A stretch of DNA of 64,000 nt from Candidatus Omnitrophota bacterium (lineage in GTDB: Bacteria; Omnitrophota; Gorgyraeia; Tantalellales; Tantalellaceae). The stretch is from the NCBI GenBank assembly GCA_016783605.1, contig JADHWG010000001.1:4712-68711 (forward strand). The letters are read 5' to 3'. The notes beneath the pieces are model-generated. The model had not been told where the DNA came from and did not search any database. It saw only the letters and a list, made by a program, of their open reading frames with translations. Positions within the stretch are counted from its first letter, which is position 1; each line of letters starts with the position of its first letter. A program made the translations under genes and the position numbers. Shown here in pieces: positions 1 to 64,000 of the stretch.

Positions 1-737
1 AATACCTGACGCCGGCTGCCGTCCTTGCAAAGAATTTCGGTTTCAAGATGCGCGGCGGACCGAAACAACAGATCTTTACGAATCTCTTTTAGTTTTCTTT
101 TATCCCGCGCGCAAATCAGTTTTTCCAGCGGCATTCCAACCAGTTCATTTTCAGAAAACTTGGTAACAACTTCAATGATCGGATTAATTTCTTCTATCGC
201 AAAATCATCCATCCGGCAGATGATAACCATGTCTTTTGAATTTTTGAACAAGTTTTCATAACGCTCCTGGGATTGACGCATACTTTCATATGCCGATTTC
301 TCTTCGGTTATGTCTTGAACCAAAGCTTCTATAACATCTTCTCCCGTAAGAGAATCTTTTTCGATGTAAGAATTGTGCAAAACATATTTGTCTTTATCCT
401 CAAGTGTCTTGAAATGATATTCGTAATTATGAAGTTCACGAGTTGCCTGAAGACGCGCTCTTATACTTTCTTCACCATCCACATAAATAAGAAACTCACT
501 TAAAGAATGTCCTATCACATCTTTTGCCGTCTTATTCCGAAGTTCAAGAATGGAAATAAACCCTTTGTTCATCGCGAGTATAACGCCGTCGGCGCATCTA
601 TATTTGTAATATCCGATATTGGTGTGATCCATAAGACGCTGAAAAGTTTTTCGACGATACTTGTAGACGAAAAATTTACGAAGTGTGTAGAGCAATACGA
701 AGAGGATTAAAAGGTTTGAAATAAGTAAGTATGTCAT
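1..737 (-). CDS. PAS-domain sensor protein, N-terminal part (gene continues beyond window start)
   Basis: Open minus-strand frame from an ATG near 737 running off the window edge. Manual translation gives an N-terminal hydrophobic segment followed by PAS-like repeats (…DVIGHSLSEFLIYVDGEESIRARLQATREL…). This partial ORF is absent from the ORF track. Confidence 0.45.
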   Translation of the reverse strand, partial: MTYLLISNLLILFVLLYTLRKFFVYKYRRKTFQRLMDHTNIGYYKYRCADGVILAMNKGFISILELRNKTAKDVIGHSLSEFLIYVDGEESIRARLQATRELHNYEYHFKTLEDKDKYVLHNSYIEKDSLTGEDVIEALVQDITEEKSAYESMRQSQERYENLFKNSKDMVIICRMDDFAIEEINPIIEVVTKFSENELVGMPLEKLICARDKRKLKEIRKDLLFRSAAHLETEILCKDGSRRQV

Positions 738-845
738 ACTGTTTTTATTATCAGTCCTTTAAACTTTCTTTAGATCCGTTACGAACGATTCATTATACCG
801 TATAAGCTTTTTGTTTCAAAGAATTTCTTCCATCAATCGCTCCCA

Positions 846-893
846 CACCAACCTCGTAGGTTCAACCTCGTAGGTTGAACCTACGAGGTTGGT
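846..893. repeat. family-B triloop-hairpin palindrome cluster
   Basis: caacctcgtaggttcaacctcgtaggttgaacctacgaggttggtg. Confidence 0.7.
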
Positions 894-1355
894 GTTTTTT
901 GGGGGAGGGTGAGTGTAAATTGCTTTAGTTCGCTTTGTAAGGACTTATTTTCTTTGGGTTTTGTGATTGAGAGAGGGAAAAGAGGCGTTATCAGGCTTTT
1001 TCATAGGTTAATTTTTTTTGTAAACTTTTTATACCGAAAGTTGCCTCTTGCTTCTGGTATGATATACTTGTTCTTATAGGGACTTGCACTTTTAGATCTC
1101 ACAGCTCAGACATGGGTCTTTTATAGCTTTTCTCGCCCCCTTTCAAAACAAAAAAATAAAGGTGAAAGAAAAGCTAACTTTTAAAACAGCTTACATAAGC
1201 TGTTTTTTTTATTTGTATTAGCGTAAAGGACACCCACAAGGGGGTGCCACCACTGTATATCAAATTAACTCCCAATTCGTTACCCGAATTGTGACAATAC
1301 GCGCCCACGATCATTATTTCGTTCAAATGGTTTGTATCCTAAAATTTCGTAGGGT

Positions 1356-1584
1356 ATACATTGTCACAATTCAGGTAACAAATCGATAGTGACCGGAACC
1401 ACCCTAACCATTTTGTCCCCTCGTCAATTAATCGGACAAGGCAGGCCTTCCCTACGAATAATATAAAACATGCCCAACAAATCCGTAGGGGCCGGGCCTG
1501 CCCGGCCCTTTTATTCCCATCATCATTGATAACCTTTATATGTCGGTGCCATTATAGACGGTTACCTCAATTGTGACAATGTAC
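1356..1584. mobile_element. MITE-2 copy (~229 bp), with an additional orphan right TIR at ~1281..1300
   Basis: Same TIRs and internal blocks as 61488..61752. Confidence 0.7.
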
Positions 1585-1611
1585 AAGGGGCGCCCTTTAT
1601 GGGTGCCCTTA

Positions 1612-2649
1612 TTAACGGGTGGTTTTCGCCGCGAGCTGACCGCACGCGGCCAGTATATCCGTACCTTTCGATTTGCGTACGGTCACTGTCACTTTATTTT
1701 CCCGCAATATGTTCTTGAACAAAAGCTTCTCTCGCGTGGACACTTTGGCGAGGTCACTTGCGAATATCGGACTGTAATTTATAAGATTAACTTTCGCTTT
1801 CATTTTTTTTGCAAGTTTCGCGAGTTTTCTCGCGTCCCGCGCGGAATCGTTTTGACCGCTTAGCAGAATATATTCCAGAGTGATCAACCTCTTTGTTTTT
1901 TGATGATACGCCAGGCAAGCCGAAAGGAGTTCTTTGAGCGGATATTTGCGGTTCACCGGCACAAGTATATTTCTTAGTTTATCATCCGCCGCGTGTAGGG
2001 AAATTGAAAGCTCTATCTGTAAATTTTCTTCTTTTAAACGATAGATCGCAGGGACTATTCCGCAGGTGGAAATTGTTATTCTTCTCGCGGCGAAGCCCAA
2101 ACCTTCGGGTGAGTTCATTACACGAATGGCATTGATCAAATTATCATAATTGTCCATTGGTTCGCCCATTCCCATAAAAACGATATTGGTTATACTGGAA
2201 GAACTTAACTCCGCGCCTAGCCGCAATTGATCCACTATCTCGCAAATCGTAAGATTACGTTTAAACCGTTTTCGTCCGCTCGCGCAAAACGGGCAGGCGA
2301 ACTTACACCCGACTTGAGTGGATATGCATACCGTACGGCGCGCGCCTTCTTTTATCAGCACCGTTTCGACATATTCTCCGTCTTTTAATTTCCATAAAAA
2401 CTTCTCCGTACCGTCACACGATGTAAGATGCTCCGCGCACTCAACACGCTCAATAACAAATCGACTTTTAAGCGTTTTTATAAAAGTTTTCGGGAGATTC
2501 GTCATTTTGGAAAAAGAATCGGCATTTTTATGATACAGCCATAAAAAAATTTGTTTCGCGCGATGACGAGGCGCGCCCAAAAGCTGAATTTCTTTCTCAA
2601 GTTCCGTAAAACTATAATCCAAGATATTCTTTTTCATTAGCGCCCGCAT
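1612..2649 (-). CDS. rlmN: radical-SAM 23S rRNA/tRNA (adenine-C2) methyltransferase RlmN
   Basis: 345 aa with a CxxxCxxC radical-SAM motif (GCKFACPFCASG) and RlmN-like length and C-terminal region. Confidence 0.8.
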   Translation of the reverse strand: MRALMKKNILDYSFTELEKEIQLLGAPRHRAKQIFLWLYHKNADSFSKMTNLPKTFIKTLKSRFVIERVECAEHLTSCDGTEKFLWKLKDGEYVETVLIKEGARRTVCISTQVGCKFACPFCASGRKRFKRNLTICEIVDQLRLGAELSSSSITNIVFMGMGEPMDNYDNLINAIRVMNSPEGLGFAARRITISTCGIVPAIYRLKEENLQIELSISLHAADDKLRNILVPVNRKYPLKELLSACLAYHQKTKRLITLEYILLSGQNDSARDARKLAKLAKKMKAKVNLINYSPIFASDLAKVSTREKLLFKNILRENKVTVTVRKSKGTDILAACGQLAAKTTR

Positions 2650-3461
2650 CCATTATTTATCCAATCCAGGATGTCACCGAACACTTTTTCTTTTCCACGT
2701 TCTATCGAAAGCGCGTGACACATTTCGGGGTAAACAATAATTTTTTTATCTTTTGTTTTTACCTTTTTGAATATACACTTGCTGACTTCCGGGCTTGCCA
2801 ACGAATCTTTCCCCGCGAGTAAAAATAACACCGGTTTTTTGATCTTTTTGGCGCGAAACAAACTTTTTACTTGAAAAGTAAACGTGCACCATAAGAGTTT
2901 CGCGGTGGCAAATCGGTGTTCGGCGGGATCATTATCCAACAACGTTTGATACTCTTCGTCTCTGGTACACATTCCGGAATCAAACGGCATTTTGAACCGG
3001 CGGCAGGGATTATAAAAATTCGCGGCGAATATCCGAAAATATTCCATAAGAGAAAATTTCAACCGGCTGAAAAAAGCCGGTGAAATTAATATTGTACCGT
3101 CAAAAAGATCTTGACGTGATAACCCCGCGTGAAAAGCGATAAGAGCCCCCATGCTTTCTCCGAGAATAAAAACTTTCTTTCCGGGATGTTCCGCGCGCGC
3201 TTTGCGAGTGAGCGATTCGATATCTTTAAAATACACGTCGAAAGAATCAATATGCCCCTTTTCACAATCCGTTTCGCCGAACCCTTTAAGTTCGATCGCG
3301 TAAGACGAAATACCGCTTTCAAGAAAAAATTCCGCGAGCGCGTCCCACCTGGCACTCTGCGCGCCAAGCCCGTGAATCAGTACAAGAACCGTTTTCGTTT
3401 TGGGTGCCTGCCACTTGCGATACAAAACATCACTATTTTTGTCTTTTATTAAATCCTGCAT
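2637..3461 (-). CDS. alpha/beta-hydrolase (lysophospholipase / monoglyceride lipase-like)
   Basis: HGLG oxyanion motif and GESMG nucleophile elbow; overlaps the rlmN start and is likely co-transcribed with it. Confidence 0.65.
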   Translation of the reverse strand: MQDLIKDKNSDVLYRKWQAPKTKTVLVLIHGLGAQSARWDALAEFFLESGISSYAIELKGFGETDCEKGHIDSFDVYFKDIESLTRKARAEHPGKKVFILGESMGALIAFHAGLSRQDLFDGTILISPAFFSRLKFSLMEYFRIFAANFYNPCRRFKMPFDSGMCTRDEEYQTLLDNDPAEHRFATAKLLWCTFTFQVKSLFRAKKIKKPVLFLLAGKDSLASPEVSKCIFKKVKTKDKKIIVYPEMCHALSIERGKEKVFGDILDWINNGCGR

Positions 3462-3499
3462 GATCTCTTTTTCATGTATTTAGGGTTTTAAACTTTTCT

Positions 3500-3548
3500 G
3501 ATCATAGTTGACAACTTTAGCATATATTGACGTTTCACAGTTGTCAAC
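3500..3548 (-). promoter_or_regulatory. candidate sigma70 promoter embedded in an inverted repeat (TAGTTGACAACT-N23-AGTTGTCAACTA)
   Basis: On the minus strand there is TTGACA-17 nt-TATGCT upstream of the hydrolase-rlmN operon, and the -35 element lies within a 12-bp inverted repeat. Confidence 0.3.
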
Positions 3549-3714
3549 TAGTTGTAAACAAAATACATCAAAATGGGCATATTTGAGGGATAAAGGGCAC
3601 GGCATGCCGTGCCCCTACGAAGTTGCGGGCGGAGTATAAATATTTTTGGTTGGGCATTGTTGAGATTGCTTCGTCCCCGGGGGACGCCTGCGGGGACGAA
3701 GCAATTTTTGGATG

Positions 3715-6700
3715 TTAGAGCGACGAATCGATCTGATCTATACAATCTTTCCAGTCGCTTCGATCTATTCTTTCCATTGGTATGCCGAGGAGAAGTGTTT
3801 CCAACACCAAACGCATTAAAGTAACCGCGGCGCCTATTTGGAGCATCCTTCTTTGCCCGGTTGGAATTTCATTATAGGAAAGCATCAGATATAAGTCTTT
3901 TATGTCAATATCCTGACTGTGCGTTACGGCTCGCATCAGCTTTTTTATGTCCTGAGCGAGAGTTTGTTCACCATTTTCCGCTTTTTGGACATCTTTAGGA
4001 GTGAGACATCCTTGGAGAATACCTATTCTTAAAGCAGTAGACGCGTATAGCCACCCTTTGCCGCTTAATCCTTCTATGTCGGGAAGAGACAAAATTCTTG
4101 TTTGTTTAAGTATGTCCTCCAATTTCTCAGGCATATCAAAATCGCTTTCAGGCTGTATAGCTGTAATATTTGATTCGGTCGCGAATAAAACGGGTATCCT
4201 TACGTCTTCAGGACTTTTCGAACTTAGACTGCTACTGAGCAAATTTACCACACTTTGCTGATCTAACCCTGCTTCACTATTGTATTCTTTAATCTTTACC
4301 GCTCCTTTACCGAAAAGTTTATCCAGATTCCGCTGAGTTTTTTCTTTGGAACCATCACCTGAAAGGCTATCAGAAAACATCTCTTTAGGAACGATAAGAT
4401 CGATCTTGTTTTTCTTTACGAGAGAAGCGTGTTTTTCTAGCATTTCGTATACGTTGTAAACAGCCTGTTCTCCTTCTGTATTAGCATAACTCGCCTCAAC
4501 AATAACTGTCTCACTATGCAAAGTCTTTTTAATCCAGTAGTCGTTAATTTCACGTACCGTGGGTGGTTTTCGGAAATGAAATTTTCTGCCGTCCGGACTC
4601 TCAATTATCAGTCTTCCTTCAATAGAATCCCCGTCTTCCCGAATATCCATGTTTACATCTATCACCTCTCCCGGTCCGAATACAACAATTTTTTCATCTT
4701 TATCCACAAGAAGATTATTGTTATTGATTTCGATCTCTACCGCGCCGCTCTTTACAACAAGCCTATGAGGTCTTTGCACTCCCCCATGTGTTATCCTCTT
4801 TGGCGGACGTTTCTTTTCACCATTAATCGTGATCACGTCCACTTCCTCGGATTTCAGACCATAATCTTTAATAACACCTCTTTCTTCGCTTGCAACAATA
4901 TTTGTTCCTCCTATTTTTTTGCCTTGTTTAAACGGTTTTGCAATTGGAATTTTTCTTTTCAGGGCGGGAACAAATATGTCCAGGATTTCCGCTTCTTGTT
5001 CTAACGTCTCAACTGATACGCTCTTCGCGGAAGCCGGGATCACAAGCAAGAATCCTCCTTTCGCTAAAGACACAATCTTTGCGGTTTTTATATCTCCCCT
5101 CGCGTCTGTAACAGAAATAGTCGCTGATCCTGTTTTAACAGCAAGGATGTGAAGTCCGTGTGTTGATTCCTCCGGTTCTTCCCCTAAAGATAAAACGTTT
5201 TTTCCGTCTGATTGTGCCATAATAATTCTGTCCATTCTGTAAGCACTCTTTACCAGAATGTTGAGTTCCACGCTATCCTTTTCTTGCAATTCTTTTACCC
5301 CCATTTCAGGAAACACAATACCGTTTTCCCGAATAGCGTCTTTGCCTAAAAGTTCTTCGGGAAAATATTTTAGCGCGCTCTTTAACTTCGACAGTGTGAT
5401 CGTCTTCGGCGCATCCGGTGATTCTAAGTTACATGCATCAATATCACCTTCGAGATCCAAATAAAACGGAGCCCCGTTTTTGATAGTTTCGGTTATCGTT
5501 GCGTCTATCCCTTCAGGTTCTTCTACATCTTCATAATATCCTTTTTGCCTGGCAAGCGGCGCGGCTTTTTGCGGTTCAGATTCATTCGCGGTCATTTCGG
5601 CGTGTACTGCCATTACTTCGTTGATCGGGGTAATAGCGGGCATATGTTTCCTGTCCGATATAATTTGAATTGTTTTCGCGAGATCATCATCAAGCTTTGT
5701 TTTTAAATTACTAACATTTGTCGAGCGGTATTCATACTCGGGAATGATCGCCTGTATCCCGGCTTTTTCCATATTTGCAATCTGCCGAGGAGCCGACACT
5801 GCTGTCGGGTCAATTACAGCATGTGTCACACCGGCTGATGCCAAAAATTCCGCCGGAATAATACCGGTATTGGATCCTGTTCCGCGTGTCGCGATATTAT
5901 CTTCGCGACCGTCGATCGTTATTATTTTTTTCTTTTCATCTGTCGTCGCGTCCCGGAATAACTCGCTCACGTCTTCACCGCGAAGTTCGCGAAGAGCCGC
6001 GTCAATGTGAAGCCGGGAAATACAATGAAAAATGTTCACTTTTTCAAGATCCACGCCGGCGTCTTCATAACCTTGTATCCACGGCATCCAGGGACCTTTT
6101 TCGTTTGCCTTAAAGTTGTACAAAAGATCGAGCCCGTCTTTTACACCCGCGGCAGTTTCGGCTAATTTAACCGCGTTCGCGAGGGTGTAAATATAGCGCG
6201 CGACAAACGCGCCGTTATAACCGGCGACCTCTACCATGCCTTCAATGATATCAGCCTTTGTTCCGCCGCCGTAAGAGATTTTCAATCTTTTTCGGTATTC
6301 TTCGCGCAGGTCTTCGATCATATTGTTCCACCAATCGCCTTTCCAAGCATCTTTATCTTTAAAAACATAGCCAAATAGTGTCGCAATATTTTCCGCCTGA
6401 GTTATCTCCATTTCCGAAGGCACTCCCAATTCCAAAAACACAGGTATCTGCTTTTCCAGACGGAATTTCGCGACCTTCTCATGAAGAGATGCTCCACGAA
6501 TCGCTTTAACAGGTTCATACGGATTTATAAACTGGTACAGAACGGTTTCTATCGGCACATTTTCGAACAGTATTTTTATCTGATAGTTTATCTCATAGAC
6601 CGTTGAAATTTCTTCTATGATGCGGCGTTTTACTTCATCTAAGTTATTCAGTATTACCTCGATTGTTTTGGCTATTGTACCTTGTTGGTCTATTATTTTT

Positions 6701-8607
6701 TGCGTGCTAAGATCATTCCACCTTAGATCGTATTCTAAAAACGACGCGTATTTGTCCTCTATCGCGCCTATAATATCCGGGGTCTCATTATTCTCCGCGG
6801 CTTCTTTTGTAACATCATCTACCAGTTTTTTAAATTCAGCCTCAAGTAAAGGCTTCAAAATACCGTAATACGCACCGTATTCTTTATGTGTTTTAATGCC
6901 TTCTATCTCATCAATCTTCTGTACCGCGTCGACCTCATGGCTTAAAGCCCACACAGCTTTCATATCTTCATCATTTGTCAGGTTTTTTTTCAACGCTATT
7001 TCATCCGGCGTAACAGGAAAGAAACGTAAACCTCTTTCATGGTATTCCTTGTCCGTCATAAAGTCACCCCAAGGTCCGACGATCCTATATGCGGCTTTTT
7101 GAAATAAATCTCTTTGCGCGCGTATCGCCACAATACCCATATTCAGATAATCCCTTACCTCAGAATGCCCGATAGCAACCAGCATAGGCGCGCCGACAGG
7201 AATATCATCCGGCGTCATATCAGGCGTGACTATTGTGACAGGTCCTATCGGATCCCACTGGTACCAAACTTCGTTATTGAATCCTTTCACGTGGTTAATT
7301 TTCTTATTTTTAAGCCACAGCTCCTCGAGGATTTCTTCAGCGTCATCAGGTTTCTTGCTGATGAGCGTGGCAAATTGCTCTACGGTAAAGGGCGTATGTT
7401 TACCAAATACCTTTGCCATTTCATAATATCCTTCAAGAGATCCATCGTCTACAACAATTGTCTGCGCTATTATCTCTTCATTTCTGCGAAATATGTCCTC
7501 AAATTTCTTTTCCTGTTTTCGGAGCGCGCTTAGCCTTGCCATGATGGGCCGGATATCCGAGCCCTGCTGATTATTTACCCATTCTTCTTCGCTTTTGAAG
7601 CCAAATGCCGCGATCGCGTCAGACGTCAGTGCTATTAAGCCAAGCGCAATTCGCGTATGAATGTCTTCATGCTGTGCTAAAACTATTTTTTCCGATTCTG
7701 TGAGACGGTCATACGATGATTCCCTCATGTAGTAGTATTCCTCCACGCTTTCCAGACTTCCATATTTTTCATACTGTTTTCTTGTCTCTCTGGTACCGGG
7801 ATGGCATTCAATATCACTCGGCGCTCCAGTTGATTCAATGTATTTTTCGTAAAGTTCATCCGGCAAAACGATAAAATATCCACCGGTTGCGTTGTCTCTC
7901 CTGCCATACATTTTCATAAATTCTTCTTGTATTTTGGCCTTACCATTTGTTCTAAAGCTTACACTTATTTGCCTCTTCAGGTCTTCAATTGTAAGCGTGA
8001 TCGCCAGATTTAGCCTACCGTGCTCCTCCCGCGTCAGCGGTTTATTTCGATTCGCTCCGGTTCGGGCATACCACTCACCCGCCGACCGGGTTGGAAGACC
8101 GGCTTTTCCCCTTGCCCTTATTCTAAACTTATCGAATTCAACTTTGACGCGCGTCCTTATTTCATTCGGAATGTTTTCTTTGCCAAGATTTTTTTCATAT
8201 TTTCCTAAAAAATCCGTAAAAATCGTTTCCCAATCTTTGTCGTTTTCTACGAGTTTCATCCATTCGCTGTGCGCTTCTTTTTCGCTCTCAAAGCTAGGTA
8301 TCATCTCTTTTTTCATCCCATCAAGATAGCTCTCTACACATTTCCCGGTTGCTTCTCTGATCTTGTCAAGAACTCCGTCTTTGCTAATATCCTTGAACCA
8401 CTCTTTCAGGTTTTTCTCTACATCTTTGTCGAGTACAATCCTACTCCCAAATCCGAATTTTAAAGCTGTCGAGAGAGTGTCTTGTGTAGATTCCGGAACG
8501 ACAGAAAAACGCTCTGCCGCGAAAGTCGTATTGCTAAAAGAAAAAGCCAAAACTAAAAAAAGGCTTATTGTTTTACAGAACGTTGATTGTTTGAAATTAC
8601 TTTTCAT
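3715..8607 (-). CDS. giant secreted protein (1630 aa), function unknown; contains an HExxH (HEDIH) motif
   Basis: Long uninterrupted ORF with an N-terminal signal peptide (LFLVLAFSFSNTTFA). No family was recognised by eye. It has a single zincin-like HEDIH motif. Confidence 0.7.
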   Translation of the reverse strand: MKSNFKQSTFCKTISLFLVLAFSFSNTTFAAERFSVVPESTQDTLSTALKFGFGSRIVLDKDVEKNLKEWFKDISKDGVLDKIREATGKCVESYLDGMKKEMIPSFESEKEAHSEWMKLVENDKDWETIFTDFLGKYEKNLGKENIPNEIRTRVKVEFDKFRIRARGKAGLPTRSAGEWYARTGANRNKPLTREEHGRLNLAITLTIEDLKRQISVSFRTNGKAKIQEEFMKMYGRRDNATGGYFIVLPDELYEKYIESTGAPSDIECHPGTRETRKQYEKYGSLESVEEYYYMRESSYDRLTESEKIVLAQHEDIHTRIALGLIALTSDAIAAFGFKSEEEWVNNQQGSDIRPIMARLSALRKQEKKFEDIFRRNEEIIAQTIVVDDGSLEGYYEMAKVFGKHTPFTVEQFATLISKKPDDAEEILEELWLKNKKINHVKGFNNEVWYQWDPIGPVTIVTPDMTPDDIPVGAPMLVAIGHSEVRDYLNMGIVAIRAQRDLFQKAAYRIVGPWGDFMTDKEYHERGLRFFPVTPDEIALKKNLTNDEDMKAVWALSHEVDAVQKIDEIEGIKTHKEYGAYYGILKPLLEAEFKKLVDDVTKEAAENNETPDIIGAIEDKYASFLEYDLRWNDLSTQKIIDQQGTIAKTIEVILNNLDEVKRRIIEEISTVYEINYQIKILFENVPIETVLYQFINPYEPVKAIRGASLHEKVAKFRLEKQIPVFLELGVPSEMEITQAENIATLFGYVFKDKDAWKGDWWNNMIEDLREEYRKRLKISYGGGTKADIIEGMVEVAGYNGAFVARYIYTLANAVKLAETAAGVKDGLDLLYNFKANEKGPWMPWIQGYEDAGVDLEKVNIFHCISRLHIDAALRELRGEDVSELFRDATTDEKKKIITIDGREDNIATRGTGSNTGIIPAEFLASAGVTHAVIDPTAVSAPRQIANMEKAGIQAIIPEYEYRSTNVSNLKTKLDDDLAKTIQIISDRKHMPAITPINEVMAVHAEMTANESEPQKAAPLARQKGYYEDVEEPEGIDATITETIKNGAPFYLDLEGDIDACNLESPDAPKTITLSKLKSALKYFPEELLGKDAIRENGIVFPEMGVKELQEKDSVELNILVKSAYRMDRIIMAQSDGKNVLSLGEEPEESTHGLHILAVKTGSATISVTDARGDIKTAKIVSLAKGGFLLVIPASAKSVSVETLEQEAEILDIFVPALKRKIPIAKPFKQGKKIGGTNIVASEERGVIKDYGLKSEEVDVITINGEKKRPPKRITHGGVQRPHRLVVKSGAVEIEINNNNLLVDKDEKIVVFGPGEVIDVNMDIREDGDSIEGRLIIESPDGRKFHFRKPPTVREINDYWIKKTLHSETVIVEASYANTEGEQAVYNVYEMLEKHASLVKKNKIDLIVPKEMFSDSLSGDGSKEKTQRNLDKLFGKGAVKIKEYNSEAGLDQQSVVNLLSSSLSSKSPEDVRIPVLFATESNITAIQPESDFDMPEKLEDILKQTRILSLPDIEGLSGKGWLYASTALRIGILQGCLTPKDVQKAENGEQTLAQDIKKLMRAVTHSQDIDIKDLYLMLSYNEIPTGQRRMLQIGAAVTLMRLVLETLLLGIPMERIDRSDWKDCIDQIDSSL

Positions 8608-9009
8608 TATTATTTTCCCCCTTCGGTTAAAAACACATAATACGCGTGAGATGATCCTGTTGAACTATCACAAAATCTTCCGCCATTATCTTTCTTTTTC
8701 TCGGAATAATGGGTTTGAAAAAATCTTTTTTAAACACCTTAAAATTGTCTTTCAGAAATCCTGTTTGCCTGAATCGGCTTGATCGCTTCGTACTAAGAAT
8801 GGGTTTTTTTGAGGTATACCAAAGCATGCGTTACTTCACTGTTGAGTTTATTCACATCACTACTAAAGCAAAAAACAACTACCTTCTTTCTAAAGTACCA
8901 AAAAGGGCAAAACAAATCAACCCTTTATTTCTAACTTTTTTTCGATAAACATTGAAGTTATAAGGGCACGGCATGCCGTGCCCCTACGAAGTGGTTGGCG
9001 ATATCCCCC

Positions 9010-9078
9010 ATTTAAATAGGGACGTCACCCATTTAATTAAGAGAACAAATTGAAAATGGGTGACGTCCCTATTTAATG
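9010..9078. repeat. long inverted repeat (25-bp arms: atttaaatagggacgtcacccattt / aaatgggtgacgtccctatttaat)
   Basis: Arms separated by ~18 nt. Shares the GGGACGTCACCC core with the hairpins that flank the HEPN/MNT pair. Confidence 0.6.
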
Positions 9079-9092
9079 AATATTCGCGTTTG

Positions 9093-9545
9093 CTAAAGCA
9101 AATCAGGGGTTATTTCCCATAACAGTTTCCATTTTTCTTGGTATTCGAGACAAATTATGCCGGAATGCTTAAAGGTGATGCTTTCATTTTCTTCGTTTTC
9201 GAAGAGCAAGAGGGAGGTGAGTTTTCGTAAAAACGGGAGGTGCCCCACGATCATTATGTCTCTTCTTACGGCTTCCAATTCTTCTTTGATCTTGGCAACT
9301 TCATCATTAGGATTCAGATCAACTCGTTCATTTATCTCCGTTTTTTCGATATATTCAGTGATTATTTGTACGGTTTCGATCGAACGCATCTTTTTACTGT
9401 GCCATATGCTCGCGACACTGATCTTTTCCGCTTTTATGAACCGTCCCATTTTCTGAGTTTCGTCTTTGCCTTCTTCACTTAAGGGTTTTTGAGGATCTTG
9501 CTCCTCCGTCAAAGAAAGCCCGTGTTGGATCAAATAAAGTTTCAT
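9093..9545 (-). CDS. sixA: phosphohistidine phosphatase SixA (histidine phosphatase superfamily)
   Basis: MKLYLIQHG…RHG-type catalytic motif, ~150 aa. I moved the start to the internal Met because the N-terminal extension in the ORF track reads through a repeat. Confidence 0.65.
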   Translation of the reverse strand: MKLYLIQHGLSLTEEQDPQKPLSEEGKDETQKMGRFIKAEKISVASIWHSKKMRSIETVQIITEYIEKTEINERVDLNPNDEVAKIKEELEAVRRDIMIVGHLPFLRKLTSLLLFENEENESITFKHSGIICLEYQEKWKLLWEITPDLL

Positions 9546-9664
9546 ATGTCTACCCCCCTCTTTAATAACGTTAAAAAACTTTCTCTCCCGGAACCACCTC
9601 GTAGGTGGAACCGGTTGTTCCACCTACGAGGTGGTTCCGGTAAAGGGCACGGCATGCCGTGCCC

Positions 9665-10420
9665 CTACGGGGTTGTATCGGGGTTTGGTTCTTCCCCGTC
9701 TTGTTTTGAGTGAACCATTGGAACAAATCTGACCGGCAGGAGTGTTTTTTTATTCACGCCCTCGGGTGTTTTTTCGATCAGACATAATTCTTGATGAAAA
9801 CTTCCGACGGGGACTATCATTTTGCCGCCGATTTTCAGCTGGTCTATCAATTCTTCCGGCACCTCCGGCGGCGCGGCGGTTATAACGATCGCGTCAAAAG
9901 GGGCGTATTCTTCCCAGCCTTTATATCCATCGCCGTATTTTACATGAACGTTGTCATATCCGAGTTTTTTTAGTCTTTCGCGAGCGGAATCGGCAAGCGG
10001 TTTCAATATTTCGACGCTATAGACATCTTTTACGATTTTTCCCAACACCGCCGCCTGATACCCGCATCCGGTCCCGATCTCAAGAACCCGCGTTTGGTCT
10101 TTCGGCTGAATTTGTTCTGTCATATAGGCGACAATGTACGGTTGGGAAATAGTCTGGCCATATCCGATAGGCAGCGGACAATCGCTGTACGCGGAGTTGA
10201 TCAAGTTTTCCGGCACGAACAAATGTCGTTTGACGCTCGACATCGCGTCCAAAACAGTTTTATCGGTAATGCCTCTGGCGACTATCTGTTCTTCCAGCAT
10301 TTTTTCCCTCATCTCATCAAGCGCTCCATTCTCGGCAATGGCAATAAATTCGCCCGCTGTAAAAGATAAAAGCAGACACATTATGCTAAGCAAAAAATTC
10401 ATCCTGATTTTTCGCTTCAT
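9665..10420 (-). CDS. pcm: protein-L-isoaspartate O-methyltransferase with N-terminal signal peptide
   Basis: SAM-binding motif VLEIGTGCGYQAAVL and the PCMT family C-terminal region. I moved the start to MKRKIR because the track start (MHLRGAIG) is a translation of a palindromic repeat. Confidence 0.8.
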   Translation of the reverse strand: MKRKIRMNFLLSIMCLLLSFTAGEFIAIAENGALDEMREKMLEEQIVARGITDKTVLDAMSSVKRHLFVPENLINSAYSDCPLPIGYGQTISQPYIVAYMTEQIQPKDQTRVLEIGTGCGYQAAVLGKIVKDVYSVEILKPLADSARERLKKLGYDNVHVKYGDGYKGWEEYAPFDAIVITAAPPEVPEELIDQLKIGGKMIVPVGSFHQELCLIEKTPEGVNKKTLLPVRFVPMVHSKQDGEEPNPDTTP

Positions 10421-10549
10421 TTTTGCCTGCTCTTTCGTTTCGCCAAAACTTAACAGCCTTTCATCCCAACTCTTCACCACCCCGATTGCACCTCGTAGGT
10501 GCAATCGGTTGCACCTACGAGGTGCAATCGGGGTGGTGCGAAGGTTTTG

Positions 10550-10708
10550 TTAAAACAATGTATATATGAACGGGGCTACTGCTGATGATTCCGTAAAAAT
10601 GATCAATAATCCCAAAAATATGAGGATTACGATAATCGGCAGAAGCCACCATTTTTTTCTCACTTTTAAAAAATCCCACAATTCTTTCATTATTTCCATT
10701 TTTCCCAT
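10550..10708 (-). CDS. DUF5989 / SxtK-like small membrane protein (52 aa)
   Basis: Manual translation in an alternative frame gives MGKMEIMKELWDFLKVRKKWWLLPIIVILIFLGLLIIFTESSAVAPFIYTLF, the hallmark W..FL..RKKWWL.P…APFIYTLF signature of this family. It lies directly downstream of the SxtJ-like gene. The track instead lists an overlapping spurious ORF (10515..10769). Confidence 0.55.
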   Translation of the reverse strand: MGKMEIMKELWDFLKVRKKWWLLPIIVILIFLGLLIIFTESSAVAPFIYTLF

Positions 10709-10741
10709 GAGAATCCCTTTCTATTCTAAACACCCAAACCA

Positions 10742-10800
10742 AAACACCAACCTCGTAGGTTACTACCAACCTACGAGGTTGGTAGTAACCTACGAGGTTG
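10742..10800. repeat. family-B palindrome cluster (three CCTACGAGG units)
   Basis: aacctcgtaggttactaccaacctacgaggttggtagtaacctacgaggttgg. Confidence 0.7.
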
Positions 10801-10818
10801 GTGTTTTGGTTATTTTAC

Positions 10819-11223
10819 CTAAAACTGTTTTGTCAAATTTTCTTTGGACGGTTTTGTTTGTTTTCTCGTTATCCAATAACTTTTCGCGTTTCTATCGAGT
10901 TTCGCGTCCAATATGTCTTTTCCGAAAATGCGCATCACAAGACCTATCGGAGTAAGTATAGCATAATATACTACTGTCAGGATAATTCTGGTATTCACCC
11001 ATCCTATCGCGTGAGCAACTTTTGTAAACACCTTAAAGACCGGTTTAAGTTTCATCGGAAAAAATATTCCGAATATTAGAGAAACCGCCGAAACAGAAAA
11101 AAACCATTTGTACGCGGTTTGATGATGTTTTAAAAAATGGATGGTGCCGAAAACGCACAGGATCATCCCCAAAACTATTCCGAATTGTCTTAGATCTTTT
11201 TTTTGAACTTTTTTCATAAACAT
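10819..11223 (-). CDS. SxtJ-like small membrane protein
   Basis: 134 aa with 3 transmembrane helices and a …VLGWVNTRIILTVVYY…TPIGLVMR… signature, in the typical position after a carbamoyltransferase gene. Confidence 0.55.
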   Translation of the reverse strand: MFMKKVQKKDLRQFGIVLGMILCVFGTIHFLKHHQTAYKWFFSVSAVSLIFGIFFPMKLKPVFKVFTKVAHAIGWVNTRIILTVVYYAILTPIGLVMRIFGKDILDAKLDRNAKSYWITRKQTKPSKENLTKQF

Positions 11224-11234
11224 CCTACCCGCTC

Positions 11235-13064
11235 TTAATCCAGTTCAAATTCCTCAATTTCTTCTATTCTGAGTCGTTCCCGCGGCTGTTTCTTTTTATC
11301 AACAATGAACGAACCCATAACAAGATAATCCATGTTCGTTCTCATAAAACATTTGTACGCGTCACGCGGGGTACAAACTATCGGCTCCCCCCGCACGTTG
11401 AAAGAAGTGTTAATGACCAAAGGAGATGAATGGTTCTCATCCAGCTTCTTCATCATATCATAATATACCGCGTTATCTTCTCGTTTAACCGTTTGAACTC
11501 TCGCCGAATAATCAACATGTGTTATTGCCGGCACGGTGGATCTTTTAATTTTGAGCTTATCAAGACCTTTGAATTCACTTGTTCCTTCATTCGAAATACG
11601 TTGATTTCCCGCAACAGGCGCGACTATCAACATATAGGGACTTCCGCCTTTTAGTTCGAAATATTCTTCCGTTTCTTCTTCGAGAATACTCGGAGCGAAA
11701 GGTCTGAAAGATTCTCTGAATTTTATCTTCCGGTTGATCAATGACTGCATTTCTTGACTTCGCGCGTCGCCCAGAATGCTTCTGGCGCCAAGCGCGCGCG
11801 GACCGAACTCCATTCTGCCTTGAAACCAACCGACAACTTTCTGCTGTGCGATCAACGCCGCGGTCACTTCCGGCAAAACGTCTCGTTCCACTTTTTCGTA
11901 AGGAATATCGTTTTCAGTAAGAAATTTCTCTATTTTTCCATCACTAAATGATGGGCCTAAAAGACTCGCTTTCTGACTATCTTTATTTTCTTCTCGAGGG
12001 CGGCTTCCTTTAAGATATTCACACCACCCGATGAACGCCGCGCCTATCGCGCCGCCGGCGTCTCCGGAAGCCGGTTGTATCCACATGTTCTCAAAAGGTC
12101 CGTCTCTTAGCAACTTTCCGTTTGCCACGCAGTTTAACGCCACACCTCCCGCTAAACATAAATTGCGGAGGTGAGTTTTTTCTTGAACATATTTCGCCAT
12201 GTTCATAATAACTTTTTCAGTAACAACCTGAACGGATCTTGCCAGATCCATGTGTCTTTCGGTTAAATCGCTTTCTTTCTTGCGCGGAGGCGCACCGAAA
12301 AGCTTGTCAAACTTCTTATTGGTCATCGTAAGACCGGTGCAATAATTAAAATACTTCATATTCAGCTTGAAAGACCCGTCTTCTTTCAAGTCTATCAAAT
12401 TGTCCAGGATCTTGTCCACATACTTGGGCTCTCCGTAAGGAGCGAGCCCCATAAGTTTATATTCACCGGAATTAACTTTAAACCCGCAATAATATGTGAA
12501 TGCCGAGTATAAAAGTCCTAAAGAATGCGGGAACCTTATTTCTTCCAAAAGTTCTATGCCGTCGGAGTTACCTTTTCCGAAACTGACAGTTGTCCATTCA
12601 CCGACACCGTCAACCGTCAAAATTGCCGCTTCGTTAAAAGGAGAAGGATAAAACGCGCTTGCCGCGTGAGAATGATGATGTTCCGGAAAAATGATCTCGC
12701 CTTTATATCCCAAAATATCCCGGATATGTTCTTTCATGAAAAGTTTCTGTTTTATCCATGGAGGCATCGCGGATAGAAAGCTTTTTACCCCAAAAGGCGC
12801 GTAAGCTAAATACGTCTCCAATATTCGTTCAAATTTGATAAACGGTTTATCATAAAAAGCGACTATATTGACGTCCTTGATGGAAATACCGGCCTCTTCC
12901 AAACAATATTGTACGGCTCGCTCCGGGAACGACGGATCGTGTTTCTTTCGAGTAAATCTCTCTTCCTGCGCCGCGGCAAGAATTTCTCCGCCGGCGATAA
13001 GCGCCGCCGCGGAATCATGATAAAACGCTGAAATGCCCAATATATACGTCTTTTTTCCGTCCAT
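11235..13064 (-). CDS. NodU/CmcH-family carbamoyltransferase (SxtI-like)
   Basis: 609 aa with an N-terminal Kae1/YrdC-like ASKHA domain (ILGISAFYHDSAAAL), internal HHxSHAASAF, and a C-terminal carbamoyltransferase domain. Confidence 0.85.
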   Translation of the reverse strand: MDGKKTYILGISAFYHDSAAALIAGGEILAAAQEERFTRKKHDPSFPERAVQYCLEEAGISIKDVNIVAFYDKPFIKFERILETYLAYAPFGVKSFLSAMPPWIKQKLFMKEHIRDILGYKGEIIFPEHHHSHAASAFYPSPFNEAAILTVDGVGEWTTVSFGKGNSDGIELLEEIRFPHSLGLLYSAFTYYCGFKVNSGEYKLMGLAPYGEPKYVDKILDNLIDLKEDGSFKLNMKYFNYCTGLTMTNKKFDKLFGAPPRKKESDLTERHMDLARSVQVVTEKVIMNMAKYVQEKTHLRNLCLAGGVALNCVANGKLLRDGPFENMWIQPASGDAGGAIGAAFIGWCEYLKGSRPREENKDSQKASLLGPSFSDGKIEKFLTENDIPYEKVERDVLPEVTAALIAQQKVVGWFQGRMEFGPRALGARSILGDARSQEMQSLINRKIKFRESFRPFAPSILEEETEEYFELKGGSPYMLIVAPVAGNQRISNEGTSEFKGLDKLKIKRSTVPAITHVDYSARVQTVKREDNAVYYDMMKKLDENHSSPLVINTSFNVRGEPIVCTPRDAYKCFMRTNMDYLVMGSFIVDKKKQPRERLRIEEIEEFELD

Positions 13065-13179
13065 ATTTACCGCTAAACCCTTCTTGACCGCCCGTATTTT
13101 GAACTGTATTATATCTTACAACAAACCACAATTACAAGCCTTGTTTTACCTCCCCCAAACACCCCACCCCCTTCGACAA

Positions 13180-13270
13180 CCTCGTAGGGGCACGGCATGC
13201 CGTGCCCTTTACCACACAAATCACAAATCCCATGAGGGCACGGCATGCCGTTCCCCTACGAAGTTGGTGG
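13180..13270. repeat. BIME-like composite (family-B half-site, REP-A, 28-bp linker, REP-A) in the divergent promoter region
   Basis: caacctcgtaggggcacggcatgccgtgccctttaccacacaaatcacaaatcccatgagggcacggcatgccgttcccctacg. Confidence 0.8.
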
Positions 13271-13346
13271 TGATAAGTGACTGGGCAAGTGATTCTGTTA
13301 AATATTCTTGCTTTTCAGGTTCTAAAAATGTAGACTTGTCTCGGAC

Positions 13347-15005
13347 ATGCATATGAATCTCATAAAATACACTCTAAAATTATTGCGAATTCGGGCAAAC
13401 GCGTTTGAGAAAAACACCAAAGATCCCATTAAAGCGCAGAAAAGGGTTCTTCTGGAGTTTCTTTCTCGTAACCGCAAAACAGAATATGGCTCAAAATATG
13501 GGTTTGGCAACATAAGATCCATCGATGAATACCGGCGGCGCGTTCCTCTAACCGATTATGAAAAACTTCGCCCTCTTGTGGAAAGAATAGCAAAAGGGGA
13601 ACACAACATTCTGACAAAAGACGATCCGGTTTTTTTCAGCATCACAAGCGGCTCGACCGGAAAACCAAAACTCGTTCCCGTAACAAAATATTCCAAAACA
13701 AAAAACGCCCGCGTCATAAACTTGTCAGCGTATTATGTCACACATGATCACCCGAATATTGTTACGGGAAAAATACTCGCGATAGTAAGCCCTGAAATCA
13801 GCGGATATACCCCCTCCGGCATACCTTACGGCGCTGAAAGCGGACATGCTTATAAAAATCTTCCGGGCGCTATAAAAGGTGCTTATTCTCTCCCGTATGA
13901 AGTTTTCGAGATAGACGATTATGACGCGCGTTATTACACCATACTTCGCGTCTCAATGGAACACGATATAACGATCATCGCCACTATGACCCCAAGCACA
14001 ATAATTCTTCTTTGCCAACTGATAGAAAAAGTGCGGGATGACGTTATTGAGGACATTCGAAACGGAACCATTAAAAAAAGCTTAAAGATATCGCCTCCTC
14101 TCAGAAAAGCTTTGGAAAATCAGTTTAAACCCAATTCGAAAAGAGCGAATGAACTTACAAAAATCTTAAAAGAAAAAGGTTCGCTTCTGCCGAAACATTT
14201 CTGGGGCAATCTTCAAGTGATAGAATGCTGGAAACGCGGTTCAATGGAGTTATATCTAAAAAAATTTCCAAAATATTTTGGAAACGTAGCAATCCGCGAC
14301 TTCGGATATTTTTCCAGCGAAATGCGTAGTTCCGTTCCCATGAAAGATGAAGGCGCCGAAGGCGTTTTGGCTATTACGACCAATTTTTACGAATTTATTC
14401 CCCGGGAAGATAAAAACAAAGAAGAAAAAAGAGTGCTTTTATGTAATCAACTGGAGAAGGGGCAGGAATATTTCATCGTGCTCACAACGCCCGGCGGATT
14501 ATGCCGATATAACATCGACGACATGATAAAAGTTACAGGTTTTTTTAATAAAACTCCCATAATCGAGTTTGTTCAGAAAGGAACCAGCGTCACTTCCGCG
14601 GTCGGTGAAAAACTCTATGAATCTCAAATAGTCGAAGCTGTAAAAATCGCGACCGCTAGATTAAATGTGCCGCTTGAACTTTTTGTAGCGGTCGTGGAAT
14701 GGGCGGATTCCGCGCGATACGCTTTTCTAGTGGAATTTATTGAAGACGCAACACAGGAAAAGAAAAAAGAACTTCTGCTCGCTATCGAAAAAGAACTTTG
14801 CCGATTAAATGAGGAATACGATTTTAATAGAACTTCCCAAGAACTAGCGCATCCTGTTTTAAAAGTGCTCGCCCGCGGCAGTTTTGAAAAATTCAGAACG
14901 ACAAAAATAAAAGAAGGCGCCCACGACAGCCATTTCAAACTCCCGCAACTAACTTCAGATCAAACTTTTCAGAAAAATTTCGATATTATTGAAGAAATCG
15001 ATTAG
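13347..15005 (+). CDS. GH3-family adenylate-forming acyl-acid amido synthetase-like protein
   Basis: 552 aa with an SGSTGKPKLVPVT AMP-binding-like motif and the family N-terminal region. Divergently transcribed from the carbamoyltransferase operon. Confidence 0.7.
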   Translation: MHMNLIKYTLKLLRIRANAFEKNTKDPIKAQKRVLLEFLSRNRKTEYGSKYGFGNIRSIDEYRRRVPLTDYEKLRPLVERIAKGEHNILTKDDPVFFSITSGSTGKPKLVPVTKYSKTKNARVINLSAYYVTHDHPNIVTGKILAIVSPEISGYTPSGIPYGAESGHAYKNLPGAIKGAYSLPYEVFEIDDYDARYYTILRVSMEHDITIIATMTPSTIILLCQLIEKVRDDVIEDIRNGTIKKSLKISPPLRKALENQFKPNSKRANELTKILKEKGSLLPKHFWGNLQVIECWKRGSMELYLKKFPKYFGNVAIRDFGYFSSEMRSSVPMKDEGAEGVLAITTNFYEFIPREDKNKEEKRVLLCNQLEKGQEYFIVLTTPGGLCRYNIDDMIKVTGFFNKTPIIEFVQKGTSVTSAVGEKLYESQIVEAVKIATARLNVPLELFVAVVEWADSARYAFLVEFIEDATQEKKKELLLAIEKELCRLNEEYDFNRTSQELAHPVLKVLARGSFEKFRTTKIKEGAHDSHFKLPQLTSDQTFQKNFDIIEEID

Positions 15006-15065
15006 GAACAATTTCTTATTGATTGGAAATCCCCCCAACCCCCTTTTCCAAATGTGGAGAGAAAA

Positions 15066-16070
15066 TTAGAGGGAGCCGGGATCTCTACCCCCTTCTTGCT
15101 CCGTCAAAACTTTTATGAGCTCCAGATTCGTATTCTCATTTACCCTCGCTATATCAGATGCTGGACATCCTTTCGCCGAATACTCTTTCGGATGATTAAA
15201 TTTGGATACAATATTTTTTATCGCTCCTTGAACAAAACTTTCGGAATAATCTCCCGCGACATCAACGCCGACCACTTCTAATTCATGTCTTATAACCCTT
15301 AGCATTGAAAGCAGATCATCCAAAGGAATAGCCCCTTCCGCCCAATTGGTAAGAGAGTCTTTTCTTTGCAGACAATCTTTGTCAATGGACACATAAACGC
15401 GTTTCGTTGGAAAAGATTTAAACACGCCGCGCAAAAATTCCGTTAAATTTTTCTCTTTCAGTTCATCCCAGTAAATTTTAGTGAAAATTCCATGCGGTTC
15501 GGTTTTTATCGACTTGTTCCGCGGAATTTTTCTGAAAAACACTTTGGAAGGGCACTGCCGCCAAGGATATATTTCCACTCTGTCATTTTCGAGAGCAGAA
15601 TAATTTCCCATTTGCGTAGAAAAACCGATCGCGCTTCCGGAACTCGCCCCAAGCAAAAGAACTTTCTTAACAAGACCGTTTTTAAGTGTTTCCGTAACCC
15701 ACGACCCACAGCAAAGTTTTCCGGGAAACACACTCCAATCCGGGTGCTGGTCGATATTAATAACGGTTACGGGCTCTGAGATAGAGTCTATTAAAATACT
15801 GCTCACATGATGAAAATCCCCCGACCCCAGAAAAGTGATCCCTCCATTCGAAAAACCATTAACACGCACGGCAATTTCCTTTTTAGTTTCCTCGTCCATC
15901 CAAAACCGAGCGCGCGGCGCGATATCTCTTAGATCCACAACCTCCGCGTCATACTCTGCGAGAAGCTTTCTCTGCTGGATGAGACTATCGTCAAAATTTA
16001 AAACCCGTATCTTTTCGCTAATAGAGACACTCCCTGAAATCAATTTAAAATAAAAAAAAACTACAATCAA
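15066..16070 (-). CDS. arginase/deacetylase-fold (ureohydrolase-like) protein
   Basis: Motifs resembling the arginase-family metal-binding triad: GSGDFHH, INIDQHPD, VSIDKDCL. Confidence 0.4.
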   Translation of the reverse strand: MIVVFFYFKLISGSVSISEKIRVLNFDDSLIQQRKLLAEYDAEVVDLRDIAPRARFWMDEETKKEIAVRVNGFSNGGITFLGSGDFHHVSSILIDSISEPVTVINIDQHPDWSVFPGKLCCGSWVTETLKNGLVKKVLLLGASSGSAIGFSTQMGNYSALENDRVEIYPWRQCPSKVFFRKIPRNKSIKTEPHGIFTKIYWDELKEKNLTEFLRGVFKSFPTKRVYVSIDKDCLQRKDSLTNWAEGAIPLDDLLSMLRVIRHELEVVGVDVAGDYSESFVQGAIKNIVSKFNHPKEYSAKGCPASDIARVNENTNLELIKVLTEQEGGRDPGSL

Positions 16071-16522
16071 ATATAGTCCGGAGAACTATACTTTGTAAAA
16101 AGCCCTTTATCACTGTCAATGTATCTCTTTACCCGGATATGTCTGGGAGCAATCGCGGTAGTCAGCCATTTCCAGGCTTTCTCGATCTCTTCCGGTTTAA
16201 AATACAATGTCGGACCTTCACCAAAAACTGACTCAATAAGAATTTCATTCATAACTTTTGTCCATGAATGCGCGCCGACAATCGCAATTAGTTCTATATC
16301 TTTCATATGTTTTTTTAGAAACTTAAAAATTTTCCATTCTGATTTAATATTCGCACCCGTCATTTTAGTGGAATCAACCAAAAGCCTAAGCTTATTATTC
16401 GCACCTTCAATCGCCGTTTCCAGTTCCGGAATAAACGCTTCAATCTCTTTAGCAGTAAGTTTTCCTTCAATTGCCATCCCAAAAACACTCGTGTGTTCGT
16501 GCTTGATTTTTTGTATAGACAT
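16067..16522 (-). CDS. SpoIIAA/STAS-like small protein
   Basis: 151 aa; weak resemblance to the STAS fold; overlaps the downstream gene by 4 nt. Confidence 0.35.
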   Translation of the reverse strand: MSIQKIKHEHTSVFGMAIEGKLTAKEIEAFIPELETAIEGANNKLRLLVDSTKMTGANIKSEWKIFKFLKKHMKDIELIAIVGAHSWTKVMNEILIESVFGEGPTLYFKPEEIEKAWKWLTTAIAPRHIRVKRYIDSDKGLFTKYSSPDYI

Positions 16523-16639
16523 TCTTCCTCCTTAGTCTGTCTTGCAATTATCAGATCATTTAGCATCAGAAAAAGGGACAGTCCACGCACTCGCTCCGCT
16601 CGCTTGGGACAGTCCCATTTTCTTTCAAGCCTTATTATG

Positions 16640-16682
16640 TTGCTCATACAAAAATTCGTACCCTTGCCCTCTTGGATGAGGG
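16640..16682 (-). terminator. rho-independent terminator downstream of tRNA-Ser
   Basis: On the minus strand, a CGTACCCTTTTGCCCCTC…GAGGGCAAGGGTACG hairpin followed by a T-run. Confidence 0.5.
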
Positions 16683-16707
16683 GCAAAAGGGTACGAATTG
16701 GTTCGAG

Positions 16708-16795
16708 TGGCGGAGGAAATAGGATTCGAACCTATGGATCATTGCTGATCAACGGTTTTCAAGACCGCCGCATTAAACCGCTCTGCCATTCCTCC
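16708..16795 (-). tRNA. tRNA-Ser (anticodon UGA), long variable arm, CCA encoded
   Basis: Minus-strand cloverleaf: acceptor stem GGAGGAA/UUCCUCC, anticodon arm GGTCTTGAAAACC, 17-nt variable arm, T-arm GGTTCGAATCC. Confidence 0.85.
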
Positions 16796-16828
16796 GGGTT
16801 TCATTATTATTTGAGAACAGTCATTTTA

Positions 16829-17533
16829 TCAAACTTTGGGGGTATTTACAAATTCTAATATTTTTGTGTATATTCCGTTATAGATCTCGAAAGAATTCGC
16901 TGTAGCGGATTTTATAAAGGCTACAAATGAAAGATCTGAAAAAAACGGGCAAAAAACTGCCATTACGACTATGAGGTTGCCTATGAGGATAAGAACTAAT
17001 GAAAAAATAATTCCCGATTTTCCAACATCCGATTGTCTTAATCTTAAGGCGTCTGACGTCATAACAAAGTGAAAAGCCAGTGTAATTCCGACCAGAAAAA
17101 CAAAAATGGCGGACATGAACGGCGGGGTTTTATCAAGTGTTTTAAGGATCCAAAAAATCGGACCCAAAAGAAGTGTATACACAGGTACAAAATAGGGACT
17201 GAGTTCTATGAAGAAATTGGTCTTGGAGGTAACTACGCTTCCGCCTCTCGGAGTTACGTTAAACTCGACAACGGTTCCTCCTGAAAGCCAGGTTGCTAAA
17301 ACATGCGTAAATTCATGTCCGAGAACATAAAGGTATACAGGTTTGGCGACAAATATATGAAAAAGAAGATATAAGAGAACTCCCCTTTCAAACAGATGGA
17401 ACAGGTTGCTGTCTAACCCCATATCCATGATCGCGCCATAAAAAGCTTTTGCCGTTCCGATTGCCACGGGCAGTAGAATAATGCCTAATATTGTTTTTAT
17501 AATTCTTGAAAACATACTTTTTATATATCTCAT
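16829..17533 (-). CDS. peptidase M50B-like membrane metalloprotease-like protein
   Basis: Multi-TM protein with an HExxH motif in a YVLGHEFTHVLATWLSGG context. Confidence 0.5.
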   Translation of the reverse strand: MRYIKSMFSRIIKTILGIILLPVAIGTAKAFYGAIMDMGLDSNLFHLFERGVLLYLLFHIFVAKPVYLYVLGHEFTHVLATWLSGGTVVEFNVTPRGGSVVTSKTNFFIELSPYFVPVYTLLLGPIFWILKTLDKTPPFMSAIFVFLVGITLAFHFVMTSDALRLRQSDVGKSGIIFSLVLILIGNLIVVMAVFCPFFSDLSFVAFIKSATANSFEIYNGIYTKILEFVNTPKV

Positions 17534-17546
17534 ACCCCAATTGCAC

Positions 17547-18860
17547 CTACGAGGTGCAATTGGGGTATGAGTTGGAATTGTGGTTTGGGGTGATTTTATC
17601 AGCGCCGAAATATGGTTTTAATGCTTCGGGGATTGTAATTGAACCATCTTTTGTTTGATAAATTTCAAGGAGTGCCACTACAAGCCTTGGAAGCGCCACA
17701 CCGGACGCATTTAGTGTGTGTACATATTTTGGTTTTTGTTTTTTGTTTTTCGATTGATATTTTATATTCGCGCGGCGCGCCTGAAAATCTGAAAAAACTG
17801 AACAGCTTGATACTTCCAGCCATCTTTTGCTTCCCGGCGCCCAAAGTTCTATATCATAACATTTGTGCGCGGCAAAACTTATGTCGCTTGTGCAAAGTTC
17901 GAGTACGCGATATGGAAGATCCATTTTTTTTAGGATGTCTTCCGCGTTCCGGAGCAAAGTTTCCAGTTCTTTCATTGATTCATCGGGATGAGTGAACTTG
18001 ACCATTTCAACTTTATCGAATTGGTGTACGCGAATGAGTCCCCGCGTATCTTTACCGTAGGAACCGGCTTCTCTTCTAAAACACGCGGTTGACGCGGTAT
18101 AGTAGATGGGAAGCGATTCCTCTTTTATCACCTCATCCGCGTGAAGATTGGTAAGAGGGACTTCCGCCGTCGGGATAAGGAAAAGATCCTCTTCTTGGAT
18201 CTTATACATGTCTTCGGCAAGCTTTGGAAGTTGTCCGGTTCCCCTCATGCTCTTACTATTGGCTAACACTGGGGGACAAATCTCTTTATATCCGTGCTCT
18301 TTCACGTGCACGTCTATCATAAAGTTTATAAGCGCTCTCTCAAGTTTGGCTCCGGCGCCGACAAAAAGCGGGAATCCGGATCCTGTTATCTTTGCCGCGC
18401 GTTCAAAATCCAAGATCCCGTTTATCTTTCCAAGTTCAATGTGATCGCGAGGAGTAAACGATATTTTGGGGATCTTTCCCCATTCTCTTACCTTTTTATT
18501 GTCTTTTTCACTTTTCCCGACGGGCACGCTTTCATGCGGCACATTCGGGATCATATCAACAATCGTTTTAAATTTCTTTTCCACCTCGCCGAGCGTGTTA
18601 TCCAATTTGCTTATTTTTTCAGAAATTTTGTTAACTTTTTCTTTGGCGCCTTCGGCGTCTTTTTTTTGTTTTATCAATTCACCGATCTTTTTTGAGGCTT
18701 CGTTTTTTTTGCGTTTTAAGGCCTCGACTTCTTGAAGCAAATCTCTTCTGATTTGGTCAACTTTTAAAAATTTATCCACCAGTTCAGGTTTATCCGATCT
18801 ATTCTTAAGCGCTTTTTTTACAATATCGGAGTTTTCTCTTATGAATTTTGCCTCAAGCAT
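17547..18860 (-). CDS. serS: seryl-tRNA synthetase
   Basis: N-terminal coiled-coil arm plus class II aaRS core (437 aa). The last ~13 codons and the stop are supplied by a family-B palindromic repeat. Confidence 0.9.
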   Translation of the reverse strand: MLEAKFIRENSDIVKKALKNRSDKPELVDKFLKVDQIRRDLLQEVEALKRKKNEASKKIGELIKQKKDAEGAKEKVNKISEKISKLDNTLGEVEKKFKTIVDMIPNVPHESVPVGKSEKDNKKVREWGKIPKISFTPRDHIELGKINGILDFERAAKITGSGFPLFVGAGAKLERALINFMIDVHVKEHGYKEICPPVLANSKSMRGTGQLPKLAEDMYKIQEEDLFLIPTAEVPLTNLHADEVIKEESLPIYYTASTACFRREAGSYGKDTRGLIRVHQFDKVEMVKFTHPDESMKELETLLRNAEDILKKMDLPYRVLELCTSDISFAAHKCYDIELWAPGSKRWLEVSSCSVFSDFQARRANIKYQSKNKKQKPKYVHTLNASGVALPRLVVALLEIYQTKDGSITIPEALKPYFGADKITPNHNSNSYPNCTS

Positions 18861-18937
18861 CTCTTTTTTCCTTTCTTATAAAGCTTTTTTACTTTGGAAC
18901 TTGTATTATTTATAACACGTCCTTATTATTTATGCAA

Positions 18938-19899
18938 CTACCCCTTAATAACGCCTATTGGACGCATTTTTGCGACTTTTTTTGATAGTCCGGCGTTTTG
19001 GACTATATCTACCACATTCGTTACGTCTTTATACGCGTCTGACGCTTCTTCTCCAAGCGTATCTCGACCTGTATATCGTACAATAATGCCCTTATCGGCG
19101 AGTTCTCGAACGATGGAACGCCCTCGTGTGATCTTTTTGGCCAATGTACGCGACATCAATCTTCCCGCGCCGTGACATGTGGAATTAAACGTCTCTCGCG
19201 CCTCTTTTGTTCCGCTTAAAAGATAGGAACACGTGCCCATATCTCCCGGAATTATTACGGGCTGACCCGTTCGTCTATATTTTACCGGCAGGTCTTTGTG
19301 TCCCGGACCTAACGCGCGTGTGGCTCCCTTACGATGAACGCATAACGCGCGTAATTTGCCTTTAATTTCATAATTTTCTATTTTTCCGATATTATGCGCC
19401 ACATCATAAACCAAATGTAGACCTAAAGATTCAGCACTCGCGCCAAACACTTCTTCAAAAACTCCGCGTGTTAAATGCATTATCACTTGCCGGTTACACC
19501 ACGCGTAATTCGCCGCCGCGCGCATGGCGCCGAGATACGCTTCGCCTTCTTCGCTTTTAACCGGCACGCACGCGAGTTGACGATCCGGCATGTTTATTCC
19601 GAATTTTGACATCAGTTTTATCATGCTTGCCGCGTAATCACCGCACACTTGGTGTCCGAATCCTCTGGAGCCTGTATGTATCATTACCGTAATTTGTCCT
19701 TTTCTATACCGAATATTTTTGCTTCTTTTTCGCTGTAAATTTCATCCACCACCTGCACTTCAAGAAAATGGTTGCCCGAACCTAACGTCCCGGACTGTTT
19801 TTGTCCGCGCTGACGCGCGCGGAGCAACATCTTTTTCAAAAAGATCCGTCCGCATAAACCTTACGCCGCAATTTGATACTACAAAATTGTTAGCGATAA
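18938..19899 (-). pseudogene. rtcB: rtcB RNA ligase, disrupted: -1 frameshift in an A-run plus loss of the N-terminal ~120+ aa
   Basis: The C-terminal 248-aa ORF carries MIHTGSRGFGHQ…HGAGR. An upstream different frame carries [19 protein letters not shown]…FGIEK and terminates where the C-frame begins ([10 protein letters not shown]). Only ~90 bp, all of it repeat, separates this from the archease stop. Confidence 0.6.
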
Positions 19900-19912
19900 A
19901 ATTATGAACCGC

Positions 19913-19976
19913 GAAACAACCTCGTAGGTTGAACCTACGAGGTTGACGGAGGGGTGCAACTTACGAGGTTGTTTCG
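19913..19976. repeat. family-B triloop-hairpin palindrome cluster (CCTCGTAGG / CCTACGAGG) nested in a larger inverted repeat
   Basis: ccgcgaaacaacctcgtaggttgaacctacgaggttg…cttacgaggttgtttcgcgg; occupies the position where the rtcB 5' region should be. Confidence 0.7.
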
Positions 19977-19992
19977 CGGTGGAATTGGGAGT

Positions 19993-20412
19993 TTATACGT
20001 CGAAAACTATGGCGACCTCATATCCCATAATGGTTTCTTTTATTACTACGTCGTGGTACGTCGCGGCCTTTATTCCCAATTTTATCCTGTCATCTTCTTC
20101 TATCATTTGTCCCTTTACGTCCGCGATGAGTTTATTGTTGTATAAACTTACGATATTGAACTCATAGAACAGTACACTTTTTTTATATCCCGCGTACAAA
20201 ACTTCATTAAGCCACGCGATAAGAAGACTTTCCGTATCGGAAGCTTCCACTTCTATTCTTTGTGTGTTTGTACACACCAATCCATTAAGATCCGCCATCA
20301 AATCAAACATCGCGTATGCCGCGTTCTCAAAAAGTTTCGGTAAATTGTTTCCTCGAATTAAAGCGGCAACATCAGCGGTATGCGGGATTTGTTTGTAGTT
20401 TTTCATGACCAC
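19993..20412 (-). CDS. archease (RtcB cofactor)
   Basis: 139 aa with the N-terminal HTADVA motif typical of archease. Confidence 0.75.
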   Translation of the reverse strand: MVMKNYKQIPHTADVAALIRGNNLPKLFENAAYAMFDLMADLNGLVCTNTQRIEVEASDTESLLIAWLNEVLYAGYKKSVLFYEFNIVSLYNNKLIADVKGQMIEEDDRIKLGIKAATYHDVVIKETIMGYEVAIVFDV

Positions 20413-20516
20413 CTCCTCATGAAATTATAGCTAAAAAAGAATATATGAGCCCATATGCCCGTATCTTTATTATAGCAAAGAGCGCGCGCTTAAACAGCTA
20501 AAAATAATTTGGCAAA

Positions 20517-20573
20517 CAAAAGACAAAAACCGCGGGAGCATATATATGCATTCCCGCGGTTTTTGTCTTTTAT
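20517..20573. terminator. bidirectional intrinsic terminator (20-bp perfect stem)
   Basis: aaaagacaaaaaccgcggga-[gcatatatatgcat]-tcccgcggtttttgtctttt. Confidence 0.6.
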
Positions 20574-20590
20574 TGTAACGCTATTGATAA

Positions 20591-20674
20591 CTACTTCTTT
20601 TTTCTCGCCTTTGCTTTTTTGGGAGCGCTTTTCTTACATTCCTTCTTAGCACTTTTTTTAGCACTTTTTTTCAT
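20591..20674 (-). CDS. 27-aa Lys/Ala-rich peptide (MKKSAKKSAKKECKKSAPKKAKARKKK)
   Basis: Strong Shine-Dalgarno site (GAGGAGGTG) 7 nt upstream of the ATG, immediately after the LysW-like gene and followed by the terminator above. Not in the ORF track because it is shorter than 60 aa. Confidence 0.4.
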   Translation of the reverse strand: MKKSAKKSAKKECKKSAPKKAKARKKK

Positions 20675-20703
20675 ATTTCACCTCCTCATCAGAAATATAC
20701 ATA

Positions 20704-20937
20704 CTATTCTCCCCATCTATCACGTTCATCGTCTCCGTAAAAATCGTGAAAATCAAAATTTTCCTCTTCTTCTTCGGATTCTTCTATTTCTCGGAGTCTT
20801 ACAACAGGATCGACCCCCACTACTTCCAATTCTGCTTCACAATTCAAACAATAAATTATATCCCCAAGTTCAACTTCGTCTTCTATTTCTATGGCATCCA
20901 AACAACTAGGACACTTTGTTATCTCTCGCTTAACCAT
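20704..20937 (-). CDS. LysW/ArgW-like amino-group carrier protein (Zn-ribbon with C-terminal …DRWGE)
   Basis: CPSC…CLNC zinc ribbon, an AELEVVGVDPV segment matching the LysW core, an acidic tail, and a terminal WGE like LysW's EDWGE. Confidence 0.55.
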   Translation of the reverse strand: MVKREITKCPSCLDAIEIEDEVELGDIIYCLNCEAELEVVGVDPVVRLREIEESEEEEENFDFHDFYGDDERDRWGE

Positions 20938-20976
20938 TTCCTCTCCTCAAATATTATTGATTTATTTAAAAATATT

Positions 20977-21309
20977 TTATTCCTCTTCTTCGTATAGGTA
21001 TATTGACACAATCTGATTCTTCCCGTCTTTAACTATACATTCTACTGACACCTCACTGCCCGCTTTAATCTCCTCCAAAGAATCTATATTCTCCAATTCC
21101 GTATCCGCGGTAATTTCGTATATCATGCTCTTTTCCGTATCAAGATCAAAATCATACTCATTGAGAGTAACGGAACCGTCCGAAATACTCACAACTGTCC
21201 CATACGCAGAATCTACCAAATCCTCTTGTTCCTGAGCAACAGCAAACACAGAAAACATTGTCACCGATAAAACTACACTTATTACCGCCATTAAAAAAAA
21301 TTTTCTCAT
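20977..21309 (-). CDS. small secreted acidic protein
   Basis: Signal peptide; 110 aa; overlaps the arsR-family gene by 4 nt. Confidence 0.45.
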   Translation of the reverse strand: MRKFFLMAVISVVLSVTMFSVFAVAQEQEDLVDSAYGTVVSISDGSVTLNEYDFDLDTEKSMIYEITADTELENIDSLEEIKAGSEVSVECIVKDGKNQIVSIYLYEEEE

Positions 21310-21665
21310 TTAATTTTCCTCCTTTTTTTGTTGTTTTTTCTACTTTCCAATTTTTTAAAATCTTCTTTGAATACCGCTAAGTCTTTTAGTCCATTTGTAA
21401 TTGAATTAAGTAGTTCTTTGTGCGCTGTATTTGTAGGGCTTGCTAAAAAATAATGTACGTTATTCCCCTCCCTCCTATCTCCGACAATACCTGTCAACCT
21501 TAACCGCGTAAGATGTTTAGATATGTTTGACTGATTTTTATCAAGTATTTCACAAAGTTCGGTCACATTTATTTCCCGCTTGTGTTTAAGAAGGTTAATT
21601 ATTCTTAAGCGTGTATCATCAGCTAACGATTTTAGTATTTGTCGGGCTTTTTTAATTTTCATCAT
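21306..21665 (-). CDS. ArsR/SmtB-family transcriptional regulator
   Basis: LADDTRLRIINLL…ELCEIL…QSNISKHL helix-turn-helix (HTH) motif. Confidence 0.8.
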   Translation of the reverse strand: MMKIKKARQILKSLADDTRLRIINLLKHKREINVTELCEILDKNQSNISKHLTRLRLTGIVGDRREGNNVHYFLASPTNTAHKELLNSITNGLKDLAVFKEDFKKLESRKNNKKRRKIK

Positions 21666-21689
21666 ATCTCATCCTAGTGCACCAAAATA

Positions 21690-21713
21690 CAGATTAAAGC
21701 ATATGAGTATATG
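21690..21713. promoter_or_regulatory. operator-like inverted repeat gcatatgag-N6-ctcatatgc upstream of the arsR-family gene
   Basis: 9-bp perfect arms located 25 bp upstream of the regulator start; ArsR/SmtB operators are AT-rich inverted repeats. A weaker copy (atatgagcccatat) lies at ~20447 upstream of archease. Confidence 0.3.
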
Positions 21714-21864
21714 CTCATATGCGAATGTAGTTTACTATAAAATTGCCCTAAGTCAAGAGCAAAAGATAACTTTTTTCATAGGAATATTTCTAAAAATTCT
21801 CTTAAAAATAGAGGCAAATCCCAAGGCAGGAATACAACAAAAATAGCCGTTTATAGGCTTAGAT

Positions 21865-22518
21865 TTAGAACGCTATTTTTACTTTGAGCCCTATTGCGTT
21901 GTTATATGTCCATTTTTTATTATTTTTATTCAGTTCCCACAGATAAAAAACATCTGTTTTCAGCTGTTTTAACCATTTCGCTTTTAGTCCCAGATATAAA
22001 CGATTTCGTGTAAGTTGATCTCCATAAAAATCCACAAAAACTTCGTCGGCGGCATAAGGATTTATATGAAATTTGGTCAATTTCCAGGGAGAGAAAACTG
22101 AAAATTTATTTCTATATCTCCACTTAGGAGTCCTTCCATCACCACACCTTAGTTCAAGGCGGTTTCTGTCCGCAATTTCCATATTCTGCCACGCTTTCTT
22201 AAGAATGACCTCACCGTATGGACGGTTTTCTCCTTTCCACCGGTCGGCTTTTTTTTCGTATATCTGGCGATAAGCCAATCCAAGATCAAGCCCCTTTGTC
22301 ACATTATATGTAACACCCAAATCCGTATGTTCATAATATAACACTGACATATCGCCGCCTATTCGCAGTTCCTCTTCAACCTTTAGTTTCAATTTGTCAT
22401 TAACTTTTTTCTCAATGGTTTCCGCGTTCCAAAACTGTAGATCTCCGTTCTCAAAAGCAAAACTCGGAACAACTAAAAATACATTGATAATAAGAATCCC
22501 AATTAATATCTTTTGCAT
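21865..22518 (-). CDS. DUF2490-like outer-membrane beta-barrel protein
   Basis: Signal peptide, alternating amphipathic strands, terminal aromatic residue (F). Confidence 0.45.
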   Translation of the reverse strand: MQKILIGILIINVFLVVPSFAFENGDLQFWNAETIEKKVNDKLKLKVEEELRIGGDMSVLYYEHTDLGVTYNVTKGLDLGLAYRQIYEKKADRWKGENRPYGEVILKKAWQNMEIADRNRLELRCGDGRTPKWRYRNKFSVFSPWKLTKFHINPYAADEVFVDFYGDQLTRNRLYLGLKAKWLKQLKTDVFYLWELNKNNKKWTYNNAIGLKVKIAF

Positions 22519-22520
22519 TT

Positions 22521-24179
22521 TTATCCTTTCTGTATTTTCATTTTTCCAGCTACACCTTGCGCAATATTTGTTAAATGATCGCCTATTTTTTCAAAATTAT
22601 CAACCAAATCAATAAAAACTAATCCTGCTTTTAAATTACATATGCCTTCATTCAACCGATTAACATGTCTATTCTTTAGTTCTTTTTGTAAATTGTTTAT
22701 TGTTATCTCGTGCGCTAAAACTTGTTCTGCTTTGTCAATATCTCTATTCTTCAGAGCATCTTTGGTATCTGACATCATTTCCCTAAGCTCCCTCCACAGA
22801 TCGTTTAATTCTTCATTGGCTTCATTTGAAAAAGAAAGCTTTTCATCTTTTTTTCTTTCAAATAGCTCAACAATATTTTCAGAATGGTCTCCGATCCTTT
22901 CGATATCATTAACGCTGTGAATTAATACCGGAAGCTCTTCCGATTCTTCCTGCGGGATTTCACGTTCTGAAAGCTCAACAAGGTATTGGGTTATTTCTGA
23001 CTGAAGCCCGTCTACAATTTGCTCTAAATTTGAAACTGTCCTCAAAGGACTTTTATAATTACCCAAAAAAGCTTTTACAGCACTAGAGACGGATTCGCAT
23101 GCTAAATCCAACATCCGCACACTCTCCATGCGCGCCTGCTGCATAGCTATTGGCGGGGTATCTAATAAATGTTTTTCTAAATATTGAGCGCCCATCTCAA
23201 CCGAATCTTTTCTTTTTGGGACCATCCAAATGCTGATTTTCTCAAGAAATCCTACAAATGGTAAAAACACTATAGTGTTAAACACATTGAACACACTATG
23301 AGCAACTGCAATATAAAACATTACGTTTTGTGTGGTTAATTGGCCCGGAATTATAAAGTTAACTCCCTTAATAAACCAGCCTGTATATACGAAAAAAAGC
23401 ATATACGTTACGCCTATTACGTTAAACAATGTATGTGCCATGGCCGCACGGCGGGCATTTAAATTAGTGCCTATCGCGGCTAATTGCGCGGTAATGGTTG
23501 TTCCTATATTGTCGCCAAGTATTATCGGAATAGCCGCGGGAAAAGTTATAAGACCATTGAAGGCTAAAACCTGCACTATCGCGATAGTAGCGCTTGAACT
23601 TTGCAAAAGTACTGTAAAAATAATTCCGATCAAAACCCCCAGCAGAGGATTATTGCTAAAAGTAACGAATACAGTTTTAATATGCGCGCTTTGTTTTAAA
23701 GGTTCAAAAGCATCTTTCAGAAATGAAAGCCCGATAAAAAGCATACCAAAACCCATAAGCACCTGTCCCCAAAATCTTACATTTCGGGTTCTTCCTAGAT
23801 GCATCATACCGAATCCCACACCGATAGCCGGAAGAGCATAATTGGTAATCTTGAAAATTCCCATTGATGAAACCAGCCATGCAGTAAACGTTGTCCCAAT
23901 GTTGGCTCCCATGATAACACTAATGGCTTGTTTTAAAACCAATAGTCCCGCATTGACAAACCCTACTACCATAACAGTAGTCGCACTGGAAGACTGGATT
24001 AAACACGTTACCCCGGCACCGACTAAAACGCCTACCACAGAAATTTTAGTTGCCATGTGAAGAATGTTTTTTATTTTTTCACCAGCTATTTTTTTCAATC
24101 CTTTTGACATAAATTGCATGCCGAGAAAGAAAAATCCAAGCCCTCCAATCAAATTGAAAATTAGTTCTTTCATAATCAT
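22521..24179 (-). CDS. Na+/phosphate symporter (NptA family) with C-terminal PhoU-like domains
   Basis: 552 aa with duplicated Na/Pi cotransporter membrane repeats and a C-terminal PhoU-like helical region. Confidence 0.8.
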   Translation of the reverse strand: MIMKELIFNLIGGLGFFFLGMQFMSKGLKKIAGEKIKNILHMATKISVVGVLVGAGVTCLIQSSSATTVMVVGFVNAGLLVLKQAISVIMGANIGTTFTAWLVSSMGIFKITNYALPAIGVGFGMMHLGRTRNVRFWGQVLMGFGMLFIGLSFLKDAFEPLKQSAHIKTVFVTFSNNPLLGVLIGIIFTVLLQSSSATIAIVQVLAFNGLITFPAAIPIILGDNIGTTITAQLAAIGTNLNARRAAMAHTLFNVIGVTYMLFFVYTGWFIKGVNFIIPGQLTTQNVMFYIAVAHSVFNVFNTIVFLPFVGFLEKISIWMVPKRKDSVEMGAQYLEKHLLDTPPIAMQQARMESVRMLDLACESVSSAVKAFLGNYKSPLRTVSNLEQIVDGLQSEITQYLVELSEREIPQEESEELPVLIHSVNDIERIGDHSENIVELFERKKDEKLSFSNEANEELNDLWRELREMMSDTKDALKNRDIDKAEQVLAHEITINNLQKELKNRHVNRLNEGICNLKAGLVFIDLVDNFEKIGDHLTNIAQGVAGKMKIQKG

Positions 24180-24280
24180 TTTGGTTTCTCCTGATTGTTT
24201 TTGTCTAAATGTTTAAAGAAAGTATATATCTTTCATGTGAGTAAATGATGAAGAAAATGTGAAGATTTGATGAAGAAGGG

Positions 24281-24407
24281 GCTGTCGCAAAATACCCCCA
24301 AAATGTCATCCTCGCAAACGCGGGGATCTATAAGTCTAAGAATTACAATATGTTACAGATCCCCGCGTCCGCGAGGATGACAGAAAAAGGTGTTTTGCGA
24401 CAGTCCC
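24281..24407. mobile_element. MITE-like inverted-repeat element (relative of MITE-1); TIR GGGRCTGTCGCAAAAYACC
   Basis: ~125-bp imperfect hairpin with ~19-bp TIRs and possible AAGAA flanking duplication. It shares tcatcct / gatct(c)tata motifs with MITE-1. Confidence 0.5.
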
Positions 24408-24430
24408 AAGAATGATTCTGGTTTTTCGTA

Positions 24431-25858
24431 TTATTTAGGAAATATCATTGTAATTTTTGTACCTTTGCCAACTTCGCTGTCTATTTGAATATCTCCTTTT
24501 TGAAGTTTCATAATATGTTTTACTATCGCAAGACCCAGCCCCGTCCCTCCGACTTCACGGGAACGAGCTTTATCTACCCTATAAAACCTTTCAAAAACAC
24601 GAATCAAATGTTCTTTAGGTATTCCGATACCGTTATCTTCAATAGTAGCAACAAGATTTGCGCCAACATCAAAAATAGAGACTTTAATCTGCCCTTGAGT
24701 TCCGGTATATTTAACGGCGTTATCAATTAAATTTATAAAAATTTGGGCGACTTGTTCTTTATCGCCTCTCAGAAAAAAATCGTCACCTCTATAATCTACA
24801 TTAAGTGTCTGTTTTTTTAAAGAAACTACATTGTTGAATTCAGAAACAACTTCATCCAGCAAATATCTTATGTCAAATTCGGCCTGTTCAACTTTTCCTT
24901 CTAAATGCTCTATTTCTGTAAGCGCAAGTAAATCATTCACAATATTATTGATCCGTTTTGTATGTTTTTTTATTATTTCTAGAAACTTCTTAGCATTCTT
25001 TTTGTCGTTAATCGCGCCATCTTCAAGTGTTTCAATAAATCCTTGTATTGATGTAAGCGGAGTTTTTAATTCATGTGATACATTTGCTACAAAATCCGTT
25101 CTAATTTTATCCATCTTTTTTAAGTTGGATATTTTGTGCTCTAGTTTATCCGCCATAAGATTGAACGAATCTGCTAATTCTTCTAATTCGTTATTTGTTT
25201 TAATCTTCACTCTTTTGGTTAAATCTCCTTCCGCAATGCTCCGCGCCATATCGTTCATATTACGAAAAGGTAAACTTATTTTTCTGGAAATAAAATATCC
25301 TATGACTAAAGTTATCAAAATAGCCATAACCCCGCCTAAAACAAAAAACCTACGGATAATTCCCAACTCTTTCCGGATATCTACAAGTGGAACTGCCACA
25401 CGAATAAAACCTTGTTCTATACCATTTTCAATTACAGGAACCGCGATATACTTCATGTAAAACTTAAGAGTTTCACTGTAACGAGTACTCTCTCCTACCC
25501 CTTCTTCATATGCGGTAACAATTTCTTCCCTATCTACATGATTTTCCATCAAATCAGAGACTGTTTCAGAATCGTATACTACTTTCCCGCTTTTATCTAT
25601 AACACTGATTCTTAAATTCAATAATTCAGAAAGTTCTTCCGTTTTGCTATTAATGACATCATATCTCTTTCCAGTTAAGTCCTTTTCTAAAATGTTTCTT
25701 ACCAGCATTAAATTGCTCGTTAATTTGTCAGATATTTTTTCTTCATAATATTTTTCAATCCGTGAAGTAACTGAAAAATTTAAAACAAATATTGCAACCA
25801 ATATCAGAAATATTTCCGCTCCCAGAATTTTCCATATTATTTTAGTACGCATAGTCAT
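24431..25858 (-). CDS. sensor histidine kinase (TM-HAMP-HisKA-HATPase), PhoR-like
   Basis: H-box SHELKTPLTSI; N/G1/G2 boxes; adjacent to the Na/Pi transporter. Confidence 0.85.
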   Translation of the reverse strand: MTMRTKIIWKILGAEIFLILVAIFVLNFSVTSRIEKYYEEKISDKLTSNLMLVRNILEKDLTGKRYDVINSKTEELSELLNLRISVIDKSGKVVYDSETVSDLMENHVDREEIVTAYEEGVGESTRYSETLKFYMKYIAVPVIENGIEQGFIRVAVPLVDIRKELGIIRRFFVLGGVMAILITLVIGYFISRKISLPFRNMNDMARSIAEGDLTKRVKIKTNNELEELADSFNLMADKLEHKISNLKKMDKIRTDFVANVSHELKTPLTSIQGFIETLEDGAINDKKNAKKFLEIIKKHTKRINNIVNDLLALTEIEHLEGKVEQAEFDIRYLLDEVVSEFNNVVSLKKQTLNVDYRGDDFFLRGDKEQVAQIFINLIDNAVKYTGTQGQIKVSIFDVGANLVATIEDNGIGIPKEHLIRVFERFYRVDKARSREVGGTGLGLAIVKHIMKLQKGDIQIDSEVGKGTKITMIFPK

Positions 25859-26532
25859 TCCTCTTTAAGCCTGTATCCGGCACCGCGAACCGTTTCGATA
25901 TAATTTCGCGCTGTTTTAAGTTTTTTTCTAATGGATTTTATATGCGCATCAATCGTTCTGTCATAACTTTCAGAATCATATCCAAAGATATTATCTAAAA
26001 GTTTATTTCTGGTTATCACTACCCCGGGCCGCTGAATCATAAATTCTAAAATTTTAAACTCGGTATGTGTCAACAAAACCTCTTTGTCACGGACATACAC
26101 CTTGTGTTTTACACTATCAACCAATAAAATCCCCCTCGCCGTCTTTTGAGACAACTTTGGGCTATCCGCTCTTCTTAAAACCGCCTTAATCCTTGCACTT
26201 AATTCCCTCGGACTAAAAGGTTTTGTTAAATAGTCGTCCGCCCCCAATTCTAAACCGGCAACCTTATCTGCTTCCCGCGACTTTGCCGTAAGCATAATAA
26301 GAGGGATACACCTTGTTAGTTCATTATTTTTTAAAAGTCTACAAACTTCAAAACCATCAATATCAGGAAGCATCAAATCCAAAAGAACTATATCCGGTCT
26401 ATCTTTTTTTGCCGAAGAGAAGCCTTGCTTGCCGGTAAATGAAGCCAATACGGCATACTGTTCCTTCTCTAAATTGTATTTGATCATCTCAACAATATCT
26501 TTATCATCTTCTATGATAAGAACTTTCTTCAT
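25855..26532 (-). CDS. OmpR/PhoB-family response regulator
   Basis: REC domain (LIIEDD…D…K) plus a winged-helix C-terminus. I moved the start to MKKVLII. Confidence 0.85.
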   Translation of the reverse strand: MKKVLIIEDDKDIVEMIKYNLEKEQYAVLASFTGKQGFSSAKKDRPDIVLLDLMLPDIDGFEVCRLLKNNELTRCIPLIMLTAKSREADKVAGLELGADDYLTKPFSPRELSARIKAVLRRADSPKLSQKTARGILLVDSVKHKVYVRDKEVLLTHTEFKILEFMIQRPGVVITRNKLLDNIFGYDSESYDRTIDAHIKSIRKKLKTARNYIETVRGAGYRLKEE

Positions 26533-26590
26533 AAGCGAACCCTTCTTTACAAAATTACATTCACCATTCTCACTCAATTTATATGTCACA

Positions 26591-27952
26591 TTATAAATCT
26601 ACAACTTGAATTTCATTTGTATCGTTTATACTATTCATAAAGTCGTAAATTTTATTATCAAAAATTATGTCACTTTCAGCGATCGGTCTTTTTAAGCGGA
26701 TGCCTTCCAGGGCGCGGCATCGGCTTAACGCGACATAGGTCTGTCCATGAGTAAAAGCGCCGCGGCCGATATCTATCATAACTTTATCGAACGTCTGCCC
26801 CTGACTTTTGTGTATTGTTATCGCCCATGCCAATTTTATTGGATATTGTTTAAAACAACCGATAACTTTTTCCTCGATATTGTCAGTTTTTTTATTGTGA
26901 GAATATCGTATTTTTTCCCAAGTCATTTTGGGAACGTCACAAATTTTCTGATCTATACTCACCCGTATCAAACTGTCGGAGAGTTCTACAACCCTGCATA
27001 TCGTCCCGTTCACCCATTGTTTTTTAGGATCGTTTTTAACCATGATCACCTGGGCGCCGGTTTTCAGCGTAATATCTTTTTCGACCGGATAATCTTTATC
27101 TTTAAATTCTCCTTCTATTGAGGCGGAATATGTGAATTCTTCATTCGAAATTTGAGCGAGACGCTTTTTGTTAATTCTTTCCGCGACACTATTCGTTGCC
27201 GTTAACGTCACAACTCCTTCATTCTCCTCTCGATTATCACTATCTACTCTTTCGTTCAAACCAAAAAGATCGTCCGCGGCGCATATCTTTTCTCGGACTT
27301 TATTTAAGAGAGAGATAAATTTCTCATCTTTTTGCCTGTATATTTTACTGAGATCGATCGTTCTCAATTTAATTTCTCTAAATACGTTAGCGCTGAAAAA
27401 ATATGGACTGGTGTATCTCTGTTTTAGAATATCTTCGAATTCTTTGTTAACGACCGGCGGCAACTGAAAAAGGTCCCCGAACAAGATCATCCTCGCGCCT
27501 CCAAACGCCGAATTCATTTCATTTCTGTTCAATCTAAGCGAAGAATCTATCCCATCCAGCAGATCCGCCCTTACCATAGACGCCTCATCAATAACAACAG
27601 CATCAATGCGATGCATCAGATCATCTTTATATAAGCGTTTAATGTGGTCGCGCAGAATAAACCTCGGCGGAAACCTGAAAAAGGAATGAATCGTTTGTCC
27701 ATGCACTTTGATAGCCGCGACCCCGGTCGGCGCCAATACAACGATATTCTTTCGGGTGTTCATCCTGAAATATTCCAAGAGAGTTGACTTCCCCGTTCCG
27801 GCTTTCCCCGTAATAAAAATATGTTCACGAGAATTCTCCAAAAGTTCAAATGCCGCGCGAAATTCGTCATTAAACTCAAAGTCGGTCGGAAGTTCCGTTT
27901 TTGTCTCTCGTACAAGTTCATTTTTAAAATCATCCGGCATACTTAACTCCAA
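26591..27952 (-). CDS. Pif1/RecD-family (AAA_30) DNA helicase
   Basis: Walker A GKAGTGKST, VIDEASM, and C-terminal AITIHKSQGQTFD / GQTYVALSR motifs. Confidence 0.7.
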   Translation of the reverse strand: MELSMPDDFKNELVRETKTELPTDFEFNDEFRAAFELLENSREHIFITGKAGTGKSTLLEYFRMNTRKNIVVLAPTGVAAIKVHGQTIHSFFRFPPRFILRDHIKRLYKDDLMHRIDAVVIDEASMVRADLLDGIDSSLRLNRNEMNSAFGGARMILFGDLFQLPPVVNKEFEDILKQRYTSPYFFSANVFREIKLRTIDLSKIYRQKDEKFISLLNKVREKICAADDLFGLNERVDSDNREENEGVVTLTATNSVAERINKKRLAQISNEEFTYSASIEGEFKDKDYPVEKDITLKTGAQVIMVKNDPKKQWVNGTICRVVELSDSLIRVSIDQKICDVPKMTWEKIRYSHNKKTDNIEEKVIGCFKQYPIKLAWAITIHKSQGQTFDKVMIDIGRGAFTHGQTYVALSRCRALEGIRLKRPIAESDIIFDNKIYDFMNSINDTNEIQVVDL

Positions 27953-28086
27953 TCACAAAATCTTTACTTTGTCATCCCCCCTATTGTATCAACACACCGC
28001 GGTGATACAACCGTTTTTCCCCTCACTTAGTTACCTTTTTGTCGGTTCTGAGTTCAAAGCAGCTCGTCACTAACAAAAACAGGAAC

Positions 28087-28127
28087 ATCTCCCTTGCGGG
28101 TGACGTCCCTGTTTTTTCTTTTTTTGT
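28087..28127. repeat. hairpin-terminator repeat, copy 1 (aacaggaacatctcccttgcgggtgacgtccctgtt)
   Basis: Near-identical to copy 2 at 29225..29265 and in the same orientation. The two copies bracket the HEPN/MNT pair. Confidence 0.7.
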
Positions 28128-28595
28128 TTAAAACTTGAACTGCTGTTGTGGGTTTTCCTTCCTAATCTCTTTTTTAATAATCTGAATAAACTTAGTTGCC
28201 GAACTTAAGGCATTCTTTGCGTCAGTATTTGAAAGATTCAATTTCCACGGTTCATAGATGAATTTATTACGGTTTTTTCTCATATAATCAAATTTTGCGG
28301 TTAATGCTTTATATTCCGCACCCAAAAAATATTCCGTGAAACCCACAACTGTTTTGTGTTGGAAATTTGTTGTAGGTCTGAAGCCTTTTATGAATACAAA
28401 CGCTCTTGCCGCGTGAAGCATGGCGTTATAAGCCATCTCATATGAACATGTCTCATCTATCGCAAGTGTTTTTTCACTGGCCTTCAGTTTACTCTCTGCA
28501 GCCTGTATCAACTTCTCTATCTGACCTACTCCTATCTTCTCCCTTTTAATAAGCTTCTTTTCTAAATATTCATTCAAAAATTTATCAGAGTTCAT
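28128..28595 (-). CDS. HEPN-domain protein (putative toxin of a HEPN/MNT pair)
   Basis: 155 aa all-helical, with an Rx6H motif (FRPTTNFQH). Overlaps the upstream nucleotidyltransferase gene by 11 nt. Confidence 0.55.
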   Translation of the reverse strand: MNSDKFLNEYLEKKLIKREKIGVGQIEKLIQAAESKLKASEKTLAIDETCSYEMAYNAMLHAARAFVFIKGFRPTTNFQHKTVVGFTEYFLGAEYKALTAKFDYMRKNRNKFIYEPWKLNLSNTDAKNALSSATKFIQIIKKEIRKENPQQQFKF

Positions 28596-29157
28596 TTGCT
28601 GTTCCCTTTATTAATATTTTTTTTCCTTTCACTACCGCAGAGACAAAAGAATCTTTCTTCGCTTTTTCTTTTTTATATTCCTTTTCCGTATATGTCGTGT
28701 AATTGACTTCTCGGAACAATTCTTTTTCGAGTCCACTTATAACTGTTATTAAGTTGTTCTCATCAATATTGTCACCTATTAAAAACAGGTCTACATCACT
28801 ATCGTTTCTCTCATCTCCTTTAGCGAAGGATCCGTATACGAATGCCATCCTAATGCCATTTATAGCTATTATGGCGTCACTAAGATATTTGATGATTCCT
28901 TCTGTTTTGTGAAAAATATTTTTTAACTCTTCATATATGGGACTCCTCTTATTTAATGAAAAAAGCTTAATGTTTCCCACGCTTCTAACATTAAGCATCC
29001 CCAAAGAAAGAAGTTTTTTTAACTCCCGGTGTACATTTCCAACGGATATCTTATGCATTGAAGCCAACTGCCGGGTATAGAACTCATTGTCGGGTTCACC
29101 AAAGAACGTGCTCAATATGATCTGTCTGGTTTTTGATCCTAATATTTCTTTAAACAT
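28585..29157 (-). CDS. winged-HTH plus minimal nucleotidyltransferase (MNT) protein
   Basis: GSFAKGDERNDSDVDLFL nucleotidyltransferase (NTase) signature (GSx9-13DxD) with an N-terminal HTH. Confidence 0.7.
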   Translation of the reverse strand: MFKEILGSKTRQIILSTFFGEPDNEFYTRQLASMHKISVGNVHRELKKLLSLGMLNVRSVGNIKLFSLNKRSPIYEELKNIFHKTEGIIKYLSDAIIAINGIRMAFVYGSFAKGDERNDSDVDLFLIGDNIDENNLITVISGLEKELFREVNYTTYTEKEYKKEKAKKDSFVSAVVKGKKILIKGTANEL

Positions 29158-29224
29158 ATTGTTCCTCTTTCGAGAACAATTGTACTCATATTGAGAACAT
29201 AAGTCAAGCTTAATTTCAAAATGA

Positions 29225-29265
29225 AAACAGGGACATCTCCCTTGCGGGTGACATCCCTGTTTTTA
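29225..29265. repeat. hairpin-terminator repeat, copy 2
   Basis: aacagggacatctcccttgcgggtgacatccctgtt followed by a T-run. Confidence 0.7.
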
Positions 29266-29416
29266 TAGAAACTGTTCATTTTTTATACATATCAGATATA
29301 TTTACACTTTTGCTTATATATTCTGCTCTTTTTGCATATAAGAATTTTTCTGAATGAGACCCTCCTCAAATGACTATCATTGAATAAGTACCTTTTCGGA
29401 GATAAAGAGATAAGAA

Positions 29417-29662
29417 CTATTGGTTATTGCCGATGAGGGCCAGTTTTTTAGTCCTGTTCCATTTCTTAAGCTGGATTTCGCGGTTTCTGGCTGTGGATTT
29501 ATCAGGATGCTCTTCCTGATAAACAAGTTCAACCGGGAGGCGCATTCTGGTGTATCTACTTGCCTTCTTTTTGTTGTGGCGTTCGACTCTTTTTGTAACG
29601 TCCGTGGTTATGCCGACATAGAGTTTGCCGTCATTGCATTGTAAAATATAAAGATACCACAT
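29417..29662 (-). CDS. GIY-YIG nuclease superfamily protein (UPF0213-like)
   Basis: YILQCNDGKLYVGITTDVTKRVERHN motif; I moved the start to MWYLY. Confidence 0.75.
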   Translation of the reverse strand: MWYLYILQCNDGKLYVGITTDVTKRVERHNKKKASRYTRMRLPVELVYQEEHPDKSTARNREIQLKKWNRTKKLALIGNNQ

Positions 29663-29693
29663 AAGCTTTGGTATGCCGTAAATTTGCATGATA

Positions 29694-29960
29694 CTGGCCC
29701 CTCGACTCGCTCTTCGAGCTCGCTCGGGGTCAAATATAAAAAGTCCCGATTAAGTGTTTTTTAACCGGGACTTCTTTTTCGCGTTACGTTTTTCTGGTCC
29801 CTCAACTCGCTAAAATGCTCCTTCTCGTCGCATTTCTTCACGCTCGTTCGGGATCAATTTTCGCGTTCGCGAAAATTGGTCCCTCAACTCGCTAAAATGC
29901 TCCTTCTCGTCGCATTTCTTCACGCTCGTTCGGGATCAATTTTCGCGTTCGCGAAAATTG
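29694..29960. repeat. tandem repeat: one degenerate plus two perfect 82-bp units abutting the tRNA-Lys 3' end
   Basis: The unit gtccctcaactcgctaaaatgctccttctcgtcgcatttcttcacgctcgttcgggatcaattttcgcgttcgcgaaaattg occupies 29797..29878 and 29879..29960. The last unit overlaps the tRNA CCA. On the tRNA strand each unit ends …GGGAC followed by CA. Confidence 0.8.
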
Positions 29961-30034
29961 GTGAGCCGCCTTGGACTCGAACCAAGCACCCACGCCTTAA
30001 AAGGGCGTTGCTCTACCGGATGAGCTAGCGGCCC
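29959..30034 (-). tRNA. tRNA-Lys (anticodon UUU), CCA encoded
   Basis: Acceptor stem GGGCCGC/GCGGCUC, anticodon arm ACGCC-CUUUUAA-GGCGU, T-arm GGTTCGAGTCC. Confidence 0.85.
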
Positions 30035-30054
30035 GATACTTTAACGTATCAGTA

Positions 30055-30621
30055 TCAGTTCATTATTTCTTTTTCTTTTTCAGCTAAAATTGTTTCCAGT
30101 TTTTTTGTGTAGTCAGTCGTCAATTTCTGTACTTTGTCTTTTGTAAGAAATTTGTCGTCTTCGGTCATTTTGTTATCTTTTTCAAATTTCGCGGCTACGT
30201 CGTTCGCGTGATGACGTGCGTTTCGTATTGAAACTTTTCCTTCTTCAACTATTCTGTGAAGCACTTTTACAAGTTCAACTCGTCTCTCTTTTGTTAACTG
30301 CGGCATGGAAAGACGTATAAGTTTGCCGTCGTTTATCGGGGTTATCCCTATGTCGGATGTCAGGATCGCTTTCTCTATCGGGTCCATGGAAGACTTATCC
30401 CACGGCTGGATCACTATCATACGCGGTTCCGGAATGGTTATATTCGCCAATTGTTTAAGCGGCGTTTTTGTGCCGTAATAATCTATTTTCACACTGTCAA
30501 CCAAACTCGGATGAGCTCTTCCGGTCCTGATGCTTGAAAATTGTTTTTTAACGGCCTCGAGCGCTGTTTTCATTTTAAGTTCGGACTCTTTTACAACTCT
30601 GTCAATTTCTGTTTGAATCAT
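30055..30621 (-). CDS. frr: ribosome recycling factor
   Basis: 188 aa with full-length family similarity. Confidence 0.9.
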   Translation of the reverse strand: MIQTEIDRVVKESELKMKTALEAVKKQFSSIRTGRAHPSLVDSVKIDYYGTKTPLKQLANITIPEPRMIVIQPWDKSSMDPIEKAILTSDIGITPINDGKLIRLSMPQLTKERRVELVKVLHRIVEEGKVSIRNARHHANDVAAKFEKDNKMTEDDKFLTKDKVQKLTTDYTKKLETILAEKEKEIMN

Positions 30622-30632
30622 AAAAACCTCCC

Positions 30633-31361
30633 TTAAGCGATCATCGTACCTATTTTTTCTCCGAGAATGGCGCGTTTTATGTTTCCTTTTTTCTTCATAT
30701 TAAAAACCACTATCGGCAAACTGTTATCCATACAAAGGCTTACCGCTGTTGAATCCATAACTTTCAGTTTGTTTTTCAGAACTTCCATGTAGTCAAGTTT
30801 TTCGAACTTTTTCGCGTCTTTGTATTTTACGGGATCCTTTGAATATACCCCGTCAACTTTTGTCGCCTTTAGAACCATGTCGGCTCCGATCTCTATCGCT
30901 CTGAGCGCGGCGGCGGTGTCAGTCGTAAAATACGGGTTTCCGGTTCCGCACACGAATATTACGACACGTTTTTTTTCCATGTGCCGTACGGCTCGACGGC
31001 GAATGTATGGTTCAGCAAGTTCACACATATCTATCGCCGTTAAAACCCGCGTATCCACTCCCGCTTTTTCCAAAGCGTCCTGAAGCGCGAGCCCGTTCAG
31101 CATTGTCGCCAACATTCCCATATAATCGGCGGTGGATCTGTCCATTCCTTTGGCGGCGGCGGACAAACCGCGAAAAATATTTCCTCCGCCTATAACTACC
31201 GCGATCTCCGCGGAGGATTTGCTTATTTCTTTTATTTCAAGAGAAATTGATTTTACAACCTCGGGATCCACTCCATATCCCAATTTACCCATAAGCGCTT
31301 CACCGCTTATTTTAAGTACTACACGTCTGAGTTTTTTCGTTTTCTTTGTCATTATTTCCAC
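30633..31361 (-). CDS. pyrH: UMP kinase
   Basis: Amino-acid kinase fold; the sequence [10 protein letters not shown] near the N-terminus and GGGN are its conserved motifs. Confidence 0.9.
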
Positions 31362-31508
31362 TTCAACCAGTTTTCACTACTCCACCAACTAACACCAATT
31401 CACGGGCGGACGCAAGGCCCGCCCCTACACTTTACCATCCCCGATTCCACCTACGAGGTGGAATCGGGGGGACTAACGATTTTAAAGGTTTTTCTTTTGG
31501 ACTTTAAA

Positions 31509-31547
31509 TTTTGTCATCCCCGCTTAGCGCCTGCGGGGACAAGCTTG
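31509..31547. repeat. family-D palindrome (ttgtcatccccgcttagcgcctgcggggacaagcttg)
   Basis: Second copy at 40062..40098; related hairpin at 3662..3708. Confidence 0.6.
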
Positions 31548-31557
31548 TCATTCTATC

Positions 31558-32148
31558 TCAATATTCTTCTCCCACTTCAAACCTTGTGAACCTTTTTACC
31601 ACAATGTTCTCTCCAAGTTTCGCGATAAGTTGTGTCAGAAGTTCTTTTATCTTAAGGTTCGGGTCCTTTATAAAAGGCTGTTCTAAAAGACATACTTCCG
31701 AAAAATATTTGGAAAGCTTGCCTTCAACGATCTTTTCCGTCACGTTCGCGGGTTTGCCTTTAATCTGACTTCTGTATATCTCTTTTTCTTTTTCGATCGA
31801 TCTTTTAGGTACGCTCTCTATCGAAACATACATGGGATTCGCCGCGGCTACCTGCATGGCAAGTTCTTTTGTTATTTTTCTGAAGTCACCGTTTCTCGCG
31901 ACAAAATCCGTTTCACAGTTCACTTCAAGAAGAACTCCAATCCTGTTGCCGGTATGGATATAACATTCCACTAATCCCTGTCCCGCGATACGTGATGCTT
32001 TTTTCGCGGCTTTCGCTATACCTTTTTTTCTTAAAATGTCCACCGCTTTTTCGATATCACCGCCGGATTCTTTAAGAGCGCTTTTGCATTCCATCATCCC
32101 CGCGGATGTTTTAAATCTTAATTTTTTTACCGCTTCCAAAATATTCAT
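31558..32148 (-). CDS. tsf: elongation factor Ts (short form)
   Basis: [15 protein letters not shown]-like N-terminus. I moved the start to MNILEAV, which has a GGAGGGG ribosome-binding site. Confidence 0.85.
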
Positions 32149-32171
32149 TTCTTGTTCCCCTCCGTTTATCA

Positions 32172-33107
32172 TTATTCTTCCGTAGTGTCGAGTTTTATAT
32201 CCCCTTCTAAAAGTTCATCTTCCGAAGCCGGTTTGACCCCAGACTCCTCGGGGGACACTTTTTTAGGCTCTTTAGGCGCCGCTTCCTCGTTCGAAACCTG
32301 TTCACTCGTAGCCGCTTCTTTAGGCGGAATGACTTCGGGCGCTGTTTCCGGCTCTTTCGTTTCCGCCTCGGGTGTCTTTATTTCCGCTTCATCGCTTTCG
32401 GTTTTTTTCGGGACAATAGTTCCTCGCGCTCCTTTTAAAACCGCTTCGGCGAGTGTGGAAACAATATATTTTACGGACCTGATGGCATCGTCGTTACCGG
32501 GTATCGGATATTCTATCATTTCCGGGTCGCAATTGGTATCAATCAGAGCAATAACGGGGATCCCGATCTTGCGCGCTTCTTTAATCGCGATGTTTTCCGC
32601 CTCCGCGTCAACAACAATAAGACAATTCGGAAGCACGTTCATCTCTCTTACGCCTTCCAAGTTTTTGAGAAGTTTATATTCGTCTTTGTCTATATGGGCT
32701 TTTTCTTTTTTTGACAAAGATTCATAAACTTCGCTTTTTTTCATTTCTTGAATATGGTTAAGCTTTTCAACACTTTTTCTGATGGTCGTGAAGTTGGTAA
32801 GGCATCCCCCAAGCCATCTTTCGTTAACATAAAACATCCCGCATCTCTTAGCTTCGTCTTTTATTGTATCTTTCGCTTGTTTTTTTGTTCCCGCGAAAAG
32901 TACTGTTTTTCTTTCCGCGGCGAGAGTCATAAGAAACTCTTCCGCGCGAGCTAAGGCCTCTTCCGTTTTCTTGAGGTCTATTATATATATTCCGCTTCTT
33001 TCTCCGAAAATATATTTCTCCATTTTCGGGTTCCACTTATTTGTCTGATGCCCGAAATGTACACCGTTCTCCAAAAGTTCTCTTATTACCTTTGATCTCA
33101 TCGCCAT
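32172..33107 (-). CDS. rpsB: 30S ribosomal protein S2 with acidic/Pro-rich C-terminal extension
   Basis: Conserved S2 core (first ~230 aa) plus a ~80-aa low-complexity tail. Confidence 0.9.
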
Positions 33108-33283
33108 GTCCTTCTCCTTCTTACTTCGGTCTGTCTCGCATTTTACGCGATTAAAAATTTTGATACACTCAAAATCATCGCGCGCAAAAAGACGTAACCG
33201 TTTTAATGTTAAAATCGCATTATAACTGAACGATTATTATATAAAAAATCAGCATAAATTCAAGCAAAATATGCTTTTTTGTC

Positions 33284-33413
33284 GTAGGGGCACGGCATGC
33301 CGTGCCATTTACCGCACCAATCATCGATCCAATGAGGGCACGGCATGCCGTGCCATTTACCGCACCAATCATCGATCCAATGAGGGCACGGCATGCCGTG
33401 CCCCTACGAGGTT
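33284..33413. repeat. BIME-like array: three REP-A palindromes (GGGCACGGCATGCCGTGCC) separated by an identical 28-bp linker
   Basis: Cores at ~33288, 33336 and 33384; linker atttaccgcaccaatcatcgatccaatga. Its 'spacers' are identical, so it is not a CRISPR. Confidence 0.8.
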
Positions 33414-33433
33414 GTTTTAGAACGTGTTAAAAT

Positions 33434-35251
33434 TTACACCTCTTGATCTGCAAATTGTATTTCGTAAAGCCTTTTATATAAAGGACTTGTGCTGAGAAGC
33501 TCGTCGTGCGAGCCCATACCTTTGATCTTTCCTTTATCTATGACTACAATCTTATCGGCATGTTTTATCGTGCTTAAGCGATGCGCGATCACAATTACCG
33601 TACGACCTTTCATTAGGTTATTGATCGCGTCCTGCACAAGTTTCTCGCTTTCGGTATCCAACTGAGAAGTTGCTTCGTCAAATATGAGGATCGGCGGGTT
33701 CTTGTATACGGCTCTGGCTATCGCGATCCTTTGCCGTTGTCCTCCGGATATTTTAAGACCTCTTTCTCCGATCATGGTCTCATATCCGGAAGGGAATTCT
33801 TTTATGAATCTATGCGCGTTGGCCGCTTTCGCGACACGTACAAGCTGTTTTTCGTCGATGTCTTCGTGTCCGTAACTTATGTTTTCTTTCACCGTATCGT
33901 TAAAAAGAAGTGTTTCCTGTGTTACAAACCCTATTTTTTCTCTAAGCTCTTTTATTGAAACGTCCTTTAAGTCTACCCCGTCAATCGTAACACTACCCGT
34001 ACCGGGATCATAAAACCTGGGGATAAGATTCACCAATGTGCTTTTGCCTCCCCCGGAAGGCCCGACAAGAGCAACTATTGTTCCTTTCTCTATCTTAAGA
34101 TCTATCCCTGAAAGAACGTTTTCCTTATCATATTTGAACGAAACGTTATTTATCTGAATATCTTTTTCAAAAGCTCCCAAAGAAACGGGATTTTCTTTTT
34201 CCACTATCGTAACCGGTTCATCCCAAAGATCGAAAATGCGATCCGCCGCGGCAAGAGCCTGTTGGTTTATTCCGTAAACGTTGCTTAACTTTTTTACCGG
34301 TTTCATCATTGAAAAAACCGCGGCGATAAACGTTGAAAAAACTCCCACCGACAAACTGCCGCTGACAATGTCTTTGCCCGCCATCCACAATATTACTGCC
34401 ACACAGAAAACTCCCATGCATTCGGTCATGGGGCTTACTATCTTCATTCTTTTTACGGATTTCATGTTCAATCGAAAAAACGTCTGGTTATGTTCTTTAA
34501 AACGTTTCCATTCATAATCCTGCATGCAAAATGATTTCACCAATTTTACGCCGGATATCGTCTCAAGAAGCATGTTGTTGATGTCGCCGATCTTTTCCTG
34601 CGAACTCTTGCTGATTTTCCTAAGCCTCTTACCTATTTTTACAACCGGATACAAGATCATCGGGAACAAAATAAGACTGACGAGTATGAGTTTCCACGAA
34701 ACTCCCATATAGATCGCGCCGGCCAAAATGGCCGTGTAACATATGATCTGTATGGGCTGATAAAACGTGTCCGCCAGACCACTGCTAATGGCGTCTCTGA
34801 TCACCGCCGCGTCATACGTGATACGCGACATTAACTGACCCGTAGGGTTATGGCTGTAGAAATCCATTGAAAGGGACTGTAATTTCTTATACGTCTCGTT
34901 TTTAACGTCACGAATAACACGTTGGCTAACATCTGTCATCAAATAATTCTGAAAAAATTCAAAGATGCCTTTAAGAACAAACATCACAACCACGAGAATT
35001 GTCAAAGTGTTCAGAAGCTGTAGCGCCGGCATTTCGTTGATCTTGGTGATAATATCCGTAAGAAATTGCGGAACCGGAACCCCCTGAGGCACAGCTATCT
35101 GTTTGCCTGTTATTACCCTGTCAATCAAGGGTATGAGTAGACCCAGCGGAGACGCGCTGAAAAGTGTAGACAAGATCATACACCCGACAGCCATGGCAAA
35201 GATCCAGCCATGAGGCACAATAAGTTTTATAAATCTGAAATAACTCTTCAT
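33434..35251 (-). CDS. ABC transporter permease/ATPase fusion, MsbA-like lipid exporter
   Basis: 6-TM domain plus Walker A GPSGGGKST, LSGGQRQR and Walker B IFDEATS. Confidence 0.8.
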   Translation of the reverse strand: MKSYFRFIKLIVPHGWIFAMAVGCMILSTLFSASPLGLLIPLIDRVITGKQIAVPQGVPVPQFLTDIITKINEMPALQLLNTLTILVVVMFVLKGIFEFFQNYLMTDVSQRVIRDVKNETYKKLQSLSMDFYSHNPTGQLMSRITYDAAVIRDAISSGLADTFYQPIQIICYTAILAGAIYMGVSWKLILVSLILFPMILYPVVKIGKRLRKISKSSQEKIGDINNMLLETISGVKLVKSFCMQDYEWKRFKEHNQTFFRLNMKSVKRMKIVSPMTECMGVFCVAVILWMAGKDIVSGSLSVGVFSTFIAAVFSMMKPVKKLSNVYGINQQALAAADRIFDLWDEPVTIVEKENPVSLGAFEKDIQINNVSFKYDKENVLSGIDLKIEKGTIVALVGPSGGGKSTLVNLIPRFYDPGTGSVTIDGVDLKDVSIKELREKIGFVTQETLLFNDTVKENISYGHEDIDEKQLVRVAKAANAHRFIKEFPSGYETMIGERGLKISGGQRQRIAIARAVYKNPPILIFDEATSQLDTESEKLVQDAINNLMKGRTVIVIAHRLSTIKHADKIVVIDKGKIKGMGSHDELLSTSPLYKRLYEIQFADQEV

Positions 35252-35454
35252 ATGTATTCACCTTACGTTATAATACTCGGGAAAATCCTTAAACCCAGAT
35301 ATTGCATTAGAACATGGCGAAGAATGCAATATCTGGGTTAAACATAACTGGTAAATCTTAGCACACATGCCCGCTATTGTCGAGAATTTCAGCATCCCCC
35401 ACCCAACACCCAATGCTAACTTTTATTATCTTAACCCACCTTGCTGGCAACTTC

Positions 35455-35535
35455 GTAGGGGCACGGCATGCCGTGCCCTTTATCACACAAATCACCAATC
35501 CCATGAGGGCACGGCATGCCGTGCCCCTACGAGGT
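35455..35535. repeat. BIME-like composite: REP-A, linker tttatcacacaaatcaccaatcccatga, REP-A, fused to a family-B half-site
   Basis: The same architecture recurs at 13180..13270. Confidence 0.8.
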
Positions 35536-35649
35536 GGAATTGATGTTATGAGACTCACCGTGTAAATACTTGCTCATGACACTCAATAATGATATAATTC
35601 CTCGGTAACGTTTTAGTGACTTTAATAGCAATCTTACACGGAGATTTTA

Positions 35650-36603
35650 ATGGAAAAACTTCGAATCGCCGTAATAGGCGCGGGACATCTTGGCTCTCTG
35701 CATACCAAAATATATGCCGCGTTAAAACATAAAATGGAACTCGATCTGGTTGGTGTCGCGGACGTAAAAAAAAGTGTCGCCAAAGAAGTCGCGCGGAAAT
35801 ATAATACAAATTATTTTACAAATTATAACGATCTTATGGATAAGGTGGATGCCGTAAGCATCGTTGTCCCCACCAGTCTGCATTACGCGGTCGCGAAAGA
35901 TTTTTTGAAAGCCGGCAAAGACGTCTTGATCGAAAAGCCCGTCACGAAAACTCTGGAAGAAGTGAACGAACTCATAACTCTCGCCAAGGCTAAAGATCTT
36001 ATTATGCAGGTCGGACATATCGAAAGGTTTAATTCCGCCGTCAGAGCCGTGGAGCCGTTTCTTAAAAAACCGAAATTTATCGAATGTCAAAGACTCGGTT
36101 CCATAAGCAGAAAGCGCCGGATCAAAGATGTCGGCGTTGTGCTTGACCTGATGATCCACGACATTGACATCATCTTGGGGCTGGTTAATTCCACGGTTAA
36201 AAACATTGAAGCCGTAGGCATAAGCACGGTTTCAGATCATGAAGATATCGCGAATGTGCGTCTCACTTTTCAGAACAACGTGATCGCGGATATTACCGCC
36301 AGCCGCGTAACAAAAGAGGAAACCCGCAAGATCAGAATTTTTCAGGAAAACTCTTATATACTTCTGGATTTTCTGCACCAGGAAGCTTCCCTGTTCCAAG
36401 GCTCGGATAAAAAACTTCTTAAAGAAAAGATCAAGATCAAGAAAAAGGAACCCTTAAAGGTCGAGCTTAAATCTTTCATAAATTCTGTTTTAACGAGAAA
36501 GAAACCCATAGTTTCCGGGTATGAAGGAAAACAAGCGCTTGAAGTCGCGCTCGCGATCTTGGAAAAAATAAATTCCAAAATGAACCCGGCGCTTATTAGT
36601 TAA
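35650..36603 (+). CDS. Gfo/Idh/MocA-family NAD(P)-dependent oxidoreductase (GnnA-like, next to lpxB)
   Basis: N-terminal Rossmann motif IAVIGAGHLGSLH, with family-typical length and C-terminal domain. Confidence 0.65.
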   Translation: MEKLRIAVIGAGHLGSLHTKIYAALKHKMELDLVGVADVKKSVAKEVARKYNTNYFTNYNDLMDKVDAVSIVVPTSLHYAVAKDFLKAGKDVLIEKPVTKTLEEVNELITLAKAKDLIMQVGHIERFNSAVRAVEPFLKKPKFIECQRLGSISRKRRIKDVGVVLDLMIHDIDIILGLVNSTVKNIEAVGISTVSDHEDIANVRLTFQNNVIADITASRVTKEETRKIRIFQENSYILLDFLHQEASLFQGSDKKLLKEKIKIKKKEPLKVELKSFINSVLTRKKPIVSGYEGKQALEVALAILEKINSKMNPALIS

Positions 36604-36625
36604 CCTCAAAAACACAACATTAATA

Positions 36626-37762
36626 ATGAATAAAAATATCCTCATAATATCCGGTGAACCTTCCGGCGACATGCGCGGAGGAGAATTGGTAAAGGAACTC
36701 TCAAAACTGGTTCCTGATCTTGAGTTCTGGGGTATCGGCGGCGACTCGATGAAACGTGAAGGCGTGTCTCTCTCTGAACATATTCGGGATTTTTCGTTTG
36801 TGGGAGCGTGGGAAGTTCTTTGTAATCTTGGCAAGATCCGTTCTCAATACAAAGATCTAACGGAACTTATTCTGAAAAAAAAACCACGCGCGGCTATTTT
36901 GATTGATTATCCCGGTTTTAATTTACGAATAGCGCGGTTTTTATATGAGCACAAAATTCCCGTGATCTATTACATCATCCCCCAGGTGTGGGCGTGGGGA
37001 GCGGGCAGAGTGAAGCATTTGAGAGATCATGTGGATAAAACTCTTGTTCTCTTTAAATTTGAAGAAACCTTTTTAACCAAGCGTGGAGTAAACGCTGAAT
37101 TCGCGGGTCATCCTTTGGTAGACACTGTCGCGCCTCCGGCGAATGAAAAACGCGAAGAAACCGTTCCGGATCACTTTACGATCGCGCTTTTGCCGGGCTC
37201 AAGAAAACATGAAGTTCAGAGTTTACTCCCTGTCATGCTCCAAACCGCCGAAAAGATCAGTCTTAAAAAACCGGGGATCCGTTTCATTGTCGCGGAAAAT
37301 TCCAACGTAGATAGGTCCTTATACGATTCGCTTCTTTCGCCTTACGCGCATCTCTCCATTACACGTGTTACAAACAAAACGTTTAACGCGCTAGATATGG
37401 CCGACTTCGCCATCATAACTTCGGGGACGGCGACACTTGAGGCGGCTCTCTTAAAAAAACCAATGATCATCACATATAAAGCGGCTTTCATCACTTTCGT
37501 TTTATACCACATAGTTAATAAAGCCCCTTTTCTCGGATTGGTTAATATCATAGCGGGGAAAAAAATCGTTCCGGAACTTCTTCAGAATGACGCAAAAAGC
37601 GAAAAATTGGCCGCCGAAACGTTAGAGATAATTTCGCGTCCGGATAAAATGCGCGAAACAAAAGAAGCCCTCCAAAAAGTCGCCGACGCGTTAGGCGAAA
37701 AAGGCGCCGCTTTAAGAGCCGCCCGATCCATCGCCAAATTCCTTCGTGAAAAAAATATTTAA
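36626..37762 (+). CDS. lpxB: lipid-A-disaccharide synthase
   Basis: LpxB N-terminus ILIISGEPSGD…GIGGD and GT-B fold, full length (378 aa). Confidence 0.85.
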   Translation: MNKNILIISGEPSGDMRGGELVKELSKLVPDLEFWGIGGDSMKREGVSLSEHIRDFSFVGAWEVLCNLGKIRSQYKDLTELILKKKPRAAILIDYPGFNLRIARFLYEHKIPVIYYIIPQVWAWGAGRVKHLRDHVDKTLVLFKFEETFLTKRGVNAEFAGHPLVDTVAPPANEKREETVPDHFTIALLPGSRKHEVQSLLPVMLQTAEKISLKKPGIRFIVAENSNVDRSLYDSLLSPYAHLSITRVTNKTFNALDMADFAIITSGTATLEAALLKKPMIITYKAAFITFVLYHIVNKAPFLGLVNIIAGKKIVPELLQNDAKSEKLAAETLEIISRPDKMRETKEALQKVADALGEKGAALRAARSIAKFLREKNI

Positions 37763-37902
37763 TACACACATCATCCAATACCGTAAATTAATAGGACGAG
37801 AGGCCAATCACTAGCCTACGAGAATAGTGGTTGAAAGTTGTTGTTCCTTCGTTTTTCGAAAAAGGAATAGATTCATCCGAAAGAAAATGTTTATGGAATG
37901 AA

Positions 37903-37932
37903 AACGCCCACCTTTTAAAGTGGGCGTTTTAA
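37903..37932. terminator. bidirectional intrinsic terminator (aaacgcccaccttttaaagtgggcgtttt)
   Basis: Perfect 10-bp stem flanked by A/T runs, ~140 bp downstream of the 223-aa ORF. Confidence 0.6.
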
Positions 37933-38070
37933 ACTTTCCAGTGCCTAGTCAGTGACCACTACAACCACCCCCACTGGATAGGACAGAGGTTGGGCCATCC
38001 TGACATCTCAACTACGTAGTAGATAGTGCCATGTTTTCACCAAGAAGTCAAGGCTTCTTTATTAATGCTA

Positions 38071-38742
38071 CTATCTAGCTATATCCCTCCCTCTATATGG
38101 ACGAGACCGACAGATTTTCTTCAATAACTCTAGCTCATTATCAGGAGTATAAGCTGTTACAAAGCTCATAGGAGAACCGGCCTTTTTCTTAGTAACAATC
38201 AAGTAATTATTGACCTTATTCTCATACTTTTTCGTCACTTCATCTTTATACCTAATGAGAAACTGCATAACATAGTAATATGTAATCCAGTTGTCTTCAT
38301 TTAATTCATATATTTGTGTAGCATTTTCAAGTGTATATTTTATCCAGGGTAGTCTTTTTGCTCTACTTCGTTGAAAATTTTCGTCAGTTTTTATTTTTTT
38401 ACCCGTAAACGGATCTTTAAATAGACTATCAAACACTTTGTCTCCCAGCGTCACGATTCTACCGTACTTATCTTTGCTCCCTTTAGGAATTTTCCTCAAG
38501 TAATATTCTAAAGCCTCGTCTTGGCTTAAATTTTCTTTTCTCATCAAAATCGCAAGTTCATCCGTACATTCAATGGGGCGGACTTTGAGATTGAAATCTG
38601 TTACCAAATCTATTGCTTCATGTATCATTACAGGCTTCAAATTTGGCTTTCTATATGCGATTTGCTTAAAGGATAATACTTTCAGAATAGTACAGAATAT
38701 ATTTCCTAAATAATTTCTGTTTGCTTTTGAAAAAGTTCTCAA
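38071..38742 (-). CDS. hypothetical 223-aa protein (no recognisable family) in AT-rich islet
   Basis: ORF at about 33% GC, against ~47% in the flanks. Its start overlaps the stop of the upstream PilZ gene (ATGA). Confidence 0.5.
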   Translation of the reverse strand: MRTFSKANRNYLGNIFCTILKVLSFKQIAYRKPNLKPVMIHEAIDLVTDFNLKVRPIECTDELAILMRKENLSQDEALEYYLRKIPKGSKDKYGRIVTLGDKVFDSLFKDPFTGKKIKTDENFQRSRAKRLPWIKYTLENATQIYELNEDNWITYYYVMQFLIRYKDEVTKKYENKVNNYLIVTKKKAGSPMSFVTAYTPDNELELLKKICRSRPYRGRDIAR

Positions 38743-39077
38743 TTGTGAAGAAAAGTTCTGTTTTTTATTCTTTGTTCAAAGCAAATATGTTCTTTAATTT
38801 TTTTAGATAATTCGGTATTTTTGCTCCTAAATTTTATGCCACTATTCTTAGATTGAGCCCATACAACTTCTCCGCTTATTCCATGTGTTTTCAAATATCG
38901 ATCAAACGAAATATGTAAAAATACGCTACTCCCTTTAGGGATATCCGCAGAAGCCCTTAGACCTGTCAAACTAATATCTTTGCAAACAGAATCTACTTTA
39001 CGACCTCCAGGCTTCAACAAATAAGCAATTTTAACATCTTTTGATGGAACCCGTATGTGATCCCTATTTTCTTTCAT
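38739..39077 (-). CDS. PilZ-domain protein (putative c-di-GMP receptor)
   Basis: RxxxR (RDHIR) and D-x-S-x-x-G (DISLTG) c-di-GMP-binding motifs in a 112-aa protein. Confidence 0.55.
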   Translation of the reverse strand: MKENRDHIRVPSKDVKIAYLLKPGGRKVDSVCKDISLTGLRASADIPKGSSVFLHISFDRYLKTHGISGEVVWAQSKNSGIKFRSKNTELSKKIKEHICFEQRIKNRTFLHN

Positions 39078-39164
39078 TAAAAAATATTCCTCTATCCTAA
39101 TGTTGAAACAGACATTTAACTTACGAGATTAAGCGGTTCCGCTCTATTTACCAACGACTATTCG

Positions 39165-39962
39165 CTACAAAACCTGCAGAACAATTTTGTTGATGTTCGC
39201 TATGTCTATTGTTTCTCTTCGGTCAATAAGAAACATTTTCGTGCTTTCCACCGCGAGAGCGCTGAATCCGTTTTCCGCCAAAAGCCTCATTGTGTCGGCT
39301 CCGACGGTCGGGACATCCCATCTCGAGTCTTGTTTCGGCCGACTCACTTTCACCATTACGCAGGCTCTTCCGGCAATTCCAAAAGCTCTTTTTATCACCT
39401 CATCCGTTCCTTCCATCGCCTCGACCGCGATCACTGTTTTATCTTTCACGATCAAGGTTTGCCCTATATCCATACCGGCGATCTGTTTTGCGATCGCGTA
39501 TCCGAATTCTATGTCGCGGCGAATTTTTTCATCGGGCTGAACGGCGCTTAAGACACCTTTTTCCGGCACAAGATGTGATAAATATTCTTTTCCGTCCATC
39601 ACTTCTATTCCGATTTTTTTTAGATGACGCGTAATCTCTTCCAAAATGGAATAGTCTTCCTTGTTTTTTAACTTTTTTAACGCGTTTTCGGCTTCCGTGT
39701 CGTATTTTTCGCTAAACAACACTTTTTTGTCTACCTTACCTAAAAGCGCCAAATGACGGATCCGCTCTCGGACCAGCAAAAAGGCAAATTTCGCGTATTG
39801 ACCGATCTCGACCCAATAAACTTTATGCGCGTCGCGCACGGCTTTCTCCGACGCCATGCCTCGAAGCGCGAATACCACCACTTTTTCTTCTCTGGCGGTC
39901 GCTTGCTTAATAAATTCTAACGGAAGACTCCCGCCGCCCGCTATTAATCCGATTTTTTTCAT
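39165..39962 (-). CDS. lpxI: UDP-2,3-diacylglucosamine hydrolase LpxI (DUF1009)
   Basis: IGLIAGGGSLP N-terminus plus DUF1009 architecture, in the lipid A cluster. The track start MKNLPPRQPRRLHLRGAI is a repeat translation, so I moved the start to MKKIGLI. Confidence 0.65.
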   Translation of the reverse strand: MKKIGLIAGGGSLPLEFIKQATAREEKVVVFALRGMASEKAVRDAHKVYWVEIGQYAKFAFLLVRERIRHLALLGKVDKKVLFSEKYDTEAENALKKLKNKEDYSILEEITRHLKKIGIEVMDGKEYLSHLVPEKGVLSAVQPDEKIRRDIEFGYAIAKQIAGMDIGQTLIVKDKTVIAVEAMEGTDEVIKRAFGIAGRACVMVKVSRPKQDSRWDVPTVGADTMRLLAENGFSALAVESTKMFLIDRRETIDIANINKIVLQVL

Positions 39963-39982
39963 GATATTGTCTGATTGTCTCA

Positions 39983-40047
39983 CCCCCTCGACAACCTCGT
40001 AGATTGCACCTCGTAGGTGCAACCTACGAGGTTGTCGAGGGGGTAAA
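39983..40047. repeat. family-B triloop-hairpin palindrome cluster
   Basis: caacctcgtagattgcacctcgtaggtgcaacctacgaggttg. Confidence 0.7.
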
Positions 40048-40105
40048 TTTTTCAATTTCTTTTGTCATCCCCGCTTAACGCCTGCGGGGACAAGCTTGAA
40101 TTTTG

Positions 40106-40558
40106 TCATTTGTCATTCTTAGAAACTATACTGAACATCAGATCCGCTTCGGCTACGACTTTGCCTTCGACGCTCGCTTTTCCGTGAGTCTGCACGATAT
40201 TTTCCCGCACGTGTTTAGTCACCTTTACGTCAAAAAGAAGCTGATCGCCCGGGACGACAGGTTTACGGAATTTCGCGTTATTGATCGTCATGAAAAACGC
40301 TATCTTTTCTTGGTTTTCTCCGTCAAGCAAAGCAAGAATACCGCTTGTCTGCGCGAGAGCTTCGATCATAAGAACTCCGGGCATTATCGGTTCAGCCGGA
40401 AAATGGCCCTGAAAAAACAGTTCATTCATGGTTACATTTTTGATCGCCTTTATCCATTCGCCTTCCTTATAATCTAAGACCCTATCCACCAAAAGAAAAG
40501 GATATCTATGTGGAAGCCGTTTCATGATTTCTTTAATATCAAGTGTTTTCTCAGCCAT
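40106..40558 (-). CDS. fabZ: 3-hydroxyacyl-ACP dehydratase
   Basis: LPHRYPFLLVD…FFQGHFP hotdog motifs. Confidence 0.9.
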   Translation of the reverse strand: MAEKTLDIKEIMKRLPHRYPFLLVDRVLDYKEGEWIKAIKNVTMNELFFQGHFPAEPIMPGVLMIEALAQTSGILALLDGENQEKIAFFMTINNAKFRKPVVPGDQLLFDVKVTKHVRENIVQTHGKASVEGKVVAEADLMFSIVSKNDK

Positions 40559-40581
40559 TGTTTTCTCCTTATGTTTTGTTA

Positions 40582-41418
40582 TTATTTCTTACAGACATAT
40601 TTTTCATAGATTCTTCTCATCATTTTCACGTTTAAATCGTGTCCGGAACGTTTCGCTTCAACACGTCCGATTATCGGCAGACCCAGCAAATATAAGTCTC
40701 CTACAAGATCCAGTATTTTATGTCTCACCGGCTCGTTCTCGAAACGAAAAGAGGTCTCTACCGGTCCGGTTTCATCGAGAACAAGCGTGTTTTCGTATGT
40801 CGCTCCGCGACCAAGCCCGGCTTTTAAAAGGGCTTCCGCTTCAGCCTTCAAACAAAAAGTTCGGGCCGGAGCAATTTCTTTTTTGAAAGTTTCACGCACC
40901 CGGCACATTTTTAGTGTTTCATCTTTTATCGCGCCAGAGGCGTACTCCATTTGATATGAAACACTGAATTCCGCGTCCGGAAAGATCGAGAGAGAGTTTT
41001 CTCCGACAGAAACTTCTTCTTTTTCGGAAATTTTTATAAATTCGCGTTCTTCCGGTTGTTCTTTGATCCCGGCGTTTGTTAATCCTTCAAGAAATTCTAT
41101 GGAACTTCCCCCGGCGGCCGGCAGTTCCGCGCCGTCAAGTTCCACGATAAGAGAATCTATTTCCAGAGCCCATAACGCCGCTAAAAAATGTTCAACGGTC
41201 TGAACTTCTCCGGCAGAGGAAGAAAGCACGGTTCGTCGTTGGCCGGAAGAAAACATCGCCTCGCTTAGAGGAAATACGGGACGCGTTTCGAGATCGGTTC
41301 TTTTAAAAATTATGCCGGAGCCGGCATCGTTTGGTTTACACACAACTCGGGTCTCCCGCCCGGTTTGAAGCGCTTTACCTTCAAAACTTATTTCTTTCTC
41401 TATTGTTTTTTTCTTCAT
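40582..41418 (-). CDS. lpxC: UDP-3-O-acyl-GlcNAc deacetylase
   Basis: Full-length LpxC (278 aa) with a conserved HKxLD-like region. Confidence 0.9.
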   Translation of the reverse strand: MKKKTIEKEISFEGKALQTGRETRVVCKPNDAGSGIIFKRTDLETRPVFPLSEAMFSSGQRRTVLSSSAGEVQTVEHFLAALWALEIDSLIVELDGAELPAAGGSSIEFLEGLTNAGIKEQPEEREFIKISEKEEVSVGENSLSIFPDAEFSVSYQMEYASGAIKDETLKMCRVRETFKKEIAPARTFCLKAEAEALLKAGLGRGATYENTLVLDETGPVETSFRFENEPVRHKILDLVGDLYLLGLPIIGRVEAKRSGHDLNVKMMRRIYEKYVCKK

Positions 41419-41487
41419 CTTTTGTTCGGTATCTTCTTGTTATACAATTACACTAATTAATCGTACATTTTAATGTTTTTCCATTTT

Positions 41488-41553
41488 ATTCGGGCACATG
41501 CAATGTGCCCCTACAATTCGGGCAAATCTATTCGGGCACATGCAATGTGCCCC
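41488..41553. repeat. family-C palindromes, two copies (TTCGGGCACATGCAATGTGCCC)
   Basis: Also present at 48496..48557 (two copies) and 49309..49330. Confidence 0.75.
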
Positions 41554-41736
41554 CACAATTTGTTTTGGCCGCCAAGCGGACCCATGTGTCCGCCCGCCTT
41601 GCTATCCCGGGATCTCGTATGTCCCCAACAATAGTTTAGTTTGAACACCTAAATATACGCATACACAAAGGCCAACACCTCGCTTCTTGAGAATATTGGC
41701 CTTTATAAATTTTTGGCTTCGGTTGTTTTTATTTTT

Positions 41737-42255
41737 TTATTTCTCACTGTTTAGTTTTTTTATCACTTGGTCCGTAAGTTCATATTTTTCGTTGGCGAAC
41801 ATAATGTTTCTCGAATCAAAAATATAGTCGTATTCGTCTTCTTTTCCCAATTTTTCAACCACTTTTTGGATGTCCTCGACAACTTCTTTGAACATATCGT
41901 TTTCTTTGCCCAAAAGTTCCTGACGAGCTTCCCGCTCAAACTCTTGTATTTCAAGAGATTTATCGTTTATCTGTTTCATCTTTTTTTCTTTCGCGGAGCC
42001 GGTTAAAAGTTCCGCTTCATCTCTCAATTTTGATATGGCCTCTATCATTTTGTCGCGTTTCGCTTGGCGGTCTTCGGTCAAATCGTCAATACTGTCTTTC
42101 ATGGTTTTGGTTTTATCGTATTCATAAAAAGCTTTCCTTAGGTCTACATACCCGACCTTACCGTTTTCCGCCATAACAAAAGAGGGTTTCATTAAAAAAA
42201 GAACTGCCGCTACCATGAACATAACAACTGTTTTTCTACCCATTTTTTTCATCAT
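41737..42255 (-). CDS. skp: periplasmic chaperone Skp/OmpH
   Basis: Signal peptide plus coiled-coil, located upstream of bamA. Confidence 0.7.
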   Translation of the reverse strand: MMKKMGRKTVVMFMVAAVLFLMKPSFVMAENGKVGYVDLRKAFYEYDKTKTMKDSIDDLTEDRQAKRDKMIEAISKLRDEAELLTGSAKEKKMKQINDKSLEIQEFEREARQELLGKENDMFKEVVEDIQKVVEKLGKEDEYDYIFDSRNIMFANEKYELTDQVIKKLNSEK

Positions 42256-42268
42256 CTTCTCCTTTTGA

Positions 42269-44587
42269 TTAAAATCCGTGGCTTACGCTAAAATAAAACT
42301 GTCCTTCTTTTTTGTCGCCTTCATTGTCATTAAGCGGGTATCCGTAATCAAGCTTTACCGGTCCGATAGGAGTTTTTACCCGCACACCGACACCGACACC
42401 TTGTTTATATTCGGAATCTGAAAACATTTCGCTGAACTGCGTTGTTACATTTCCGACATCGTAAAAAACCGCGCCTTTTATTACTCTTTTGAATAGCGGG
42501 AAAGTAACTTCCGCGTTTCCGATCAAAAGCGCTTTACCTCCGACAACTATGTTTTTATCGACCGAGTCTCTCGGGCCCACACCTCTTTCTTTATATCCCC
42601 TTATGGTTGTCGCGCCTCCGACATAAAACCTTTCGTATATCGGCACAGAATCGGTATTGGCATAATTTTCAACAACTCCGCCTCTGCCGGAAAGTTCCAA
42701 AACCACTCTATCGACAATACTGTGAAAAATGTTCGAATATCCGTAAAACTTGTAAAAATCTCTGTCCCCGCCGATAAACCCGCCGGCATTTTCCAAGGCA
42801 AACCCGGTAACAAGACCTTTTGACGGTGAATACTGATTATCCCTCGAATCATATTTCATGCGCCACGTCAATCTGCTTAAAGCATTCGCCCCTCTTTCGT
42901 CTTTAAGAGCGTTACTCGCCTCATTCGGCAGTTCGCTTATGTTGACTTCTTCGAGGTTATATAAAAGTCCGGTGCTCACAGTATCGGACAGATCTTTACC
43001 CAGTCTCAGCGACCCTCCTGTGCGTCTTTCCGCATAATCATATCCTGACGTTCCCAACTTTTTATGTTCGTTCCTGTAAAGGTCGAATCCGAATAAACAT
43101 GGATAATCGAATATCCATGGATCCGTCCAACTCACATAATAGTTGTTCTTCGCGCTACCGGCTTCGGCTCTGACAACAAGATCTTGTCCGCTTCCCGTGA
43201 AAGTGGGAAAATTCAAAATATCAAAATTGCGCTGACGGATCTGCACAAATCCGATAAACGCGTCAACAGAACTATATCCACCGCCCAGAGAAAAGTCGCC
43301 CGTTTTTGTTTCTTTCACCGTTACGTTCAAATTTTTAACATTTTTCTGTTTTGTCGGAACGGTTTCGAGATACACATCTTCGAAAAAACCTAAGTTGTAA
43401 ATACGTTCTTTACCTTTTTTAAGCTGTTTACCGTCATATTTTTCGCCCGGATACGTTCTTAATTCTCGGCGTATGACTTTATCTTTTGTTTTTGTGTTGC
43501 CGACAATATTAACTTTGCCGACAAACGTCTCTTCTTTCGCGTTGATATCATACGTGAGATCCATCCGATCGTTCGACGCGTCATATTGATGAAGCAAGTT
43601 CACTTCCGCGTTCATATATCCCTTGTCGTAGTAGAGCATACGGATTTTTTCGACGTCTTCTTTTATTTTCTCATAGTCAAACGTATCTCCTGACTTTAGT
43701 TTTATTTCTTTACGCACTTCTTTTTCCGGAAAAACAAGATTGCCTTGAAGCGAAACTTTTCCTATCAGATACTTGTTACCCTCGTTCACAACAACTATGG
43801 CTATGATCTTTTTTTTGTCCTCGGTATACTCGGTCCTACCGGTAACCTGCGCGTCTAAAAAGCCTTTACTTCTGTAAGCGGCTCTTACTCTGTCCAAATC
43901 GGCCTGGAATTTATCCTCATCAAACGCGCCTTTTTGAAGAAACCAAAATTCCGGTTTGATAGCCATGTATTTCTTTATTTCGTTTTCGGAAAGGTTTTTA
44001 TTCCCTTCCACCTTAATGGCTTTTACCTTGAGCGCCACACCTTCGTTTATCTGAAATGTAACTATCGCTTTTCCGGTTTCGGGATTGGTTTTAGCTTTAT
44101 AGTTAACTTTAACCTTATTGTAGCCCTCTTCCAGATAAAAGTTCTTTAGAGCCGCGGCATCCTGTTGAGCAAGATGAAAATCCAAAAGGGTGCCTTTTTT
44201 TATGACTATTTTTTGTTCCAATTTCGCTTTCTTTATGCGGGAAGCGCCTTTGATCTCGATTTTCGCGATAATTGGTTTTTCAACCACCGTAAAAATAACC
44301 ACAACTCCTTCCGGACGAAACTTGGTTTCGACAAATACGTCCGAAAAATATCCCATCGCGTAGAGACGTTTCAGTTCTTTGTTCAGTGCTCCTTTTTCAA
44401 ATACATTTCCCTTGCGCAATTTGATCTTGTTCAAAATGGTGGCTGTACTGATAGCGTGATTTCCCTTAACTTGGATATCTATTATCTTTTTCACGCTCTT
44501 ATCGCTAATATCCGAATGCGCGGTAGGATAAAATACACTGGCCGCTAACACAAAAGTGAAAATGATCACGAGTAATCGTTTTCTCAT
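42269..44587 (-). CDS. bamA: outer membrane protein assembly factor BamA
   Basis: POTRA repeats plus a C-terminal Omp85 barrel ending in …GF. Confidence 0.9.
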   Translation of the reverse strand: MRKRLLVIIFTFVLAASVFYPTAHSDISDKSVKKIIDIQVKGNHAISTATILNKIKLRKGNVFEKGALNKELKRLYAMGYFSDVFVETKFRPEGVVVIFTVVEKPIIAKIEIKGASRIKKAKLEQKIVIKKGTLLDFHLAQQDAAALKNFYLEEGYNKVKVNYKAKTNPETGKAIVTFQINEGVALKVKAIKVEGNKNLSENEIKKYMAIKPEFWFLQKGAFDEDKFQADLDRVRAAYRSKGFLDAQVTGRTEYTEDKKKIIAIVVVNEGNKYLIGKVSLQGNLVFPEKEVRKEIKLKSGDTFDYEKIKEDVEKIRMLYYDKGYMNAEVNLLHQYDASNDRMDLTYDINAKEETFVGKVNIVGNTKTKDKVIRRELRTYPGEKYDGKQLKKGKERIYNLGFFEDVYLETVPTKQKNVKNLNVTVKETKTGDFSLGGGYSSVDAFIGFVQIRQRNFDILNFPTFTGSGQDLVVRAEAGSAKNNYYVSWTDPWIFDYPCLFGFDLYRNEHKKLGTSGYDYAERRTGGSLRLGKDLSDTVSTGLLYNLEEVNISELPNEASNALKDERGANALSRLTWRMKYDSRDNQYSPSKGLVTGFALENAGGFIGGDRDFYKFYGYSNIFHSIVDRVVLELSGRGGVVENYANTDSVPIYERFYVGGATTIRGYKERGVGPRDSVDKNIVVGGKALLIGNAEVTFPLFKRVIKGAVFYDVGNVTTQFSEMFSDSEYKQGVGVGVRVKTPIGPVKLDYGYPLNDNEGDKKEGQFYFSVSHGF

Positions 44588-45945
44588 TAGAAACCTTCTT
44601 CCTCTTTTTCCAGCCTGGATAAATTGCTGAATTTTGTATATTCCGGTAAAAACGCGAGTTTTATCGTGCCTACCGGGCCGTGTCTTTGTTTCGCGATTAT
44701 CAGTTCCGCCACGCCCTTATTTTCTTCGGTGGGGTTATAATATTCTTCCCTCAAGAGCAGCATGACCAGATCCGCGTCCTGTTCAATGGCTCCGGATTCT
44801 CTTAGATCCGAAAGTTGAGGCCGGTGATCCGCTCTTTGCTCCACCGCCCTTGAAAGCTGGCTGATGGCTATAAGCGGCACGTCCAATTCGCGCGCCAACG
44901 CTTTCATGGATCTGGATATTTCAGATATCTCTTGCTGACGATTCTCATTTCTCGTCTCCCCCCGCATAAGCTGCAAGTAGTCTATGATAATAAGTTGGAT
45001 GTCATGCTTGGCTTTTAGTCTTCTCGCTTTAGCCCTTATTTCGAGAGCGGATATTCCGGGAGTGTCATCTATATAGATCGGAGATTCTGAAAGTTTCCCC
45101 GCGGCTGTTACAAGCTTCGGCCAATCTGATTGAGCAAAAAATCCCGTACGCACTTTGTGGGCGTTGACTCCGGCTATGGAGCAAAGCATTCTTTGCGCGA
45201 GCTGTTCTTTGGACATTTCCAAACTGAAATATACTGAAGGAACCTTTTTCACCACACCCGCGTATTCGAGCATGGAAATCGCAAGAGCGCTTTTTCCCAT
45301 GGAAGGTCGTCCGGCAAGAACAAGAAGATCCGATTTTTGAAGACCGGCAGTCATTACATCCAGGTCATGGAACCCCGTCGGGATGCCGGTAATATTCTCT
45401 TTTCGTTGGTATAGTCTATCGATCGTTTCAATACTTTCTTTGACGATCTCTTTCATCCCGGAAATACTCATACTCTTTTTCTGGTTTGAAGTAATGTCAA
45501 AGATGAGTTTTTCCGCCCTGTCCAAAAGGCTGTTAACTTCACTGGCAGGTTCAAAACTTTCACCGACGATTTTGGTAGCGGTGTCTATTAATTTTCTCAG
45601 GAGATATTTTTCGCGTACGATCTTGGAATAATGGTTGATGTTAGCGGATGTCGGAATGCTTGTGGCAAGTTCTGAAATATACGCCGGACCTCCGACATTG
45701 TCCAGAACGTTTCGTTTTTTCAGTTCTTCCGTAAGTGTGACTATGTCGACAGCTTCGTTTTCATCATACAATTTGATTATGGCTTGGAATATTTCACGAT
45801 GGCTTTGGGAATAAAAAGCGGTCCGTTCTAAATGCTCTACGGCGCTGGATATGGCGTCCCGGTCGATCAGCATCGCTCCCAAGACAGCCACTTCCGCCTC
45901 CATGTTTTGCGGAGGCACTTTTTCGATAAGCGTTTTCGGAATCAT
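44587..45945 (-). CDS. dnaB: replicative DNA helicase
   Basis: DnaB N-terminal domain, Walker A GRPSMGKSA, and the RecA-like C-terminal domain. Confidence 0.9.
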   Translation of the reverse strand: MIPKTLIEKVPPQNMEAEVAVLGAMLIDRDAISSAVEHLERTAFYSQSHREIFQAIIKLYDENEAVDIVTLTEELKKRNVLDNVGGPAYISELATSIPTSANINHYSKIVREKYLLRKLIDTATKIVGESFEPASEVNSLLDRAEKLIFDITSNQKKSMSISGMKEIVKESIETIDRLYQRKENITGIPTGFHDLDVMTAGLQKSDLLVLAGRPSMGKSALAISMLEYAGVVKKVPSVYFSLEMSKEQLAQRMLCSIAGVNAHKVRTGFFAQSDWPKLVTAAGKLSESPIYIDDTPGISALEIRAKARRLKAKHDIQLIIIDYLQLMRGETRNENRQQEISEISRSMKALARELDVPLIAISQLSRAVEQRADHRPQLSDLRESGAIEQDADLVMLLLREEYYNPTEENKGVAELIIAKQRHGPVGTIKLAFLPEYTKFSNLSRLEKEEEGF

Positions 45946-45988
45946 TTGATTTTTTTCGGAAAGGATCGGGAAAGTTCAAAAAATTTTG

Positions 45989-46435
45989 TTATTCTTTAAC
46001 TATCCAGATCCTCGCCTCGGCCTTAACTTCCGGATGAAGCCGGATTTCAATATTATAAACACCGAGCGCTTTTATCGGTTCTTCCAGAGCTATTTTTCGT
46101 CTGTCGATCTCAATGCCTTCGTCTTTTAGAACCTCGGCTATCATTTCAGCCGTCACGGTTCCGAACAGTTTATCTTTTTCTCCGGCACGAACGGAAATGG
46201 TACATGAAACGGCTTTGATCTTCTCGGCGAGTTCGAGACAATTATCTTTAATTTTCTGTTCCCGGCGGCGCCTTTCTTGTTTCTTTTGCTCAAGTATTTT
46301 AAGCGCGCCTTTATTGGACTCAATAACTAATTTTCTGGGAATTAAATAATTTCGGGCATAGCCGTCCTTCACTTCTAATTCGTCCCCGATACCACCCAAC
46401 TTGTCCACATCTTTCATTAAAATTACTTTCATCAC
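45989..46435 (-). CDS. rplI: 50S ribosomal protein L9
   Basis: [14 protein letters not shown]-terminus. Confidence 0.9.
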
Positions 46436-46713
46436 GCTCTCCTCGGCCTTCTACGCGCCAACCCTTCTTTTATCTTCACAAAAGGAAGTAGTGCCGCTAA
46501 ACGCGCTCTTTTTACGGCGCCGGCAACCATCCTCTGATGTTTCGCGCAATTACCGGTGATACGAGAAGTTATGATTCTTCCTCTGTCGGATATAAATTTG
46601 TTCAAGAAATCAACATCCTTGTAATCAAGAGATTCAATCTTGTTTCTGCACAATCGGCAAGGTCTTTTTTTTAGAATTTTTCTGGTCTTCTTTTCCACTT
46701 TCTTCTTTTTCAT
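46432..46713 (-). CDS. rpsR: 30S ribosomal protein S18
   Basis: CRLCR…DYKDV…LNKFISDRG family motifs. Confidence 0.85.
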
Positions 46714-46775
46714 AATTTTTCACTCACTATTGTTAGTGCTCCCTCTTAAGTTAAACGCCATTGTTCCTTAAAATA

Positions 46776-47258
46776 TTAGAACGGAGTTTGGTCACTTCCG
46801 CCACCGGATTCCGCCCCTACATCTATCGACTCCACTCCATTGAAACTATTTTCTCTTTGTTCGGGTTTTGCGGCTTTAGGCGCTGAATCAAACCCGCTGT
46901 CTCTCTGAGATTGCTGATTTTTATCACGTGAGCCAAGGAATTGCACACTTGTTGCGACAACGTCCACGGCGTTTCTCTTCTGCCCTTCAGGAGTTTCCCA
47001 CGTACGGGATTTCAGCCGTCCCTCAACCAAAACCTGTCTGCCTTTTGTAAGATATTCTCCACAAATTTCCGCCATCTTCCCCCATACGACAACACGAAGG
47101 AACGACGTATCTTCTTTTCTTTCTCCGGCGTTGTCTTTATAGGTCCTGTTAACCGCCACGCTAAAATTAGCTACTGCCGAACCGCTTGGAACATATCTCA
47201 GTTCCGGATCTCTCGTCAAATTGCCCATTAAAAAAACTTTGTTCATGCTGGCAGCCAT
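46776..47258 (-). CDS. ssb: single-stranded DNA-binding protein
   Basis: OB-fold N-terminus MNKVFLMGNLTRDPELRY and an acidic C-terminal tail …DQTPF. Confidence 0.85.
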   Translation of the reverse strand: MAASMNKVFLMGNLTRDPELRYVPSGSAVANFSVAVNRTYKDNAGERKEDTSFLRVVVWGKMAEICGEYLTKGRQVLVEGRLKSRTWETPEGQKRNAVDVVATSVQFLGSRDKNQQSQRDSGFDSAPKAAKPEQRENSFNGVESIDVGAESGGGSDQTPF

Positions 47259-47361
47259 GATCCCTCCTACGTTGTTTGTGGATACAGTACCGCATAACGA
47301 ATAACCCGGAGAGAAAATTTCTATTTCCCTCCGCGCTCACGCCTTACGCGCTACTCTTAAT

Positions 47362-47652
47362 TCAACCTGCTAAATCTATCAACGACCTCAGTATATCAGT
47401 ATTTATGTTGAACATTCTCTGTATTTTTGAAATACTTTCGGGCACAGCAGAGAAGGTAACCTCATAATATATACCGCTATTGTTCTTCTTAATAGGATAT
47501 GCGAGATTTTTTCTGCCTATCATATTATCCTTCAGGATCTTTCCTGAATTGTCGTTGATAACCGCAGTTATACTGCGCTTCACATCATCGATCGCTTCGG
47601 GTTTTTCCGGAGTGATGATGAAAAGTCCTGTGTATGATCTTACTTTTTCCAT
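47362..47652 (-). CDS. rpsF: 30S ribosomal protein S6
   Basis: rpsF-ssb-rpsR-rplI gene order and a 96-aa protein. Confidence 0.85.
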   Translation of the reverse strand: MEKVRSYTGLFIITPEKPEAIDDVKRSITAVINDNSGKILKDNMIGRKNLAYPIKKNNSGIYYEVTFSAVPESISKIQRMFNINTDILRSLIDLAG

Positions 47653-47716
47653 ATTTTACCACCATTTTTGATTGTTAAATAATAACACACATACCCACCA
47701 CATTCAAGAGTTAATT

Positions 47717-47855
47717 GAGGGGTCGGGGAGTTTCCCGACTCCTCATCCTGAAGCCCAAAGGGCTGAAGGATCTCTATAGATTCTTTTGGAAGATTAACAA
47801 GAGATCCTTCGCTTTGCTCAGGATGAGTGGTCGGAGAAAAACTCCCCGACCCCTC
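47717..47855. mobile_element. MITE-1, copy 1 (139 bp; TIR GAGGGGTCGGGGAG; TSD AGTTAATT)
   Basis: ~60-bp imperfect inverted arms; identical 8-bp direct repeats flank the element at 47709..47716 and 47856..47863; inserted next to a REP-A copy. Confidence 0.8.
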
Positions 47856-47885
47856 AGTTAATTGAGGGCACGGCATGCCGTGCCC

Positions 47886-48434
47886 CTACGAAATCGGCAT
47901 ATTCGTTCTATCTTCACGAATCCACATTTGGGCGGCTTGGGAGGCATTTTGTATCGCTTCTTTTATTTGAGCTCGTTCTCCGCGCGGGAAAGACGCCAAT
48001 ACATACGAAGAGGTGTCTCCGGTAACCGCCGCGCCTATCCCAACCCTAAGTCTGGCGAAATCAGGTCCGATTCTATCAATTATTGATTGAAGCCCGTTAT
48101 GTCCGCCCGCGCTCCCCTTTTCACGAAACCTTATGCTTCCAAGCGGAAGATTAAAATCGTCGCTTATCACCAATACGTCTTTCGCCTTATCTTCGGCTTT
48201 AGACGCGAGAACCGCGTTTACCGCTTCTCCGGACAAATTCATGTATGTTGACGGCCTAAACAGCATCACTTCCCGTCCTTTTACACGTCCAATCCCATAT
48301 GTCCCGTTAAAACCTTTTTTCCCAAGCCGAATTCTATGCGTTTCGGAAAGAGTTTTGATCACCATAAATCCGACATTGTGTCTTGTGTTTCTATACCGCA
48401 ATCCCGGATTTCCTAATCCAACAATGATTTTCAT
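47886..48434 (-). CDS. pth: peptidyl-tRNA hydrolase
   Basis: N-terminus MKIIVGLGNPG…RHN. I moved the start to the internal Met. Confidence 0.85.
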   Translation of the reverse strand: MKIIVGLGNPGLRYRNTRHNVGFMVIKTLSETHRIRLGKKGFNGTYGIGRVKGREVMLFRPSTYMNLSGEAVNAVLASKAEDKAKDVLVISDDFNLPLGSIRFREKGSAGGHNGLQSIIDRIGPDFARLRVGIGAAVTGDTSSYVLASFPRGERAQIKEAIQNASQAAQMWIREDRTNMPIS

Positions 48435-48566
48435 TATGCAAACTCCAACTTTCGCAGGCTGTGCCCTATCCACCTACGAGGCGGAATAGCTTCTTGAGGC
48501 ACATGCAATGTGCCCGTTCGATTCGGGCAAATTTATTCGGGCACATTGCATGTGCCCGTTCGAATC

Positions 48567-49283
48567 TTATTTGTCCTTTTTCTCGTGAGTTGCTTCCTGA
48601 CCGGCTTCGGCTTCGGCTCCGGCTTCGCCTTCTTCTTCCTTCTTACCCTTCTTAATAACTTCCGGTTCTTCCGTTTCTTCTTCGGAAAGTTCTTCTTTTT
48701 CCTCTTCCTCTTCCACTTTCGGCAGATGTACGGAAGCTATAACCTTTTCAGGGTCGTCCAAAACATGAACGTCCTGCGGGAATTCCACATCTTTAATGTG
48801 AAGAGCGTCGCCGATATGCAAGTTCTCGACATTCACCGTGATCTCGTCCGGAATGGCCGTAGGCATACATTCCATCTCAATTTCCCAAACTACCTGCGCC
48901 AACACGCCTTCTTCCTCTTTCACTCCGACTGCTTCGCCTTTGGCGACAACCGGAACTTTAACTTTGAGTTTTTCCTTAAGAGAAATTTCGTGAAAATCAA
49001 CGTGTACCACTTCGTCACTGACCGGATCAAGCTGAATTTCCTGAACAATAACCGTTTTCTTCAGATGTTTTTCCTCACCGGTTATATCCATGCTGATGAT
49101 CGCGTTGCCGCCGGCTTCCGTATGAAGAGCTCTCCACAGATCTTTTTTACCGATCTGAACATTTGCTCCCAGCTTGCCTCCTCTGTATACTACGGCGGGA
49201 ATTTCTCCGATCTTTCTTAGATGCTTACATCCGCTTTTCCCGAAATCTTTTCGAACTACCGCTTTTAGTGTTATCTTTTCCAT
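48567..49283 (-). CDS. rplY: 50S ribosomal protein L25 / general stress protein Ctc, with acidic-Lys C-terminal extension
   Basis: L25 beta-barrel N-domain, Ctc-type C-domain, and a low-complexity tail. Confidence 0.8.
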   Translation of the reverse strand: MEKITLKAVVRKDFGKSGCKHLRKIGEIPAVVYRGGKLGANVQIGKKDLWRALHTEAGGNAIISMDITGEEKHLKKTVIVQEIQLDPVSDEVVHVDFHEISLKEKLKVKVPVVAKGEAVGVKEEEGVLAQVVWEIEMECMPTAIPDEITVNVENLHIGDALHIKDVEFPQDVHVLDDPEKVIASVHLPKVEEEEEKEELSEEETEEPEVIKKGKKEEEGEAGAEAEAGQEATHEKKDK

Positions 49284-49330
49284 TTACTTCACCTCTCCTT
49301 GATGTTTATTCGGGCACATGCAATGTGCCC

Positions 49331-50269
49331 CTACGATTCGAACAATGCACTTACCGATTCTTCATTATGAATGCGCCGTATCGCTTCCGAAAATAACGGG
49401 GCAACAGATAGTTGCACTATTTTGTCCAACTGTTTTGTTTTTTCCACCCTGATCGTATCCGTTACGACCAACTTTTTAATTTCAGATTTTTTTATTCTTT
49501 CTATCGCCGGTCCGCACAACACCGCGTGCGTGATCGCCGCGTAAATGTCTTTCGCGCCGTGCTTTTTAAGCGCACGCGCCGCTTCCGCCAAGCTTCCCGC
49601 GGTTGCCACGATATCGTCCACCATAATAACGTTTTGTCCTTTGACGTCGCCCATAATATGCATAACTTCGGCGTCAGTGTCATTTATGCGTCTTTTGTCA
49701 ACTATGGCCAGATCCGCGTTAAATCGTTTCGCGTAAGCTCTTGCCATTTTAATTCCGCCAACATCTGGAGAGACGATCACAACATCTTTCAATTTTTCCC
49801 GTTTAAAATATTCTTCAAATATGCTTATGGCATATAAATGATCCAACGGAATATCAAAAAATCCTTGAAGCTGTCCCGCGTGCAGATCCACTGTAAGAAC
49901 TCTCGTCGCTCCGGCACGCGTAAGCAAATTCGCGACAAGTTTCGCCGTAATGGGAACTCTCGGTTGATCTTTTCTGTCCTGCCTCGCGTATCCATAATAG
50001 GGCAAAACCGCGGTGATCCTGCGGGCGGACGCCCTTTTTACCGCGTCGATCATTATCAAAAGCTCCATAAGATTCTCATTCGCGGGATGTGAAGTGGACT
50101 GTACAAGAAACACATCTTTCCCTCTGACGTTTTGCTCTATCTTTACACGCGTTTCACCGTCACAAAACTTATCCACCTTTATCTTTCCCTGCCCGACTCC
50201 CAATTCTTCGCAAATATTTTTTGCCAACCTCGCGCACGTATTCCCAGCGAAAACCATTAATTTATCCAT
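49331..50269 (-). CDS. prs: ribose-phosphate pyrophosphokinase
   Basis: PRPP-binding loop DDIVATAGS and full-length 312 aa. Confidence 0.9.
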   Translation of the reverse strand: MDKLMVFAGNTCARLAKNICEELGVGQGKIKVDKFCDGETRVKIEQNVRGKDVFLVQSTSHPANENLMELLIMIDAVKRASARRITAVLPYYGYARQDRKDQPRVPITAKLVANLLTRAGATRVLTVDLHAGQLQGFFDIPLDHLYAISIFEEYFKREKLKDVVIVSPDVGGIKMARAYAKRFNADLAIVDKRRINDTDAEVMHIMGDVKGQNVIMVDDIVATAGSLAEAARALKKHGAKDIYAAITHAVLCGPAIERIKKSEIKKLVVTDTIRVEKTKQLDKIVQLSVAPLFSEAIRRIHNEESVSALFES

Positions 50270-50335
50270 AATGCAATCACCCCTTCGTTAGTATATCGTT
50301 GCCATAACCCTCTTGACAACCTCGTAGGTTGATCA

Positions 50336-50440
50336 ACGTTATACGTTACACGTTTCACGTAGCAGGTTACATGTTTCCCGCCGGAGGCGGGTCCGCCTTT
50401 GGCGGAAAGCGTGTAACGTGCCACGTGCAACATGTAGCAT
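50336..50440. repeat. family-H palindrome (gttacacg…tttcccgccggaggcgggtccgcc…cgtgtaac)
   Basis: Second copy at 55797..55900 with a shared 24-bp GC-rich core. Confidence 0.65.
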
Positions 50441-50449
50441 AAATTAATT

Positions 50450-50588
50450 GAGGGGTCGGGGAGTTTCCCGACTCCTCATCCTGAAGCCCAAAGGGCTGAA
50501 GGATCTCTATAGGTTCTTTTGGAAAATTAACAAGAGATCCTTCGCTTTGCTCAGGATGAGTGGTCGGAGAAAAACTCCCCGACCCCTC
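50450..50588. mobile_element. MITE-1, copy 2 (139 bp; TSD AATTAATT)
   Basis: Same TIRs as copy 1; 8-bp direct repeats at 50442..50449 and 50589..50596. Confidence 0.8.
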
Positions 50589-50590
50589 AA

Positions 50591-51856
50591 TTAATTCAAA
50601 TCCGCCCCTACTTGTTTGCGCACCCGCGCGGGAACTCCCATTACCGTTTCTCCGGCGGCGACATCTTTATTTTTCGTAACAACACTTCCCGCGCCTATTT
50701 TCGCGCCTTTCCCAATTTTTACCGGCGCAACAAAAATTGCGCCGACTCCTACAAACACATCATCTTCTATTATCGTGTTAAACTTTTTCTCACCATCATA
50801 ATTCGCGGTGATCACTCCCGCGCCGACATTCACTCGCTTGCCGACTACGGCGTCCCCCAGATACGTGTGATGTTTCACCCGCGTTTTGGTTCCTATTTTT
50901 GTCCGGCAAACTTCCACAAAATTTCCTATTTCAACTTCTTCCGCAAGCCGCGAACCGCCGCGAAGCCTGGCAAAGGGCCCGATCCGGCAGGCCGCCTTAA
51001 TTTCAACATCGGCTTCAATAACCGTATTCGGAAAAATTATGGTTTCAGCTTCGATCTTTGCCGATTCATCTATGTATGTCGACTCCGGAGCGATTATGGT
51101 CACTCCTTTTTTCATTAACTTCTCGAGAGTTTTTCTGTTCATAATAGTATTCGCGCGCGCCAGATCTTCTCTTGAATTTATCCCTACCGCCTCTTCCGCG
51201 CCGCAACCGACCGCAACCGCTTTTTTCCCATTCTTCACAAAGAGATCAATAACATCCGTCAGATAAAACTCTTTTTTCTTCTCGTTGATCTTAACGCGTT
51301 TTATAAATTCTTCAAGGCCATCTCGAAGAAAACAATAAGTTCCGACATTTATCTCTTTAATTTCTTTTTGAGCTTGTGTCGCGTCTTTTTCCTCACAAAT
51401 CGCCGAGACATTTCCATCCGCGCCGCGAATGATTCGCCCGTATTCCCCCGCGTCGGTTAAAACCGAAGTTAATACCGTACACCCCGCCTTCTCTGAAAAA
51501 TGTGTATCCATCAAATTTCGATAAGTCGCACTTGTTATGAGAGGCGCATCAGCGCACGTTACCAATACGTCTTTTTCTTTCGTAAGACCGTCCAGCGCCT
51601 GTTTCAGGGCGTCTGCCGATCCCAAAAGTTTTTTTTGTTCAACAAACTTTAGTTTTTCACCTGTCAAAGAACTTTTGATCTGCTCCGCGTTATATCCTAC
51701 AACAACCGTAATGTCCGTTATACCGGAGGATCTAAGATTTTCTATAACTCTTCCCAATATCGTCTTCGATCCAACTTTGTGCAATACTTTGGGAAGACCG
51801 GATTTCATCCTGGTCCCTTTACCCGCCGCCAAAACAACCGCCGTAATGTTATTCAT
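50591..51856 (-). CDS. glmU: bifunctional GlcNAc-1-P uridyltransferase / GlcN-1-P acetyltransferase (GlmU-like)
   Basis: N-terminal nucleotidyltransferase motif LAAGKGTRM and a C-terminal left-handed beta-helix with hexapeptide repeats. Confidence 0.75.
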   Translation of the reverse strand: MNNITAVVLAAGKGTRMKSGLPKVLHKVGSKTILGRVIENLRSSGITDITVVVGYNAEQIKSSLTGEKLKFVEQKKLLGSADALKQALDGLTKEKDVLVTCADAPLITSATYRNLMDTHFSEKAGCTVLTSVLTDAGEYGRIIRGADGNVSAICEEKDATQAQKEIKEINVGTYCFLRDGLEEFIKRVKINEKKKEFYLTDVIDLFVKNGKKAVAVGCGAEEAVGINSREDLARANTIMNRKTLEKLMKKGVTIIAPESTYIDESAKIEAETIIFPNTVIEADVEIKAACRIGPFARLRGGSRLAEEVEIGNFVEVCRTKIGTKTRVKHHTYLGDAVVGKRVNVGAGVITANYDGEKKFNTIIEDDVFVGVGAIFVAPVKIGKGAKIGAGSVVTKNKDVAAGETVMGVPARVRKQVGADLN

Positions 51857-51953
51857 CTTTCTGTTTCCTTAAGTTCCCACCGATAATTGGCTACCCGATG
51901 CTGTCCATAGCCTAATTTCAAACATCAATTTTGTCAACTATTTGAGGGGTCGG

Positions 51954-52064
51954 GGAGTTTTTCGACCCCTCATCCTGAAGCCCAAAGGGCTGAAGGATCT
52001 CTATAGATCCTTCGCTTCGCCCAAGATGACACCTTTGCAAGAGGGGAAAACTCCCCGACCCCTC
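51954..52064. mobile_element. MITE-1, copy 3 (111 bp internal-deletion variant; TSD AACTATTT)
   Basis: Same TIRs; 8-bp direct repeats at 51946..51953 and 52065..52072. Confidence 0.75.
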
Positions 52065-52237
52065 AACTATTTATCAAAATGCCCATCCGTCGCTACAGAA
52101 GCGATTTTATAAAATTGGAGTGAAATTTTATTTGACAAATAGTGTTCTTTCATGTACACTTTACGTAGGATTTGATTCAAGGGACTGGGGATTCCCGGTC
52201 GGCAAAAAGCTCTGACGTAAGTCGGAGCTTTTTGTTT

Positions 52238-52978
52238 TTATGGAAATATTTTTAATCCCTGTATCCTCCCATCACCTCTGTAAAATTTTGTCTTTATAAT
52301 ATCGTACGCAGGATTCGGCTTATTATGACTATGTACGTACCGGGCGACCGGATAGGCCACCAAATCCGCTAATTGCGTACCTACCACATTCATCATCTTG
52401 GGAATAAATTTTAGTTTAAAATCTATCTTTTTAAACCGTTCCGCGGGGATATAATTGGTGCCTTGGCTGGCAATTCTTAGAAAACTTAACATTAAATTAT
52501 TATCTTCTTTTTTGCCACGGCTTTCCGCGATGAGTTGAACCCCGTCTTGTTTTTTCTCTTCAAGCAAAGGCAAGAGCCTCTCCATGCAAAATATCATTGC
52601 CAAATCATACGGATTCTCCGCCAATATACCATATTTTTCCTTATGATCCTGCTTTTTTATTACAGAAACTATCAATTGATAGTTTGAATCCGACATTATT
52701 CGATTTAATTCTCTATAAAACTCCTCGCGTTTAACAGGATTGGTAAGAATGCCAAAATCTCGCTGAGCTTTGCGTATATCCCGCGAATGAATGATAACTG
52801 CCTCGTGCCCAAAAAAATCCATTTTGAGTTGATTGATCGCTGGAGAAATTTTGTGGTTGTATATCGTTTTCTCACAAACAAACATCGCGAGAGCAAAGAA
52901 AGGAAAGTCCTTGTCTACAAGCTCAAGTGAATGATCGCCGCTTTCATCCAGGTATACTATTACCGACATTTGACACAT
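52238..52978 (-). CDS. DUF3800-family protein
   Basis: N-terminal IVYLDESGD signature of DUF3800. Confidence 0.6.
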   Translation of the reverse strand: MCQMSVIVYLDESGDHSLELVDKDFPFFALAMFVCEKTIYNHKISPAINQLKMDFFGHEAVIIHSRDIRKAQRDFGILTNPVKREEFYRELNRIMSDSNYQLIVSVIKKQDHKEKYGILAENPYDLAMIFCMERLLPLLEEKKQDGVQLIAESRGKKEDNNLMLSFLRIASQGTNYIPAERFKKIDFKLKFIPKMMNVVGTQLADLVAYPVARYVHSHNKPNPAYDIIKTKFYRGDGRIQGLKIFP

Positions 52979-53124
52979 CCTTTTTCTTCAAGCCCTTTTA
53001 CAATCTTAGTTACATGAGCATAATTTGTTTTCTCTCCTCGAGCCCCTCGCGTCCATTTTTCTGCAATAGTCCTTTTACCCATATTTCAATTGCTCTGCGA
53101 TTTTCAGCCTTTGGCTGAAAATCG

Positions 53125-53198
53125 ATGGCTGGCGGGCAAGGACTCGAACCTTGACAAGCAGCTCCAAAAGCTGCGGTGCTACCATTACACTACCCGCC
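53125..53198 (-). tRNA. tRNA-Gln (anticodon UUG), U1:A72, CCA encoded
   Basis: Acceptor stem UGGCGGG/CCCGCCA, anticodon arm GCAGC-UUUUGGA-GCUGC, T-arm CAAGGTTCGAGTCCTTG, and a downstream terminator hairpin gattttcagcctttggctgaaaatc. Confidence 0.8.
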
Positions 53199-53204
53199 AT
53201 TTGA

Positions 53205-53262
53205 TCTCGTTGACGAACCAACGATCAACGATCAACGAACCAACGATCAACGAACCAACGAA
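53205..53262. repeat. short tandem repeat (CGATCAA / CGAACCAA units) immediately upstream of tRNA-Gln
   Basis: The run cgaaccaacgatcaacgatcaacgaaccaacgatcaacgaaccaacgaac lies between the spoVG stop and the tRNA 5' end. Confidence 0.7.
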
Positions 53263-53760
53263 CTACAATTCTATATCTTTGCCATCGGAAACATCAATGG
53301 TTTCTGGCACAACATCGGTCGCGGAAGGTTCCGATCCGGAAGGTTTGGTAAACAAAGTCTTCTCTTCGGCTTTTTCGCTTTTGGGAACAGGCGCTGAATT
53401 TTCGTTATACGCCTTTAAAATTTGTTCCTGTATATACACCCTGCATTCCTGAGTTATCGGATGAGCTATGTCCATATGGCTGTTATACTTTTCGTTTTCA
53501 GAGCCGGCAGAAAAAACTTGTGGTCTTTGCTCGCTTCCGCATTGATTGCAATATTTGCTTCCAACAACATTTTTAAATCTGCATTTGCCGCACGCGTCCA
53601 CCGCTTTTCTTGAAGGCATCGCGACAAAAAGACCACTATTCCCCTGGATAACCTTGACGTTCCTCACAACAAACCAGTCATCAAACGTCATCGTCGCGAA
53701 CGCCTTAAGTTTGCCGTCTTTACTTTCTGTCGGAAAAATTCTGACTTCCGTGATTTTCAT
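53263..53760 (-). CDS. spoVG: SpoVG-family protein with inserted Zn-ribbon and extended C-terminus
   Basis: N-terminus MKITEVRIFP…GKLKAFATMTFDDWFVVRNVKVIQGNSGLFVAMPSRK and a later DIAHPIT match SpoVG. Between them lies an insertion CGKCRFKNVVGSKYCNQCG. Confidence 0.7.
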   Translation of the reverse strand: MKITEVRIFPTESKDGKLKAFATMTFDDWFVVRNVKVIQGNSGLFVAMPSRKAVDACGKCRFKNVVGSKYCNQCGSEQRPQVFSAGSENEKYNSHMDIAHPITQECRVYIQEQILKAYNENSAPVPKSEKAEEKTLFTKPSGSEPSATDVVPETIDVSDGKDIEL

Positions 53761-53812
53761 CCATAGCTCCTTTCCGTTGAGATTAGTCCATAGCAGATAA
53801 CATAAGCAACTC

Positions 53813-54748
53813 TCAGTACGTACTTACCACACATATCCGCCAATTTTCTTCTTTCGGAAATGCGCCAAGAAGTCTCTTCTCCGCCTGCCGCACAACCTCC
53901 TCGTCAAAAATCCCAAAAACAGTAGAACCGCTTCCGGATAAAAGAGTACCAAGCGCGCCGGCACCTTCTAATTCACGAAACACCTTTTTTAAAACGGGAA
54001 ATTCTCGTAATACTATTGGCTGTAAATCGTTATGAAGATTTTTTGCCAAACTCCCGCTGTTTTTATCCTCCAAAAAAGCGCTGAACATTCTATCAAGGGC
54101 TATATCCTTTGTCAAGCCAAAAGGGGAAAAGCGCCCGTATACGTCTTTTGTTAAGATTTTAAACGGCGGTATTACAAGCACATGCCAAATTTTGCGTTCA
54201 AACTCGAGTTTCGTAATAATGTCTCCGCGACCCTTTCCGCAGGCGAAGTTCGCGTCATTCAAAAAAAAAGGAACATCCGCGCCCAACTTGCCGGCAATGT
54301 CCAAAAGTGAGGTTTTGTTAAGCTTCTGCCCCGTTATTTTGTTCATCGCGCGCAATATCGCCGCGGCATCACTGGAACCTCCACCTAGTCCGCCGCCGGA
54401 AGGAATGTTCTTTTTAAGCTTAATAATAAAATTGTCGTTAACGGCGGCCTTTTCCTTAAAAAGCCTGACCGTGCGGCCCATTAAACTGTCGGAACAAACC
54501 GGAATGGACGGATCGTCACATTCGATCCGGATGCCGGTATCAGTTTCATCACCCCCGATTCCACCTCGTAGGTGGAACTCGTTCCACCTACGAGGTGGAA
54601 TCGGGGTACGATCATCAATTACATCAATGTTGATCTCGTCACAGAGTGAAATTTTTTCGAAGATCGTCTCGATGGAATGATATCCATCATTCCTCTTATT
54701 GAGAACTCTTAAGAATAGGTTCACTTTGGCAGGCGCGGTAATAAACAT
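53813..54748 (-). CDS. ispE: 4-diphosphocytidyl-2-C-methyl-D-erythritol kinase with an in-frame 18-codon palindromic-repeat insertion
   Basis: GHMP kinase motifs (APAKVNLFL; PSGGGLGGGSSDAAA). The segment …PIPPRRWNEFHLRGGIGG… is the translation of a family-B double hairpin (54548..54602). I moved the start to MFITAPAKV. Confidence 0.75.
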   Translation of the reverse strand: MFITAPAKVNLFLRVLNKRNDGYHSIETIFEKISLCDEINIDVIDDRTPIPPRRWNEFHLRGGIGGDETDTGIRIECDDPSIPVCSDSLMGRTVRLFKEKAAVNDNFIIKLKKNIPSGGGLGGGSSDAAAILRAMNKITGQKLNKTSLLDIAGKLGADVPFFLNDANFACGKGRGDIITKLEFERKIWHVLVIPPFKILTKDVYGRFSPFGLTKDIALDRMFSAFLEDKNSGSLAKNLHNDLQPIVLREFPVLKKVFRELEGAGALGTLLSGSGSTVFGIFDEEVVRQAEKRLLGAFPKEENWRICVVSTY

Positions 54749-54831
54749 GATGTATGTCCTTATATAAACGAATGATCTATGGAGATCCTTCGCTTCGCTC
54801 AGGATGAGGGGTCGAGAAATACCCCGCCCCC

Positions 54832-55779
54832 TCATTTACGTTTTAACAGATCTTCCATTTCCCTTACGATATCATCCACCCGCAGCCCGAAATGTTCATA
54901 CAATTCGTCCGGAGCGCCGCTTACTCCAAATTTTCCCTTTATGCCCATAAGCTTCATAGGACAAGGCTTTTCCTGAACGATCACTTCCGCGACAGCGCTT
55001 CCCAGCCCGCCATAAACGGTATGTTCTTCCACTGTCAAGATCGCCCCGGTTTCTTCCGCCGCGTTTATTATTGTTTCCTTATCGATCGGACACGGTGTGT
55101 GCAAATTTATTACACGGATATTTATTCCTTTAGATTTCAAAACTTCCGCCGCTTCGATCGCGCTTGTAACCAAATGCCCGCACGCGACTATCGTAGCATC
55201 GTTTCCCTCGGTCACGACATCCGCTTTACCTATCTTAAATTCCGATGTTCGTTTTAATATCGGAACTTTGACGCGTCCCAATCTGATATATACGGGCCCG
55301 GGTATATCCGCCGCCTGGAGAGTCGCTAAATTCGCCTCTTCAGAATCTGCCGGAACGACAACCGTCATATTCGGAATGATCCTCATAAGCGCGATCTCCT
55401 CCAACGCTTGGTGGGTCGCCCCGTCTTCTCCGACTGAAATTCCTCCGTGACTTCCGATAATATTCACATTCAAATTCATGTATGCCACCGACACTCTGAC
55501 CTGATCCCACGCGCGTCCGGAAGCAAACGCTCCGAACGTACACGCGAACGGTATCTTTCCCGAAAGCGCCAGTCCCGCCGCCGCGCATATCATATCCTGT
55601 TCGGCTACACCATGACTGATAAAACGCTCCGGATATTTTTCTTTAAACCAATTGGCTCTCACCGATTCCGTTAGATCCGCGGATAAAACAACTACATCTT
55701 TATTGGTCCGCCCCAAGTCAAGTAAAGCTTTCCCGAATCCGTCCCTGGTTGCCTCGCGCTCCGCACCTTTTTCTTTCAT
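54832..55779 (-). CDS. transketolase, C-terminal (pyrimidine-binding) subunit
   Basis: Split-type transketolase C-half of 315 aa. Confidence 0.85.
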   Translation of the reverse strand: MKEKGAEREATRDGFGKALLDLGRTNKDVVVLSADLTESVRANWFKEKYPERFISHGVAEQDMICAAAGLALSGKIPFACTFGAFASGRAWDQVRVSVAYMNLNVNIIGSHGGISVGEDGATHQALEEIALMRIIPNMTVVVPADSEEANLATLQAADIPGPVYIRLGRVKVPILKRTSEFKIGKADVVTEGNDATIVACGHLVTSAIEAAEVLKSKGINIRVINLHTPCPIDKETIINAAEETGAILTVEEHTVYGGLGSAVAEVIVQEKPCPMKLMGIKGKFGVSGAPDELYEHFGLRVDDIVREMEDLLKRK

Positions 55780-55919
55780 TCATAACTCCCAATTTTATGT
55801 TACACGCTGCAGGTTTCAGGTTTCAGGTTTTCCCGCCGGAGGCGGGTCCGCCTCCGGCGGGAAACCTGAAACCTGAACCGTGTAACATGCAACGTATTCA
55901 CCAGCCAACTATCAACCGG

Positions 55920-56978
55920 CTAACCAAAATACCCCGGCGGTGCCTGTACAACTTTTTTTACCGACAACTTCTTTCTGCTAAAATTAAAAACATCTTTTTC
56001 CGTCGCTTTTAAACTCGCGTTTTCCAATTGGTCTTCCATTATTAGGAAATCAAATTTTTTAAATTTATATCCGCATACAACTCTGTTCACTATTTTCACG
56101 ATCTCTTCTATCTTTCTTCTGTGTTGTTTGGTTTTGTTTTCGCCCGCGTCGTGATCGGATATTTTAAACTTAACAAGAAAGGTTTTAATTTCGTCTGTCG
56201 AAATAAAATTACTTTCAACATTTTCGTATTTGAAAAGTTTTTTTAGATCTTCTTCACCGCGGAATCCGAGTTTTACTCGATTGGCGATCTGCGCCGCGAG
56301 AAACTCTTCCATCGTCGCGTCTTTCAAATAAAATTTCCCGCGCCAATATCCTATATCTGAAAGCCTTGTGGGCGCGCTTCTAAAAAAATCGTCCATCACG
56401 CCTTGGCGCGTTTTTTCTTCCACGCTGAAATTGTCAAATATTTTTTCTATCGATCTTTCTTTTTTTGCTTGAGGCGTAAGATTGATACTGAAAAGCGTGC
56501 GTCTAAACGATTCGCTTCTCGAAATATTTCGATACATCCCAAGCTTCACGTCTTCGACATATTTTATTATCACAACCTGCAGTTCCGGAAGCCTGGCATC
56601 CTGCGCGATAACGCAATAAAACTTTATATCCGCGTCCGTACTGAGAACAACTCGTGACGCGATGAGCAGAAGATTACTGATCGTATCCCAAGCTTCGGAA
56701 CTGATGCCGAGTCCCGCGTCAAGAAGCCCTTCCATAGGATAATATATTCCCATCGTCCGGCCTTTTACCGTAACGTCGACGTCCATGTCGTATTCGTCTT
56801 TGCAAACGAACTTGACGGCTTCGGGAAGCTTTTCTTTGGGGAATGACGGTTCGCATCCGGAAAAAGAAAATAATATCGCCATTAAACCAAGATAGGCCGC
56901 GCTTTCAGCGAAAATATTTTTAAAACCGCGTTTACGCACGGTTATCCCACTTTTTTTCTTCTTCTTCGTCAGATTCAT
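55920..56978 (-). CDS. lipoprotein of unknown function
   Basis: Lipobox LFSFSGC after a basic N-terminus; overlaps the end of the FtsH-like gene. Confidence 0.45.
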   Translation of the reverse strand: MNLTKKKKKSGITVRKRGFKNIFAESAAYLGLMAILFSFSGCEPSFPKEKLPEAVKFVCKDEYDMDVDVTVKGRTMGIYYPMEGLLDAGLGISSEAWDTISNLLLIASRVVLSTDADIKFYCVIAQDARLPELQVVIIKYVEDVKLGMYRNISRSESFRRTLFSINLTPQAKKERSIEKIFDNFSVEEKTRQGVMDDFFRSAPTRLSDIGYWRGKFYLKDATMEEFLAAQIANRVKLGFRGEEDLKKLFKYENVESNFISTDEIKTFLVKFKISDHDAGENKTKQHRRKIEEIVKIVNRVVCGYKFKKFDFLIMEDQLENASLKATEKDVFNFSRKKLSVKKVVQAPPGYFG

Positions 56979-58635
56979 CCGGTCCGGAACTTTCTTTTTC
57001 CCCATATTCTGAAAAAATGGCTATAATTTCATCATATTCCAACTCTTCTCGCTCTAAAAGTTCCGAAGCGAATCTGTCAAGGATCGTTCTTTTTTCCATA
57101 AGCACCGTTTCAACTTCTTTCAAACATCCTGACATTATTTTGTTCGTATCTTTATTCAGCGCGATCCTGACATCTTCGGAAAGCTGTTCTTTCGGTATTA
57201 TGGTAAAATCTCCGATGAGACCGGATTTGCCCATTCCAAGCTGCCAAACCATGCTGTGGGCTATCCCCATCGCCTTTTGAAAATCAGAACTCACACCGCT
57301 GGTGGAAGTCCCGAATTTGATTTTTTCCGCCGCGAATCCGCCGAAAGCTATCATTATGTCCGAAAACAAATGTTCTCTGCTATGAGAATGCAGTTCTTCT
57401 TTTTCCGGCGACCATACAACACCAAGCGCGCCTTTTCTCGGAATAATACTCGCTTTAAAAACGCTTTTTGACGGCGCTTTCAAAAACGTCGTGATCAAGT
57501 GTCCGGACTCATGATACGCCGTCATTTCTCTTTCCTTGGGCGTTACCGTAAGACGATATTTGATACCGAGATCGACTCTCTCAAAAGCTTCACTTATTTC
57601 CTTAAGTCCGATAACGGGTTTTCTGTGTCTGGTCGCGATAAGCGCGGATTCTTTCACGATGTTCGCGATATCCGCCGGACTTTTGCCGACGGCGCGGCGC
57701 GCGAGACGTCCTAAATTAAGTTCCGACTCCGCTTTCACTTTATCAAGATAGAATTTAAAAAGTTCTTCTCTATCATCCTGAGACGGTTTTGTTATCATAA
57801 TTTTTCTGTCAAATCTGCCGGGCCTGAGAAGCGCCTGATCGAGATGCTGTTCATACGCGTTGGTCGCGCCGATCACAACGATATTGTCGTCTTTACCTTT
57901 AAGTCCGTCCATTTCGGCAAGCATCTGATTTAATGTGCTGTTGGTTTCCTGACCTCCCATAAAACTGAATGTTCTGCTTCTTCCTATTGCGTCTATTTCA
58001 TCGATGAAAATAATACATCCTCCGAACCCGTACGCCAGATCCCGCGCCTTTTTGAACAGTTTTCTGACGCGTGAAGCACCCACTCCTACAAACACTTCCA
58101 CAAATTCGCTTCCCGACATCGAAATGAACGGCATATTCGCCTCCGTCGATATCGCTTTAGCCAAATATGTTTTTCCGCATCCCGGAGGTCCCAACATAAG
58201 AAGCCCTTTAATTACGTTGCCGCCCATTTTTTGTACCCCTGCTCTATCCCGGATGAGCTGAACGATCTCGCCGGCCTCTTGTTTCGCGTCATGCATGCCG
58301 ATAACATCGTTCCATTTTATCGCTATGTCTTTGCCTTTTATGGGTGCCTTATCCAATTTGGCAAAACCGCCGCGCATAAAGGTTAAATACATAAACACGA
58401 ATATCCCGGCATGGATCCCGGCCATTATGAATTGAACCGGCATTGTCGCAATGGTCATCTTGCGATAAAAGGATTCTAAAGACATTAGCCCTATCACCGA
58501 AAGGATCAAAAGGATAATGACGATCGCAGAGACGATGATCATAGTTTTGTATTGCCTGATATACATCCTTATTCTTCTGCTAAGCATGATCATATTTTTT
58601 TCTCCTTTTTTCGTTACTGATAATTCTCTCGCCAT
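56932..58635 (-). CDS. FtsH-like AAA+ ATPase / M41 zinc metalloprotease paralog with very short periplasmic loop
   Basis: Two TM helices ~15 aa apart; Walker A GPPGCGKT; second region of homology; HESGH in an M41-like domain; 567 aa. Confidence 0.7.
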
Positions 58636-58724
58636 CCGCCGGCGATCAAAATTGACGACGCGCCTTTCGCCGGCAACCTCGTAGGGGCACGGCGTGCCGT
58701 GCCCCTACGTTGATTATCCGATCC

Positions 58725-58905
58725 GTTTTTTCTCTTTGTCAATTAATCGGACAAGGCAGGCCTTGTCCCTACGAACAATATAAAACATACCCAACAAATC
58801 GTAGGGGCCGGGCCTGCCCGGCCCTTTTATCCCCATCATCATTGATAACCTTTATGTGTTGGTGCCATTATAAACGGTTACCTGAATTGTGACAATATAC
58901 ACCCT
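58725..58905. mobile_element. MITE-2, 5'-truncated copy, flanked by a 35-bp duplication of the transketolase-N 3' end
   Basis: Right TIR ggttacctgaattgtgacaat is present and the left TIR is absent. Direct repeats ttgattatcc(g/a)atccgttttttctctt(t/c)gtcaa lie at ~58711..58745 and ~58906..58940. Confidence 0.65.
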
Positions 58906-58917
58906 ACCATTTATTGA

Positions 58918-59757
58918 TTATCCAATCCGTTTTTTCTCTTCGTCAAGCTCTTTTAACGCTTCCGTTAACTCTTCTTTTTTCGGCGCGATACCGTGCCACT
59001 GGGCTTTGTTCTCTATGAACGATACGCCTTTTCCTTTTGTCGTATTCGCGATCAAAATTGATGGAGCACCTTTCGCTTTTCGCGCGTCAGAAAATCCTTT
59101 TCTCAGTTCTTCAAAATCATGCCCGTCGACTTCCGTCACGTGCCATCCGAAACTTTTCCATTTGCCGCAATATTCTCCCAGATCCATCACGTCGCAGCAG
59201 AATCCGTCTATTTGAAGTTTGTTAAAATCAATTATCCCGCACAAGTTATCAAGTTTGTAATGCGCCGCCGTCATCGCCGCTTCCCAAACTTGGCCTTCAT
59301 TGGTTTCTCCGTCTCCCATTAAACAATAAACGCGGGAATCCACATTGTCCATTTTGTCCGCGATCGCCATTCCGAGGGCTACCGAAAGCCCCTGCCCCAA
59401 AGATCCGCTCGATATTTCCACTCCGGGAAGACCGAATTGCGGATGGCCCTGAAGGCGCGACCCTAACTGTCTCAAAGTCCCGAGCTCCTCTTTTTGAAAA
59501 AAACCTTTCTCGGCCAATACCGCGTATAGTGCCGGACATCCATGTCCTTTTGAAAGAATAAATTTGTCGCGGTTTCTTTCTTTCCAATTTTCCGGAGTAA
59601 TGTCCATCTCTTCGAAATATAAAGCCACCAAAATTTCCACTATCGATAACGACCCGCCCGTATGCCCGCTTCCGGCTTTTGACAGCATCGTCAATACATC
59701 CCGCCTTATTTCTATCGCTTTCTCCTTCAGTTCGCCCGTCGTGATCTTTTCTTTCAT
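58918..59757 (-). CDS. transketolase, N-terminal (TPP-binding) subunit
   Basis: GSGHTGGSLS and GDGE…NEG TPP motifs. I moved the start to MKEKITT because the K-rich track N-terminus is unlikely. Confidence 0.85.
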   Translation of the reverse strand: MKEKITTGELKEKAIEIRRDVLTMLSKAGSGHTGGSLSIVEILVALYFEEMDITPENWKERNRDKFILSKGHGCPALYAVLAEKGFFQKEELGTLRQLGSRLQGHPQFGLPGVEISSGSLGQGLSVALGMAIADKMDNVDSRVYCLMGDGETNEGQVWEAAMTAAHYKLDNLCGIIDFNKLQIDGFCCDVMDLGEYCGKWKSFGWHVTEVDGHDFEELRKGFSDARKAKGAPSILIANTTKGKGVSFIENKAQWHGIAPKKEELTEALKELDEEKKRIG

Positions 59758-61289
59758 CTTTTTCTTTCTCTTTTGCTTCTGGTCTTTTTTAGTTTTTTTC
59801 TTATTTCTTTTCTCTTGGGATCCAGTTCCAGAGCTCTTTTCCACTCTCCTCCGGCCTCAACGAGCTTCTCTTGGGCGAAATATACGTCTCCAAGATGTTC
59901 ACGAATAATCGCGTCATCCGGTAAATATTTTACCGCTTTTTCAAGCCAACCTCGCGCGTTTTGAAGTTCACCTTTTTTAAAATACGTCCACCCCAAGCTA
60001 TCAAGATATTCTCCGGTGGACGGTTCCGCGGCAACCGCTTTTTGAAGAAGCCGAACTGCTTCGTCCAACTTGATCCCTTCACTGGCATACATATATCCGA
60101 GCTGATTTAATGCAGACGGCATATCATCCGAGACACGAATAACATCCTCCAAGACAGCTATCGCTTCCATTCGTCTTTGATCTTGTTCAAGGATATCGGC
60201 CAGATACAATTTAAATCTGACGTTCTCGGGATCTTTTTTGATTGCCTTAAGATAATATTCTTCGGCTTTTTTGTAACGCTTTTTCTGATTCTCAAGGGAT
60301 CCGAGTGAAGCATAAATAACCGCGTCCGAGATACCGTTTTCCAGCGCGGTAAGTAAAACCTTTTCCGCTTCGGTATATTTTTTTTCAGAGACGTATATGC
60401 CGAAATTCCTGAGATACGGCGCCGGCGAACGCTTTTCCATCCGCATTAATATTTCGTTTTGTCTCAGGGCTTTGTCCGGTTCATTAAGCCGCGCGTAAAG
60501 CGTCCCAAGCCTTATATGCGCTTCAATAAGTTCCGAATCGAGATCTATCACTTTCCTGTATTGTTCTACAGCTTCGGAATGTTTCCCGCCTATTTCATAA
60601 ATAAATCCGAGAACCATCTGGGCTTCAAGATAGTTTTTATCAAGTTCGATCGCTTTGGTAAGATTTTTTTCAGCTTCCGTTAAGAGATTTAATTTGCCGT
60701 AAATAACGCCCAAATTGAAATAAAGATACTCGTCGTTCTTCTTTTTCTGAAGCATCTTTTCATACACTTCGGCCGCTTTATCATATTCCCGCTGAACAAT
60801 AAAGAGATCCGATAAGAACGTAAGCACTTTCAGATTCTCTGGCTCATATTTCAGCGCTTTTTCGTGCAGTTCTTGAGCTTTATCAAATTCGCCTTTGGTG
60901 GTATACACCGCCGCCAAAAAAAGATGAGCTTTTATGTTCCGCTCATCCAATTCCAACGCTTTTTCCAGCACGACACGAGCCTTATCCGCCTTTTCCAGAA
61001 TCAGAAAATCCGCGCCCAATCTGAGATACACTTCCACAGCTTCATCCGGCGCGAAGGGCAGCACCTTCTCGTACTCACCAATCGCTTTCTCCTGTTCGTC
61101 AAAATTGTCATACACCGCTCCGGCTATGAAATGCGCGAGCGCCGTCGAAATTTCTCTGAGTTTCGGATCTTCCATCCGCGCCGAATCAATTGCCACAGTT
61201 GAAACCGCCTCAGCGCAAGACGCTTGAGGTGCGCTTAAGAACAAAAAACTCATAAAAAAGAAAATAACAGCAAAGATCTTATTCGTCAC
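59754..61289 (-). CDS. TPR-repeat protein with signal peptide
   Basis: At least 10 tetratricopeptide repeats and a basic C-terminal tail. Confidence 0.7.
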   Translation of the reverse strand: MTNKIFAVIFFFMSFLFLSAPQASCAEAVSTVAIDSARMEDPKLREISTALAHFIAGAVYDNFDEQEKAIGEYEKVLPFAPDEAVEVYLRLGADFLILEKADKARVVLEKALELDERNIKAHLFLAAVYTTKGEFDKAQELHEKALKYEPENLKVLTFLSDLFIVQREYDKAAEVYEKMLQKKKNDEYLYFNLGVIYGKLNLLTEAEKNLTKAIELDKNYLEAQMVLGFIYEIGGKHSEAVEQYRKVIDLDSELIEAHIRLGTLYARLNEPDKALRQNEILMRMEKRSPAPYLRNFGIYVSEKKYTEAEKVLLTALENGISDAVIYASLGSLENQKKRYKKAEEYYLKAIKKDPENVRFKLYLADILEQDQRRMEAIAVLEDVIRVSDDMPSALNQLGYMYASEGIKLDEAVRLLQKAVAAEPSTGEYLDSLGWTYFKKGELQNARGWLEKAVKYLPDDAIIREHLGDVYFAQEKLVEAGGEWKRALELDPKRKEIRKKLKKTRSKRERKR

Positions 61290-61487
61290 TTAAGTTATAC
61301 CTTTCTCTTCTTGTGCCGGTCTCTTCTCATTCTTTTTTTCCGTTTATGTCTTTTAACTTTTTTTATTTTTCTTTTCTTCCCACAGGGCATGCCGTTTCCA
61401 CCTCCTTAAATCGGCTGTAACATAGTAGGGTACAGACATGCCTGTACCTACCCTATTAACGGACAAGCACAGGGGCCTGTCCCTTGT

Positions 61488-61752
61488 ATATTGTCACAAT
61501 TCAGGTAACAAATCGATAGTGACCGGGGGGCCACCCGACCATTTTATCCCCTCTTCAATTAATCGGACAAGGCAGGCCTTGTCCCTACGAATAATATAAA
61601 GCATATCACAACAAATCGTACGAATAATATAAAACATGCCACAACAAATCGTAGGGGCCGGGCCTGCCCGGCCCTTTTATCCCCATCATTATTGATAACC
61701 CTTATATGTTGGTGTCATTATAAACGGTTACCTGAATTGTGACAATGTACAC
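61488..61752. mobile_element. MITE-2, complete copy (~265 bp; TIR ATTGTCACAATTCAGGTAAC)
   Basis: Left TIR tattgtcacaattcaggtaac and right TIR gttacctgaattgtgacaatgtaca. Internal conserved blocks aattaatcggacaaggcaggccttgtccctacga and gtaggggccgggcctgcccggccc. Confidence 0.75.
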
Positions 61753-61757
61753 CCTAC

Positions 61758-62636
61758 CTAATATATCACCTTGTTTAACGGATATTCTATGAATCCTTCC
61801 GCGCCGGCTTTTCTTAGGCGCGGGATCAGTTTTTTTAGCGTCTCTTCATCTATAACCGTTTCGATATCCACCCATTTTTCGTCAAAAAGCATGGAAACGG
61901 TCGGAGTTTTTATCGCCGGAAGGATCTTTATTATCTTTTTCACGTCAACTTTCCTGGCGTTCATTTTTAGACCTACTTTTCCTTCGGCAAGGATAGCTCC
62001 CCTCAGAAGCAAAGTTATTCGCTCTATCTTTTCTTTTTTCCACGCGTCCCTCCACGCCTTCTTGTTGGCAATAAACCGCGTGGTTGATTCGCAAACGGTC
62101 TCCACGATCTTTAAGTCATTAGCTCTAAGACTGTTACCGGTTTCGGTCACCTCAACGATCGCGTCTATGCCCATTTTGGGTTTGACTTCCGTCGCTCCCC
62201 AACTGAACTCCACTTCCGCTTTTACGTTTTTTTTTCGAAGAAACCGCTTGGTGACATTAACCAGTTCCGTCGCCACTTTTTTCCCTTTGAGATCTTTTAC
62301 GCCTTTAATACTCGAACCTTTAAGCACCGCGAGAACCCACTTAACCGGTTTCATACTTTGTTTCGCATAAACAAGTTCCGCCACTTTTTTTACATCCGAA
62401 GAATTCTCTTCTATCCAGTCATTCCCCGTTATCCCGCAATCGATGATCCCGTCTTCGACATAACGAGACATTTCCTGCGCTCTAAACAGAATCACCTCTA
62501 TCTCATCATCATCGATATCCGGGAAATACGACCTTGAAGATATTTTGATCTTATATCCCGCTTTATCGAACAGTCTTACCGTGGCTTCCTGAAGGCTCCC
62601 TTTTGGAATGCCTATTTTTAATACTTTTTTACTCAT
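61758..62636 (-). CDS. hisG: ATP phosphoribosyltransferase (long form)
   Basis: [11 protein letters not shown]-terminus; 292 aa including the C-terminal regulatory domain. Confidence 0.85.
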
Positions 62637-62855
62637 GATTTATCCTCACTTTTCGAACTTTTTAGATATGGACATAGTCCTACCGCCCGTATTGTCGTAT
62701 ACGAAAGTTTCCGTGTCAATTGTATATCAATCCCGGATTATAGTCAATAGACTTGTATGGATGCAGCATACTGTGCTCTTACAAATTTTTTGGCATAATG
62801 TACCAAAGAAAACGACAATTATCCGTAGGGGCACGGCATGCCGTGCCCTAATTAT

Positions 62856-63926
62856 TCAGGAGGCGTGAGGCTCAATAACAACCTTAATGGATGCCCCCGC
62901 TTCGGAAACCAGTTTAAATCCCAGCGCCGTTTCTGACAAAGGCAGGCGATGTGTTATCATTTCCTTGACATTCACCCCTCCGGCGCGAATTAATTCTATC
63001 GCTTCTATCGCGTCCAAAGGGCTATTCCCGTATGACGGCACTAAAGTTATGCCTTTTTTCCAAAATTCGTTAACCGGTATAGCAAGTTCCATATCGGGAT
63101 CTGTCGGCGCGAAGAATAAAACCGTCCCGCCTTTTTCCACCGATCGAAACCCTTGAATAAACGCGGATATTGCCCCGGTTGACACGATCACGATGTCCGC
63201 TAAGGCGCCTTTCGTAGCCGAGAGCATTTCTTTCGTAACGTCGGTATCCGCAGGGATAACGTGATCCGCGCCGAATTTACGCGCGAGTTTAAGCCGCTCT
63301 TCGTTGATATCCGTGGCAATTATGCGCCCCGCGCCGGCATTCCGGGCCAAAGATATGTGAAGAAGTCCGGAAATACCGCTCCCCAGAACCAAAACACTTT
63401 TTCCCGGACTCATCCCGGCGATTCTTTGGCCTCTCAGAACACAAGCCAAAGGTTCAATAAAAACCCCTTCTTCGAAAGAAACTTCGTTCGGCAACAAAAA
63501 AATACCGCGATCCACGTTAATGGACGGCACGCGAATATATTCCGCGAATCCTCCCGGATCATAATTTGTATTCTGGAGCGTTTCGCAGACGGTATGATTC
63601 CCACGAAGACAATGGCGACACGTGTTGCACGGCACATGGTGCGACACAAAAACCCTGTCTCCTATCTTATGCTTTTTTACGTCTTCGCCCACATCAACAA
63701 TAACACCCGCGATCTCATGCCCCAAAACCAAAGGCGCTTTTTTAATGCGATACCACTCCATCACATCACTGCCGCAAATGCCGCTGGCTATAACTTTGAC
63801 CAACACTTCACGTGACGAAATTTTCGGCGTCGGCACTTCTTCGATCCGTACGTCACGATTATTATAATATTTGGCAACACGCATGGTGTCTTTGATTTCA
63901 ATCATACTAAAATCTTCCTCCAGCAT
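62856..63926 (-). CDS. Zn-dependent alcohol dehydrogenase (MDR superfamily; threonine/sorbitol dehydrogenase-like)
   Basis: GHE…GxxV catalytic-zinc motif, structural zinc cysteines CNTCRHC, and a GxGxxG NAD-binding loop. Confidence 0.8.
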   Translation of the reverse strand: MLEEDFSMIEIKDTMRVAKYYNNRDVRIEEVPTPKISSREVLVKVIASGICGSDVMEWYRIKKAPLVLGHEIAGVIVDVGEDVKKHKIGDRVFVSHHVPCNTCRHCLRGNHTVCETLQNTNYDPGGFAEYIRVPSINVDRGIFLLPNEVSFEEGVFIEPLACVLRGQRIAGMSPGKSVLVLGSGISGLLHISLARNAGAGRIIATDINEERLKLARKFGADHVIPADTDVTKEMLSATKGALADIVIVSTGAISAFIQGFRSVEKGGTVLFFAPTDPDMELAIPVNEFWKKGITLVPSYGNSPLDAIEAIELIRAGGVNVKEMITHRLPLSETALGFKLVSEAGASIKVVIEPHAS

Positions 63927-63956
63927 TCACGGGCGGGGAAACGTGCGCCACTTGTA

Positions 63957-64000
63957 CATTGTCATAATTCAGGTAACAAATCGATAGTGACCGGGACCAC
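63957..64000. mobile_element. MITE-2, left end of a further copy running off the window
   Basis: acattgtcataattcaggtaacaaatcgatagtgaccggg. Confidence 0.6.

Follow-up and report, generated by a model that had tools for sequence, protein, structure and literature searches.

The palindromes dispersed over this stretch of a Candidatus Omnitrophota chromosome (64 kb, analysed whole and referred to here as the window) are very probably REP elements tagged by GTAG, both as single units and as composites, and as non-autonomous elements they would depend on a RAYT. The kind is already known (GTAG-REP/REPIN), and its occurrence in Omnitrophota is the addition. The family termed REP-A has as its core the 20-mer GGGCACGGCATGCCGTGCCC, a perfect 20-bp palindrome without a loop, which has 13 matches at ≤1 mismatch (9 of them exact; these counts cover the 64-kb window of this genome only) against a chance expectation of 0.01 (100 shuffles). 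This excess and the presence of the defining GTAG foot uphold an earlier note on this DNA that had recognized REP-like palindrome families. Its tally of at least 12 intergenic REP-A sites has to be recast as 13 copies at 9 separate loci, spread across 59 kb of the window and all lying between ORFs on the ORF map (Table 1).

All nine REP-A loci are abutted by CGTAG or CTACG, and a complete element forms a hairpin on a GTAG foot, (CAACCT)CGTAG-core-CTACG(AGGTTG), with GGG..CCC at the bottom of the stem. The CTACG tail described previously is present, but the real foot is longer, an 11-nt consensus (CAACCTCGTAG / CTACGAGGTTG) common to several families in the window. With a foot on either side, the core gives a hairpin of 30 nt whose folding energy is -17.5 kcal/mol (z = -5.4). 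REP-A thereby combines the features of GTAG-tagged REPs, a short palindromic stem-loop unit with GTAG at the stem end. At two sites, the gene upstream ends on a stop codon that the REP-A copy provides.

Table 1. Palindromic elements and their composites in the 64-kb window (positions of the window)
Feature	Position	Strand	Remarks
REP-A cores, starts	3595, 8964, 9645, 13188, 13236, 33288, 33336, 33384, 35459, 35507, 47866, 58685, 62829
REP-A singleton	3595..3619	-	Core 3595-3614 plus CTACG foot (GTAG on - strand); intergenic
REP-A singleton	8964..8988	-	CTACG foot; intergenic
REP-A singleton	9645..9669	-	Foot TAG is stop codon of ORF 9665-10504 (-); abuts B-type palindrome ~9587-9640
REP-A singleton	47866..47890	-	Abuts MITE right end; foot TAG is stop codon of Pth ORF 47886-48473 (-)
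Double-foot REP-A	58680..58709	.	CGTAG-core-CTACG, 30-nt hairpin; core variant, G at position 10
REP-A singleton	62824..62848	+	Core match plus CGTAG foot on + strand
Head-to-head REP-A dimer (REPIN)	13183..13260	.	CGTAG-core-28-nt linker-core-CTACG; single ssDNA hairpin (-36 to -38 kcal/mol)
REP-A triplet	33283..33408	.	3 cores, 2 identical 28-nt linkers; period 48, units 100% identical
Head-to-head REP-A dimer (REPIN)	35454..35531	.	94% identical to dimer 13183-13260
Tail-to-tail heterodimer	1434..1508	.	(Degenerate) GGACAAGGCAGGCCTTGTCC-CTACG, ~31 nt, CGTAG-GGGCCGGGCCTGCCCGGCCC; inside TIR element 1357-1583
Tail-to-tail heterodimer, BIME-1-like	58749..58824	.	Two REP types as at 1434-1508
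Tail-to-tail heterodimer	61565..61674	.	33-nt duplication in linker; inside TIR element 61487-61749
Family C (GGGCACATGCAATGTGCCC, foot CTAC/CCAC), tandem pair	41492..41556	-	Copies start at 41492 and 41534
Family C, further copies	48498-48514, 48538-48558, 49312-49335		Family total 5
B-type palindrome	10480..10534	.	Foot shared with REP-A (..CACCTCGTAGGTG.. / ..CACCTACGAGGTG..)
B-type, further members	845-895, 9587-9640, 10745-10800, 17535-17565, 19917-19945, 31439-31469, 39992-40034, 50315-50331		50315-50331 is a monomer
B-type palindrome, intragenic	54553..54607	.	In frame inside IspE-like gene (53813-54835, -); missing from relative's orthologue
Family D hairpin	31517..31539	.	TCCCCGC..GCGGGGA; TGTC/CGTC-like flank; without GTAG foot
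Family D, further copies	40068-40090, 3665-3705		3665-3705 is a variant

The three composite loci proposed before, one of them triple, were confirmed in position as two doublets and one triplet. At all three, inverted REPs around a short conserved spacer form one hairpin, which is the structure of a REPIN. The dimers fold as single hairpins (z = -8 to -10) whose MFE structure pairs the halves across the linker, and the triplet carries its GTAG / CTAC feet at the outer ends only. A 28-bp linker had been reported as conserved at the three loci; this fits the two doublets, but the linker of the triplet differs from theirs at 6 of 28 positions. Between loci, linkers are 79-93% identical, and the cores are the more conserved part (4 substitutions in 260 positions versus 8 in 56 for linkers; Fisher p = 1.7e-4). 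The array region is 100% identical in two independent assemblies (ENA contig L120 and Logan contig L121); the arrays are therefore not an assembly artefact. ENA assembly ERZ24794672 also contains this strain. A search of metagenomes for the REPIN linker hit a single contig (L122, GC 0.52) that lacks a REP core; the degenerate pattern matched there by chance, and the hit carries no information on copy number.

The likeness of these arrays to E. coli BIMEs, as first claimed, did not survive closer comparison. In E. coli BIMEs, Y REPs alternate with Z REPs and the linkers come in two types, whereas the REP-A arrays are 48-bp direct tandems of one palindrome and one linker in a single orientation, without Y/Z-type alternation of distinct REPs, and are REPIN-like. 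The two-REP-type feature of BIMEs fits only the tail-to-tail pair GGACAAGG.. / GGGCCGGG.. This pair of two different REPs, found at three places and absent from the earlier note, is the one composite that is BIME-like, specifically resembling E. coli BIME-1. The E. coli REP/BIME system with its TnpA_REP (RayT/YafM) is also alike in its conserved-linker composites and in the GTAG guide beside the hairpin. BIMEs of the E. coli type bind IHF, DNA gyrase or Pol I.

Other palindrome families coexist with REP-A, and the numbers previously given for families C (five copies) and D (three copies) were both recovered. Members of the CGTC-tagged REP superfamily have a terminal CGTC/TGTC and a stem of 8-9 bp that begins with A-T pairs and carries a loop of 4-5 nt. 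Family D likewise places TGTC/CGTC beside a stem, here of 7 bp, but has a 9-nt loop and lacks the leading A-T pairs; its similarity to CGTC-type REPs is a resemblance only. Family D and the 17-bp-stem hairpins, which have no GTAG foot, may be unrelated to the GTAG families. The window also holds two TIR-bounded MITE families, and the tail-to-tail REP pair lies within one of them.

Repeats occupy 17 of the 29 spacers of ≥80 bp, not nearly all of them as had been supposed, and none of these 17 falls between 20 and 30 kb, where GC is low. Nearly all genes lie on the minus strand, with the elements between co-directional genes. This layout, the two feet that provide stop codons at gene ends and the high stability of the hairpins would suit an alternative in which the elements are chiefly host-selected as 3'-end mRNA stabilisers, attenuators or nucleoid-protein/gyrase sites, and the literature reports 3' UTR action of REPs elsewhere. 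We consider host selection as the chief explanation rather unlikely, although it is compatible with a RAYT origin. REP-A has no T-run and is not called terminator-like, and the terminator role once suggested for the palindromes is unsupported for this family. The tails of all 13 copies read TTTA.., TCAT.. or foot, and no core is listed as terminator-like on either strand in positions 1-20000 (5 of 13 copies); the one terminator-like site that overlaps a REP-A copy (13243-13230, -) runs from the core into the linker. At gathering thresholds, an Rfam scan of the window returned three tRNAs only and no RNA family covering the repeats.

Comparison with relatives speaks against host selection as well. 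In L147 (~78% nt identity), REP-A, C and B occupy different orthologous spacers, and 13 kb of the more distant L151 contain no such elements, a difference that points to turnover. Spacers orthologous to those of the window hold other families or none, and one B-type element has inserted in frame inside a coding gene, IspE, at a place where L147 has no insertion. The Pth|S6 and GFO|MsbA spacers are too diverged from the relative's to place insertion boundaries. Moreover, a locally selected site would leave unexplained the occurrence of the same core together with RayT in genomes of 0.39-0.73 GC.

The identical 20-mer recurs elsewhere across this whole range of base composition, with at least 119 stretches that carry it in ~104 assemblies and at least 20 phyla. 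A foot (GTAG and/or CTAC) accompanies 111 of 133 external copies (83%), and the remaining 22 have none; this adjacent GTAG/CTAC is the sole conserved flank. Several of the copies are physically tied to RayT genes. L143 is a REPtron in which a triplet (GTAG-core-26 nt-core-26 nt-core-CTAC) is followed by a RayT with an embedded copy and then by two more dimers, so that the gene is flanked by the identical REP core. In L056, a Y1_Tnp ORF is adjoined by REPIN-like dimers, and in L021, L065, L141, L144 and L145, a 28-30-bp double-foot palindrome lies in frame within RayT. The RayT protein family has at least 7988 members. Among the best 120 hits, the embedded DNA is read in two frames at one position after the HUH motif, yielding the peptide RGTACRAPT in most and VGARHAVPL in ~10, a share of RGTACRAPT that is inflated by a protein search picking its candidates by shared 5-residue words. 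The double-foot 30-mer had no match in PLSDB plasmids or INPHARED phages, and a text search of the literature found no mention of the exact 20-mer or its translated peptides.

RayTs that carry or flank the REP-A core share PNHVH / VWQRNYYEH / YIMDNP and are ~200 aa long; these NHVH, WQ and YIxDNP motifs and this length fit TnpA_REP subclass 2.4. Quentin 2018 (PMC6006769) gives the RayTs of this subclass NH[IFV]H, WQ and YIxNNP motifs, ~194 aa and a variable insert after HuH, and characterizes the corresponding REPs as "long canonical" and "double foot", with GT[AG]G..C[TC]AC and three G-C pairs at the stem bottom. REP-A is alike in the three G-C pairs (GGG..CCC), the GT[AG]G foot and the double-foot form, of which the window has a copy (Table 1), and its patchy spread across many phyla matches that described for the subclass. 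The same source already records REP insertion in frame within RayT for subclass 2.4, so the embedded copies are not a new finding. Subclass 2.4 is described there as abundant in Cyanobacteria and Bacteroidetes, whereas the host here belongs to Omnitrophota. The system in the window also differs from what that text describes in its 11-nt extended foot common to several cores, and the presence of one exact 20-mer in >100 genomes, found here, is not among the points in the portion of PMC6006769 available to us.

Similar parallels can be drawn to the GTAG-tagged REP superfamily, for which Di Nocera 2013 (PMC3733652) lists 24 families with HH / TT / HT dimers. Judged by the descriptions in that source, the repeats of the window agree with it in the palindromic unit (20-40 bp, with GTAG at its end), in pairing head to head around a conserved spacer, in building clusters by tandem reiteration, in lending the TAG of the foot as a stop codon, in having in-frame copies and in the coexistence of families. 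Unlike the superfamily as described there, REP-A is a perfect palindrome without a loop, and its orientation is set by the foot alone. The Pseudomonas fluorescens REPINs (Bertels & Rainey 2011, PMC3116915) are alike in the inverted REP pair that forms one hairpin around a short conserved spacer and in singletons that look like decayed or half doublets. The P. fluorescens RAYT belongs to group 2/3, as opposed to group 4 for the REP-A type.

No Y1/RAYT ORF was detected in the 64-kb window at E ≤ 1 (phmmer; HMM from 120 homologues), in agreement with the earlier note. As for the search for a RAYT suggested there, the REP-A core adjoins or lies inside RayT in other genomes, but not in the window. 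RAYTs are usually single-copy. We infer the RAYT dependence of the window copies and assume a cognate enzyme. The basic unit is the short hairpin with its GTAG foot; it is compounded into REPINs, one of them amplified in tandem, and into heterodimers joined tail to tail, and copies also lie in frame within genes. A HUH/Y1 RAYT (TnpA_REP) encoded outside the window, for REP-A most likely of subclass 2.4 (Bertels group 4), is proposed to spread the elements and keep them uniform. The enzyme would recognise the folded hairpin and its GTAG foot on ssDNA, cut there and rejoin the ends. This presumed chemistry is like that of IS200/IS605 Y1 transposition (IS608, ISDra2), where HUH/Y1 enzymes act on ssDNA hairpins with a tetranucleotide at the foot, although REPs, unlike those elements, have no transposase of their own. 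The triplet may have arisen by duplication of one 48-bp core-plus-linker unit, and transcribed copies would form very stable hairpins.

It is improbable that the elements are mobile by means other than a RAYT, whether a MITE transposase of the window or recombination and slippage alone. The co-occurrence of two TIR MITE families with a tail-to-tail REP pair aboard one of them, the triplet as a plain 48-bp tandem duplication and the lack of a RAYT in the window would favour such an origin. However, REP-A lacks terminal inverted repeats other than those of its stem, and RayT genes are found in physical linkage with the identical core. In addition, the only flank conserved across phyla is the GTAG foot, given as the RAYT recognition and cleavage motif in PMC3733652 and PMC6006769. 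A segmental duplication confined to this region, an artefact of assembly or a CRISPR-like/minisatellite array, to which the regular 48-bp spacing at three loci might point, is extremely unlikely given nine loci over 59 kb with unrelated flanks, complete identity of independent assemblies across the arrays and the core in >100 other genomes. A CRISPR array proper was ruled out, with "spacers" that are identical within the triplet and near-identical between loci.

Dispersal by a RAYT of GTAG-tagged REPs remains the preferred reading, and the uncultured phylum Omnitrophota thereby gains a place in REP/REPIN biology. As a compact example, the 64 kb of the window bring together singletons, REPINs and amplified arrays with heterodimers, insertions in frame and copies that donate stop codons. 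More speculatively, REP-A could represent one pan-prokaryotic REP "species", carried along by subclass 2.4 RayT genes through an in-frame master copy; this internal copy would seed REP/REPIN populations after horizontal transfer, and here a single RayT for which the 11-nt foot is the main cue would let several cores propagate. We hold this extension to be doubtful, but it would explain an identical GTAG-footed 20-mer in >100 genomes of at least 20 phyla and 0.39-0.73 GC. An exact core common to many phyla and found in frame in RayT suggests a horizontally moving REP lineage. The literature commonly portrays REPIN-RAYT systems as lineage-specific and passed on vertically, mostly so for those of P. 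fluorescens, whereas the REP-A core is cross-phylum. A horizontally moving lineage, if real, would help explain assembly breaks at such sites.

As a minor observation, the copy at 58668-58713, together with a solo CAACCTCGTAGGTT in the relative L147, gives a hint of insertion 3' of GTAG.

The repeats in the window are REPs and REPINs with a GTAG tag, of the kind that accompanies RayT transposases of subclass 2.4, here in an Omnitrophota genome. The main core, REP-A (GGGCACGGCATGCCGTGCCC), is present in 13 copies across the whole window when one mismatch is allowed (nine copies exact), against a mean of 0.01 in 100 dinucleotide-preserving shuffles. These copies occupy nine loci between 3595 and 62848, every one between ORFs; the earlier note correctly described an intergenic palindrome family, but its count of at least 12 sites was too high. 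Its three composite loci, one of them triple, were recovered, whereas its fixed 28-bp linker holds at two loci and differs at 6 of 28 positions in the triplet. Its five family C and three family D copies were found again, but not its near-complete occupancy of spacers of at least 80 bp: 17 of 29 contain a repeat-family member. Across the arrays, the window is 100% identical to ENA contig L120 and to Logan contig L121, which stops within the triplet; the repeats are thus real and break short-read assemblies. Readings as a local duplication, an assembly artefact or a CRISPR-like array are contradicted.

Coordinates of composite and dispersed elements in the window and in a contig of a relative
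Feature	Sequence	Position	Remarks
REP-A doublet	window	13183-13260	
REP-A doublet	window	35454-35531	
REP-A triplet	window	33283-33408	48-bp units, 100% identical
Tail-to-tail heterodimer	window	1434-1508; 58749-58824; 61565-61674	
TIR TACATTGTCACAATTCAGGTAAC element	window	1357-1583; 61487-61749; 58723-58899; 63955-64000; 1279-1301	third, right part; fourth, left end; fifth, solo end
~153-bp MITE-like family	window	47711-47863; 50444-50596; 51936-52072; 54770-54841	last, fragment
REP-A	L147	2363; 4202; 5641	first two, double-foot; third, partial
Family C	L147	1144; 2424	
B element	L147	2336	

Every REP-A locus has CGTAG at its left edge, CTACG at its right edge, or both, so the full unit is GTAG-core-CTAC, a hairpin with its foot. 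The longer foot, CAACCTCGTAG / CTACGAGGTTG (11 nt), recurs in ten places around the cores GTTGAAC, GTGCAA.. and GTGGAA.. ("B" palindromes), and a related foot is carried by the cores GGGCCGGGCCTGCCCGGCCC and GGACAAGGCAGGCCTTGTCC and by family C. Doublets and triplet have feet at their outer ends only and are head-to-head dimers in the terms of Di Nocera et al. (PMC3733652), or REPINs in those of Bertels and Rainey (PMC3116915). As single strands, they are predicted to fold as a unit, into one hairpin whose halves pair across the linker (-36 to -38 kcal/mol, z = -8 to -10). The triplet is one core-plus-linker unit duplicated, most simply by slippage or unequal exchange between identical cores. 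Differences number 4/260 in cores versus 8/56 in linkers (Fisher p = 1.7e-4); cores being far better conserved, something acts on the core sequence itself.

The window is chromosomal, with serS, dnaB, bamA, lpxC/I/B and msbA among its housekeeping genes, nearly all genes on the - strand, and a DnaB 79-93% identical to proteins of Omnitrophota MAGs. The elements may plausibly affect transcripts. No REP-A copy is followed by a T-run, and a scan of 1-20000 for terminator-like stem-loops listed no REP-A core. Two genes, Pth (47886) and the ORF that ends at 9665, take their stop codon from the TAG of the foot, as Di Nocera et al. (PMC3733652) report for GTAG REPs. A B-type palindrome lies in frame within an IspE-like kinase gene (54553-54607; ORF 53813-54835, -), adding ~23 residues relative to the orthologue in the relative L147, and a B-type hairpin (17535-17565) overlaps the last codons and stop of serS (17547-18860, -). 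The hairpins may have a host-functional role as a secondary layer. A purely host-functional role would leave element turnover, the intragenic copy and cross-phylum identity of the core without an account.

That identity emerged from an exact scan of 185,579 species genomes (596 Gb), in which the 20-mer occurs in at least 119 stretches, from ~104 assemblies (counted by accession prefix) among the matches listed; base composition alone predicts ~0.5 to 3 chance matches. Listed hosts include members of Acidobacteriota, Chloroflexota, Planctomycetota, Omnitrophota, Hydrogenedentes, Pseudomonadota, Cyanobacteriota, Nitrospirota, Bacillota, Deinococcota, Myxococcota, Verrucomicrobiota, Gemmatimonadota and Desulfobacterota, with one Methanosarcinales MAG and two isolates, Nostoc foliaceum and Iodobacter sp.; their loci range in GC from 0.39 to 0.73. 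Flank conservation around the 133 listed copies is limited to four adjacent bases: both GTAG and CTAC in 21, GTAG only in 42, CTAC only in 48 and neither in 22. Dimers and arrays recur in other genomes with lineage-specific spacers (periods 45, 46, 85, 90, 99 and 137). The 20-mer is also present in 18 IMG/VR contigs; one classed as viral (L133, IMGVR_UViG_3300017593_001354) has five cores in 7.8 kb, with no RayT detected in the stretch examined. A double-foot copy had no match in PLSDB plasmids or INPHARED phages.

As the earlier note had stated, the 64-kb window lacks a RAYT gene: a search for Y1 ORFs found none. Elsewhere, the identical core is physically associated with such genes. In an acidobacteriotal stretch (L056), two GTAG-core-~117 nt-core-CTAC dimers adjoin a Y1_Tnp ORF. 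Another stretch, L143, holds a GTAG-core-26 nt-core-26 nt-core-CTAC triplet, then a RayT gene with an internal copy, then two more dimers, and is a REPtron with the window's array architecture. Five more (L021, L065, L141, L144, L145) carry a 28-30-bp double-foot palindrome within the RayT ORF, directly after the HUH motif. A search with the L021 protein returned at least 7988 homologues, named "REP element-mobilizing transposase RayT" at JGI. Among the best 120, most have RGTACRAPT as the segment that follows PNHxHGIxxI; about ten have VGARHAVPL, the same DNA in another frame (confirmed on the DNA of L141 and L145), and others encode different GTAG palindromes, such as VGAKNFSPL, these proportions being biased by a search that seeds on shared words. 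In their motifs and length, these proteins match TnpA_REP subclass 2.4 (Bertels group 4). Quentin et al. 2018 (PMC6006769) had already described, for this subclass, REPs of long and "double foot" type, REPs inserted in frame in the interval from HuH to Y, and a distribution that is patchy and HGT-like; these features are therefore known.

Several RayT genes lie within restriction-modification clusters (L143, 7091-16374; L145, 7023-13490; also L146). In L145, the RayT gene overlaps two others, an N6_N4 methyltransferase gene at its stop and a ResIII helicase gene at its start; both of these contain double-foot REPs in frame. RayT homologue P0001 is, by eye, ~90% identical to P0005-P0012 outside one segment (69-77% overall), the embedded REP (RGTACRAPT versus VGAKNFSPL) and next ~20 residues differing; this looks like a cassette swap with the REP co-varying with adjacent protein sequence.

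Occupancy varies among relatives. JGI contigs L147-L150, from one relative (~78% nucleotide identity, GC 0.43), include L147, whose elements occupy orthologous spacers where the window has different ones. L147 lacks the REP-A copy and MITE of the window's Pth|S6 spacer and has only a solo CAACCTCGTAGGTT in the GFO|MsbA spacer, where the window has a REPIN. L151, a more distant Omnitrophota MAG (GC 0.37), has none of the window's elements along 13 kb of synteny. Such differences are what mobile-element gain and loss would produce, in spacers too diverged for exact insertion boundaries. Under the proposed mechanism, the genome would encode a RayT outside the window, and this enzyme would bind the folded element on single-stranded DNA, use the GTAG foot as guide and cleavage site, and spread or homogenise copies, steps drawn from established TnpA_REP and IS200/IS605 biochemistry (PMC3479197, PMC8266576, PMC6006769). 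Mobilisation by a non-RAYT enzyme is possible for the MITEs bounded by terminal inverted repeats (TIRs) and unlikely for REP-A.

In the portions of the REP/RayT literature available, we found no statement of one exact 20-mer core common to >100 genomes and at least 20 phyla, of several cores with one 11-nt foot within one genome, or of fixed-linker arrays recurring in unrelated genomes; we regard these as leads that may prove new.

A second composite, absent from the earlier note, joins two different REPs tail-to-tail through a conserved linker of ~31 nt; two of the three pairs lie within a 227-263-bp element with 23-bp TIRs (TACATTGTCACAATTCAGGTAAC), one copy of which has a 33-nt internal duplication. 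The ~153-bp MITE-like family, with 21-bp TIRs (AATTGAGGGGTCGGGGAGTTT), includes two members that match at 98% identity and one that directly adjoins a REP-A copy. A G+C-rich hairpin with a 17-bp stem (TTTCCCGCCGGAGGCGGG..) occurs twice (50374-50409 and 55829-55864) without a GTAG foot and may be the earlier note's family H. An ORF of 1630 aa (3715-8607, -) has no NCBIfam match. The stretch ~20000-28000 (GC 0.37 versus 0.41-0.46 in the rest of the window), without any repeat-family member, may have been acquired recently. Immediately beside a tRNA gene (29962-30034), an 82-bp sequence is perfectly duplicated in tandem (29795-29958), and the independent contig L120 terminates within this duplication.

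Follow-up and report, generated by a model that had tools for sequence, protein, structure and literature searches.

A conserved carbamoyltransferase-SxtJ-DUF5989 gene module, possibly membrane-tethered, beside GH3 and arginase-fold genes in a Candidatus Omnitrophota genome

We analysed a 64-kb stretch of DNA (the window) from a Candidatus Omnitrophota MAG, in which positions 10550-13064 of the minus strand carry a three-gene operon (the trio) encoding a carbamoyltransferase (CT), an SxtJ-family protein and a DUF5989 protein. The first gene, CT (11235..13064, minus strand; 609 aa), was assigned through Pfam and PDB matches to the NodU/CmcH/TobZ family of O-carbamoyltransferases. Its sequence aligned with positions 2-345 of 346 in Carbam_trans_N (E 3e-105) and 1-170 of 170 in Carbam_trans_C (E 2e-71), and over its full length with 7xb6, NovN, GdmN and TobZ (E 7e-91 to 1e-75); a protein 100% identical to CT bears the name 'carbamoyltransferase' from Candidatus Omnitrophica. 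Residues H129, H133, D152 and D335, together with the motifs KFRESFRPFAP and NTSFNVRGEP, were invariant in 26 CT homologues. Past the end of the 7xb6 alignment, members of the CT subfamily share a conserved acidic C-terminal extension, EEVxEFELD. A scan of CT for hydrophobic or transmembrane segments found none.

The SxtJ reading frame (10819..11223, minus strand; 134 aa) begins 11 nt past the CT stop codon and encodes a small membrane protein that matched Pfam PF19588 with 53.1 bits against a cutoff of 24.4 (E 5.6e-14). In an alignment of 65 sequences, F14 and P92 were invariant, T91, I93, G94, D103 and Y116 were nearly so, and the C-terminal tail was conserved, basic and ended in QF. The AlphaFold model (pLDDT 86) places three hydrophobic helices at residues 8-31, 37-54 and 56-99, and it had no match in the PDB (best E-value 4.9). 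With three helices and the N-terminus inside, the strongly basic C-tail would lie outside, which violates the positive-inside rule.

The third product, a single-pass membrane protein of the DUF5989/SxtK type with one hydrophobic helix (10550..10708, minus strand; 52 aa), scored 90.6 bits with PF19451, whose cutoff is 27 (E 6.5e-26); KVRKKWW precedes its transmembrane segment and its C-terminus, APFIYTLF, is conserved. We observed a Shine-Dalgarno-like AAGGGA 5 nt upstream of the ATG, and comparisons with four orthologues gave synonymous to non-synonymous codon changes of 22:9, 12:4, 24:12 and 22:17. Because of this motif and the synonymous excess, the 52-aa frame looks like a real gene. An earlier note on this DNA had described it as a missed ORF, and it was indeed absent from the ORF track used there; the frame is, however, already in GenBank as MBL7072156.1, 'hypothetical protein', and gene callers likewise picked up the ORF in relatives. 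Profile searches, including those with the 52-aa and 134-aa frames, bore out every family assignment made in that note.

The intergenic regions of the locus contain REP-like repeats. A perfect REP-like palindrome with 36-nt arms (10737..10811; inverted repeat I1, 100% complementary) lies between the SxtJ and DUF5989 genes. Folded as RNA it has a predicted energy of -70.3 kcal/mol (z-score -11.4), and in the mRNA it would resemble a terminator with a U-rich tail, as which it was flagged by a terminator scan. The corresponding gap in relatives is only about 10-20 nt, and this very stable hairpin may uncouple DUF5989 expression in the present genome. A second such palindrome with 30-nt arms (10475..10538; I2, 100% complementary) is located directly downstream of DUF5989 and overlaps the TTG at which the next gene, PCMT, nominally begins; therefore, translation of PCMT probably starts later, at an ATG near 10420. 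The divergent spacer between CT and the GH3 gene (13065..13346) had been described as filled with BIME-like repeats. REP-like repeats do exist there, but as just one inverted pair (13177-13208 / 13235-13266); this pair belongs to a family spread over the window, whose core, CCTCGTAGG, occurs 24 times as against 0.16 expected. The spacer also holds two promoter-like hexamer pairs, and promoter-like sites were not enriched (6 versus 6.3 in shuffled sequence).

Conservation of the trio was surveyed in 80 genomes from >15 phyla, with CT proteins 58-66% identical; 72 loci had room downstream of CT for scoring SxtJ and DUF5989. SxtJ followed CT in 70 of the 72, and DUF5989 was found in 55 and went undetected in 15 that do have SxtJ. 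Each of three distant SxtJ homologues (30-36% identity) also adjoins a CT, and in two natural in-frame fusions (P0208, 743 aa, and L057) the C-terminus of CT is joined to the N-terminus of SxtJ. CT-SxtJ-DUF5989 is thus a tightly conserved module, and a known one: it is widespread, uncharacterised and was first seen in the saxitoxin cluster. The view that the locus holds a genuine SxtI/J/K-type triad, occurring also outside toxin producers and without assigned function, was confirmed by the Pfam matches and by the survey across >15 phyla.

Divergent from CT is a GH3-family acyl-acid amido synthetase of the adenylating type (13347..15005, plus strand; 552 aa) with the N, M and C domains of Pfam GH3 (E 2e-79, 7e-23 and 6e-16, respectively) and a PDB match to JAR1 (E 1e-40). 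Homologues numbered 794 proteins at E <= 1e-10, those from Omnitrophota being 54-89% identical among the matches listed, and GH3 is a conserved gene of that phylum. We take its product to be an adenylating amide synthetase, probably a ligase of the N-acyl-amino-acid or aminolipid type.

Convergent with GH3 is the arginase-fold gene ARG (15066..16070, minus strand), whose product matched Pfam Arginase (26.3 bits against a cutoff of 22), as did 52 of 53 members of its family. In a PDB profile search every hit was an arginase, an agmatinase or a related enzyme (E 1e-8), and all six binuclear-metal ligand positions are kept, D107, H109, D111 and D230 being invariant and H87 and D232 at least 90% conserved. 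The AlphaFold model (pLDDT 91.6) drew ureohydrolases for each of its top 50 Foldseek matches (TM-scores 0.47-0.57). The protein is a divergent but intact ureohydrolase fold, so that of the earlier designation, arginase/deacetylase fold, the first half holds and the second finds no support. Orthologues start about 5 residues ahead of IRVLNFDD and the nominal first ~20 residues are poorly modelled; for these reasons the true start is probably downstream of TTG 16070, for example at the TTG at 16043. The stop codon of the adjoining gene (16067..16522, minus strand), which encodes a 151-aa SpoIIAA-like / STAS-SEC14 domain protein (PF11964, E 1.7e-21; MBL7072161.1, 'STAS/SEC14 domain-containing protein'), overlaps the nominal ARG start, and because of this overlap the two genes are probably co-transcribed. 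On the other side of the trio are genes for PCMT, a protein-L-isoaspartate O-methyltransferase, and a SixA-like phosphohistidine phosphatase (9093..10504, minus strand; Pfam, NCBIfam). The PCMT-SixA order is repeated in two relatives, L005 (PCMT orthologue of 239 aa) and L174, and PCMT was close to the trio in only 1 of the 80 genome loci; the pair is part of a synteny block particular to this clade and does not count as part of the trio.

The arrangement of these genes had suggested a joint carbamoylation / amide-conjugation pathway. As a single route, GH3 would make an amide conjugate (e.g. an N-acyl amino acid or aminolipid), the ureohydrolase would trim it, and O-carbamoylation would follow at the membrane. 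The membrane association of the trio agrees with this, and a membrane substrate is conceivable, as OlsH makes N-acyl-ornithine lipid (PMC12493201). Also, divergent CT and GH3 genes with ARG downstream recur in five related contigs. Yet GH3, ARG and STAS were near the trio in none of the 80 loci from >15 phyla; in 62 of these loci the sequence upstream of CT extended for 2.5 kb or more. We also inspected 80 GH3 loci of Omnitrophota, 40 of them with 2.5 kb or more upstream. The trio turned up at three, two of them in close relatives; at the third, L165, it is separated from GH3 by four unrelated genes (HEAT-repeat, pilin-like, unannotated and Big_7). Below 74% GH3 identity the trio was missing from GH3 loci, L165 excepted, and L001 (GH3 73%) and L092 (67%) keep the ARG neighbour and lack the trio. 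Other Omnitrophota have a different GH3 operon (SDR, alpha/beta-hydrolase, MR_MLE, GH3), and the CT/GH3 spacer is conserved neither in content nor in length (roughly 230 bp, 600 bp and 2.2 kb in L091, L005 and L090, respectively). Linkage is thus a property of the closest relatives of the window (GH3 at least 74% identical): the whole block, STAS-ARG-GH3 divergent from CT-SxtJ-DUF5989-PCMT-SixA, was found only in L005, L090, L091, L173 and L174, which is what shared ancestry alone would give. By these observations the joint pathway finds no support, and we regard the single route as quite unlikely. We favour instead, with rather better than even confidence in the explanation as a whole, tethering of the trio included, two independent modules that are adjacent through lineage-specific synteny.

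The surroundings of the trio also bear on what it might modify. Among 136 immediately flanking ORFs, GDSL (16) and GT2 (12) were the commonest, and >100 had no glycan connection. The trio of L006 lies within an NDP-sugar / DegT / GT2 cluster adjoining LptD, and that of L172 is flanked by Bac_transf, polysaccharide deacetylase and UDP-glucose dehydrogenase genes. Of 82 trio loci, 39 had a GDSL/SGNH partner, which occupies the sxtL position and in most cases adjoins the trio; an N-terminal hydrophobic segment was seen in 26 of the 28 partners examined, and one representative had a weak AlgX-type SGNH match. The host possesses an outer membrane and machinery for envelope export, as BamA and an MsbA-like ABC transporter encoded in the window show. 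No SGNH partner was found across the 64 kb, and the trio sits there among housekeeping genes, none of them a glycan gene; PCMT, SixA, GH3, SerRS and tRNA-Ser make up its flanks.

These flanks weigh against the idea that the trio tailors a secondary metabolite, either a toxin, as it does for saxitoxin, or an antibiotic. That idea draws on SxtI/J/K as the founding example, on the sxtJ/K/L-like genes of the suomilide cluster and on NovN, GdmN and TobZ, the nearest solved structures, being antibiotic-tailoring enzymes. There are no biosynthetic core genes by the trio, however, GDSL and GT2 rather than PKS or NRPS predominate around the 80 loci, and carriers in >15 phyla include small-genome Parcubacteria/Paceibacterota; we consider the idea highly improbable.

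We propose that the trio is most likely, within the confidence given above, a membrane-tethered O-carbamoyltransferase for an envelope glycan or glycolipid; both the tethering role and the acceptor are what we infer from the gene content. CT is a cytoplasmic, two-domain enzyme of the TobZ type, in which, by homology, the YrdC-like C-domain would form carbamoyl-AMP from carbamoyl phosphate and ATP and the Kae1-like N-domain would pass the carbamoyl group to an acceptor hydroxyl. SxtJ and DUF5989/SxtK, with three helices and one helix, are the obligate small membrane partners of CT, and they would tether this soluble enzyme to the cytoplasmic membrane on its inner face. The acceptor would then be membrane-bound, most probably a glycan or glycolipid of the envelope that is lipid-linked or nascent. 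An exported GDSL/SGNH protein is added to the module in many genomes, though not in the window. The second module is GH3, which is convergent to the STAS-ureohydrolase gene pair.

Several features touch on this proposal. A CT without a transmembrane segment beside partners with three helices and one speaks for tethering, and the acidic CT tail and the basic SxtJ tail ending in QF for placement at the membrane. The positive-inside conflict of the latter tail speaks against tethering, as do the 15 of 72 loci with DUF5989 undetected and its possible uncoupling by the hairpin. A glycan acceptor is favoured by the surroundings of the trio in L006 and L172, the frequent GDSL and GT2 flanks, the SGNH partners with their hydrophobic N-termini and the envelope machinery of the host. 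Against it, SxtI, the sole studied case, acts on a small soluble alkaloid, most flanks are non-glycan, and the window trio has neither glycan genes nor an SGNH partner; CT identity of 58-66% across phyla would be unexpected for variable O-antigen sugars.

An alternative, which we judge unlikely, is that the trio and an exported SGNH protein form a trans-membrane O-carbamoylation relay, by analogy with MBOAT/AT3 and SGNH O-acetylation systems: a carbamoyl group activated by CT within the cell would cross the membrane by way of SxtJ and SxtK and be placed on an external polymer by the SGNH protein. The frequent, mostly adjacent SGNH partners, their hydrophobic N-termini, the weak AlgX-type match and the I-J-K-L order common to the sxt and suomilide clusters fit such a relay. 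About half of the trio loci lack the partner, though, as does the window, and four short helices without conserved polar or catalytic membrane residues, a TPIG motif aside, would be a poor conduit. Moreover, TobZ-type enzymes transfer carbamoyl directly to the acceptor, and SxtL has been proposed as a decarbamoylase rather than a transferase.

Among known systems, OlsH, a GH3 relative in planctomycetes (Singulisphaera), makes N-acyl-ornithine lipid / lyso-ornithine lipid (PMC12493201) and is, like the window GH3, a bacterial adenylating enzyme of this family. The window protein was rejected as its orthologue (NCBIfam OlsH, 116.7 bits versus a cutoff of 620). In 19 other Omnitrophota loci an alpha/beta-hydrolase directly precedes the GH3 orthologue, which recalls the olsH-olsI pair; the window operon has none, and the nearest, 10 kb off, shares 29% identity with the type found in those operons. 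ARG shares its fold and six metal-ligand positions with the ureohydrolase superfamily (arginase, agmatinase, guanidino-acid hydrolases and proclavaminate amidinohydrolase), yet is only 10-16% identical to solved members, with TM-scores of about 0.5, and its family, about 650 clusters at E <= 1e-10, is a separate one without a characterised member.

The Sxt cluster and the window trio have the same gene order, the same Pfam families and similar lengths (sxtI 1839, sxtJ 405 and sxtK 165 bp versus 1830, 405 and 159 bp), and J and K have no assigned function in either. The window differs in lacking both the remaining sxt genes and a GDSL (sxtL) partner, and its host is a non-photosynthetic Omnitrophota bacterium, whereas sxt hosts are cyanobacterial. 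Decarbamoyl-saxitoxin as the acceptor of CT was ruled out. CT shares with TobZ, GdmN, NovN and 7xb6 the Kae1-like plus YrdC-like architecture, the HxxxH/D/D metal motif and the carbamoyl-phosphate/ATP motifs. Those enzymes are stand-alone and soluble and act on antibiotic substrates; the CT subfamily, in contrast, has two obligate small membrane partners, carries the additional acidic C-terminal tail and shows much stronger conservation, with about 60% identity across phyla.

In PatA/PatB, AlgI/AlgJ/AlgX and OatA, cytoplasmic activation goes together with a membrane component, small or integral, and with an SGNH protein that is exported; these systems would resemble the trio by analogy only, with no relationship in sequence or fold. 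For the preferred reading, tethering, the likeness would again be one of working and not of sequence or fold: in DPM1-DPM2-DPM3, a pair of very small membrane proteins anchors the catalytic subunit, itself soluble, to the membrane.

Profile searches bore out the gene set described in the earlier note: all six ORFs are present at the positions it had assigned, and every one falls in the Pfam family that it had named. On the reverse strand are a carbamoyltransferase of the NodU/CmcH/TobZ type (CT; 11235..13064, 609 aa), with Carbam_trans_N and Carbam_trans_C domains both full length, an SxtJ ORF (10819..11223, 134 aa; PF19588, E 5.6e-14, 53.1 bits against a gathering score of 24.4) that starts 11 nt past the CT stop codon, and an SxtK-type DUF5989 ORF (10550..10708, 52 aa; PF19451, E 6.5e-26, 90.6 bits against 27). 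The forward strand carries a GH3 acyl-acid amido synthetase (13347..15005, 552 aa; Pfam GH3 N, M and C domains), and beyond it, again on the reverse strand, lie an arginase-fold ORF (15066..16070, 334 aa; a weak Pfam Arginase match, 26.3 bits against a cutoff of 22) and a SpoIIAA-like (STAS) ORF (16067..16522, 151 aa; Pfam E 1.7e-21). GenBank proteins 100% identical to the GH3 and CT ORFs, from a Candidatus Omnitrophota MAG, carry the same names, and NCBI uses the name 'SxtJ family membrane protein' for SxtJ homologues; NCBIfam contains no model that matches SxtJ, DUF5989, STAS or an OlsI-type hydrolase. The 52-aa ORF, which the earlier note presented as missed, was indeed absent from that reader's ORF track, and only from there, since it is already in GenBank as hypothetical protein MBL7072156.1. 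Judged by sequence comparison it behaves as a real gene: a ribosome-binding site is indicated by the motif AAGGGA 5 nt upstream of the ATG, the C-terminal APFIYTLF and the KVRKKWW motif are kept across 63 homologues, and synonymous codon changes outnumber non-synonymous ones relative to four orthologues.

The CT protein matches positions 2-345 of the 346 in Carbam_trans_N (Kae1-like; E 3.2e-105) and positions 1-170 of the 170 in Carbam_trans_C (YrdC-like; E 2.3e-71). We observed that the HxxxH/Asp/Asp motif of the Kae1-like domain (H129, H133, D152 and D335) is invariant in 26 homologues, as are K448, R450, R454, N552, S554, N556 and R558 and the YrdC-like motifs KFRESFRPFAP and NTSFNVRGEP, and that the invariant motif residues align with 7xb6. 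By analogy with TobZ, the HxxxH and two Asp residues of the N-domain presumably bind metal, and the basic and Ser-Asn motifs of the C-domain are taken by us to serve carbamoyl phosphate and ATP. TobZ converts carbamoyl phosphate and ATP to carbamoyl-AMP and then transfers the carbamoyl group onto a hydroxyl; CT should likewise form carbamoyl-AMP and O-carbamoylate a hydroxyl. No hydrophobic segment was found in CT. A conserved acidic stretch, EEVxEFELD, closes the proteins of this subfamily and lies past the end of the 7xb6 alignment. Conservation is unusually high: identity to the window protein is 65-92% for the best 120 relatives in the database.

From one genome for each GTDB species, a pattern scan yielded at least 600 loci, and we kept the best 80, in which CT is 58-66% identical to that of the window. 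These 80 are distributed over Omnitrophota, Planctomycetota, Ignavibacteria/Melioribacter, Bacteroidota, Gemmatimonadota, Acidobacteriota, KSB1, Nitrospirota, Eisenbacteria, Myxococcota, Bdellovibrionota, Thermodesulfobacteriota, Verrucomicrobiota, Bacillota and Parcubacteria/Paceibacterota. Partners were counted in 72 of the 80 loci, those whose sequence extends 900 nt or more beyond CT on its downstream side: an SxtJ homologue follows CT in 70, and DUF5989 was found in 55. In 15 of the 72 (L009, L041, L046, L051, L060 and L080 among them; L numbers designate homologous loci or contigs from other genomes or metagenomes) SxtJ is present and six-frame HMM searches detected no DUF5989 anywhere in the locus. 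Some lineages, among which are several Bryobacterales, can therefore do without the third gene or have replaced it. Three distant SxtJ homologues (30-36% identical) each adjoin a CT gene, one of them in the reversed order SxtJ-CT. There are also natural in-frame fusions of the CT C-terminus to the SxtJ N-terminus, the 743-aa protein P0208 and L057 1888..3912, and these sequences constitute our strongest evidence that CT and SxtJ would act as one physical unit, with the SxtJ N-terminus in the cytoplasm. One metagenomic lineage (L169/L170, 6843-9368) has a variant order, consisting of a 37-aa ORF (called in L169 only), a 125-aa SxtJ and a longer, 655-aa carbamoyltransferase. In the relative L174 the ORF called for SxtJ (4859-5074) is just 71 aa long and matches no Pfam family, although CT and DUF5989 on either side of it are intact; it may be disrupted or reflect an assembly error.

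We conclude that the trio is a self-contained module that is known and already annotated, and functionally uncharacterised. With a CT identity of about 60% between Omnitrophota and Acidobacteriota, Planctomycetota or Parcubacteria, it ranks among the more conserved bacterial modules without known function, and the sole published clue to it so far has been its occurrence in toxin clusters. The essentially constant position of SxtJ beside this CT subfamily and the occasional CT-SxtJ fusion are testable leads.

The earlier note had also joined the trio, GH3 and the arginase-fold gene in one carbamoylation/amide-conjugation pathway, and gene neighbourhoods do not support this proposal. None of the best 80 trio loci, 62 of which extend 2.5 kb or more upstream of CT, contains GH3, the arginase-fold gene or STAS; PCMT occurs in 1 of the 80. 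Viewed from the other side, the trio is present in 3 of 80 metagenomic GH3 loci (L090, with GH3 80% identical; L091, 78%; and L165, 51%), and no trio was found on three long contigs that carry GH3 orthologues at 73%, 62% and 56% identity. L165 was considered as an independent recurrence of the GH3-trio pairing and was rejected, because its GH3 is the last gene of a compact five-gene operon of its own (SDR, nitroreductase, alpha/beta-hydrolase, MR_MLE, GH3) and four unrelated genes (HEAT-repeat, pilin-like, unannotated and Big_7) intervene between GH3 and the trio. The whole block, STAS-arginase-GH3 divergent from CT-SxtJ-DUF5989-PCMT-SixA, is confined to the window and the relatives nearest to it (L005, L173 and L174, and in part L090 and L091); among the window and these nearest relatives the CT-GH3 spacer varies in length and content. 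In the spacer of the window itself, promoter-like sites were no commoner than in shuffled sequence. Proximity of the arginase-fold gene to GH3 extends to a slightly broader clade (GH3 at least 62% identical), where the gene is adjacent and convergent to GH3 in L001, L092 and L096 and lies 2-3 kb upstream of it in L095 and L002/L097/L098, and it was never found near GH3 in 70 more distant GH3 loci. Given these clade-restricted distributions, both adjacencies look like inherited synteny and not functional coupling. For this window the practical result is negative: the grouping of the trio with GH3 and the arginase-fold gene does not warrant annotation as a pathway.

Two further observations concern this part of the block. 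In L002 the arginase-fold gene (6696-7625) directly follows lgt and lspA, which are lipoprotein maturation genes. In the closest relative, L173 (6039-14219; GH3 89% identical), AAA_16 ATPase and Fic genes fill the interval that corresponds to GH3-to-STAS in the window, a 270-aa ORF with no recorded Pfam match occupies the expected place of the arginase-fold gene, and RloB, AAA_15 ATPase and DUF4143 genes lie beyond STAS on its far side; this interval is an insertion hotspot.

Considered separately, GH3 has all three domains of its family and resembles JAR1 and the IAA-amido synthetases (JAR1 match E 1e-40 over residues 18-536), and it is conserved in Omnitrophota, with homologues 54-89% identical among the matches listed. 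In other Omnitrophota the gene found most often beside GH3 is a Hydrolase_4 alpha/beta-hydrolase, immediately upstream of it (19 loci), and the next most frequent neighbours are MR_MLE enolase-superfamily (13), SDR (12), C45 acyltransferase (10) and GNAT (8) proteins. A same-strand operon of the order SDR, (nitroreductase), Hydrolase_4, MR_MLE, GH3 is found at L165 6431-11665 and in L141, L094, L105, L153 and L130. The hydrolase pair recalls OlsH/OlsI of planctomycetes, a GH3-like lyso-ornithine-lipid synthetase with an alpha/beta-hydrolase (PMC12493201), and this likeness suggests an N-acyl-amino-acid or aminolipid role for GH3. The Omnitrophota operon resembles OlsH/OlsI with an extra enzyme similar to N-acyl-amino-acid racemase and, by analogy, may represent an undescribed aminolipid pathway. 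Orthology of the window GH3 with OlsH itself was rejected (116.7 bits against the cutoff of 620 for the NCBIfam equivalog NF052613), and no olsI-type alpha/beta-hydrolase lies beside GH3 in the window.

The arginase-fold protein is one of a distinct, uncharacterised family of ureohydrolases, which comprises about 650 clusters at E <= 1e-10; identity to solved ureohydrolases is 10-16%. Pfam Arginase was matched by 52 of 53 sampled members, and the family profile, compared with the PDB, returned only arginase, agmatinase, formiminoglutamase and guanidino-acid hydrolases, at E 1e-8. All six positions of the binuclear-metal ligands (H, D, H, D, D, D) are conserved, and an AlphaFold model (pLDDT 91.6, pTM 0.91) gave ureohydrolases as all of its top 50 Foldseek matches, with modest TM-scores of 0.47-0.57. 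Profile, ligands and modelled fold together indicate a divergent and probably active ureohydrolase. The alternative of a deacetylase, which the earlier note had allowed, was rejected: no HDAC appeared in Pfam, in the PDB profile search or among the top 50 fold matches.

The 9-mer CCTCGTAGG occurs in 24 copies in the window (852-58685), against 0.16 expected, and lies at the centre of long, near-perfect palindromes at 9583-9645, 10475-10538, 10737-10811, 13177-13266 and 17529-17571, which lie in most of the intergenic gaps between 9.5 and 17.6 kb, with hairpins in five of them. Their arms reach 36 nt and are 100% complementary, with a mini-hairpin (CACCT-CGT-AGGTG) nested in every one. Dispersed, intergenic, palindromic and present in many copies, the units are of the REP type; the arms share the CCTCGTAGG core and differ in their flanks, and no E. 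coli-type BIME mosaic of alternating REP types and defined linkers was established. The earlier note's term 'BIME-like' suits the family; the family is, however, genome-wide and not peculiar to the divergent promoter, which the note had described as filled with such repeats and which holds one pair. The palindrome at 10737-10811 lies inside the trio, between SxtJ and DUF5989, where relatives have only about 10-20 nt. In the mRNA it would form a hairpin of -70 kcal/mol (z-score -11.4) that is followed by a U-rich stretch, so that expression of DUF5989 may be attenuated or uncoupled in this genome.

The flanks of the window trio comprise PCMT, SixA, GH3, ureohydrolase, STAS, tRNA-Ser, SerRS and RtcB; no other sxt genes (amidinotransferase, PKS-like SxtA, oxygenases) are among them. 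The tRNA-Ser gene (anticodon TGA; 16708-16795, reverse strand) lies between STAS and a gene for a membrane protein of M50B-like type, and the seryl-tRNA synthetase gene (17547-18860) is two genes away from the tRNA gene. An Rfam scan of the 64-kb window found three tRNAs and nothing else. The rtcB gene (18938-19839, reverse strand), beside archease (19993-20412), looks damaged: the 248-aa ORF spans no more than Pfam positions 184-426, between it and a 51-aa fragment upstream there is a one-base shift in an A-run (GAAAAGG), and read-through in the other frame restores a canonical motif of 13 residues. There is no room before the archease gene for about the N-terminal third of RtcB, and REP copies are present in the gap; the gene is either a pseudogene or the product of an assembly error. 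On the other side of the trio, a 1630-aa ORF (3715-8607, reverse strand) starts with a signal-like segment; Pfam gave it no significant domain, only a marginal TIM match, and the relatives L001 and L005 have ORFs of 2550 and 2742 aa at nearby positions.

We clustered the neighbours of 82 trio loci into families. The commonest were two groups of GDSL/SGNH proteins, followed by UDP-glucose dehydrogenase, DegT aminotransferase, GT2, GT4, B12-radical-SAM, Wzt-like ABC, asparagine synthase, Wzy_C (O-antigen ligase) and GT9. Lipase_GDSL_2 (16) and Glycos_transf_2 (12) led the Pfam families of the 136 ORFs that flank the trio immediately, and the remainder were scattered. By a family HMM, an SGNH partner is present in 39 of the 82 loci, mostly directly adjacent, and 26 of 28 such partners have an N-terminal hydrophobic segment, which indicates that they are exported or membrane-anchored. 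The trio sits within an NDP-sugar/GT cluster next to LptD in L006 and in an EPS-type cluster in L172. An exported SGNH protein and glycan genes, as the main recurrent neighbours of the trio, provide another testable lead. This context points, though only moderately, to an envelope glycan or glycolipid: the majority of flanks have no relation to glycans, and saxitoxin, the single acceptor that has been studied, is small and soluble. Within the 64-kb window the family HMM found no SGNH partner, its sole match (59754-61289) being rejected as a TPR protein, and no glycan genes were found near the trio; elsewhere the window encodes BamA, GlmU and an MsbA-like exporter.

The AlphaFold model of SxtJ (pLDDT 86) has three helices, at 8-31, 37-54 and 56-99, and a basic C-terminal tail of low model confidence with a conserved GKDxL...SYW...QF-COOH motif; Foldseek found no structural relative in the PDB (nothing below E 4.9). 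If the N-terminus of a three-helix SxtJ is inside, this strongly basic tail would come to lie outside the cell. DUF5989 is predicted to be a single-pass protein. Our reading is that SxtJ and SxtK would dock the soluble CT at the inner face of the membrane, where it would act on a membrane-bound acceptor, and this acceptor would be an envelope glycan or glycolipid. We lean towards this overall picture of a membrane-tethered O-carbamoyltransferase, and hold the identity of the acceptor less firmly. A bolder reading of the same gene associations, that CT-SxtJ-SxtK, usually with an exported SGNH protein, is a dedicated and undescribed machinery for O-carbamoylation of an envelope polymer or lipid in more than 15 phyla, would give the small proteins roles beyond anchoring, such as substrate presentation or relay of the group across the membrane; we consider it improbable, together with its narrower form, in which this Omnitrophota clade recruited the module to modify the GH3 product.

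Literature searches found no paper that mentions DUF5989, found SxtJ only in saxitoxin or suomilide contexts and without functional data, and, on gene clusters for polysaccharide O-carbamoyltransferases, returned the GdmN paper alone. The saxitoxin and suomilide papers (PMC2679770, PMC10157211) still give J and K as 'unknown'. The sxtL gene of the saxitoxin cluster encodes a GDSL lipase (PMC2679770), and sxtJ/K/L-like genes are grouped in the suomilide cluster (PMC10157211). In the sxtI-J-K-L tetrad a GDSL/SGNH gene stands beside the trio, whereas the trio of the window is without one; the tetrad has the same order as loci of the CT-SxtJ-DUF5989-GDSL type, for which L171 is an example. The nearest solved structures to CT, namely 7xb6, NovN, GdmN and TobZ (E 7e-91 to 1e-75), are stand-alone O-carbamoyltransferases, and the CT of the window differs from them in that it keeps its small membrane partners.

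Follow-up and report, generated by a model that had tools for sequence, protein, structure and literature searches.

The RtcB 3′-phosphate/5′-hydroxyl RNA ligase of Pyrococcus horikoshii (PhoRtcB, PH1602; PDB 1UC2 and 4DWQ) is the described protein against which the gene studied here can best be read. It is an archaeal/eukaryal-type RtcB of ~480 amino acids (PF01139), in which metal M1 is coordinated by His234, His329 and Cys98, metal M2 is coordinated by Cys98, Asp95 and His203, and His404 is the nucleophile that becomes guanylylated (PMC9745838). In an RtcB mutant where the cysteine was changed to alanine, all ligation steps were abolished (PMC9745838).

In many archaea and bacteria the rtcB gene adjoins the gene of its activator, archease. 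This is also the case in the DNA stretch of 64,000 nucleotides that we analysed (hereafter the window), where archease lies directly upstream of rtcB. An intact relative of the window rtcB encodes a 485-aa protein (P0001) that aligns end to end with PH1602 (E 2.8e-174). Similarly to PhoRtcB, the window gene has still recognisable codons for the equivalents of Cys98, His203, His234, His329 and His404. In contrast to PhoRtcB, it is split over two frames and has no start region, and is a pseudogene rather than a functional member of the family. As compared to other archeases, that of the window has nothing unusual apart from the fact that its adjacent partner gene is dead. From the evidence presented below, we propose with high confidence that the locus holds the orthologous, once functional, archaeal-type rtcB gene of an Omnitrophota-like bacterium, which was recently inactivated and is decaying by deletion.

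Three lesions separate the window rtcB gene from an intact relative

Using the frame-corrected remnant as the query, a protein search returned thousands of RtcB proteins. The best-scoring matches are nearly all 485 aa long and, where a source name is given, all of them come from Candidatus Omnitrophota (or Omnitrophica) or Ca. Makaraimicrobium. The top match, P0001, is an intact RtcB with 95% identity, which is encoded by the contig L001 (Logan SRR24302411) in the following gene order: archease, a 141-nt spacer and full-length rtcB. The lesions were defined by blastn and global alignment of L001 with the window, both sequences being read directly.

On the minus strand of the window, the order is archease (20406/20412-19993), a cluster of palindromic repeats (19980-19908), a 33-nt filler or spacer remnant (19907-19875; tcataattttatcgctaacaattttgtagtatc), three pieces of rtcB (18938-19874 in total) and serS (18860-17547). 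Fragment A (19814..19874, minus strand; codons 103-122) is 96.7% identical to L001 8120-8180 (blastn) and covers P0001 residues 103-122 in frame -1 (tblastn). Its NCGVR motif, with the bridging Cys ligand, is seen in the third-frame translation just 3′ of the filler. Fragment B (19704..19813, minus strand; codons ~194-230) is 96.4% identical to L001 8396-8505 and covers P0001 residues 192-235 in frame -2 (tblastn); it is part of a 51-aa ORF (19684-19839) that matches positions 134-180 of the Pfam RtcB profile (E 1.5e-15). Fragment C (18938..19703, minus strand; codons 232-485 and the stop) has 91.8% nucleotide identity to L001 8507-9270 and covers P0001 residues 222-485 (tblastn). The annotated 248-aa ORF (18938-19684, minus strand) begins at the native internal Met238 and matches only the Pfam RtcB positions 184-426 of 426 (E 1.9e-98). 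The remnants are still matched by the RtcB family profile (PF01139), of which positions 1-133 are absent from the window save for the 20-codon piece, and no continuous ORF extends across the whole RtcB domain (about 400-485 aa), which is found as three fragments in two frames. In a promoter/terminator consensus scan of 18700-20800, the number of matches was that expected from shuffled sequence.

The following lesions account for this organisation. First, the 5′ part of the gene is lost: L001 7815-8119 (305 nt, codons 1-102) and the GGAGG start region have no counterpart in the window, where the homology resumes at 19874. This loss removes the start region, the ribosome-binding site and the Asp ligand, in place of which stand the palindrome cluster and the 33 nt of unmatched sequence. 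This filler has no homology to L001 in blastn and global alignment, and a short-word BLAST of the filler and repeat region against the window found no filler source, the filler having only chance-level matches of 10-14 nt; the deletion junction is located within 19875..19907 or at its 3′ edge. Second, an internal out-of-frame deletion eliminated 215 nt (L001 ~8181-8395, roughly codons 123-193). Its junction (19814..19818, minus strand) is a GCGCG microhomology, such that the flanks L001 8120-8180 and 8391/8396-9276 match window 19874-19814 and 19818/19813-18934, respectively, with a 5-nt overlap on the window. Third, the A5 run of L001 (8506-8510) is an A4 run in the window (19700..19703, minus strand), which reads gaaaagg as compared to gaaaaagg in L001. 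This loss of one nucleotide, the single 1-nt gap in the global alignment, generates a frameshift. In all, the gene has lost about 174 of its 485 codons, among them the Asp95 equivalent. Because 215 + 1 = 216, fragments A and C are in the same frame, from which the intervening fragment B is shifted and in which it has stops; the frame shared by A and C is a one-in-three coincidence, which restores nothing.

Regarding the mutational mechanisms, the 215-nt deletion between two GCGC(G) microhomologies may have occurred through replication slippage or illegitimate recombination, one A may have been dropped from the A5 run through slippage, and codons 1-102 were lost, together with the translation start region, beside the REP-like hairpin cluster. 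JGI metagenome contigs, scanned with degenerate DNA for a lineage-specific 15-residue peptide, gave no match and no close relative, and provided no intermediate alleles with which to order the lesions.

These data bear out the original prediction that rtcB is a pseudogene and that the locus is in decay, with three independent lesions rather than the two that had been described; alignment to the orthologue (P0001/L001) confirmed the decay and showed the two-lesion anatomy to be incomplete. The annotated ORF is indeed the C-terminal 248 aa of RtcB, and the upstream RtcB piece does lie in another frame with one A missing; the A-run, which had been placed at ~19707..19712, is at 19700-19703. Of the N-terminal ~120 aa thought to be missing in one block, codons 1-102 are gone, codons 103-122 survive, and the separate internal deletion removed roughly codons 123-193. 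Similarly, the presumed absence of the Cys and Asp ligands holds for Asp only, the Cys codon having survived in the 20-codon fragment at 19874-19814. Finally, the repeat cluster, regarded as the sole separator between rtcB and the archease stop, is present at 19908-19980, 33 nt from the deletion junction, and the internal deletion and the Cys fragment had been overlooked.

No reading frame of the locus carries the complete active site

We transposed the PhoRtcB residues onto the window through the P0001-1UC2 alignment. The only ligand physically lost is Asp95, the equivalent codon of which is deleted. The Cys98-equivalent codon (19870-19868) occurs in fragment A; the His203-equivalent codon (19770-19768) in fragment B; and the codons equivalent to His234, His329 and His404 (19678-19676, 19396-19394 and 19174-19172, respectively) in fragment C. 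No reading frame yields a polypeptide with all six active-site residues, i.e. the complete ligand set and His404. Since no single product can hold these six residues, it is safe to infer that the ligase activity would have been lost.

It could be argued that the remains of the locus are still used, either because the 248-aa ORF is translated for a new role, through the TAATG overlap or a -1 slippage on A-AAG, or because archease operates independently of RtcB. Indeed, the 51-aa ORF ends in a TAA that overlaps the ATG opening the 248-aa ORF (TAATG, 19686-19682, minus strand); a -1 slip on GAA-AAG-G would be expected to rebuild the native ...IEKGQIT... sequence; the C-terminal fragment has a dN/dS of 0.11; and archease is intact. 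However, this ATG is the native Met238 codon, and the TAATG overlap, which follows automatically from the frameshift, is an accidental coupling signal. Furthermore, any product would lack both Asp95 and Cys98, and without frameshifting the His203 equivalent as well, leaving the two metal sites incomplete, when the Cys-to-Ala mutation alone suffices to abolish all ligation steps (PMC9745838). The low dN/dS integrates all of the divergence from L001, as a recent inactivation predicts, and the R388T replacement hits an Arg conserved in 60 of 63 homologues. Among the shorter RtcB matches retrieved, those of 270, 360 and 388 aa, on contigs of 915, 1135 and 1512 nt, respectively, must be cut by contig ends, these contigs being below the full-gene length. 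We consider such a residual use of the fragments, or of archease, as highly improbable, and favour the view of a decaying pseudogene. Programmed frameshifting or recoding was considered and rejected: a perfect -1 slip at A-AAG joins fragments B and C only, and the product is still devoid of codons 1-193.

The lesions recur in separately assembled contigs

A search for proteins identical to the product of the 248-aa ORF pointed to seven contigs, four of which were compared to the window: ENA ERZ24794672 NODE_3960 (coverage 47), ENA ERZ24794679 NODE_58133 (coverage 3.7), ENA ERZ24794666 NODE_990869 (coverage 3.1) and the Logan assembly of ERR13325277 (L004), which begins inside the repeat at window 19942. 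All four contigs align gaplessly across the locus with 99.9-100% identity. All of them have both the internal deletion and the A4 stretch, and the three ENA contigs (L002, L003 and L005) also extend over the 5′ junction. Because L003 and L005 carry one and two SNPs as compared to the window, respectively, the four contigs are not copies of one file. At the level of assembled contigs, each assembly sampled from the population has the pseudogene lesions as its consensus, although a minority of the population may still carry an intact allele. The three ENA assemblies have accession numbers in a consecutive range and may stem from one study, in which case they would represent one clonal population. 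Among 5.8 billion proteins, there was no intact allele closer than P0001.

These contigs bear on the possibility, also raised in the original prediction, that the apparent pseudogene is an assembly artefact, a collapse at the repeat and/or a homopolymer miscall masking a true genome with an intact rtcB. In favour of an artefact, a multi-copy palindromic repeat stands 33 nt away from the 5′ lesion and the Logan contig breaks within it at 19942, and homopolymer errors happen with some sequencing chemistries. However, the internal deletion and A4 run are found in four separately assembled contigs, and the 5′ junction in three of them, with coverages from 3x to 47x and two pipelines (SPAdes-style NODE contigs and Logan). 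In addition, the 215-nt deletion and the A4 run, i.e. two of the three lesions, sit away from any repeat, and the missing 305 nt of coding sequence are not flanked in L001 by a repeat pair that could drive a collapse. An A4/A5 run is also too short for a systematic short-read homopolymer error. As each of the four other contigs confirms, without gaps, the lesions within its span, a misassembly is very unlikely, to the point of being effectively refuted, and we regard the lesions as genuine.

A palindromic repeat family stands next to the 5′ deletion

The cluster at 19908..19980 is a REP-like nested palindrome, which comprises three copies of the core CAACCTCGTAGGTTG and the outer arms ACCGCGAAACAACCTCGTA. 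Its inverted arms of 28 nt are 93% complementary and, as RNA, it is predicted to fold with -42.2 kcal/mol (z -10). The repeat core has 17 matches at eight loci in the window, as compared to 0.03 expected. Similarly to REP/BIME-type repeats, the members of this family are short, intergenic, multi-copy, single or clustered, and endowed with strong predicted hairpins; they differ from REP/BIME-type repeats by their lineage-specific core ACCTCGTAGGT and their locus-specific outer arms.

The intact L001 contig harbours one copy of the core (7733-7743) in its archease-rtcB spacer, preceded by a similar 'ccattccacc' stretch. Since the intact L001 has the core in the same spacer, a repeat at this position is older than the 5′ deletion and does not inactivate rtcB by itself. 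The idea that the N-terminal deletion took place at the repeat is not upheld, as the junction is 33 nt off and the same repeat family already exists in the intact spacer. We can only speculate that hairpin-induced replication trouble promoted the 5′ deletion.

The family is common to the window and L001. Its loci are 849-891, 9594-9634, 10748-10800, 19908-19980, 31447-31461, 39992-40034, 50317-50331 and 54561-54598 in the window, and 7733-7743 in L001. The conserved core is ACCTCGTAGGT / CAACCTCGTAGGTTG or CCACCTCGTAGGTGG, and the outer stem arms differ at each locus.

The decayed gene occupies the conserved rtcB position

The downstream neighbour of the rtcB remnant, serS (17547..18860, minus strand; Pfam Seryl_tRNA_N and tRNA-synt_2b), is intact and served as a synteny anchor. 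In three other Omnitrophota loci, L012 and L013 (both for protein P0003) and L014 (for protein P0002), the order is archease, rtcB (485 aa), serS and then a ~229-aa ORF. An intact orthologue therefore stands at the same syntenic position in L001 (archease-rtcB) and in L012, L013 and L014 (also with serS). That the window has the same neighbours implies that its decayed rtcB is the ancestral resident of the locus, i.e. the orthologous copy.

Some bacteria hold more than one RtcB and, with 64 kb only of the genome in view, a second intact rtcB might be located elsewhere, in which case the present locus would be a redundant paralogue being lost and archease would still have a partner. We regard this possibility as unlikely on the following grounds. 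First, the decayed copy stands in the conserved archease-rtcB-serS slot, which holds the single copy detected in the relatives. Second, a tblastn search with the full-length P0001 against the 64-kb window, a test suggested at the outset for the whole assembly, retrieved three fragments there (residues 103-122, 192-235 and 222-485) and neither a second nor an intact copy. A P0001 scan of the GTDB representative genomes, a set without the window's genome, found only distant RtcBs, with 52-61% identity. Loss of the resident orthologue itself is thus the reading that we retain.

Probably recent inactivation of rtcB and persistence of archease

The archease gene (19993..20406, minus strand) encodes 137 aa from the ATG at 20406, or 139 aa if the GTG at 20412 is used. 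The protein matches Pfam PF01951 over positions 1-136 of 136 (E 4.5e-33; 114.9 bits for a gathering cut-off of 25), in agreement with the initial view of a full-length archease, and is 82.5% identical to the L001 archease. An alignment with three relatives showed that the motifs PHTADxA, FENAAxAMFD, IKAATYHD and VVFDV are kept, and comparison with L001, L012, L013 and L014 revealed neither frameshift nor stop. Polarisation of its amino-acid changes assigned nine to the window and five to L001, with ten ambiguous, a difference that is not significant and shows no relaxation.

Nei-Gojobori estimates were obtained for the window versus L001. The dN/dS of the rtcB remnants (310 codons) is 0.11, a value similar to those of functional neighbours (0.10-0.14): archease (137 codons, 0.14), DUF2490 (217 codons, 0.10) and a PIF1-like helicase (449 codons, 0.11). 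There are no in-frame stops in the native frames of the rtcB fragments. Of the polarised replacements in rtcB, five are window-derived, two are L001-derived and nine are ambiguous; the relative-rate test is not significant, and this excess of five versus two at conserved sites is too small alone to show relaxed selection. One of the window-derived replacements is R388T. Neutrality along the whole branch (~0.13 substitutions per site, ~700 nonsynonymous sites) predicts ~90 replacements, when no more than 14 are attributable to the window branch. With replacements so far below the neutral prediction, the inactivation would represent a small final part of the branch. Judging from the dN/dS of 0.11 and the lack of in-frame stops, we infer that the inactivation is recent.

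The rtcB remnant (18938-19874; dS 0.26, or 0.11-0.45 by segment) shows much less synonymous divergence from L001 than archease (19993-20406; 0.67), DUF2490 (21865-22518; 0.74) and PIF1 (26591-27940; 0.47). This contrast suggests a mosaic ancestry of, or a recombination across, the rtcB locus.

Most simply, archease is still intact since there was too little time for it to decay. That it was selected for an RtcB-independent role once its only known partner was lost, or that the 248-aa RtcB fragment is expressed and was co-opted, seems to us most doubtful. Should either be true, this lineage would constitute a natural experiment parting archease function from RtcB.

As regards annotation, the two ORFs of 51 and 248 aa, each of which bears the RtcB label, should be joined into a single entry marked as a pseudogene, and RtcB-type RNA repair or ligation should not be attributed to the organism. 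The locus provides a small, clean example of bacterial gene decay, in which several deletions precede visible substitutions, and it indicates that RtcB would be dispensable in at least one Omnitrophota population, though the clade otherwise keeps the archease-rtcB-serS order. As a case of gene decay it is ordinary and has little importance beyond annotation.

Gene content around the locus

The surroundings of archease-rtcB differ between the window and L001. Upstream of archease, the window harbours an ArsR-type HTH gene, a 110-aa ORF and a LysW-like gene (20416-21862) and, between PIF1 and DUF2490, a response regulator, a histidine kinase and a Na/Pi-cotransporter (22530-26590). L001 has instead a hydrolase, an AMP-binding/acyltransferase gene and an MFS transporter (1441-7250). 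The turnover of accessory genes around the locus appears to be rapid. After the rtcB stop and before the conserved sequence that precedes serS, L001 possesses an insert of ~100 nt (9273-9373), absent from the window, in which a direct repeat (tgtcatcccggaatccgctt) occurs twice. In the window, the interval from the LysW-like zinc-ribbon gene to archease contains a tiny ORF for a very basic peptide of 27 aa (MKKSAKKSAKKECKKSAPKKAKARKKK; ~20591-20674, minus strand), which is preceded by a GGAGG ribosome-binding site and followed on its 3′ side by a strong hairpin with a T-run (20520-20570).

Follow-up and report, generated by a model that had tools for sequence, protein, structure and literature searches.

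An Omnitrophota operon encoding an ArsR-family regulator, an acidic LysW-fold protein and a polylysine microprotein

Within a 64 kb stretch of Omnitrophota DNA (the whole of the sequence analysed, hereafter the window), four small genes form a compact minus-strand operon, with the gene order given in the initial annotation. The first, arsR (21306-21665), encodes a winged-helix regulator of the ArsR/SmtB family, 119 residues long. The second (20977-21309) shares 4 nt with the end of arsR and encodes a secreted acidic OB-fold protein of 110 residues. The third (20704-20937) encodes a 77-residue LysW-like protein, in which a Cys4 zinc ribbon is followed by a polyacidic tail. The last is a previously unannotated open reading frame (20591-20674) for a 27-residue microprotein, MKKSAKKSAKKECKKSAPKKAKARKKK, with a net charge of +14; GAGGAGGTGAAAT, found upstream of it, is the strong ribosome-binding site that had been claimed.

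A consensus scan places a sigma-70-type promoter ahead of arsR on the same strand (21729-21756: TTGACT, a 16 nt spacer and TAAACT), and both hexamers and their spacing are kept in three orthologous loci, L001, L021 and L059. Directly past the −10 hexamer lies a perfect 9-6-9 palindrome (21699-21722, no strand assigned), GCATATGAG-CATATA-CTCATATGC, which is the operator-like inverted repeat noted upstream of arsR. No further match to it occurs in the window (0 expected by chance), and its left half, ACATTCGCATATGAGCATATA, is nearly identical in the window and in the three orthologous loci. Elements of the type ATATGC..ATA.AG follow TTGACA promoters preceding ArsR genes in six further loci (L014, L015, L018, L023, L025 and L058). 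Presumably, ArsR binds the palindrome. A weaker second copy, proposed to lie upstream of the archease gene, was not recovered at up to three mismatches. (By eye, that region holds just two abutting half-site-like runs.)

The operon ends, as had been proposed, at an intrinsic terminator (about 20515-20574, minus strand): a hairpin with a stem of 20 or more base pairs, followed by a U-run. Its folding free energy is −40.3 kcal/mol (z = −8.8), matched by 0 of 200 shuffled sequences. Hairpins occupy the same position in L001, L021, L059, L006 and L072; their stem sequences differ, and the pairing is kept. Rfam searches around the terminator returned only sub-threshold sRNA-like matches, which reflect the hairpin itself.

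Relatives were collected with a hand-made degenerate DNA pattern, which yielded 61 loci. Downstream of the operon the gene content varies: the window and L001 have archease, L059 has DUF3795, and L006 and L072 have other genes. In sister clades, the slot right after the LysW-like gene is taken by a DUF2582 winged-helix gene. Upstream, by contrast, genes for an ArsR regulator and for a secreted OB-fold protein recur beside the LysW-like gene in the Omnitrophota loci; these, and not enzymes, are its conserved partners.

The regulator and the secreted protein

ArsR belongs to its family by the winged-helix domain model HTH_5 (PF01022, 1.2e-11), in agreement with the initial annotation, and exceeds the cut-off of NCBIfam NF033788 (79.2 bits versus 55). 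It passes none of the specific equivalog models (BigR, 43.8 versus 155; CmtR, 36.8 versus 150). The arsenic site of R773 ArsR is ELCVCDLC; the corresponding position here reads ELCEILD, leaving a single Cys. Compared with the known motifs, the sequence contains no recognisable metal or metalloid site, either α-3 CxC or α-5 His/Asp/Glu. Its C-terminal tail is basic (RKNNKKRRKIK). In L001, L021 and L059, and in five of the six further loci named above, an orthologue immediately precedes the LysW-like gene. In the sixth, L018, the ArsR C-terminus continues in frame into a LysW-like ribbon.

The 110-residue protein begins with a signal-like helix, and its mature part carries a net charge of −20. 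It reached no Pfam family (DUF5666 scored 23 bits versus 27). CusF, SilF and the BOF family (YgiW, YdeI/OmdA) are the known proteins with which it is best compared; it differs from them in lacking the Met/His (and Trp) copper/silver site of the CusF/SilF type, in being extremely acidic, and in ending in an EEEE tail. A word-indexed homology search gave only two matches for the 77-residue and four for the 110-residue protein. Defence or phage associations were sought in Pfam, NCBIfam, PADLOC and PHROGs; for ArsR and for the 110- and 77-residue proteins, only generic winged-helix matches were returned.

A rival reading of the operon is cation homeostasis. The regulator would then be an ArsR/SmtB-type sensor, and under its control would stand two carboxylate-rich proteins, the OB-fold protein in the periplasm (CusF/SilF-like) and the zinc-ribbon protein in the cytoplasm. 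Both would bind or buffer a metal or another small cation (Ca2+, Mg2+ or polyamines, for example), with the polylysine peptide as an accessory counter-ion or regulator. SmtB-SmtA-type systems combine an ArsR-family repressor, a palindromic operator at its own promoter, and small binding proteins that include a Cys4 zinc protein, a layout that the operon would share. Here, however, the canonical metal-sensing residues are absent from a regulator that retains one Cys of the arsenic site and meets no specific metal-sensor model; the genes are co-directional rather than divergent; the OB-fold protein lacks the ligands of CusF; and the zinc site of the LysW fold, with its four Cys, is structural. 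Moreover, the flanking transporters vary from locus to locus. Such a module is a conceivable but doubtful account of the operon.

A LysW fold with a long acidic tail

The 77-residue protein had been described as bearing the hallmarks of LysW, an amino-group carrier protein. The paired cysteines of the ribbon (CPSC...CLNC) and the core AELEVVGVDP are present, the acidic tail ends in DRWGE, and the net charge of the protein is −20. As to fold, the description is sound. Pfam PF21344 (Zn_ribbon_LysW) matches at 40.2 bits, well above its gathering threshold of 27; LysW chains were matched at E = 1.5e-9 and 6.7e-8 when PDB sequences were searched with a profile; and the top six Foldseek matches to its AlphaFold2 model all are LysW (TM 0.73-0.89). 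In that model the ribbon (residues 1-50) has pLDDT values of 78-90. The remaining 27-30 residues, polyacidic, aromatic-rich and predicted to be disordered, have values of about 50.

The likeness to LysW and ArgW of Thermus thermophilus, Sulfolobus and Thermococcus (3WWL, 3VPB, 5K2M) comprises the Cys4 ribbon, with 41-46% identity over about 50 aligned residues, the acidity of both the surface and the C-terminal extension, and Glu as the last residue. It is likely that electrostatic docking onto basic partners also is shared.

As to the implied identity as an amino-group carrier, the description is not supported. The protein scores below both LysW models (TIGR01206, 34.2 versus 53.2; NF041070, 27.5 versus 75), and 44 residues follow its fourth Cys. 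Two classes of LysW-like proteins differ in this length: proteins ending in ...WGE have a median of 27 residues, whereas a long-tail class has a median of 41 (roughly 40 residues beyond the fourth Cys, rich in D, E, Y and F, with a variable terminus). The long-tail signature, G-[DE]-x-x-[YF]-C, is present as GDIIYC. In a HMMER profile search, long-tail proteins were matched at E = 1e-11 to 1e-9, versus about 2e-5 for canonical ...EDWGE proteins, and the nearest matches outside the protein's own clade are of the long-tail class. By its tail length and its scores below the equivalog models, the protein is placed outside the LysW orthologues, in a large branch of the LysW-like family whose members have long acidic tails and are uncharacterised. 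(A literature search turned up no work on LysW-like proteins beyond the pathways of amino-group carrier proteins, AmCPs.)

The gene also is an orphan, as the initial annotation held: among the approximately 58 open reading frames that cover the 64 kb window, none encodes an ATP-grasp ligase or LysX, LysZ, LysY, LysJ or LysK. The ATP-grasp search was made by tblastn with an E. coli RimK query; it found no match in the window, and as a positive control recovered ATP-grasp genes beside canonical LysW genes. In the same scan, ATP-grasp genes lie beside both canonical EDWGE controls (L037 and L049), whereas a LysX-type gene adjoins 0 of about 55 long-tail loci. (In L060, an unrelated-looking rimK lies 1.4 kb off on the opposite strand.) A LysW-fold homologue, orphaned of LysX and LysZYJK within the window, is supported.

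Might the protein nonetheless be a genuine amino-group carrier, loaded by a ligase encoded elsewhere, with its gene relocated or serving an unknown pathway? An amino acid or amine would then be attached to the γ-carboxyl of the terminal Glu. That residue is kept in 5/5 subclade proteins, two of which end in RWGE (DRWGE in the window, NRWGE in L001), and the L006/L072 clade retains the Trp near its end (...SWE). The visible stretch is 64 kb of a genome, and AmCPs beyond lysine and arginine synthesis are known from secondary-metabolite clusters. Against this, LysX/ArgX recognises the C-terminal EDWGE through its GSWGR motif (PMC10433800), and it is the ED of this motif that has become DR or NR. 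Sister proteins terminate in EGDE, DAEE or SWE, and in L021 and L059 the whole motif is gone. Added to the scores below both equivalog cut-offs, to a tail some 17 residues longer than that of the ...WGE proteins, and to conserved neighbours that comprise a regulator and a secreted OB-fold protein rather than enzymes, these differences make a carrier function improbable.

The 27-residue microprotein

The 27-residue reading frame is, by its pattern of conservation, a real coding gene. Seven orthologous versions were found, each 25-37 nt past the stop codon of the LysW-like gene, with start, length and stop kept; the frame thus passed the test of conservation in relatives raised by the initial annotation. 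A AGGAGGTGA-type ribosome-binding site precedes 5/7 versions, and the consensus is M.KC.KKS.K..CKK..PKK....KKKK. Purifying selection is seen in its own frame only: pN/pS is 0.285 there, versus 0.99 and 0.88 when the frame is shifted, and variation at third codon positions is about double that at the first two. The frame persists in a clade that lacks arsR (L072). Exact look-up of six peptide versions in a collection of 15 billion proteins found none of them, and Pfam, NCBIfam, PADLOC and PHROGs contain no model that matches.

In composition the peptide is Lys-rich, with SAPKK, SSPKK and ASPKK units. It thereby resembles the bacterial H1-like Lys/Ala-rich nucleoid proteins, which include chlamydial Hc1 and Hc2, AlgP, and the tails of mycobacterial Hlp: the content of K, A, S and P is similar, and SPKK-like units are shared. 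(Omnitrophota and Chlamydiae are placed together in the PVC group.) These proteins, however, are 4-8 times longer or form the tails of folded proteins, and DNA binding by the 27-mer is putative.

Two other roles for the frame were considered and set aside. Since its frame relative to the LysW-like gene is +2 in the window and +1 in L001, a LysW-like protein extended into the peptide by read-through or frameshifting is excluded. Since the downstream genes vary and the upstream genes are constant, it is no leader peptide or attenuator for what follows, and no alternative antiterminator pairing was seen.

That the frame is non-functional, an A-rich 3′ UTR by-product or a cis-acting translated element (an AAA-run stall, or a Lys-sensing archease leader), stands little chance: its slippage-prone A7-A8 runs, whose length polymorphism alters the C-terminus between L070 and L071, its open alternative frames and the attenuator-like closeness of the terminator would fit such an origin, but the frame-specific constraint (0.29 versus about 0.9-1.0), the fixed start, length and stop, and the ribosome-binding sites of most versions speak for a translated product.

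Opposite charges and a proposed pairing

The two products of the distal genes are oppositely charged, −20 and +14 in the window. Across seven pairs, the acidic protein ranges from −14 to −20 and the peptide from +8 to +14, with sums of −3 to −6; these seven pairs, from which the correlation is drawn, are related. In four other proteins (P0022, P0058, P0119 and P0036), a LysW-like ribbon is preceded by a fused N-terminal extension rich in Lys and Arg. (Miscalled start codons could account for part of this; in P0058 an internal start is plausible.) The in-frame run of ArsR into a ribbon in L018, and the DUF2582 winged-helix gene that follows the LysW-like gene in sister clades, are hints of the same sort.

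The best explanation, to which we assign a probability of about 0.4, is a lineage-specific Omnitrophota operon in which ArsR regulates its own synthesis and the acidic LysW-fold protein binds polycations, the peptide among them. The operon would be transcribed from one promoter, and probably is autorepressed by ArsR through the palindrome overlapping the transcription start. Its products, besides ArsR, would be a highly acidic OB-fold protein in the periplasm; a LysW-fold ribbon in the cytoplasm, with a disordered, polyacidic and aromatic-rich tail; and, in this subclade, a 27-residue peptide that resembles a histone H1 tail or a protamine. With its acidic surface and tail, the 77-residue protein may dock its partners electrostatically, as LysW docks onto its enzymes. 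Here the partners would be polycations, namely the +14 peptide translated alongside it and perhaps also the basic ArsR tail. Left to itself, the peptide may bind nucleic acids or other polyanions, and the role of the acidic protein would be to buffer, chaperone or antagonise it. Physical binding between the two, and any physiological role, are inferred.

Most members of the long-tail family lack a neighbouring polylysine frame, so the peptide cannot be the general partner of the family. The most constant partner, the OB-fold protein, resides in another compartment, a link that polycation binding leaves unexplained.

Eukaryotes provide precedents in the polyanion-polycation pairs prothymosin-α with histone H1 and nucleoplasmin with histones. 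The putative pair described here would be similar in matching a disordered polyacidic segment to a lysine-rich, H1-tail-like partner with S/A-P-K-K units, and in having opposite charges of comparable size. It differs in several respects: there is no homology; a folded zinc ribbon is part of the acidic protein; and the basic partner has just 27 residues. A bolder and rather unlikely extension holds that the LysW-fold protein and the peptide form a dedicated bacterial polyanion-polycation pair, a small-scale counterpart of these eukaryotic ones, in which the acidic protein gates the nucleic-acid-binding (nucleoid- or RNA-condensing) activity of a protamine-like peptide under the ArsR switch. The whole branch then would be a widespread and so far overlooked class of electrostatic modulators acting on basic DNA-binding proteins, and its current LysW names would be wrong.

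A real pairing would mean that the LysW fold also serves a non-metabolic purpose, with a small zinc-ribbon handle whose polyanionic tail binds polycations. A conserved polylysine microprotein likewise would join the short list of bacterial genes missed by gene callers, whose usual length limit lies above its 84 nt. Members of this branch now are automatically named "lysine biosynthesis protein LysW" without pathway context, and metabolic reconstructions of Omnitrophota and Chloroflexota MAGs could suffer from this practice. Omnitrophota are uncultured, and many are ultra-small; for them the operon offers a compact, easily synthesised target for study in vitro.

Operon layout and regulator

The operon lies on the minus strand (~20515-21756, promoter to terminator) in a window of 42% GC. 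A consensus scan places a TTGACT-16-TAAACT promoter at its 5' end, and a perfect 9-6-9 palindrome that occurs nowhere else in the window lies at 21699-21722. The genes are arsR (21306-21665); a 110-aa ORF (20977-21309) with a start that overlaps the stop of arsR; the 77-aa LysW-like ORF (20704-20937); and a 27-aa ORF (20591-20674) preceded by GAGGAGGTGAAAT. A terminator hairpin (-40.3 kcal/mol, z = -8.8) closes the 3' end. Every operon element listed in the initial annotation was found there, except a second operator copy upstream of archease, for which there was no match at three or fewer mismatches.

Related loci (L001-L072) come from genome and metagenome scans. The window and its arsR-bearing orthologous loci L001, L021, and L059, four in all, share near-identical -35 and -10 hexamers and ACATTCGCATATGAGCATATA. 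The palindrome's right arm is perfect in the window and scores 7/7 in L059; L001 and L021 have weaker versions. Distant ArsR-linked loci have TTGACA promoters, then related ATATGC..ATA.AG elements. This layout fits probable autorepression by ArsR. The regulator retains one Cys of the ELCVCDLC site and has no recognisable alpha-5 ligand set; it passed none of the sensor-specific family models.

Nearby, an RtcB pseudogene (18938-19990, minus strand) lies downstream of the intact archease gene. Its C-terminal 248 aa (Pfam profile positions 184-426) survive intact; reading the N-terminal part takes two or more frameshifts, and the gene lacks the first 60-100 residues. In two related loci (L001, 6634-6852; L002, 2994-3242) RtcB is reduced to a 72-82-aa fragment, with archease intact. 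Also on the minus strand, a PIF1-like helicase (26591-29157) adjoins a gene pair for HEPN and nucleotidyltransferase (MNT) proteins, as is typical of toxin-antitoxin systems, and a 1630-aa ORF (3715-8607) has no Pfam family and only a chance-level TIM match.

Fold, family and neighbourhoods of the 77-aa protein

The initial annotation had proposed an orphan LysW-like carrier. The predicted LysW fold is sound: the protein scores 40.2 bits against the Pfam LysW-like ribbon model (threshold 27); its subclade profile matches PDB LysW chains (5K2M, E = 1.5e-9; 3WWL, E = 6.7e-8); the AF2 model is confident for the ribbon (residues 1-50, pLDDT 78-90), with a low-confidence tail (~50); and the top six Foldseek matches of this model in the PDB are all LysW chains (TM 0.73-0.89). 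Orthology to LysW did not hold up. The protein fell below the cut-offs of both curated LysW models, TIGR01206 (34.2 vs 53.2) and NF041070 (27.5 vs 75), and C-termini in the closest clade read DRWGE, NRWGE, EGDE, DAEE, or SWE, keeping the terminal Glu but not EDWGE.

Of the 297 hits from an exhaustive HMMER search of 1.84 billion representatives, only one was a close relative. Ranked next were many 60-120-aa proteins with the same ribbon, a long D/E/Y/F-rich tail, and variable ends; the canonical ...EDWGE proteins and the ...EEEK proteins ranked below these. The stretch beyond the fourth Cys is 44 residues long in the window protein, against medians of 41 for the long-tail class and 27 for the ...WGE class. 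Databases name the long-tail branch "hypothetical" or, automatically, "lysine biosynthesis protein LysW"; literature searches found no published work on it. What can be said firmly is negative: the 77-aa protein is no LysW orthologue serving lysine or arginine synthesis. It falls in a long-acidic-tail branch that is uncharacterised and is found linked to regulators and, within Omnitrophota, also to a secreted OB-fold protein.

Run against 185,579 species genomes, a degenerate ribbon pattern at the DNA level yielded 61 loci, mostly from Omnitrophota, Anaerolineae/Chloroflexota, "Planctomycetia" MAGs, and Pyrinomonadaceae; metagenomes contributed a further seven. The closest clade (the window, L001, L021, L059, L006/L070-72) has the common tail motif DF(H/R)DFY.DD. 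An ArsR orthologue stands immediately 5' of the LysW-like gene in L001, L021, L059, L014, L015, L058, L023, and L025, and in L018 ArsR reads in frame into the LysW-like ORF. The secreted beta-rich acidic protein adjoins the LysW-like gene in the window clade, as it does in nine more Omnitrophota loci. Other clades have partners of their own. In a different Omnitrophota long-tail clade (L010, L017, L041, L042, L044, L047, L053, L062, L066), a PilZ-domain protein and a 289-aa radical-SAM enzyme come consistently after the LysW-like gene, at 8-9 loci. At nine Anaerolineae/Chloroflexota loci (L016, L020, L035, L040, L045, L050, L051, L056, L065) a receiver-domain protein of ~230 aa follows, and the LysW-like proteins share a conserved LDWPWEEDE junction. 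A DUF2582 winged-helix protein is encoded directly downstream in L009, L023, and L025.

Several variants were also seen. L045 additionally encodes a CVC-motif ArsR downstream, and some ArsR operons of Omnitrophota have a tandem pair of LysW-like genes (L014, 5066-5549; L058, 2141-2531). Single proteins with two or three tandem ribbons occur in Cyanobacteria-like and other genomes, and one 1715-aa protein (P0003) contains 15 matching stretches.

The 27-aa polylysine ORF

The small ORF is conserved in relatives: seven orthologous versions were found in genome and metagenome loci, with start, length, and stop kept. These are MKKSAKKSAKKECKKSAPKKAKARKKK (window), MTKCAKKSDKKECKKAAPKKVKAKKKK (L001), MKKCATKSAKEGCKKSPAKKAAPKKKK (L021), MTKCAKKSVKEDSKKSSPKKASPKKKK (L059), and MPKCTKKSAKGECKKESPKKAKAKKKK (L072), along with a 25-aa version in L070 and one with an altered end in L006/L071, where the A-run is one base shorter. 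(The run is A8 in L070 and A7 in L071/L006, giving the C-termini ...KKKK and ...KKRSSY; this could be slippage, real variation, or homopolymer assembly error.) In every version 25-37 nt separate the LysW-like stop from the small ORF. Most are preceded by a AGGAGGTGA-type RBS, and each has a 3' hairpin whose stem sequences vary with pairing kept.

Among the five 27-aa versions, summed over their ten pairs, pN/pS comes to 0.285 in the annotated frame versus 0.99 and 0.88 in shifted frames, a comparison that is supportive rather than a formal test, the pairs being non-independent. Differences are about twice as frequent at third codon positions as at first and second. This frame-specific pN/pS and the conservation of start, length, and stop jointly indicate that the ORF is very probably a real coding gene. 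At 84 nt it is shorter than the usual gene-caller minimum. Family models gave no match to the peptide, and the exact peptide sequences are absent from a 15-billion-protein collection. The ORF is retained in the L072 clade, which has no arsR. A role as leader peptide for the genes that follow was rejected because those genes vary between loci, and a read-through extension of the LysW-like protein because relative frames vary.

Another extremely basic small ORF with an RBS (MPCGKKRKIKKVKRHKRKKRMRRDRHKKRKV, 31 aa; 61295-61390, minus strand) is found immediately upstream of the gene for a TPR protein. It matched no NCBIfam model; it resembles bS22-type small basic ribosomal proteins.

Proposed polycation binding and its alternatives

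We propose that the polyanionic 77-aa protein (-20, tail -12) acts by electrostatic polycation binding. Its partner in the window clade would be the co-encoded +14 peptide, with H1-tail-like SAPKK/SSPKK units; the ArsR basic tail (+7) may be another. We give this tentative model a probability of roughly 40%. Supporting it are the tight, persistent coupling of the two genes; charges that track each other across seven protein-peptide pairs (sums of -3 to -6); the fusion of LysW-like ribbons to Lys/Arg-rich N-terminal extensions in the protein matches P0022, P0058, P0119, and P0036; the in-frame ArsR-ribbon junction in L018; and the winged-helix gene of DNA-binding type that occupies the same slot in sister clades. 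It is weakened by the absence of the peptide beside most family members, and by the location of the constant OB-fold partner in another compartment.

That the operon is instead a cation-homeostasis module is rather unlikely. This reading draws on the ArsR/SmtB family of the regulator, the CusF-like fold of the secreted protein, a DxDxDG-like loop, and flanking transporters. The loop, DFD(L/V)D(T/G)EK at residues 53-65 of the OB-fold protein (window, L021, L059), is conserved and similar to the DxDxDG calcium-binding motif; the L072 clade has a weaker form (NFDLDLTK). Ion transporters often flank ArsR/LysW-like operons (L014, L058, L021, L059, L018, L023, L025; window 22521-24179), varying in type from locus to locus (CorA, TauE/SafE, RND efflux, Na/Pi-PhoU).

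It is highly doubtful that the 77-aa protein is a true carrier whose ligase is unlinked: its terminal Glu and WGE favour this, and all other evidence opposes it. The EDWGE motif is recognised by LysX via its GSWGR motif (PMC10433800). ATP-grasp genes adjoin both canonical EDWGE proteins of the same genome scan (L037, L049); the sole ATP-grasp gene near its long-tail proteins is a rimK in L060, 1.4 kb off on the opposite strand. The initial annotation had seen no LysX/ArgX ATP-grasp or LysZYJK genes nearby, and Pfam scans of ~58 ORFs covering the 64-kb window gave no ATP-grasp ligase or LysZ/Y/J/K-type gene. The only amino-acid-kinase fold sits between frr and tsf, and so is probably pyrH. Separately, an SxtJ-like protein and carbamoyltransferase cluster (10819-15005), with a GH3-family acyl-acid amido synthetase on the opposite strand, might be a small locus for modification or secondary metabolites; the GH3 enzyme forms amides in an ATP-dependent reaction and is unrelated to LysX.

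Finally, a non-functional or cis-acting small ORF is improbable in view of its frame-specific pN/pS.

The LysW fold and the ArsR regulator class are already known. What is new is the setting outside AmCP (amino-group carrier protein) pathways, the polylysine microprotein with its conservation, and the pattern of linkage across the family. The operon is relevant to microprotein and LysW specialists, and is easily tested in vitro.
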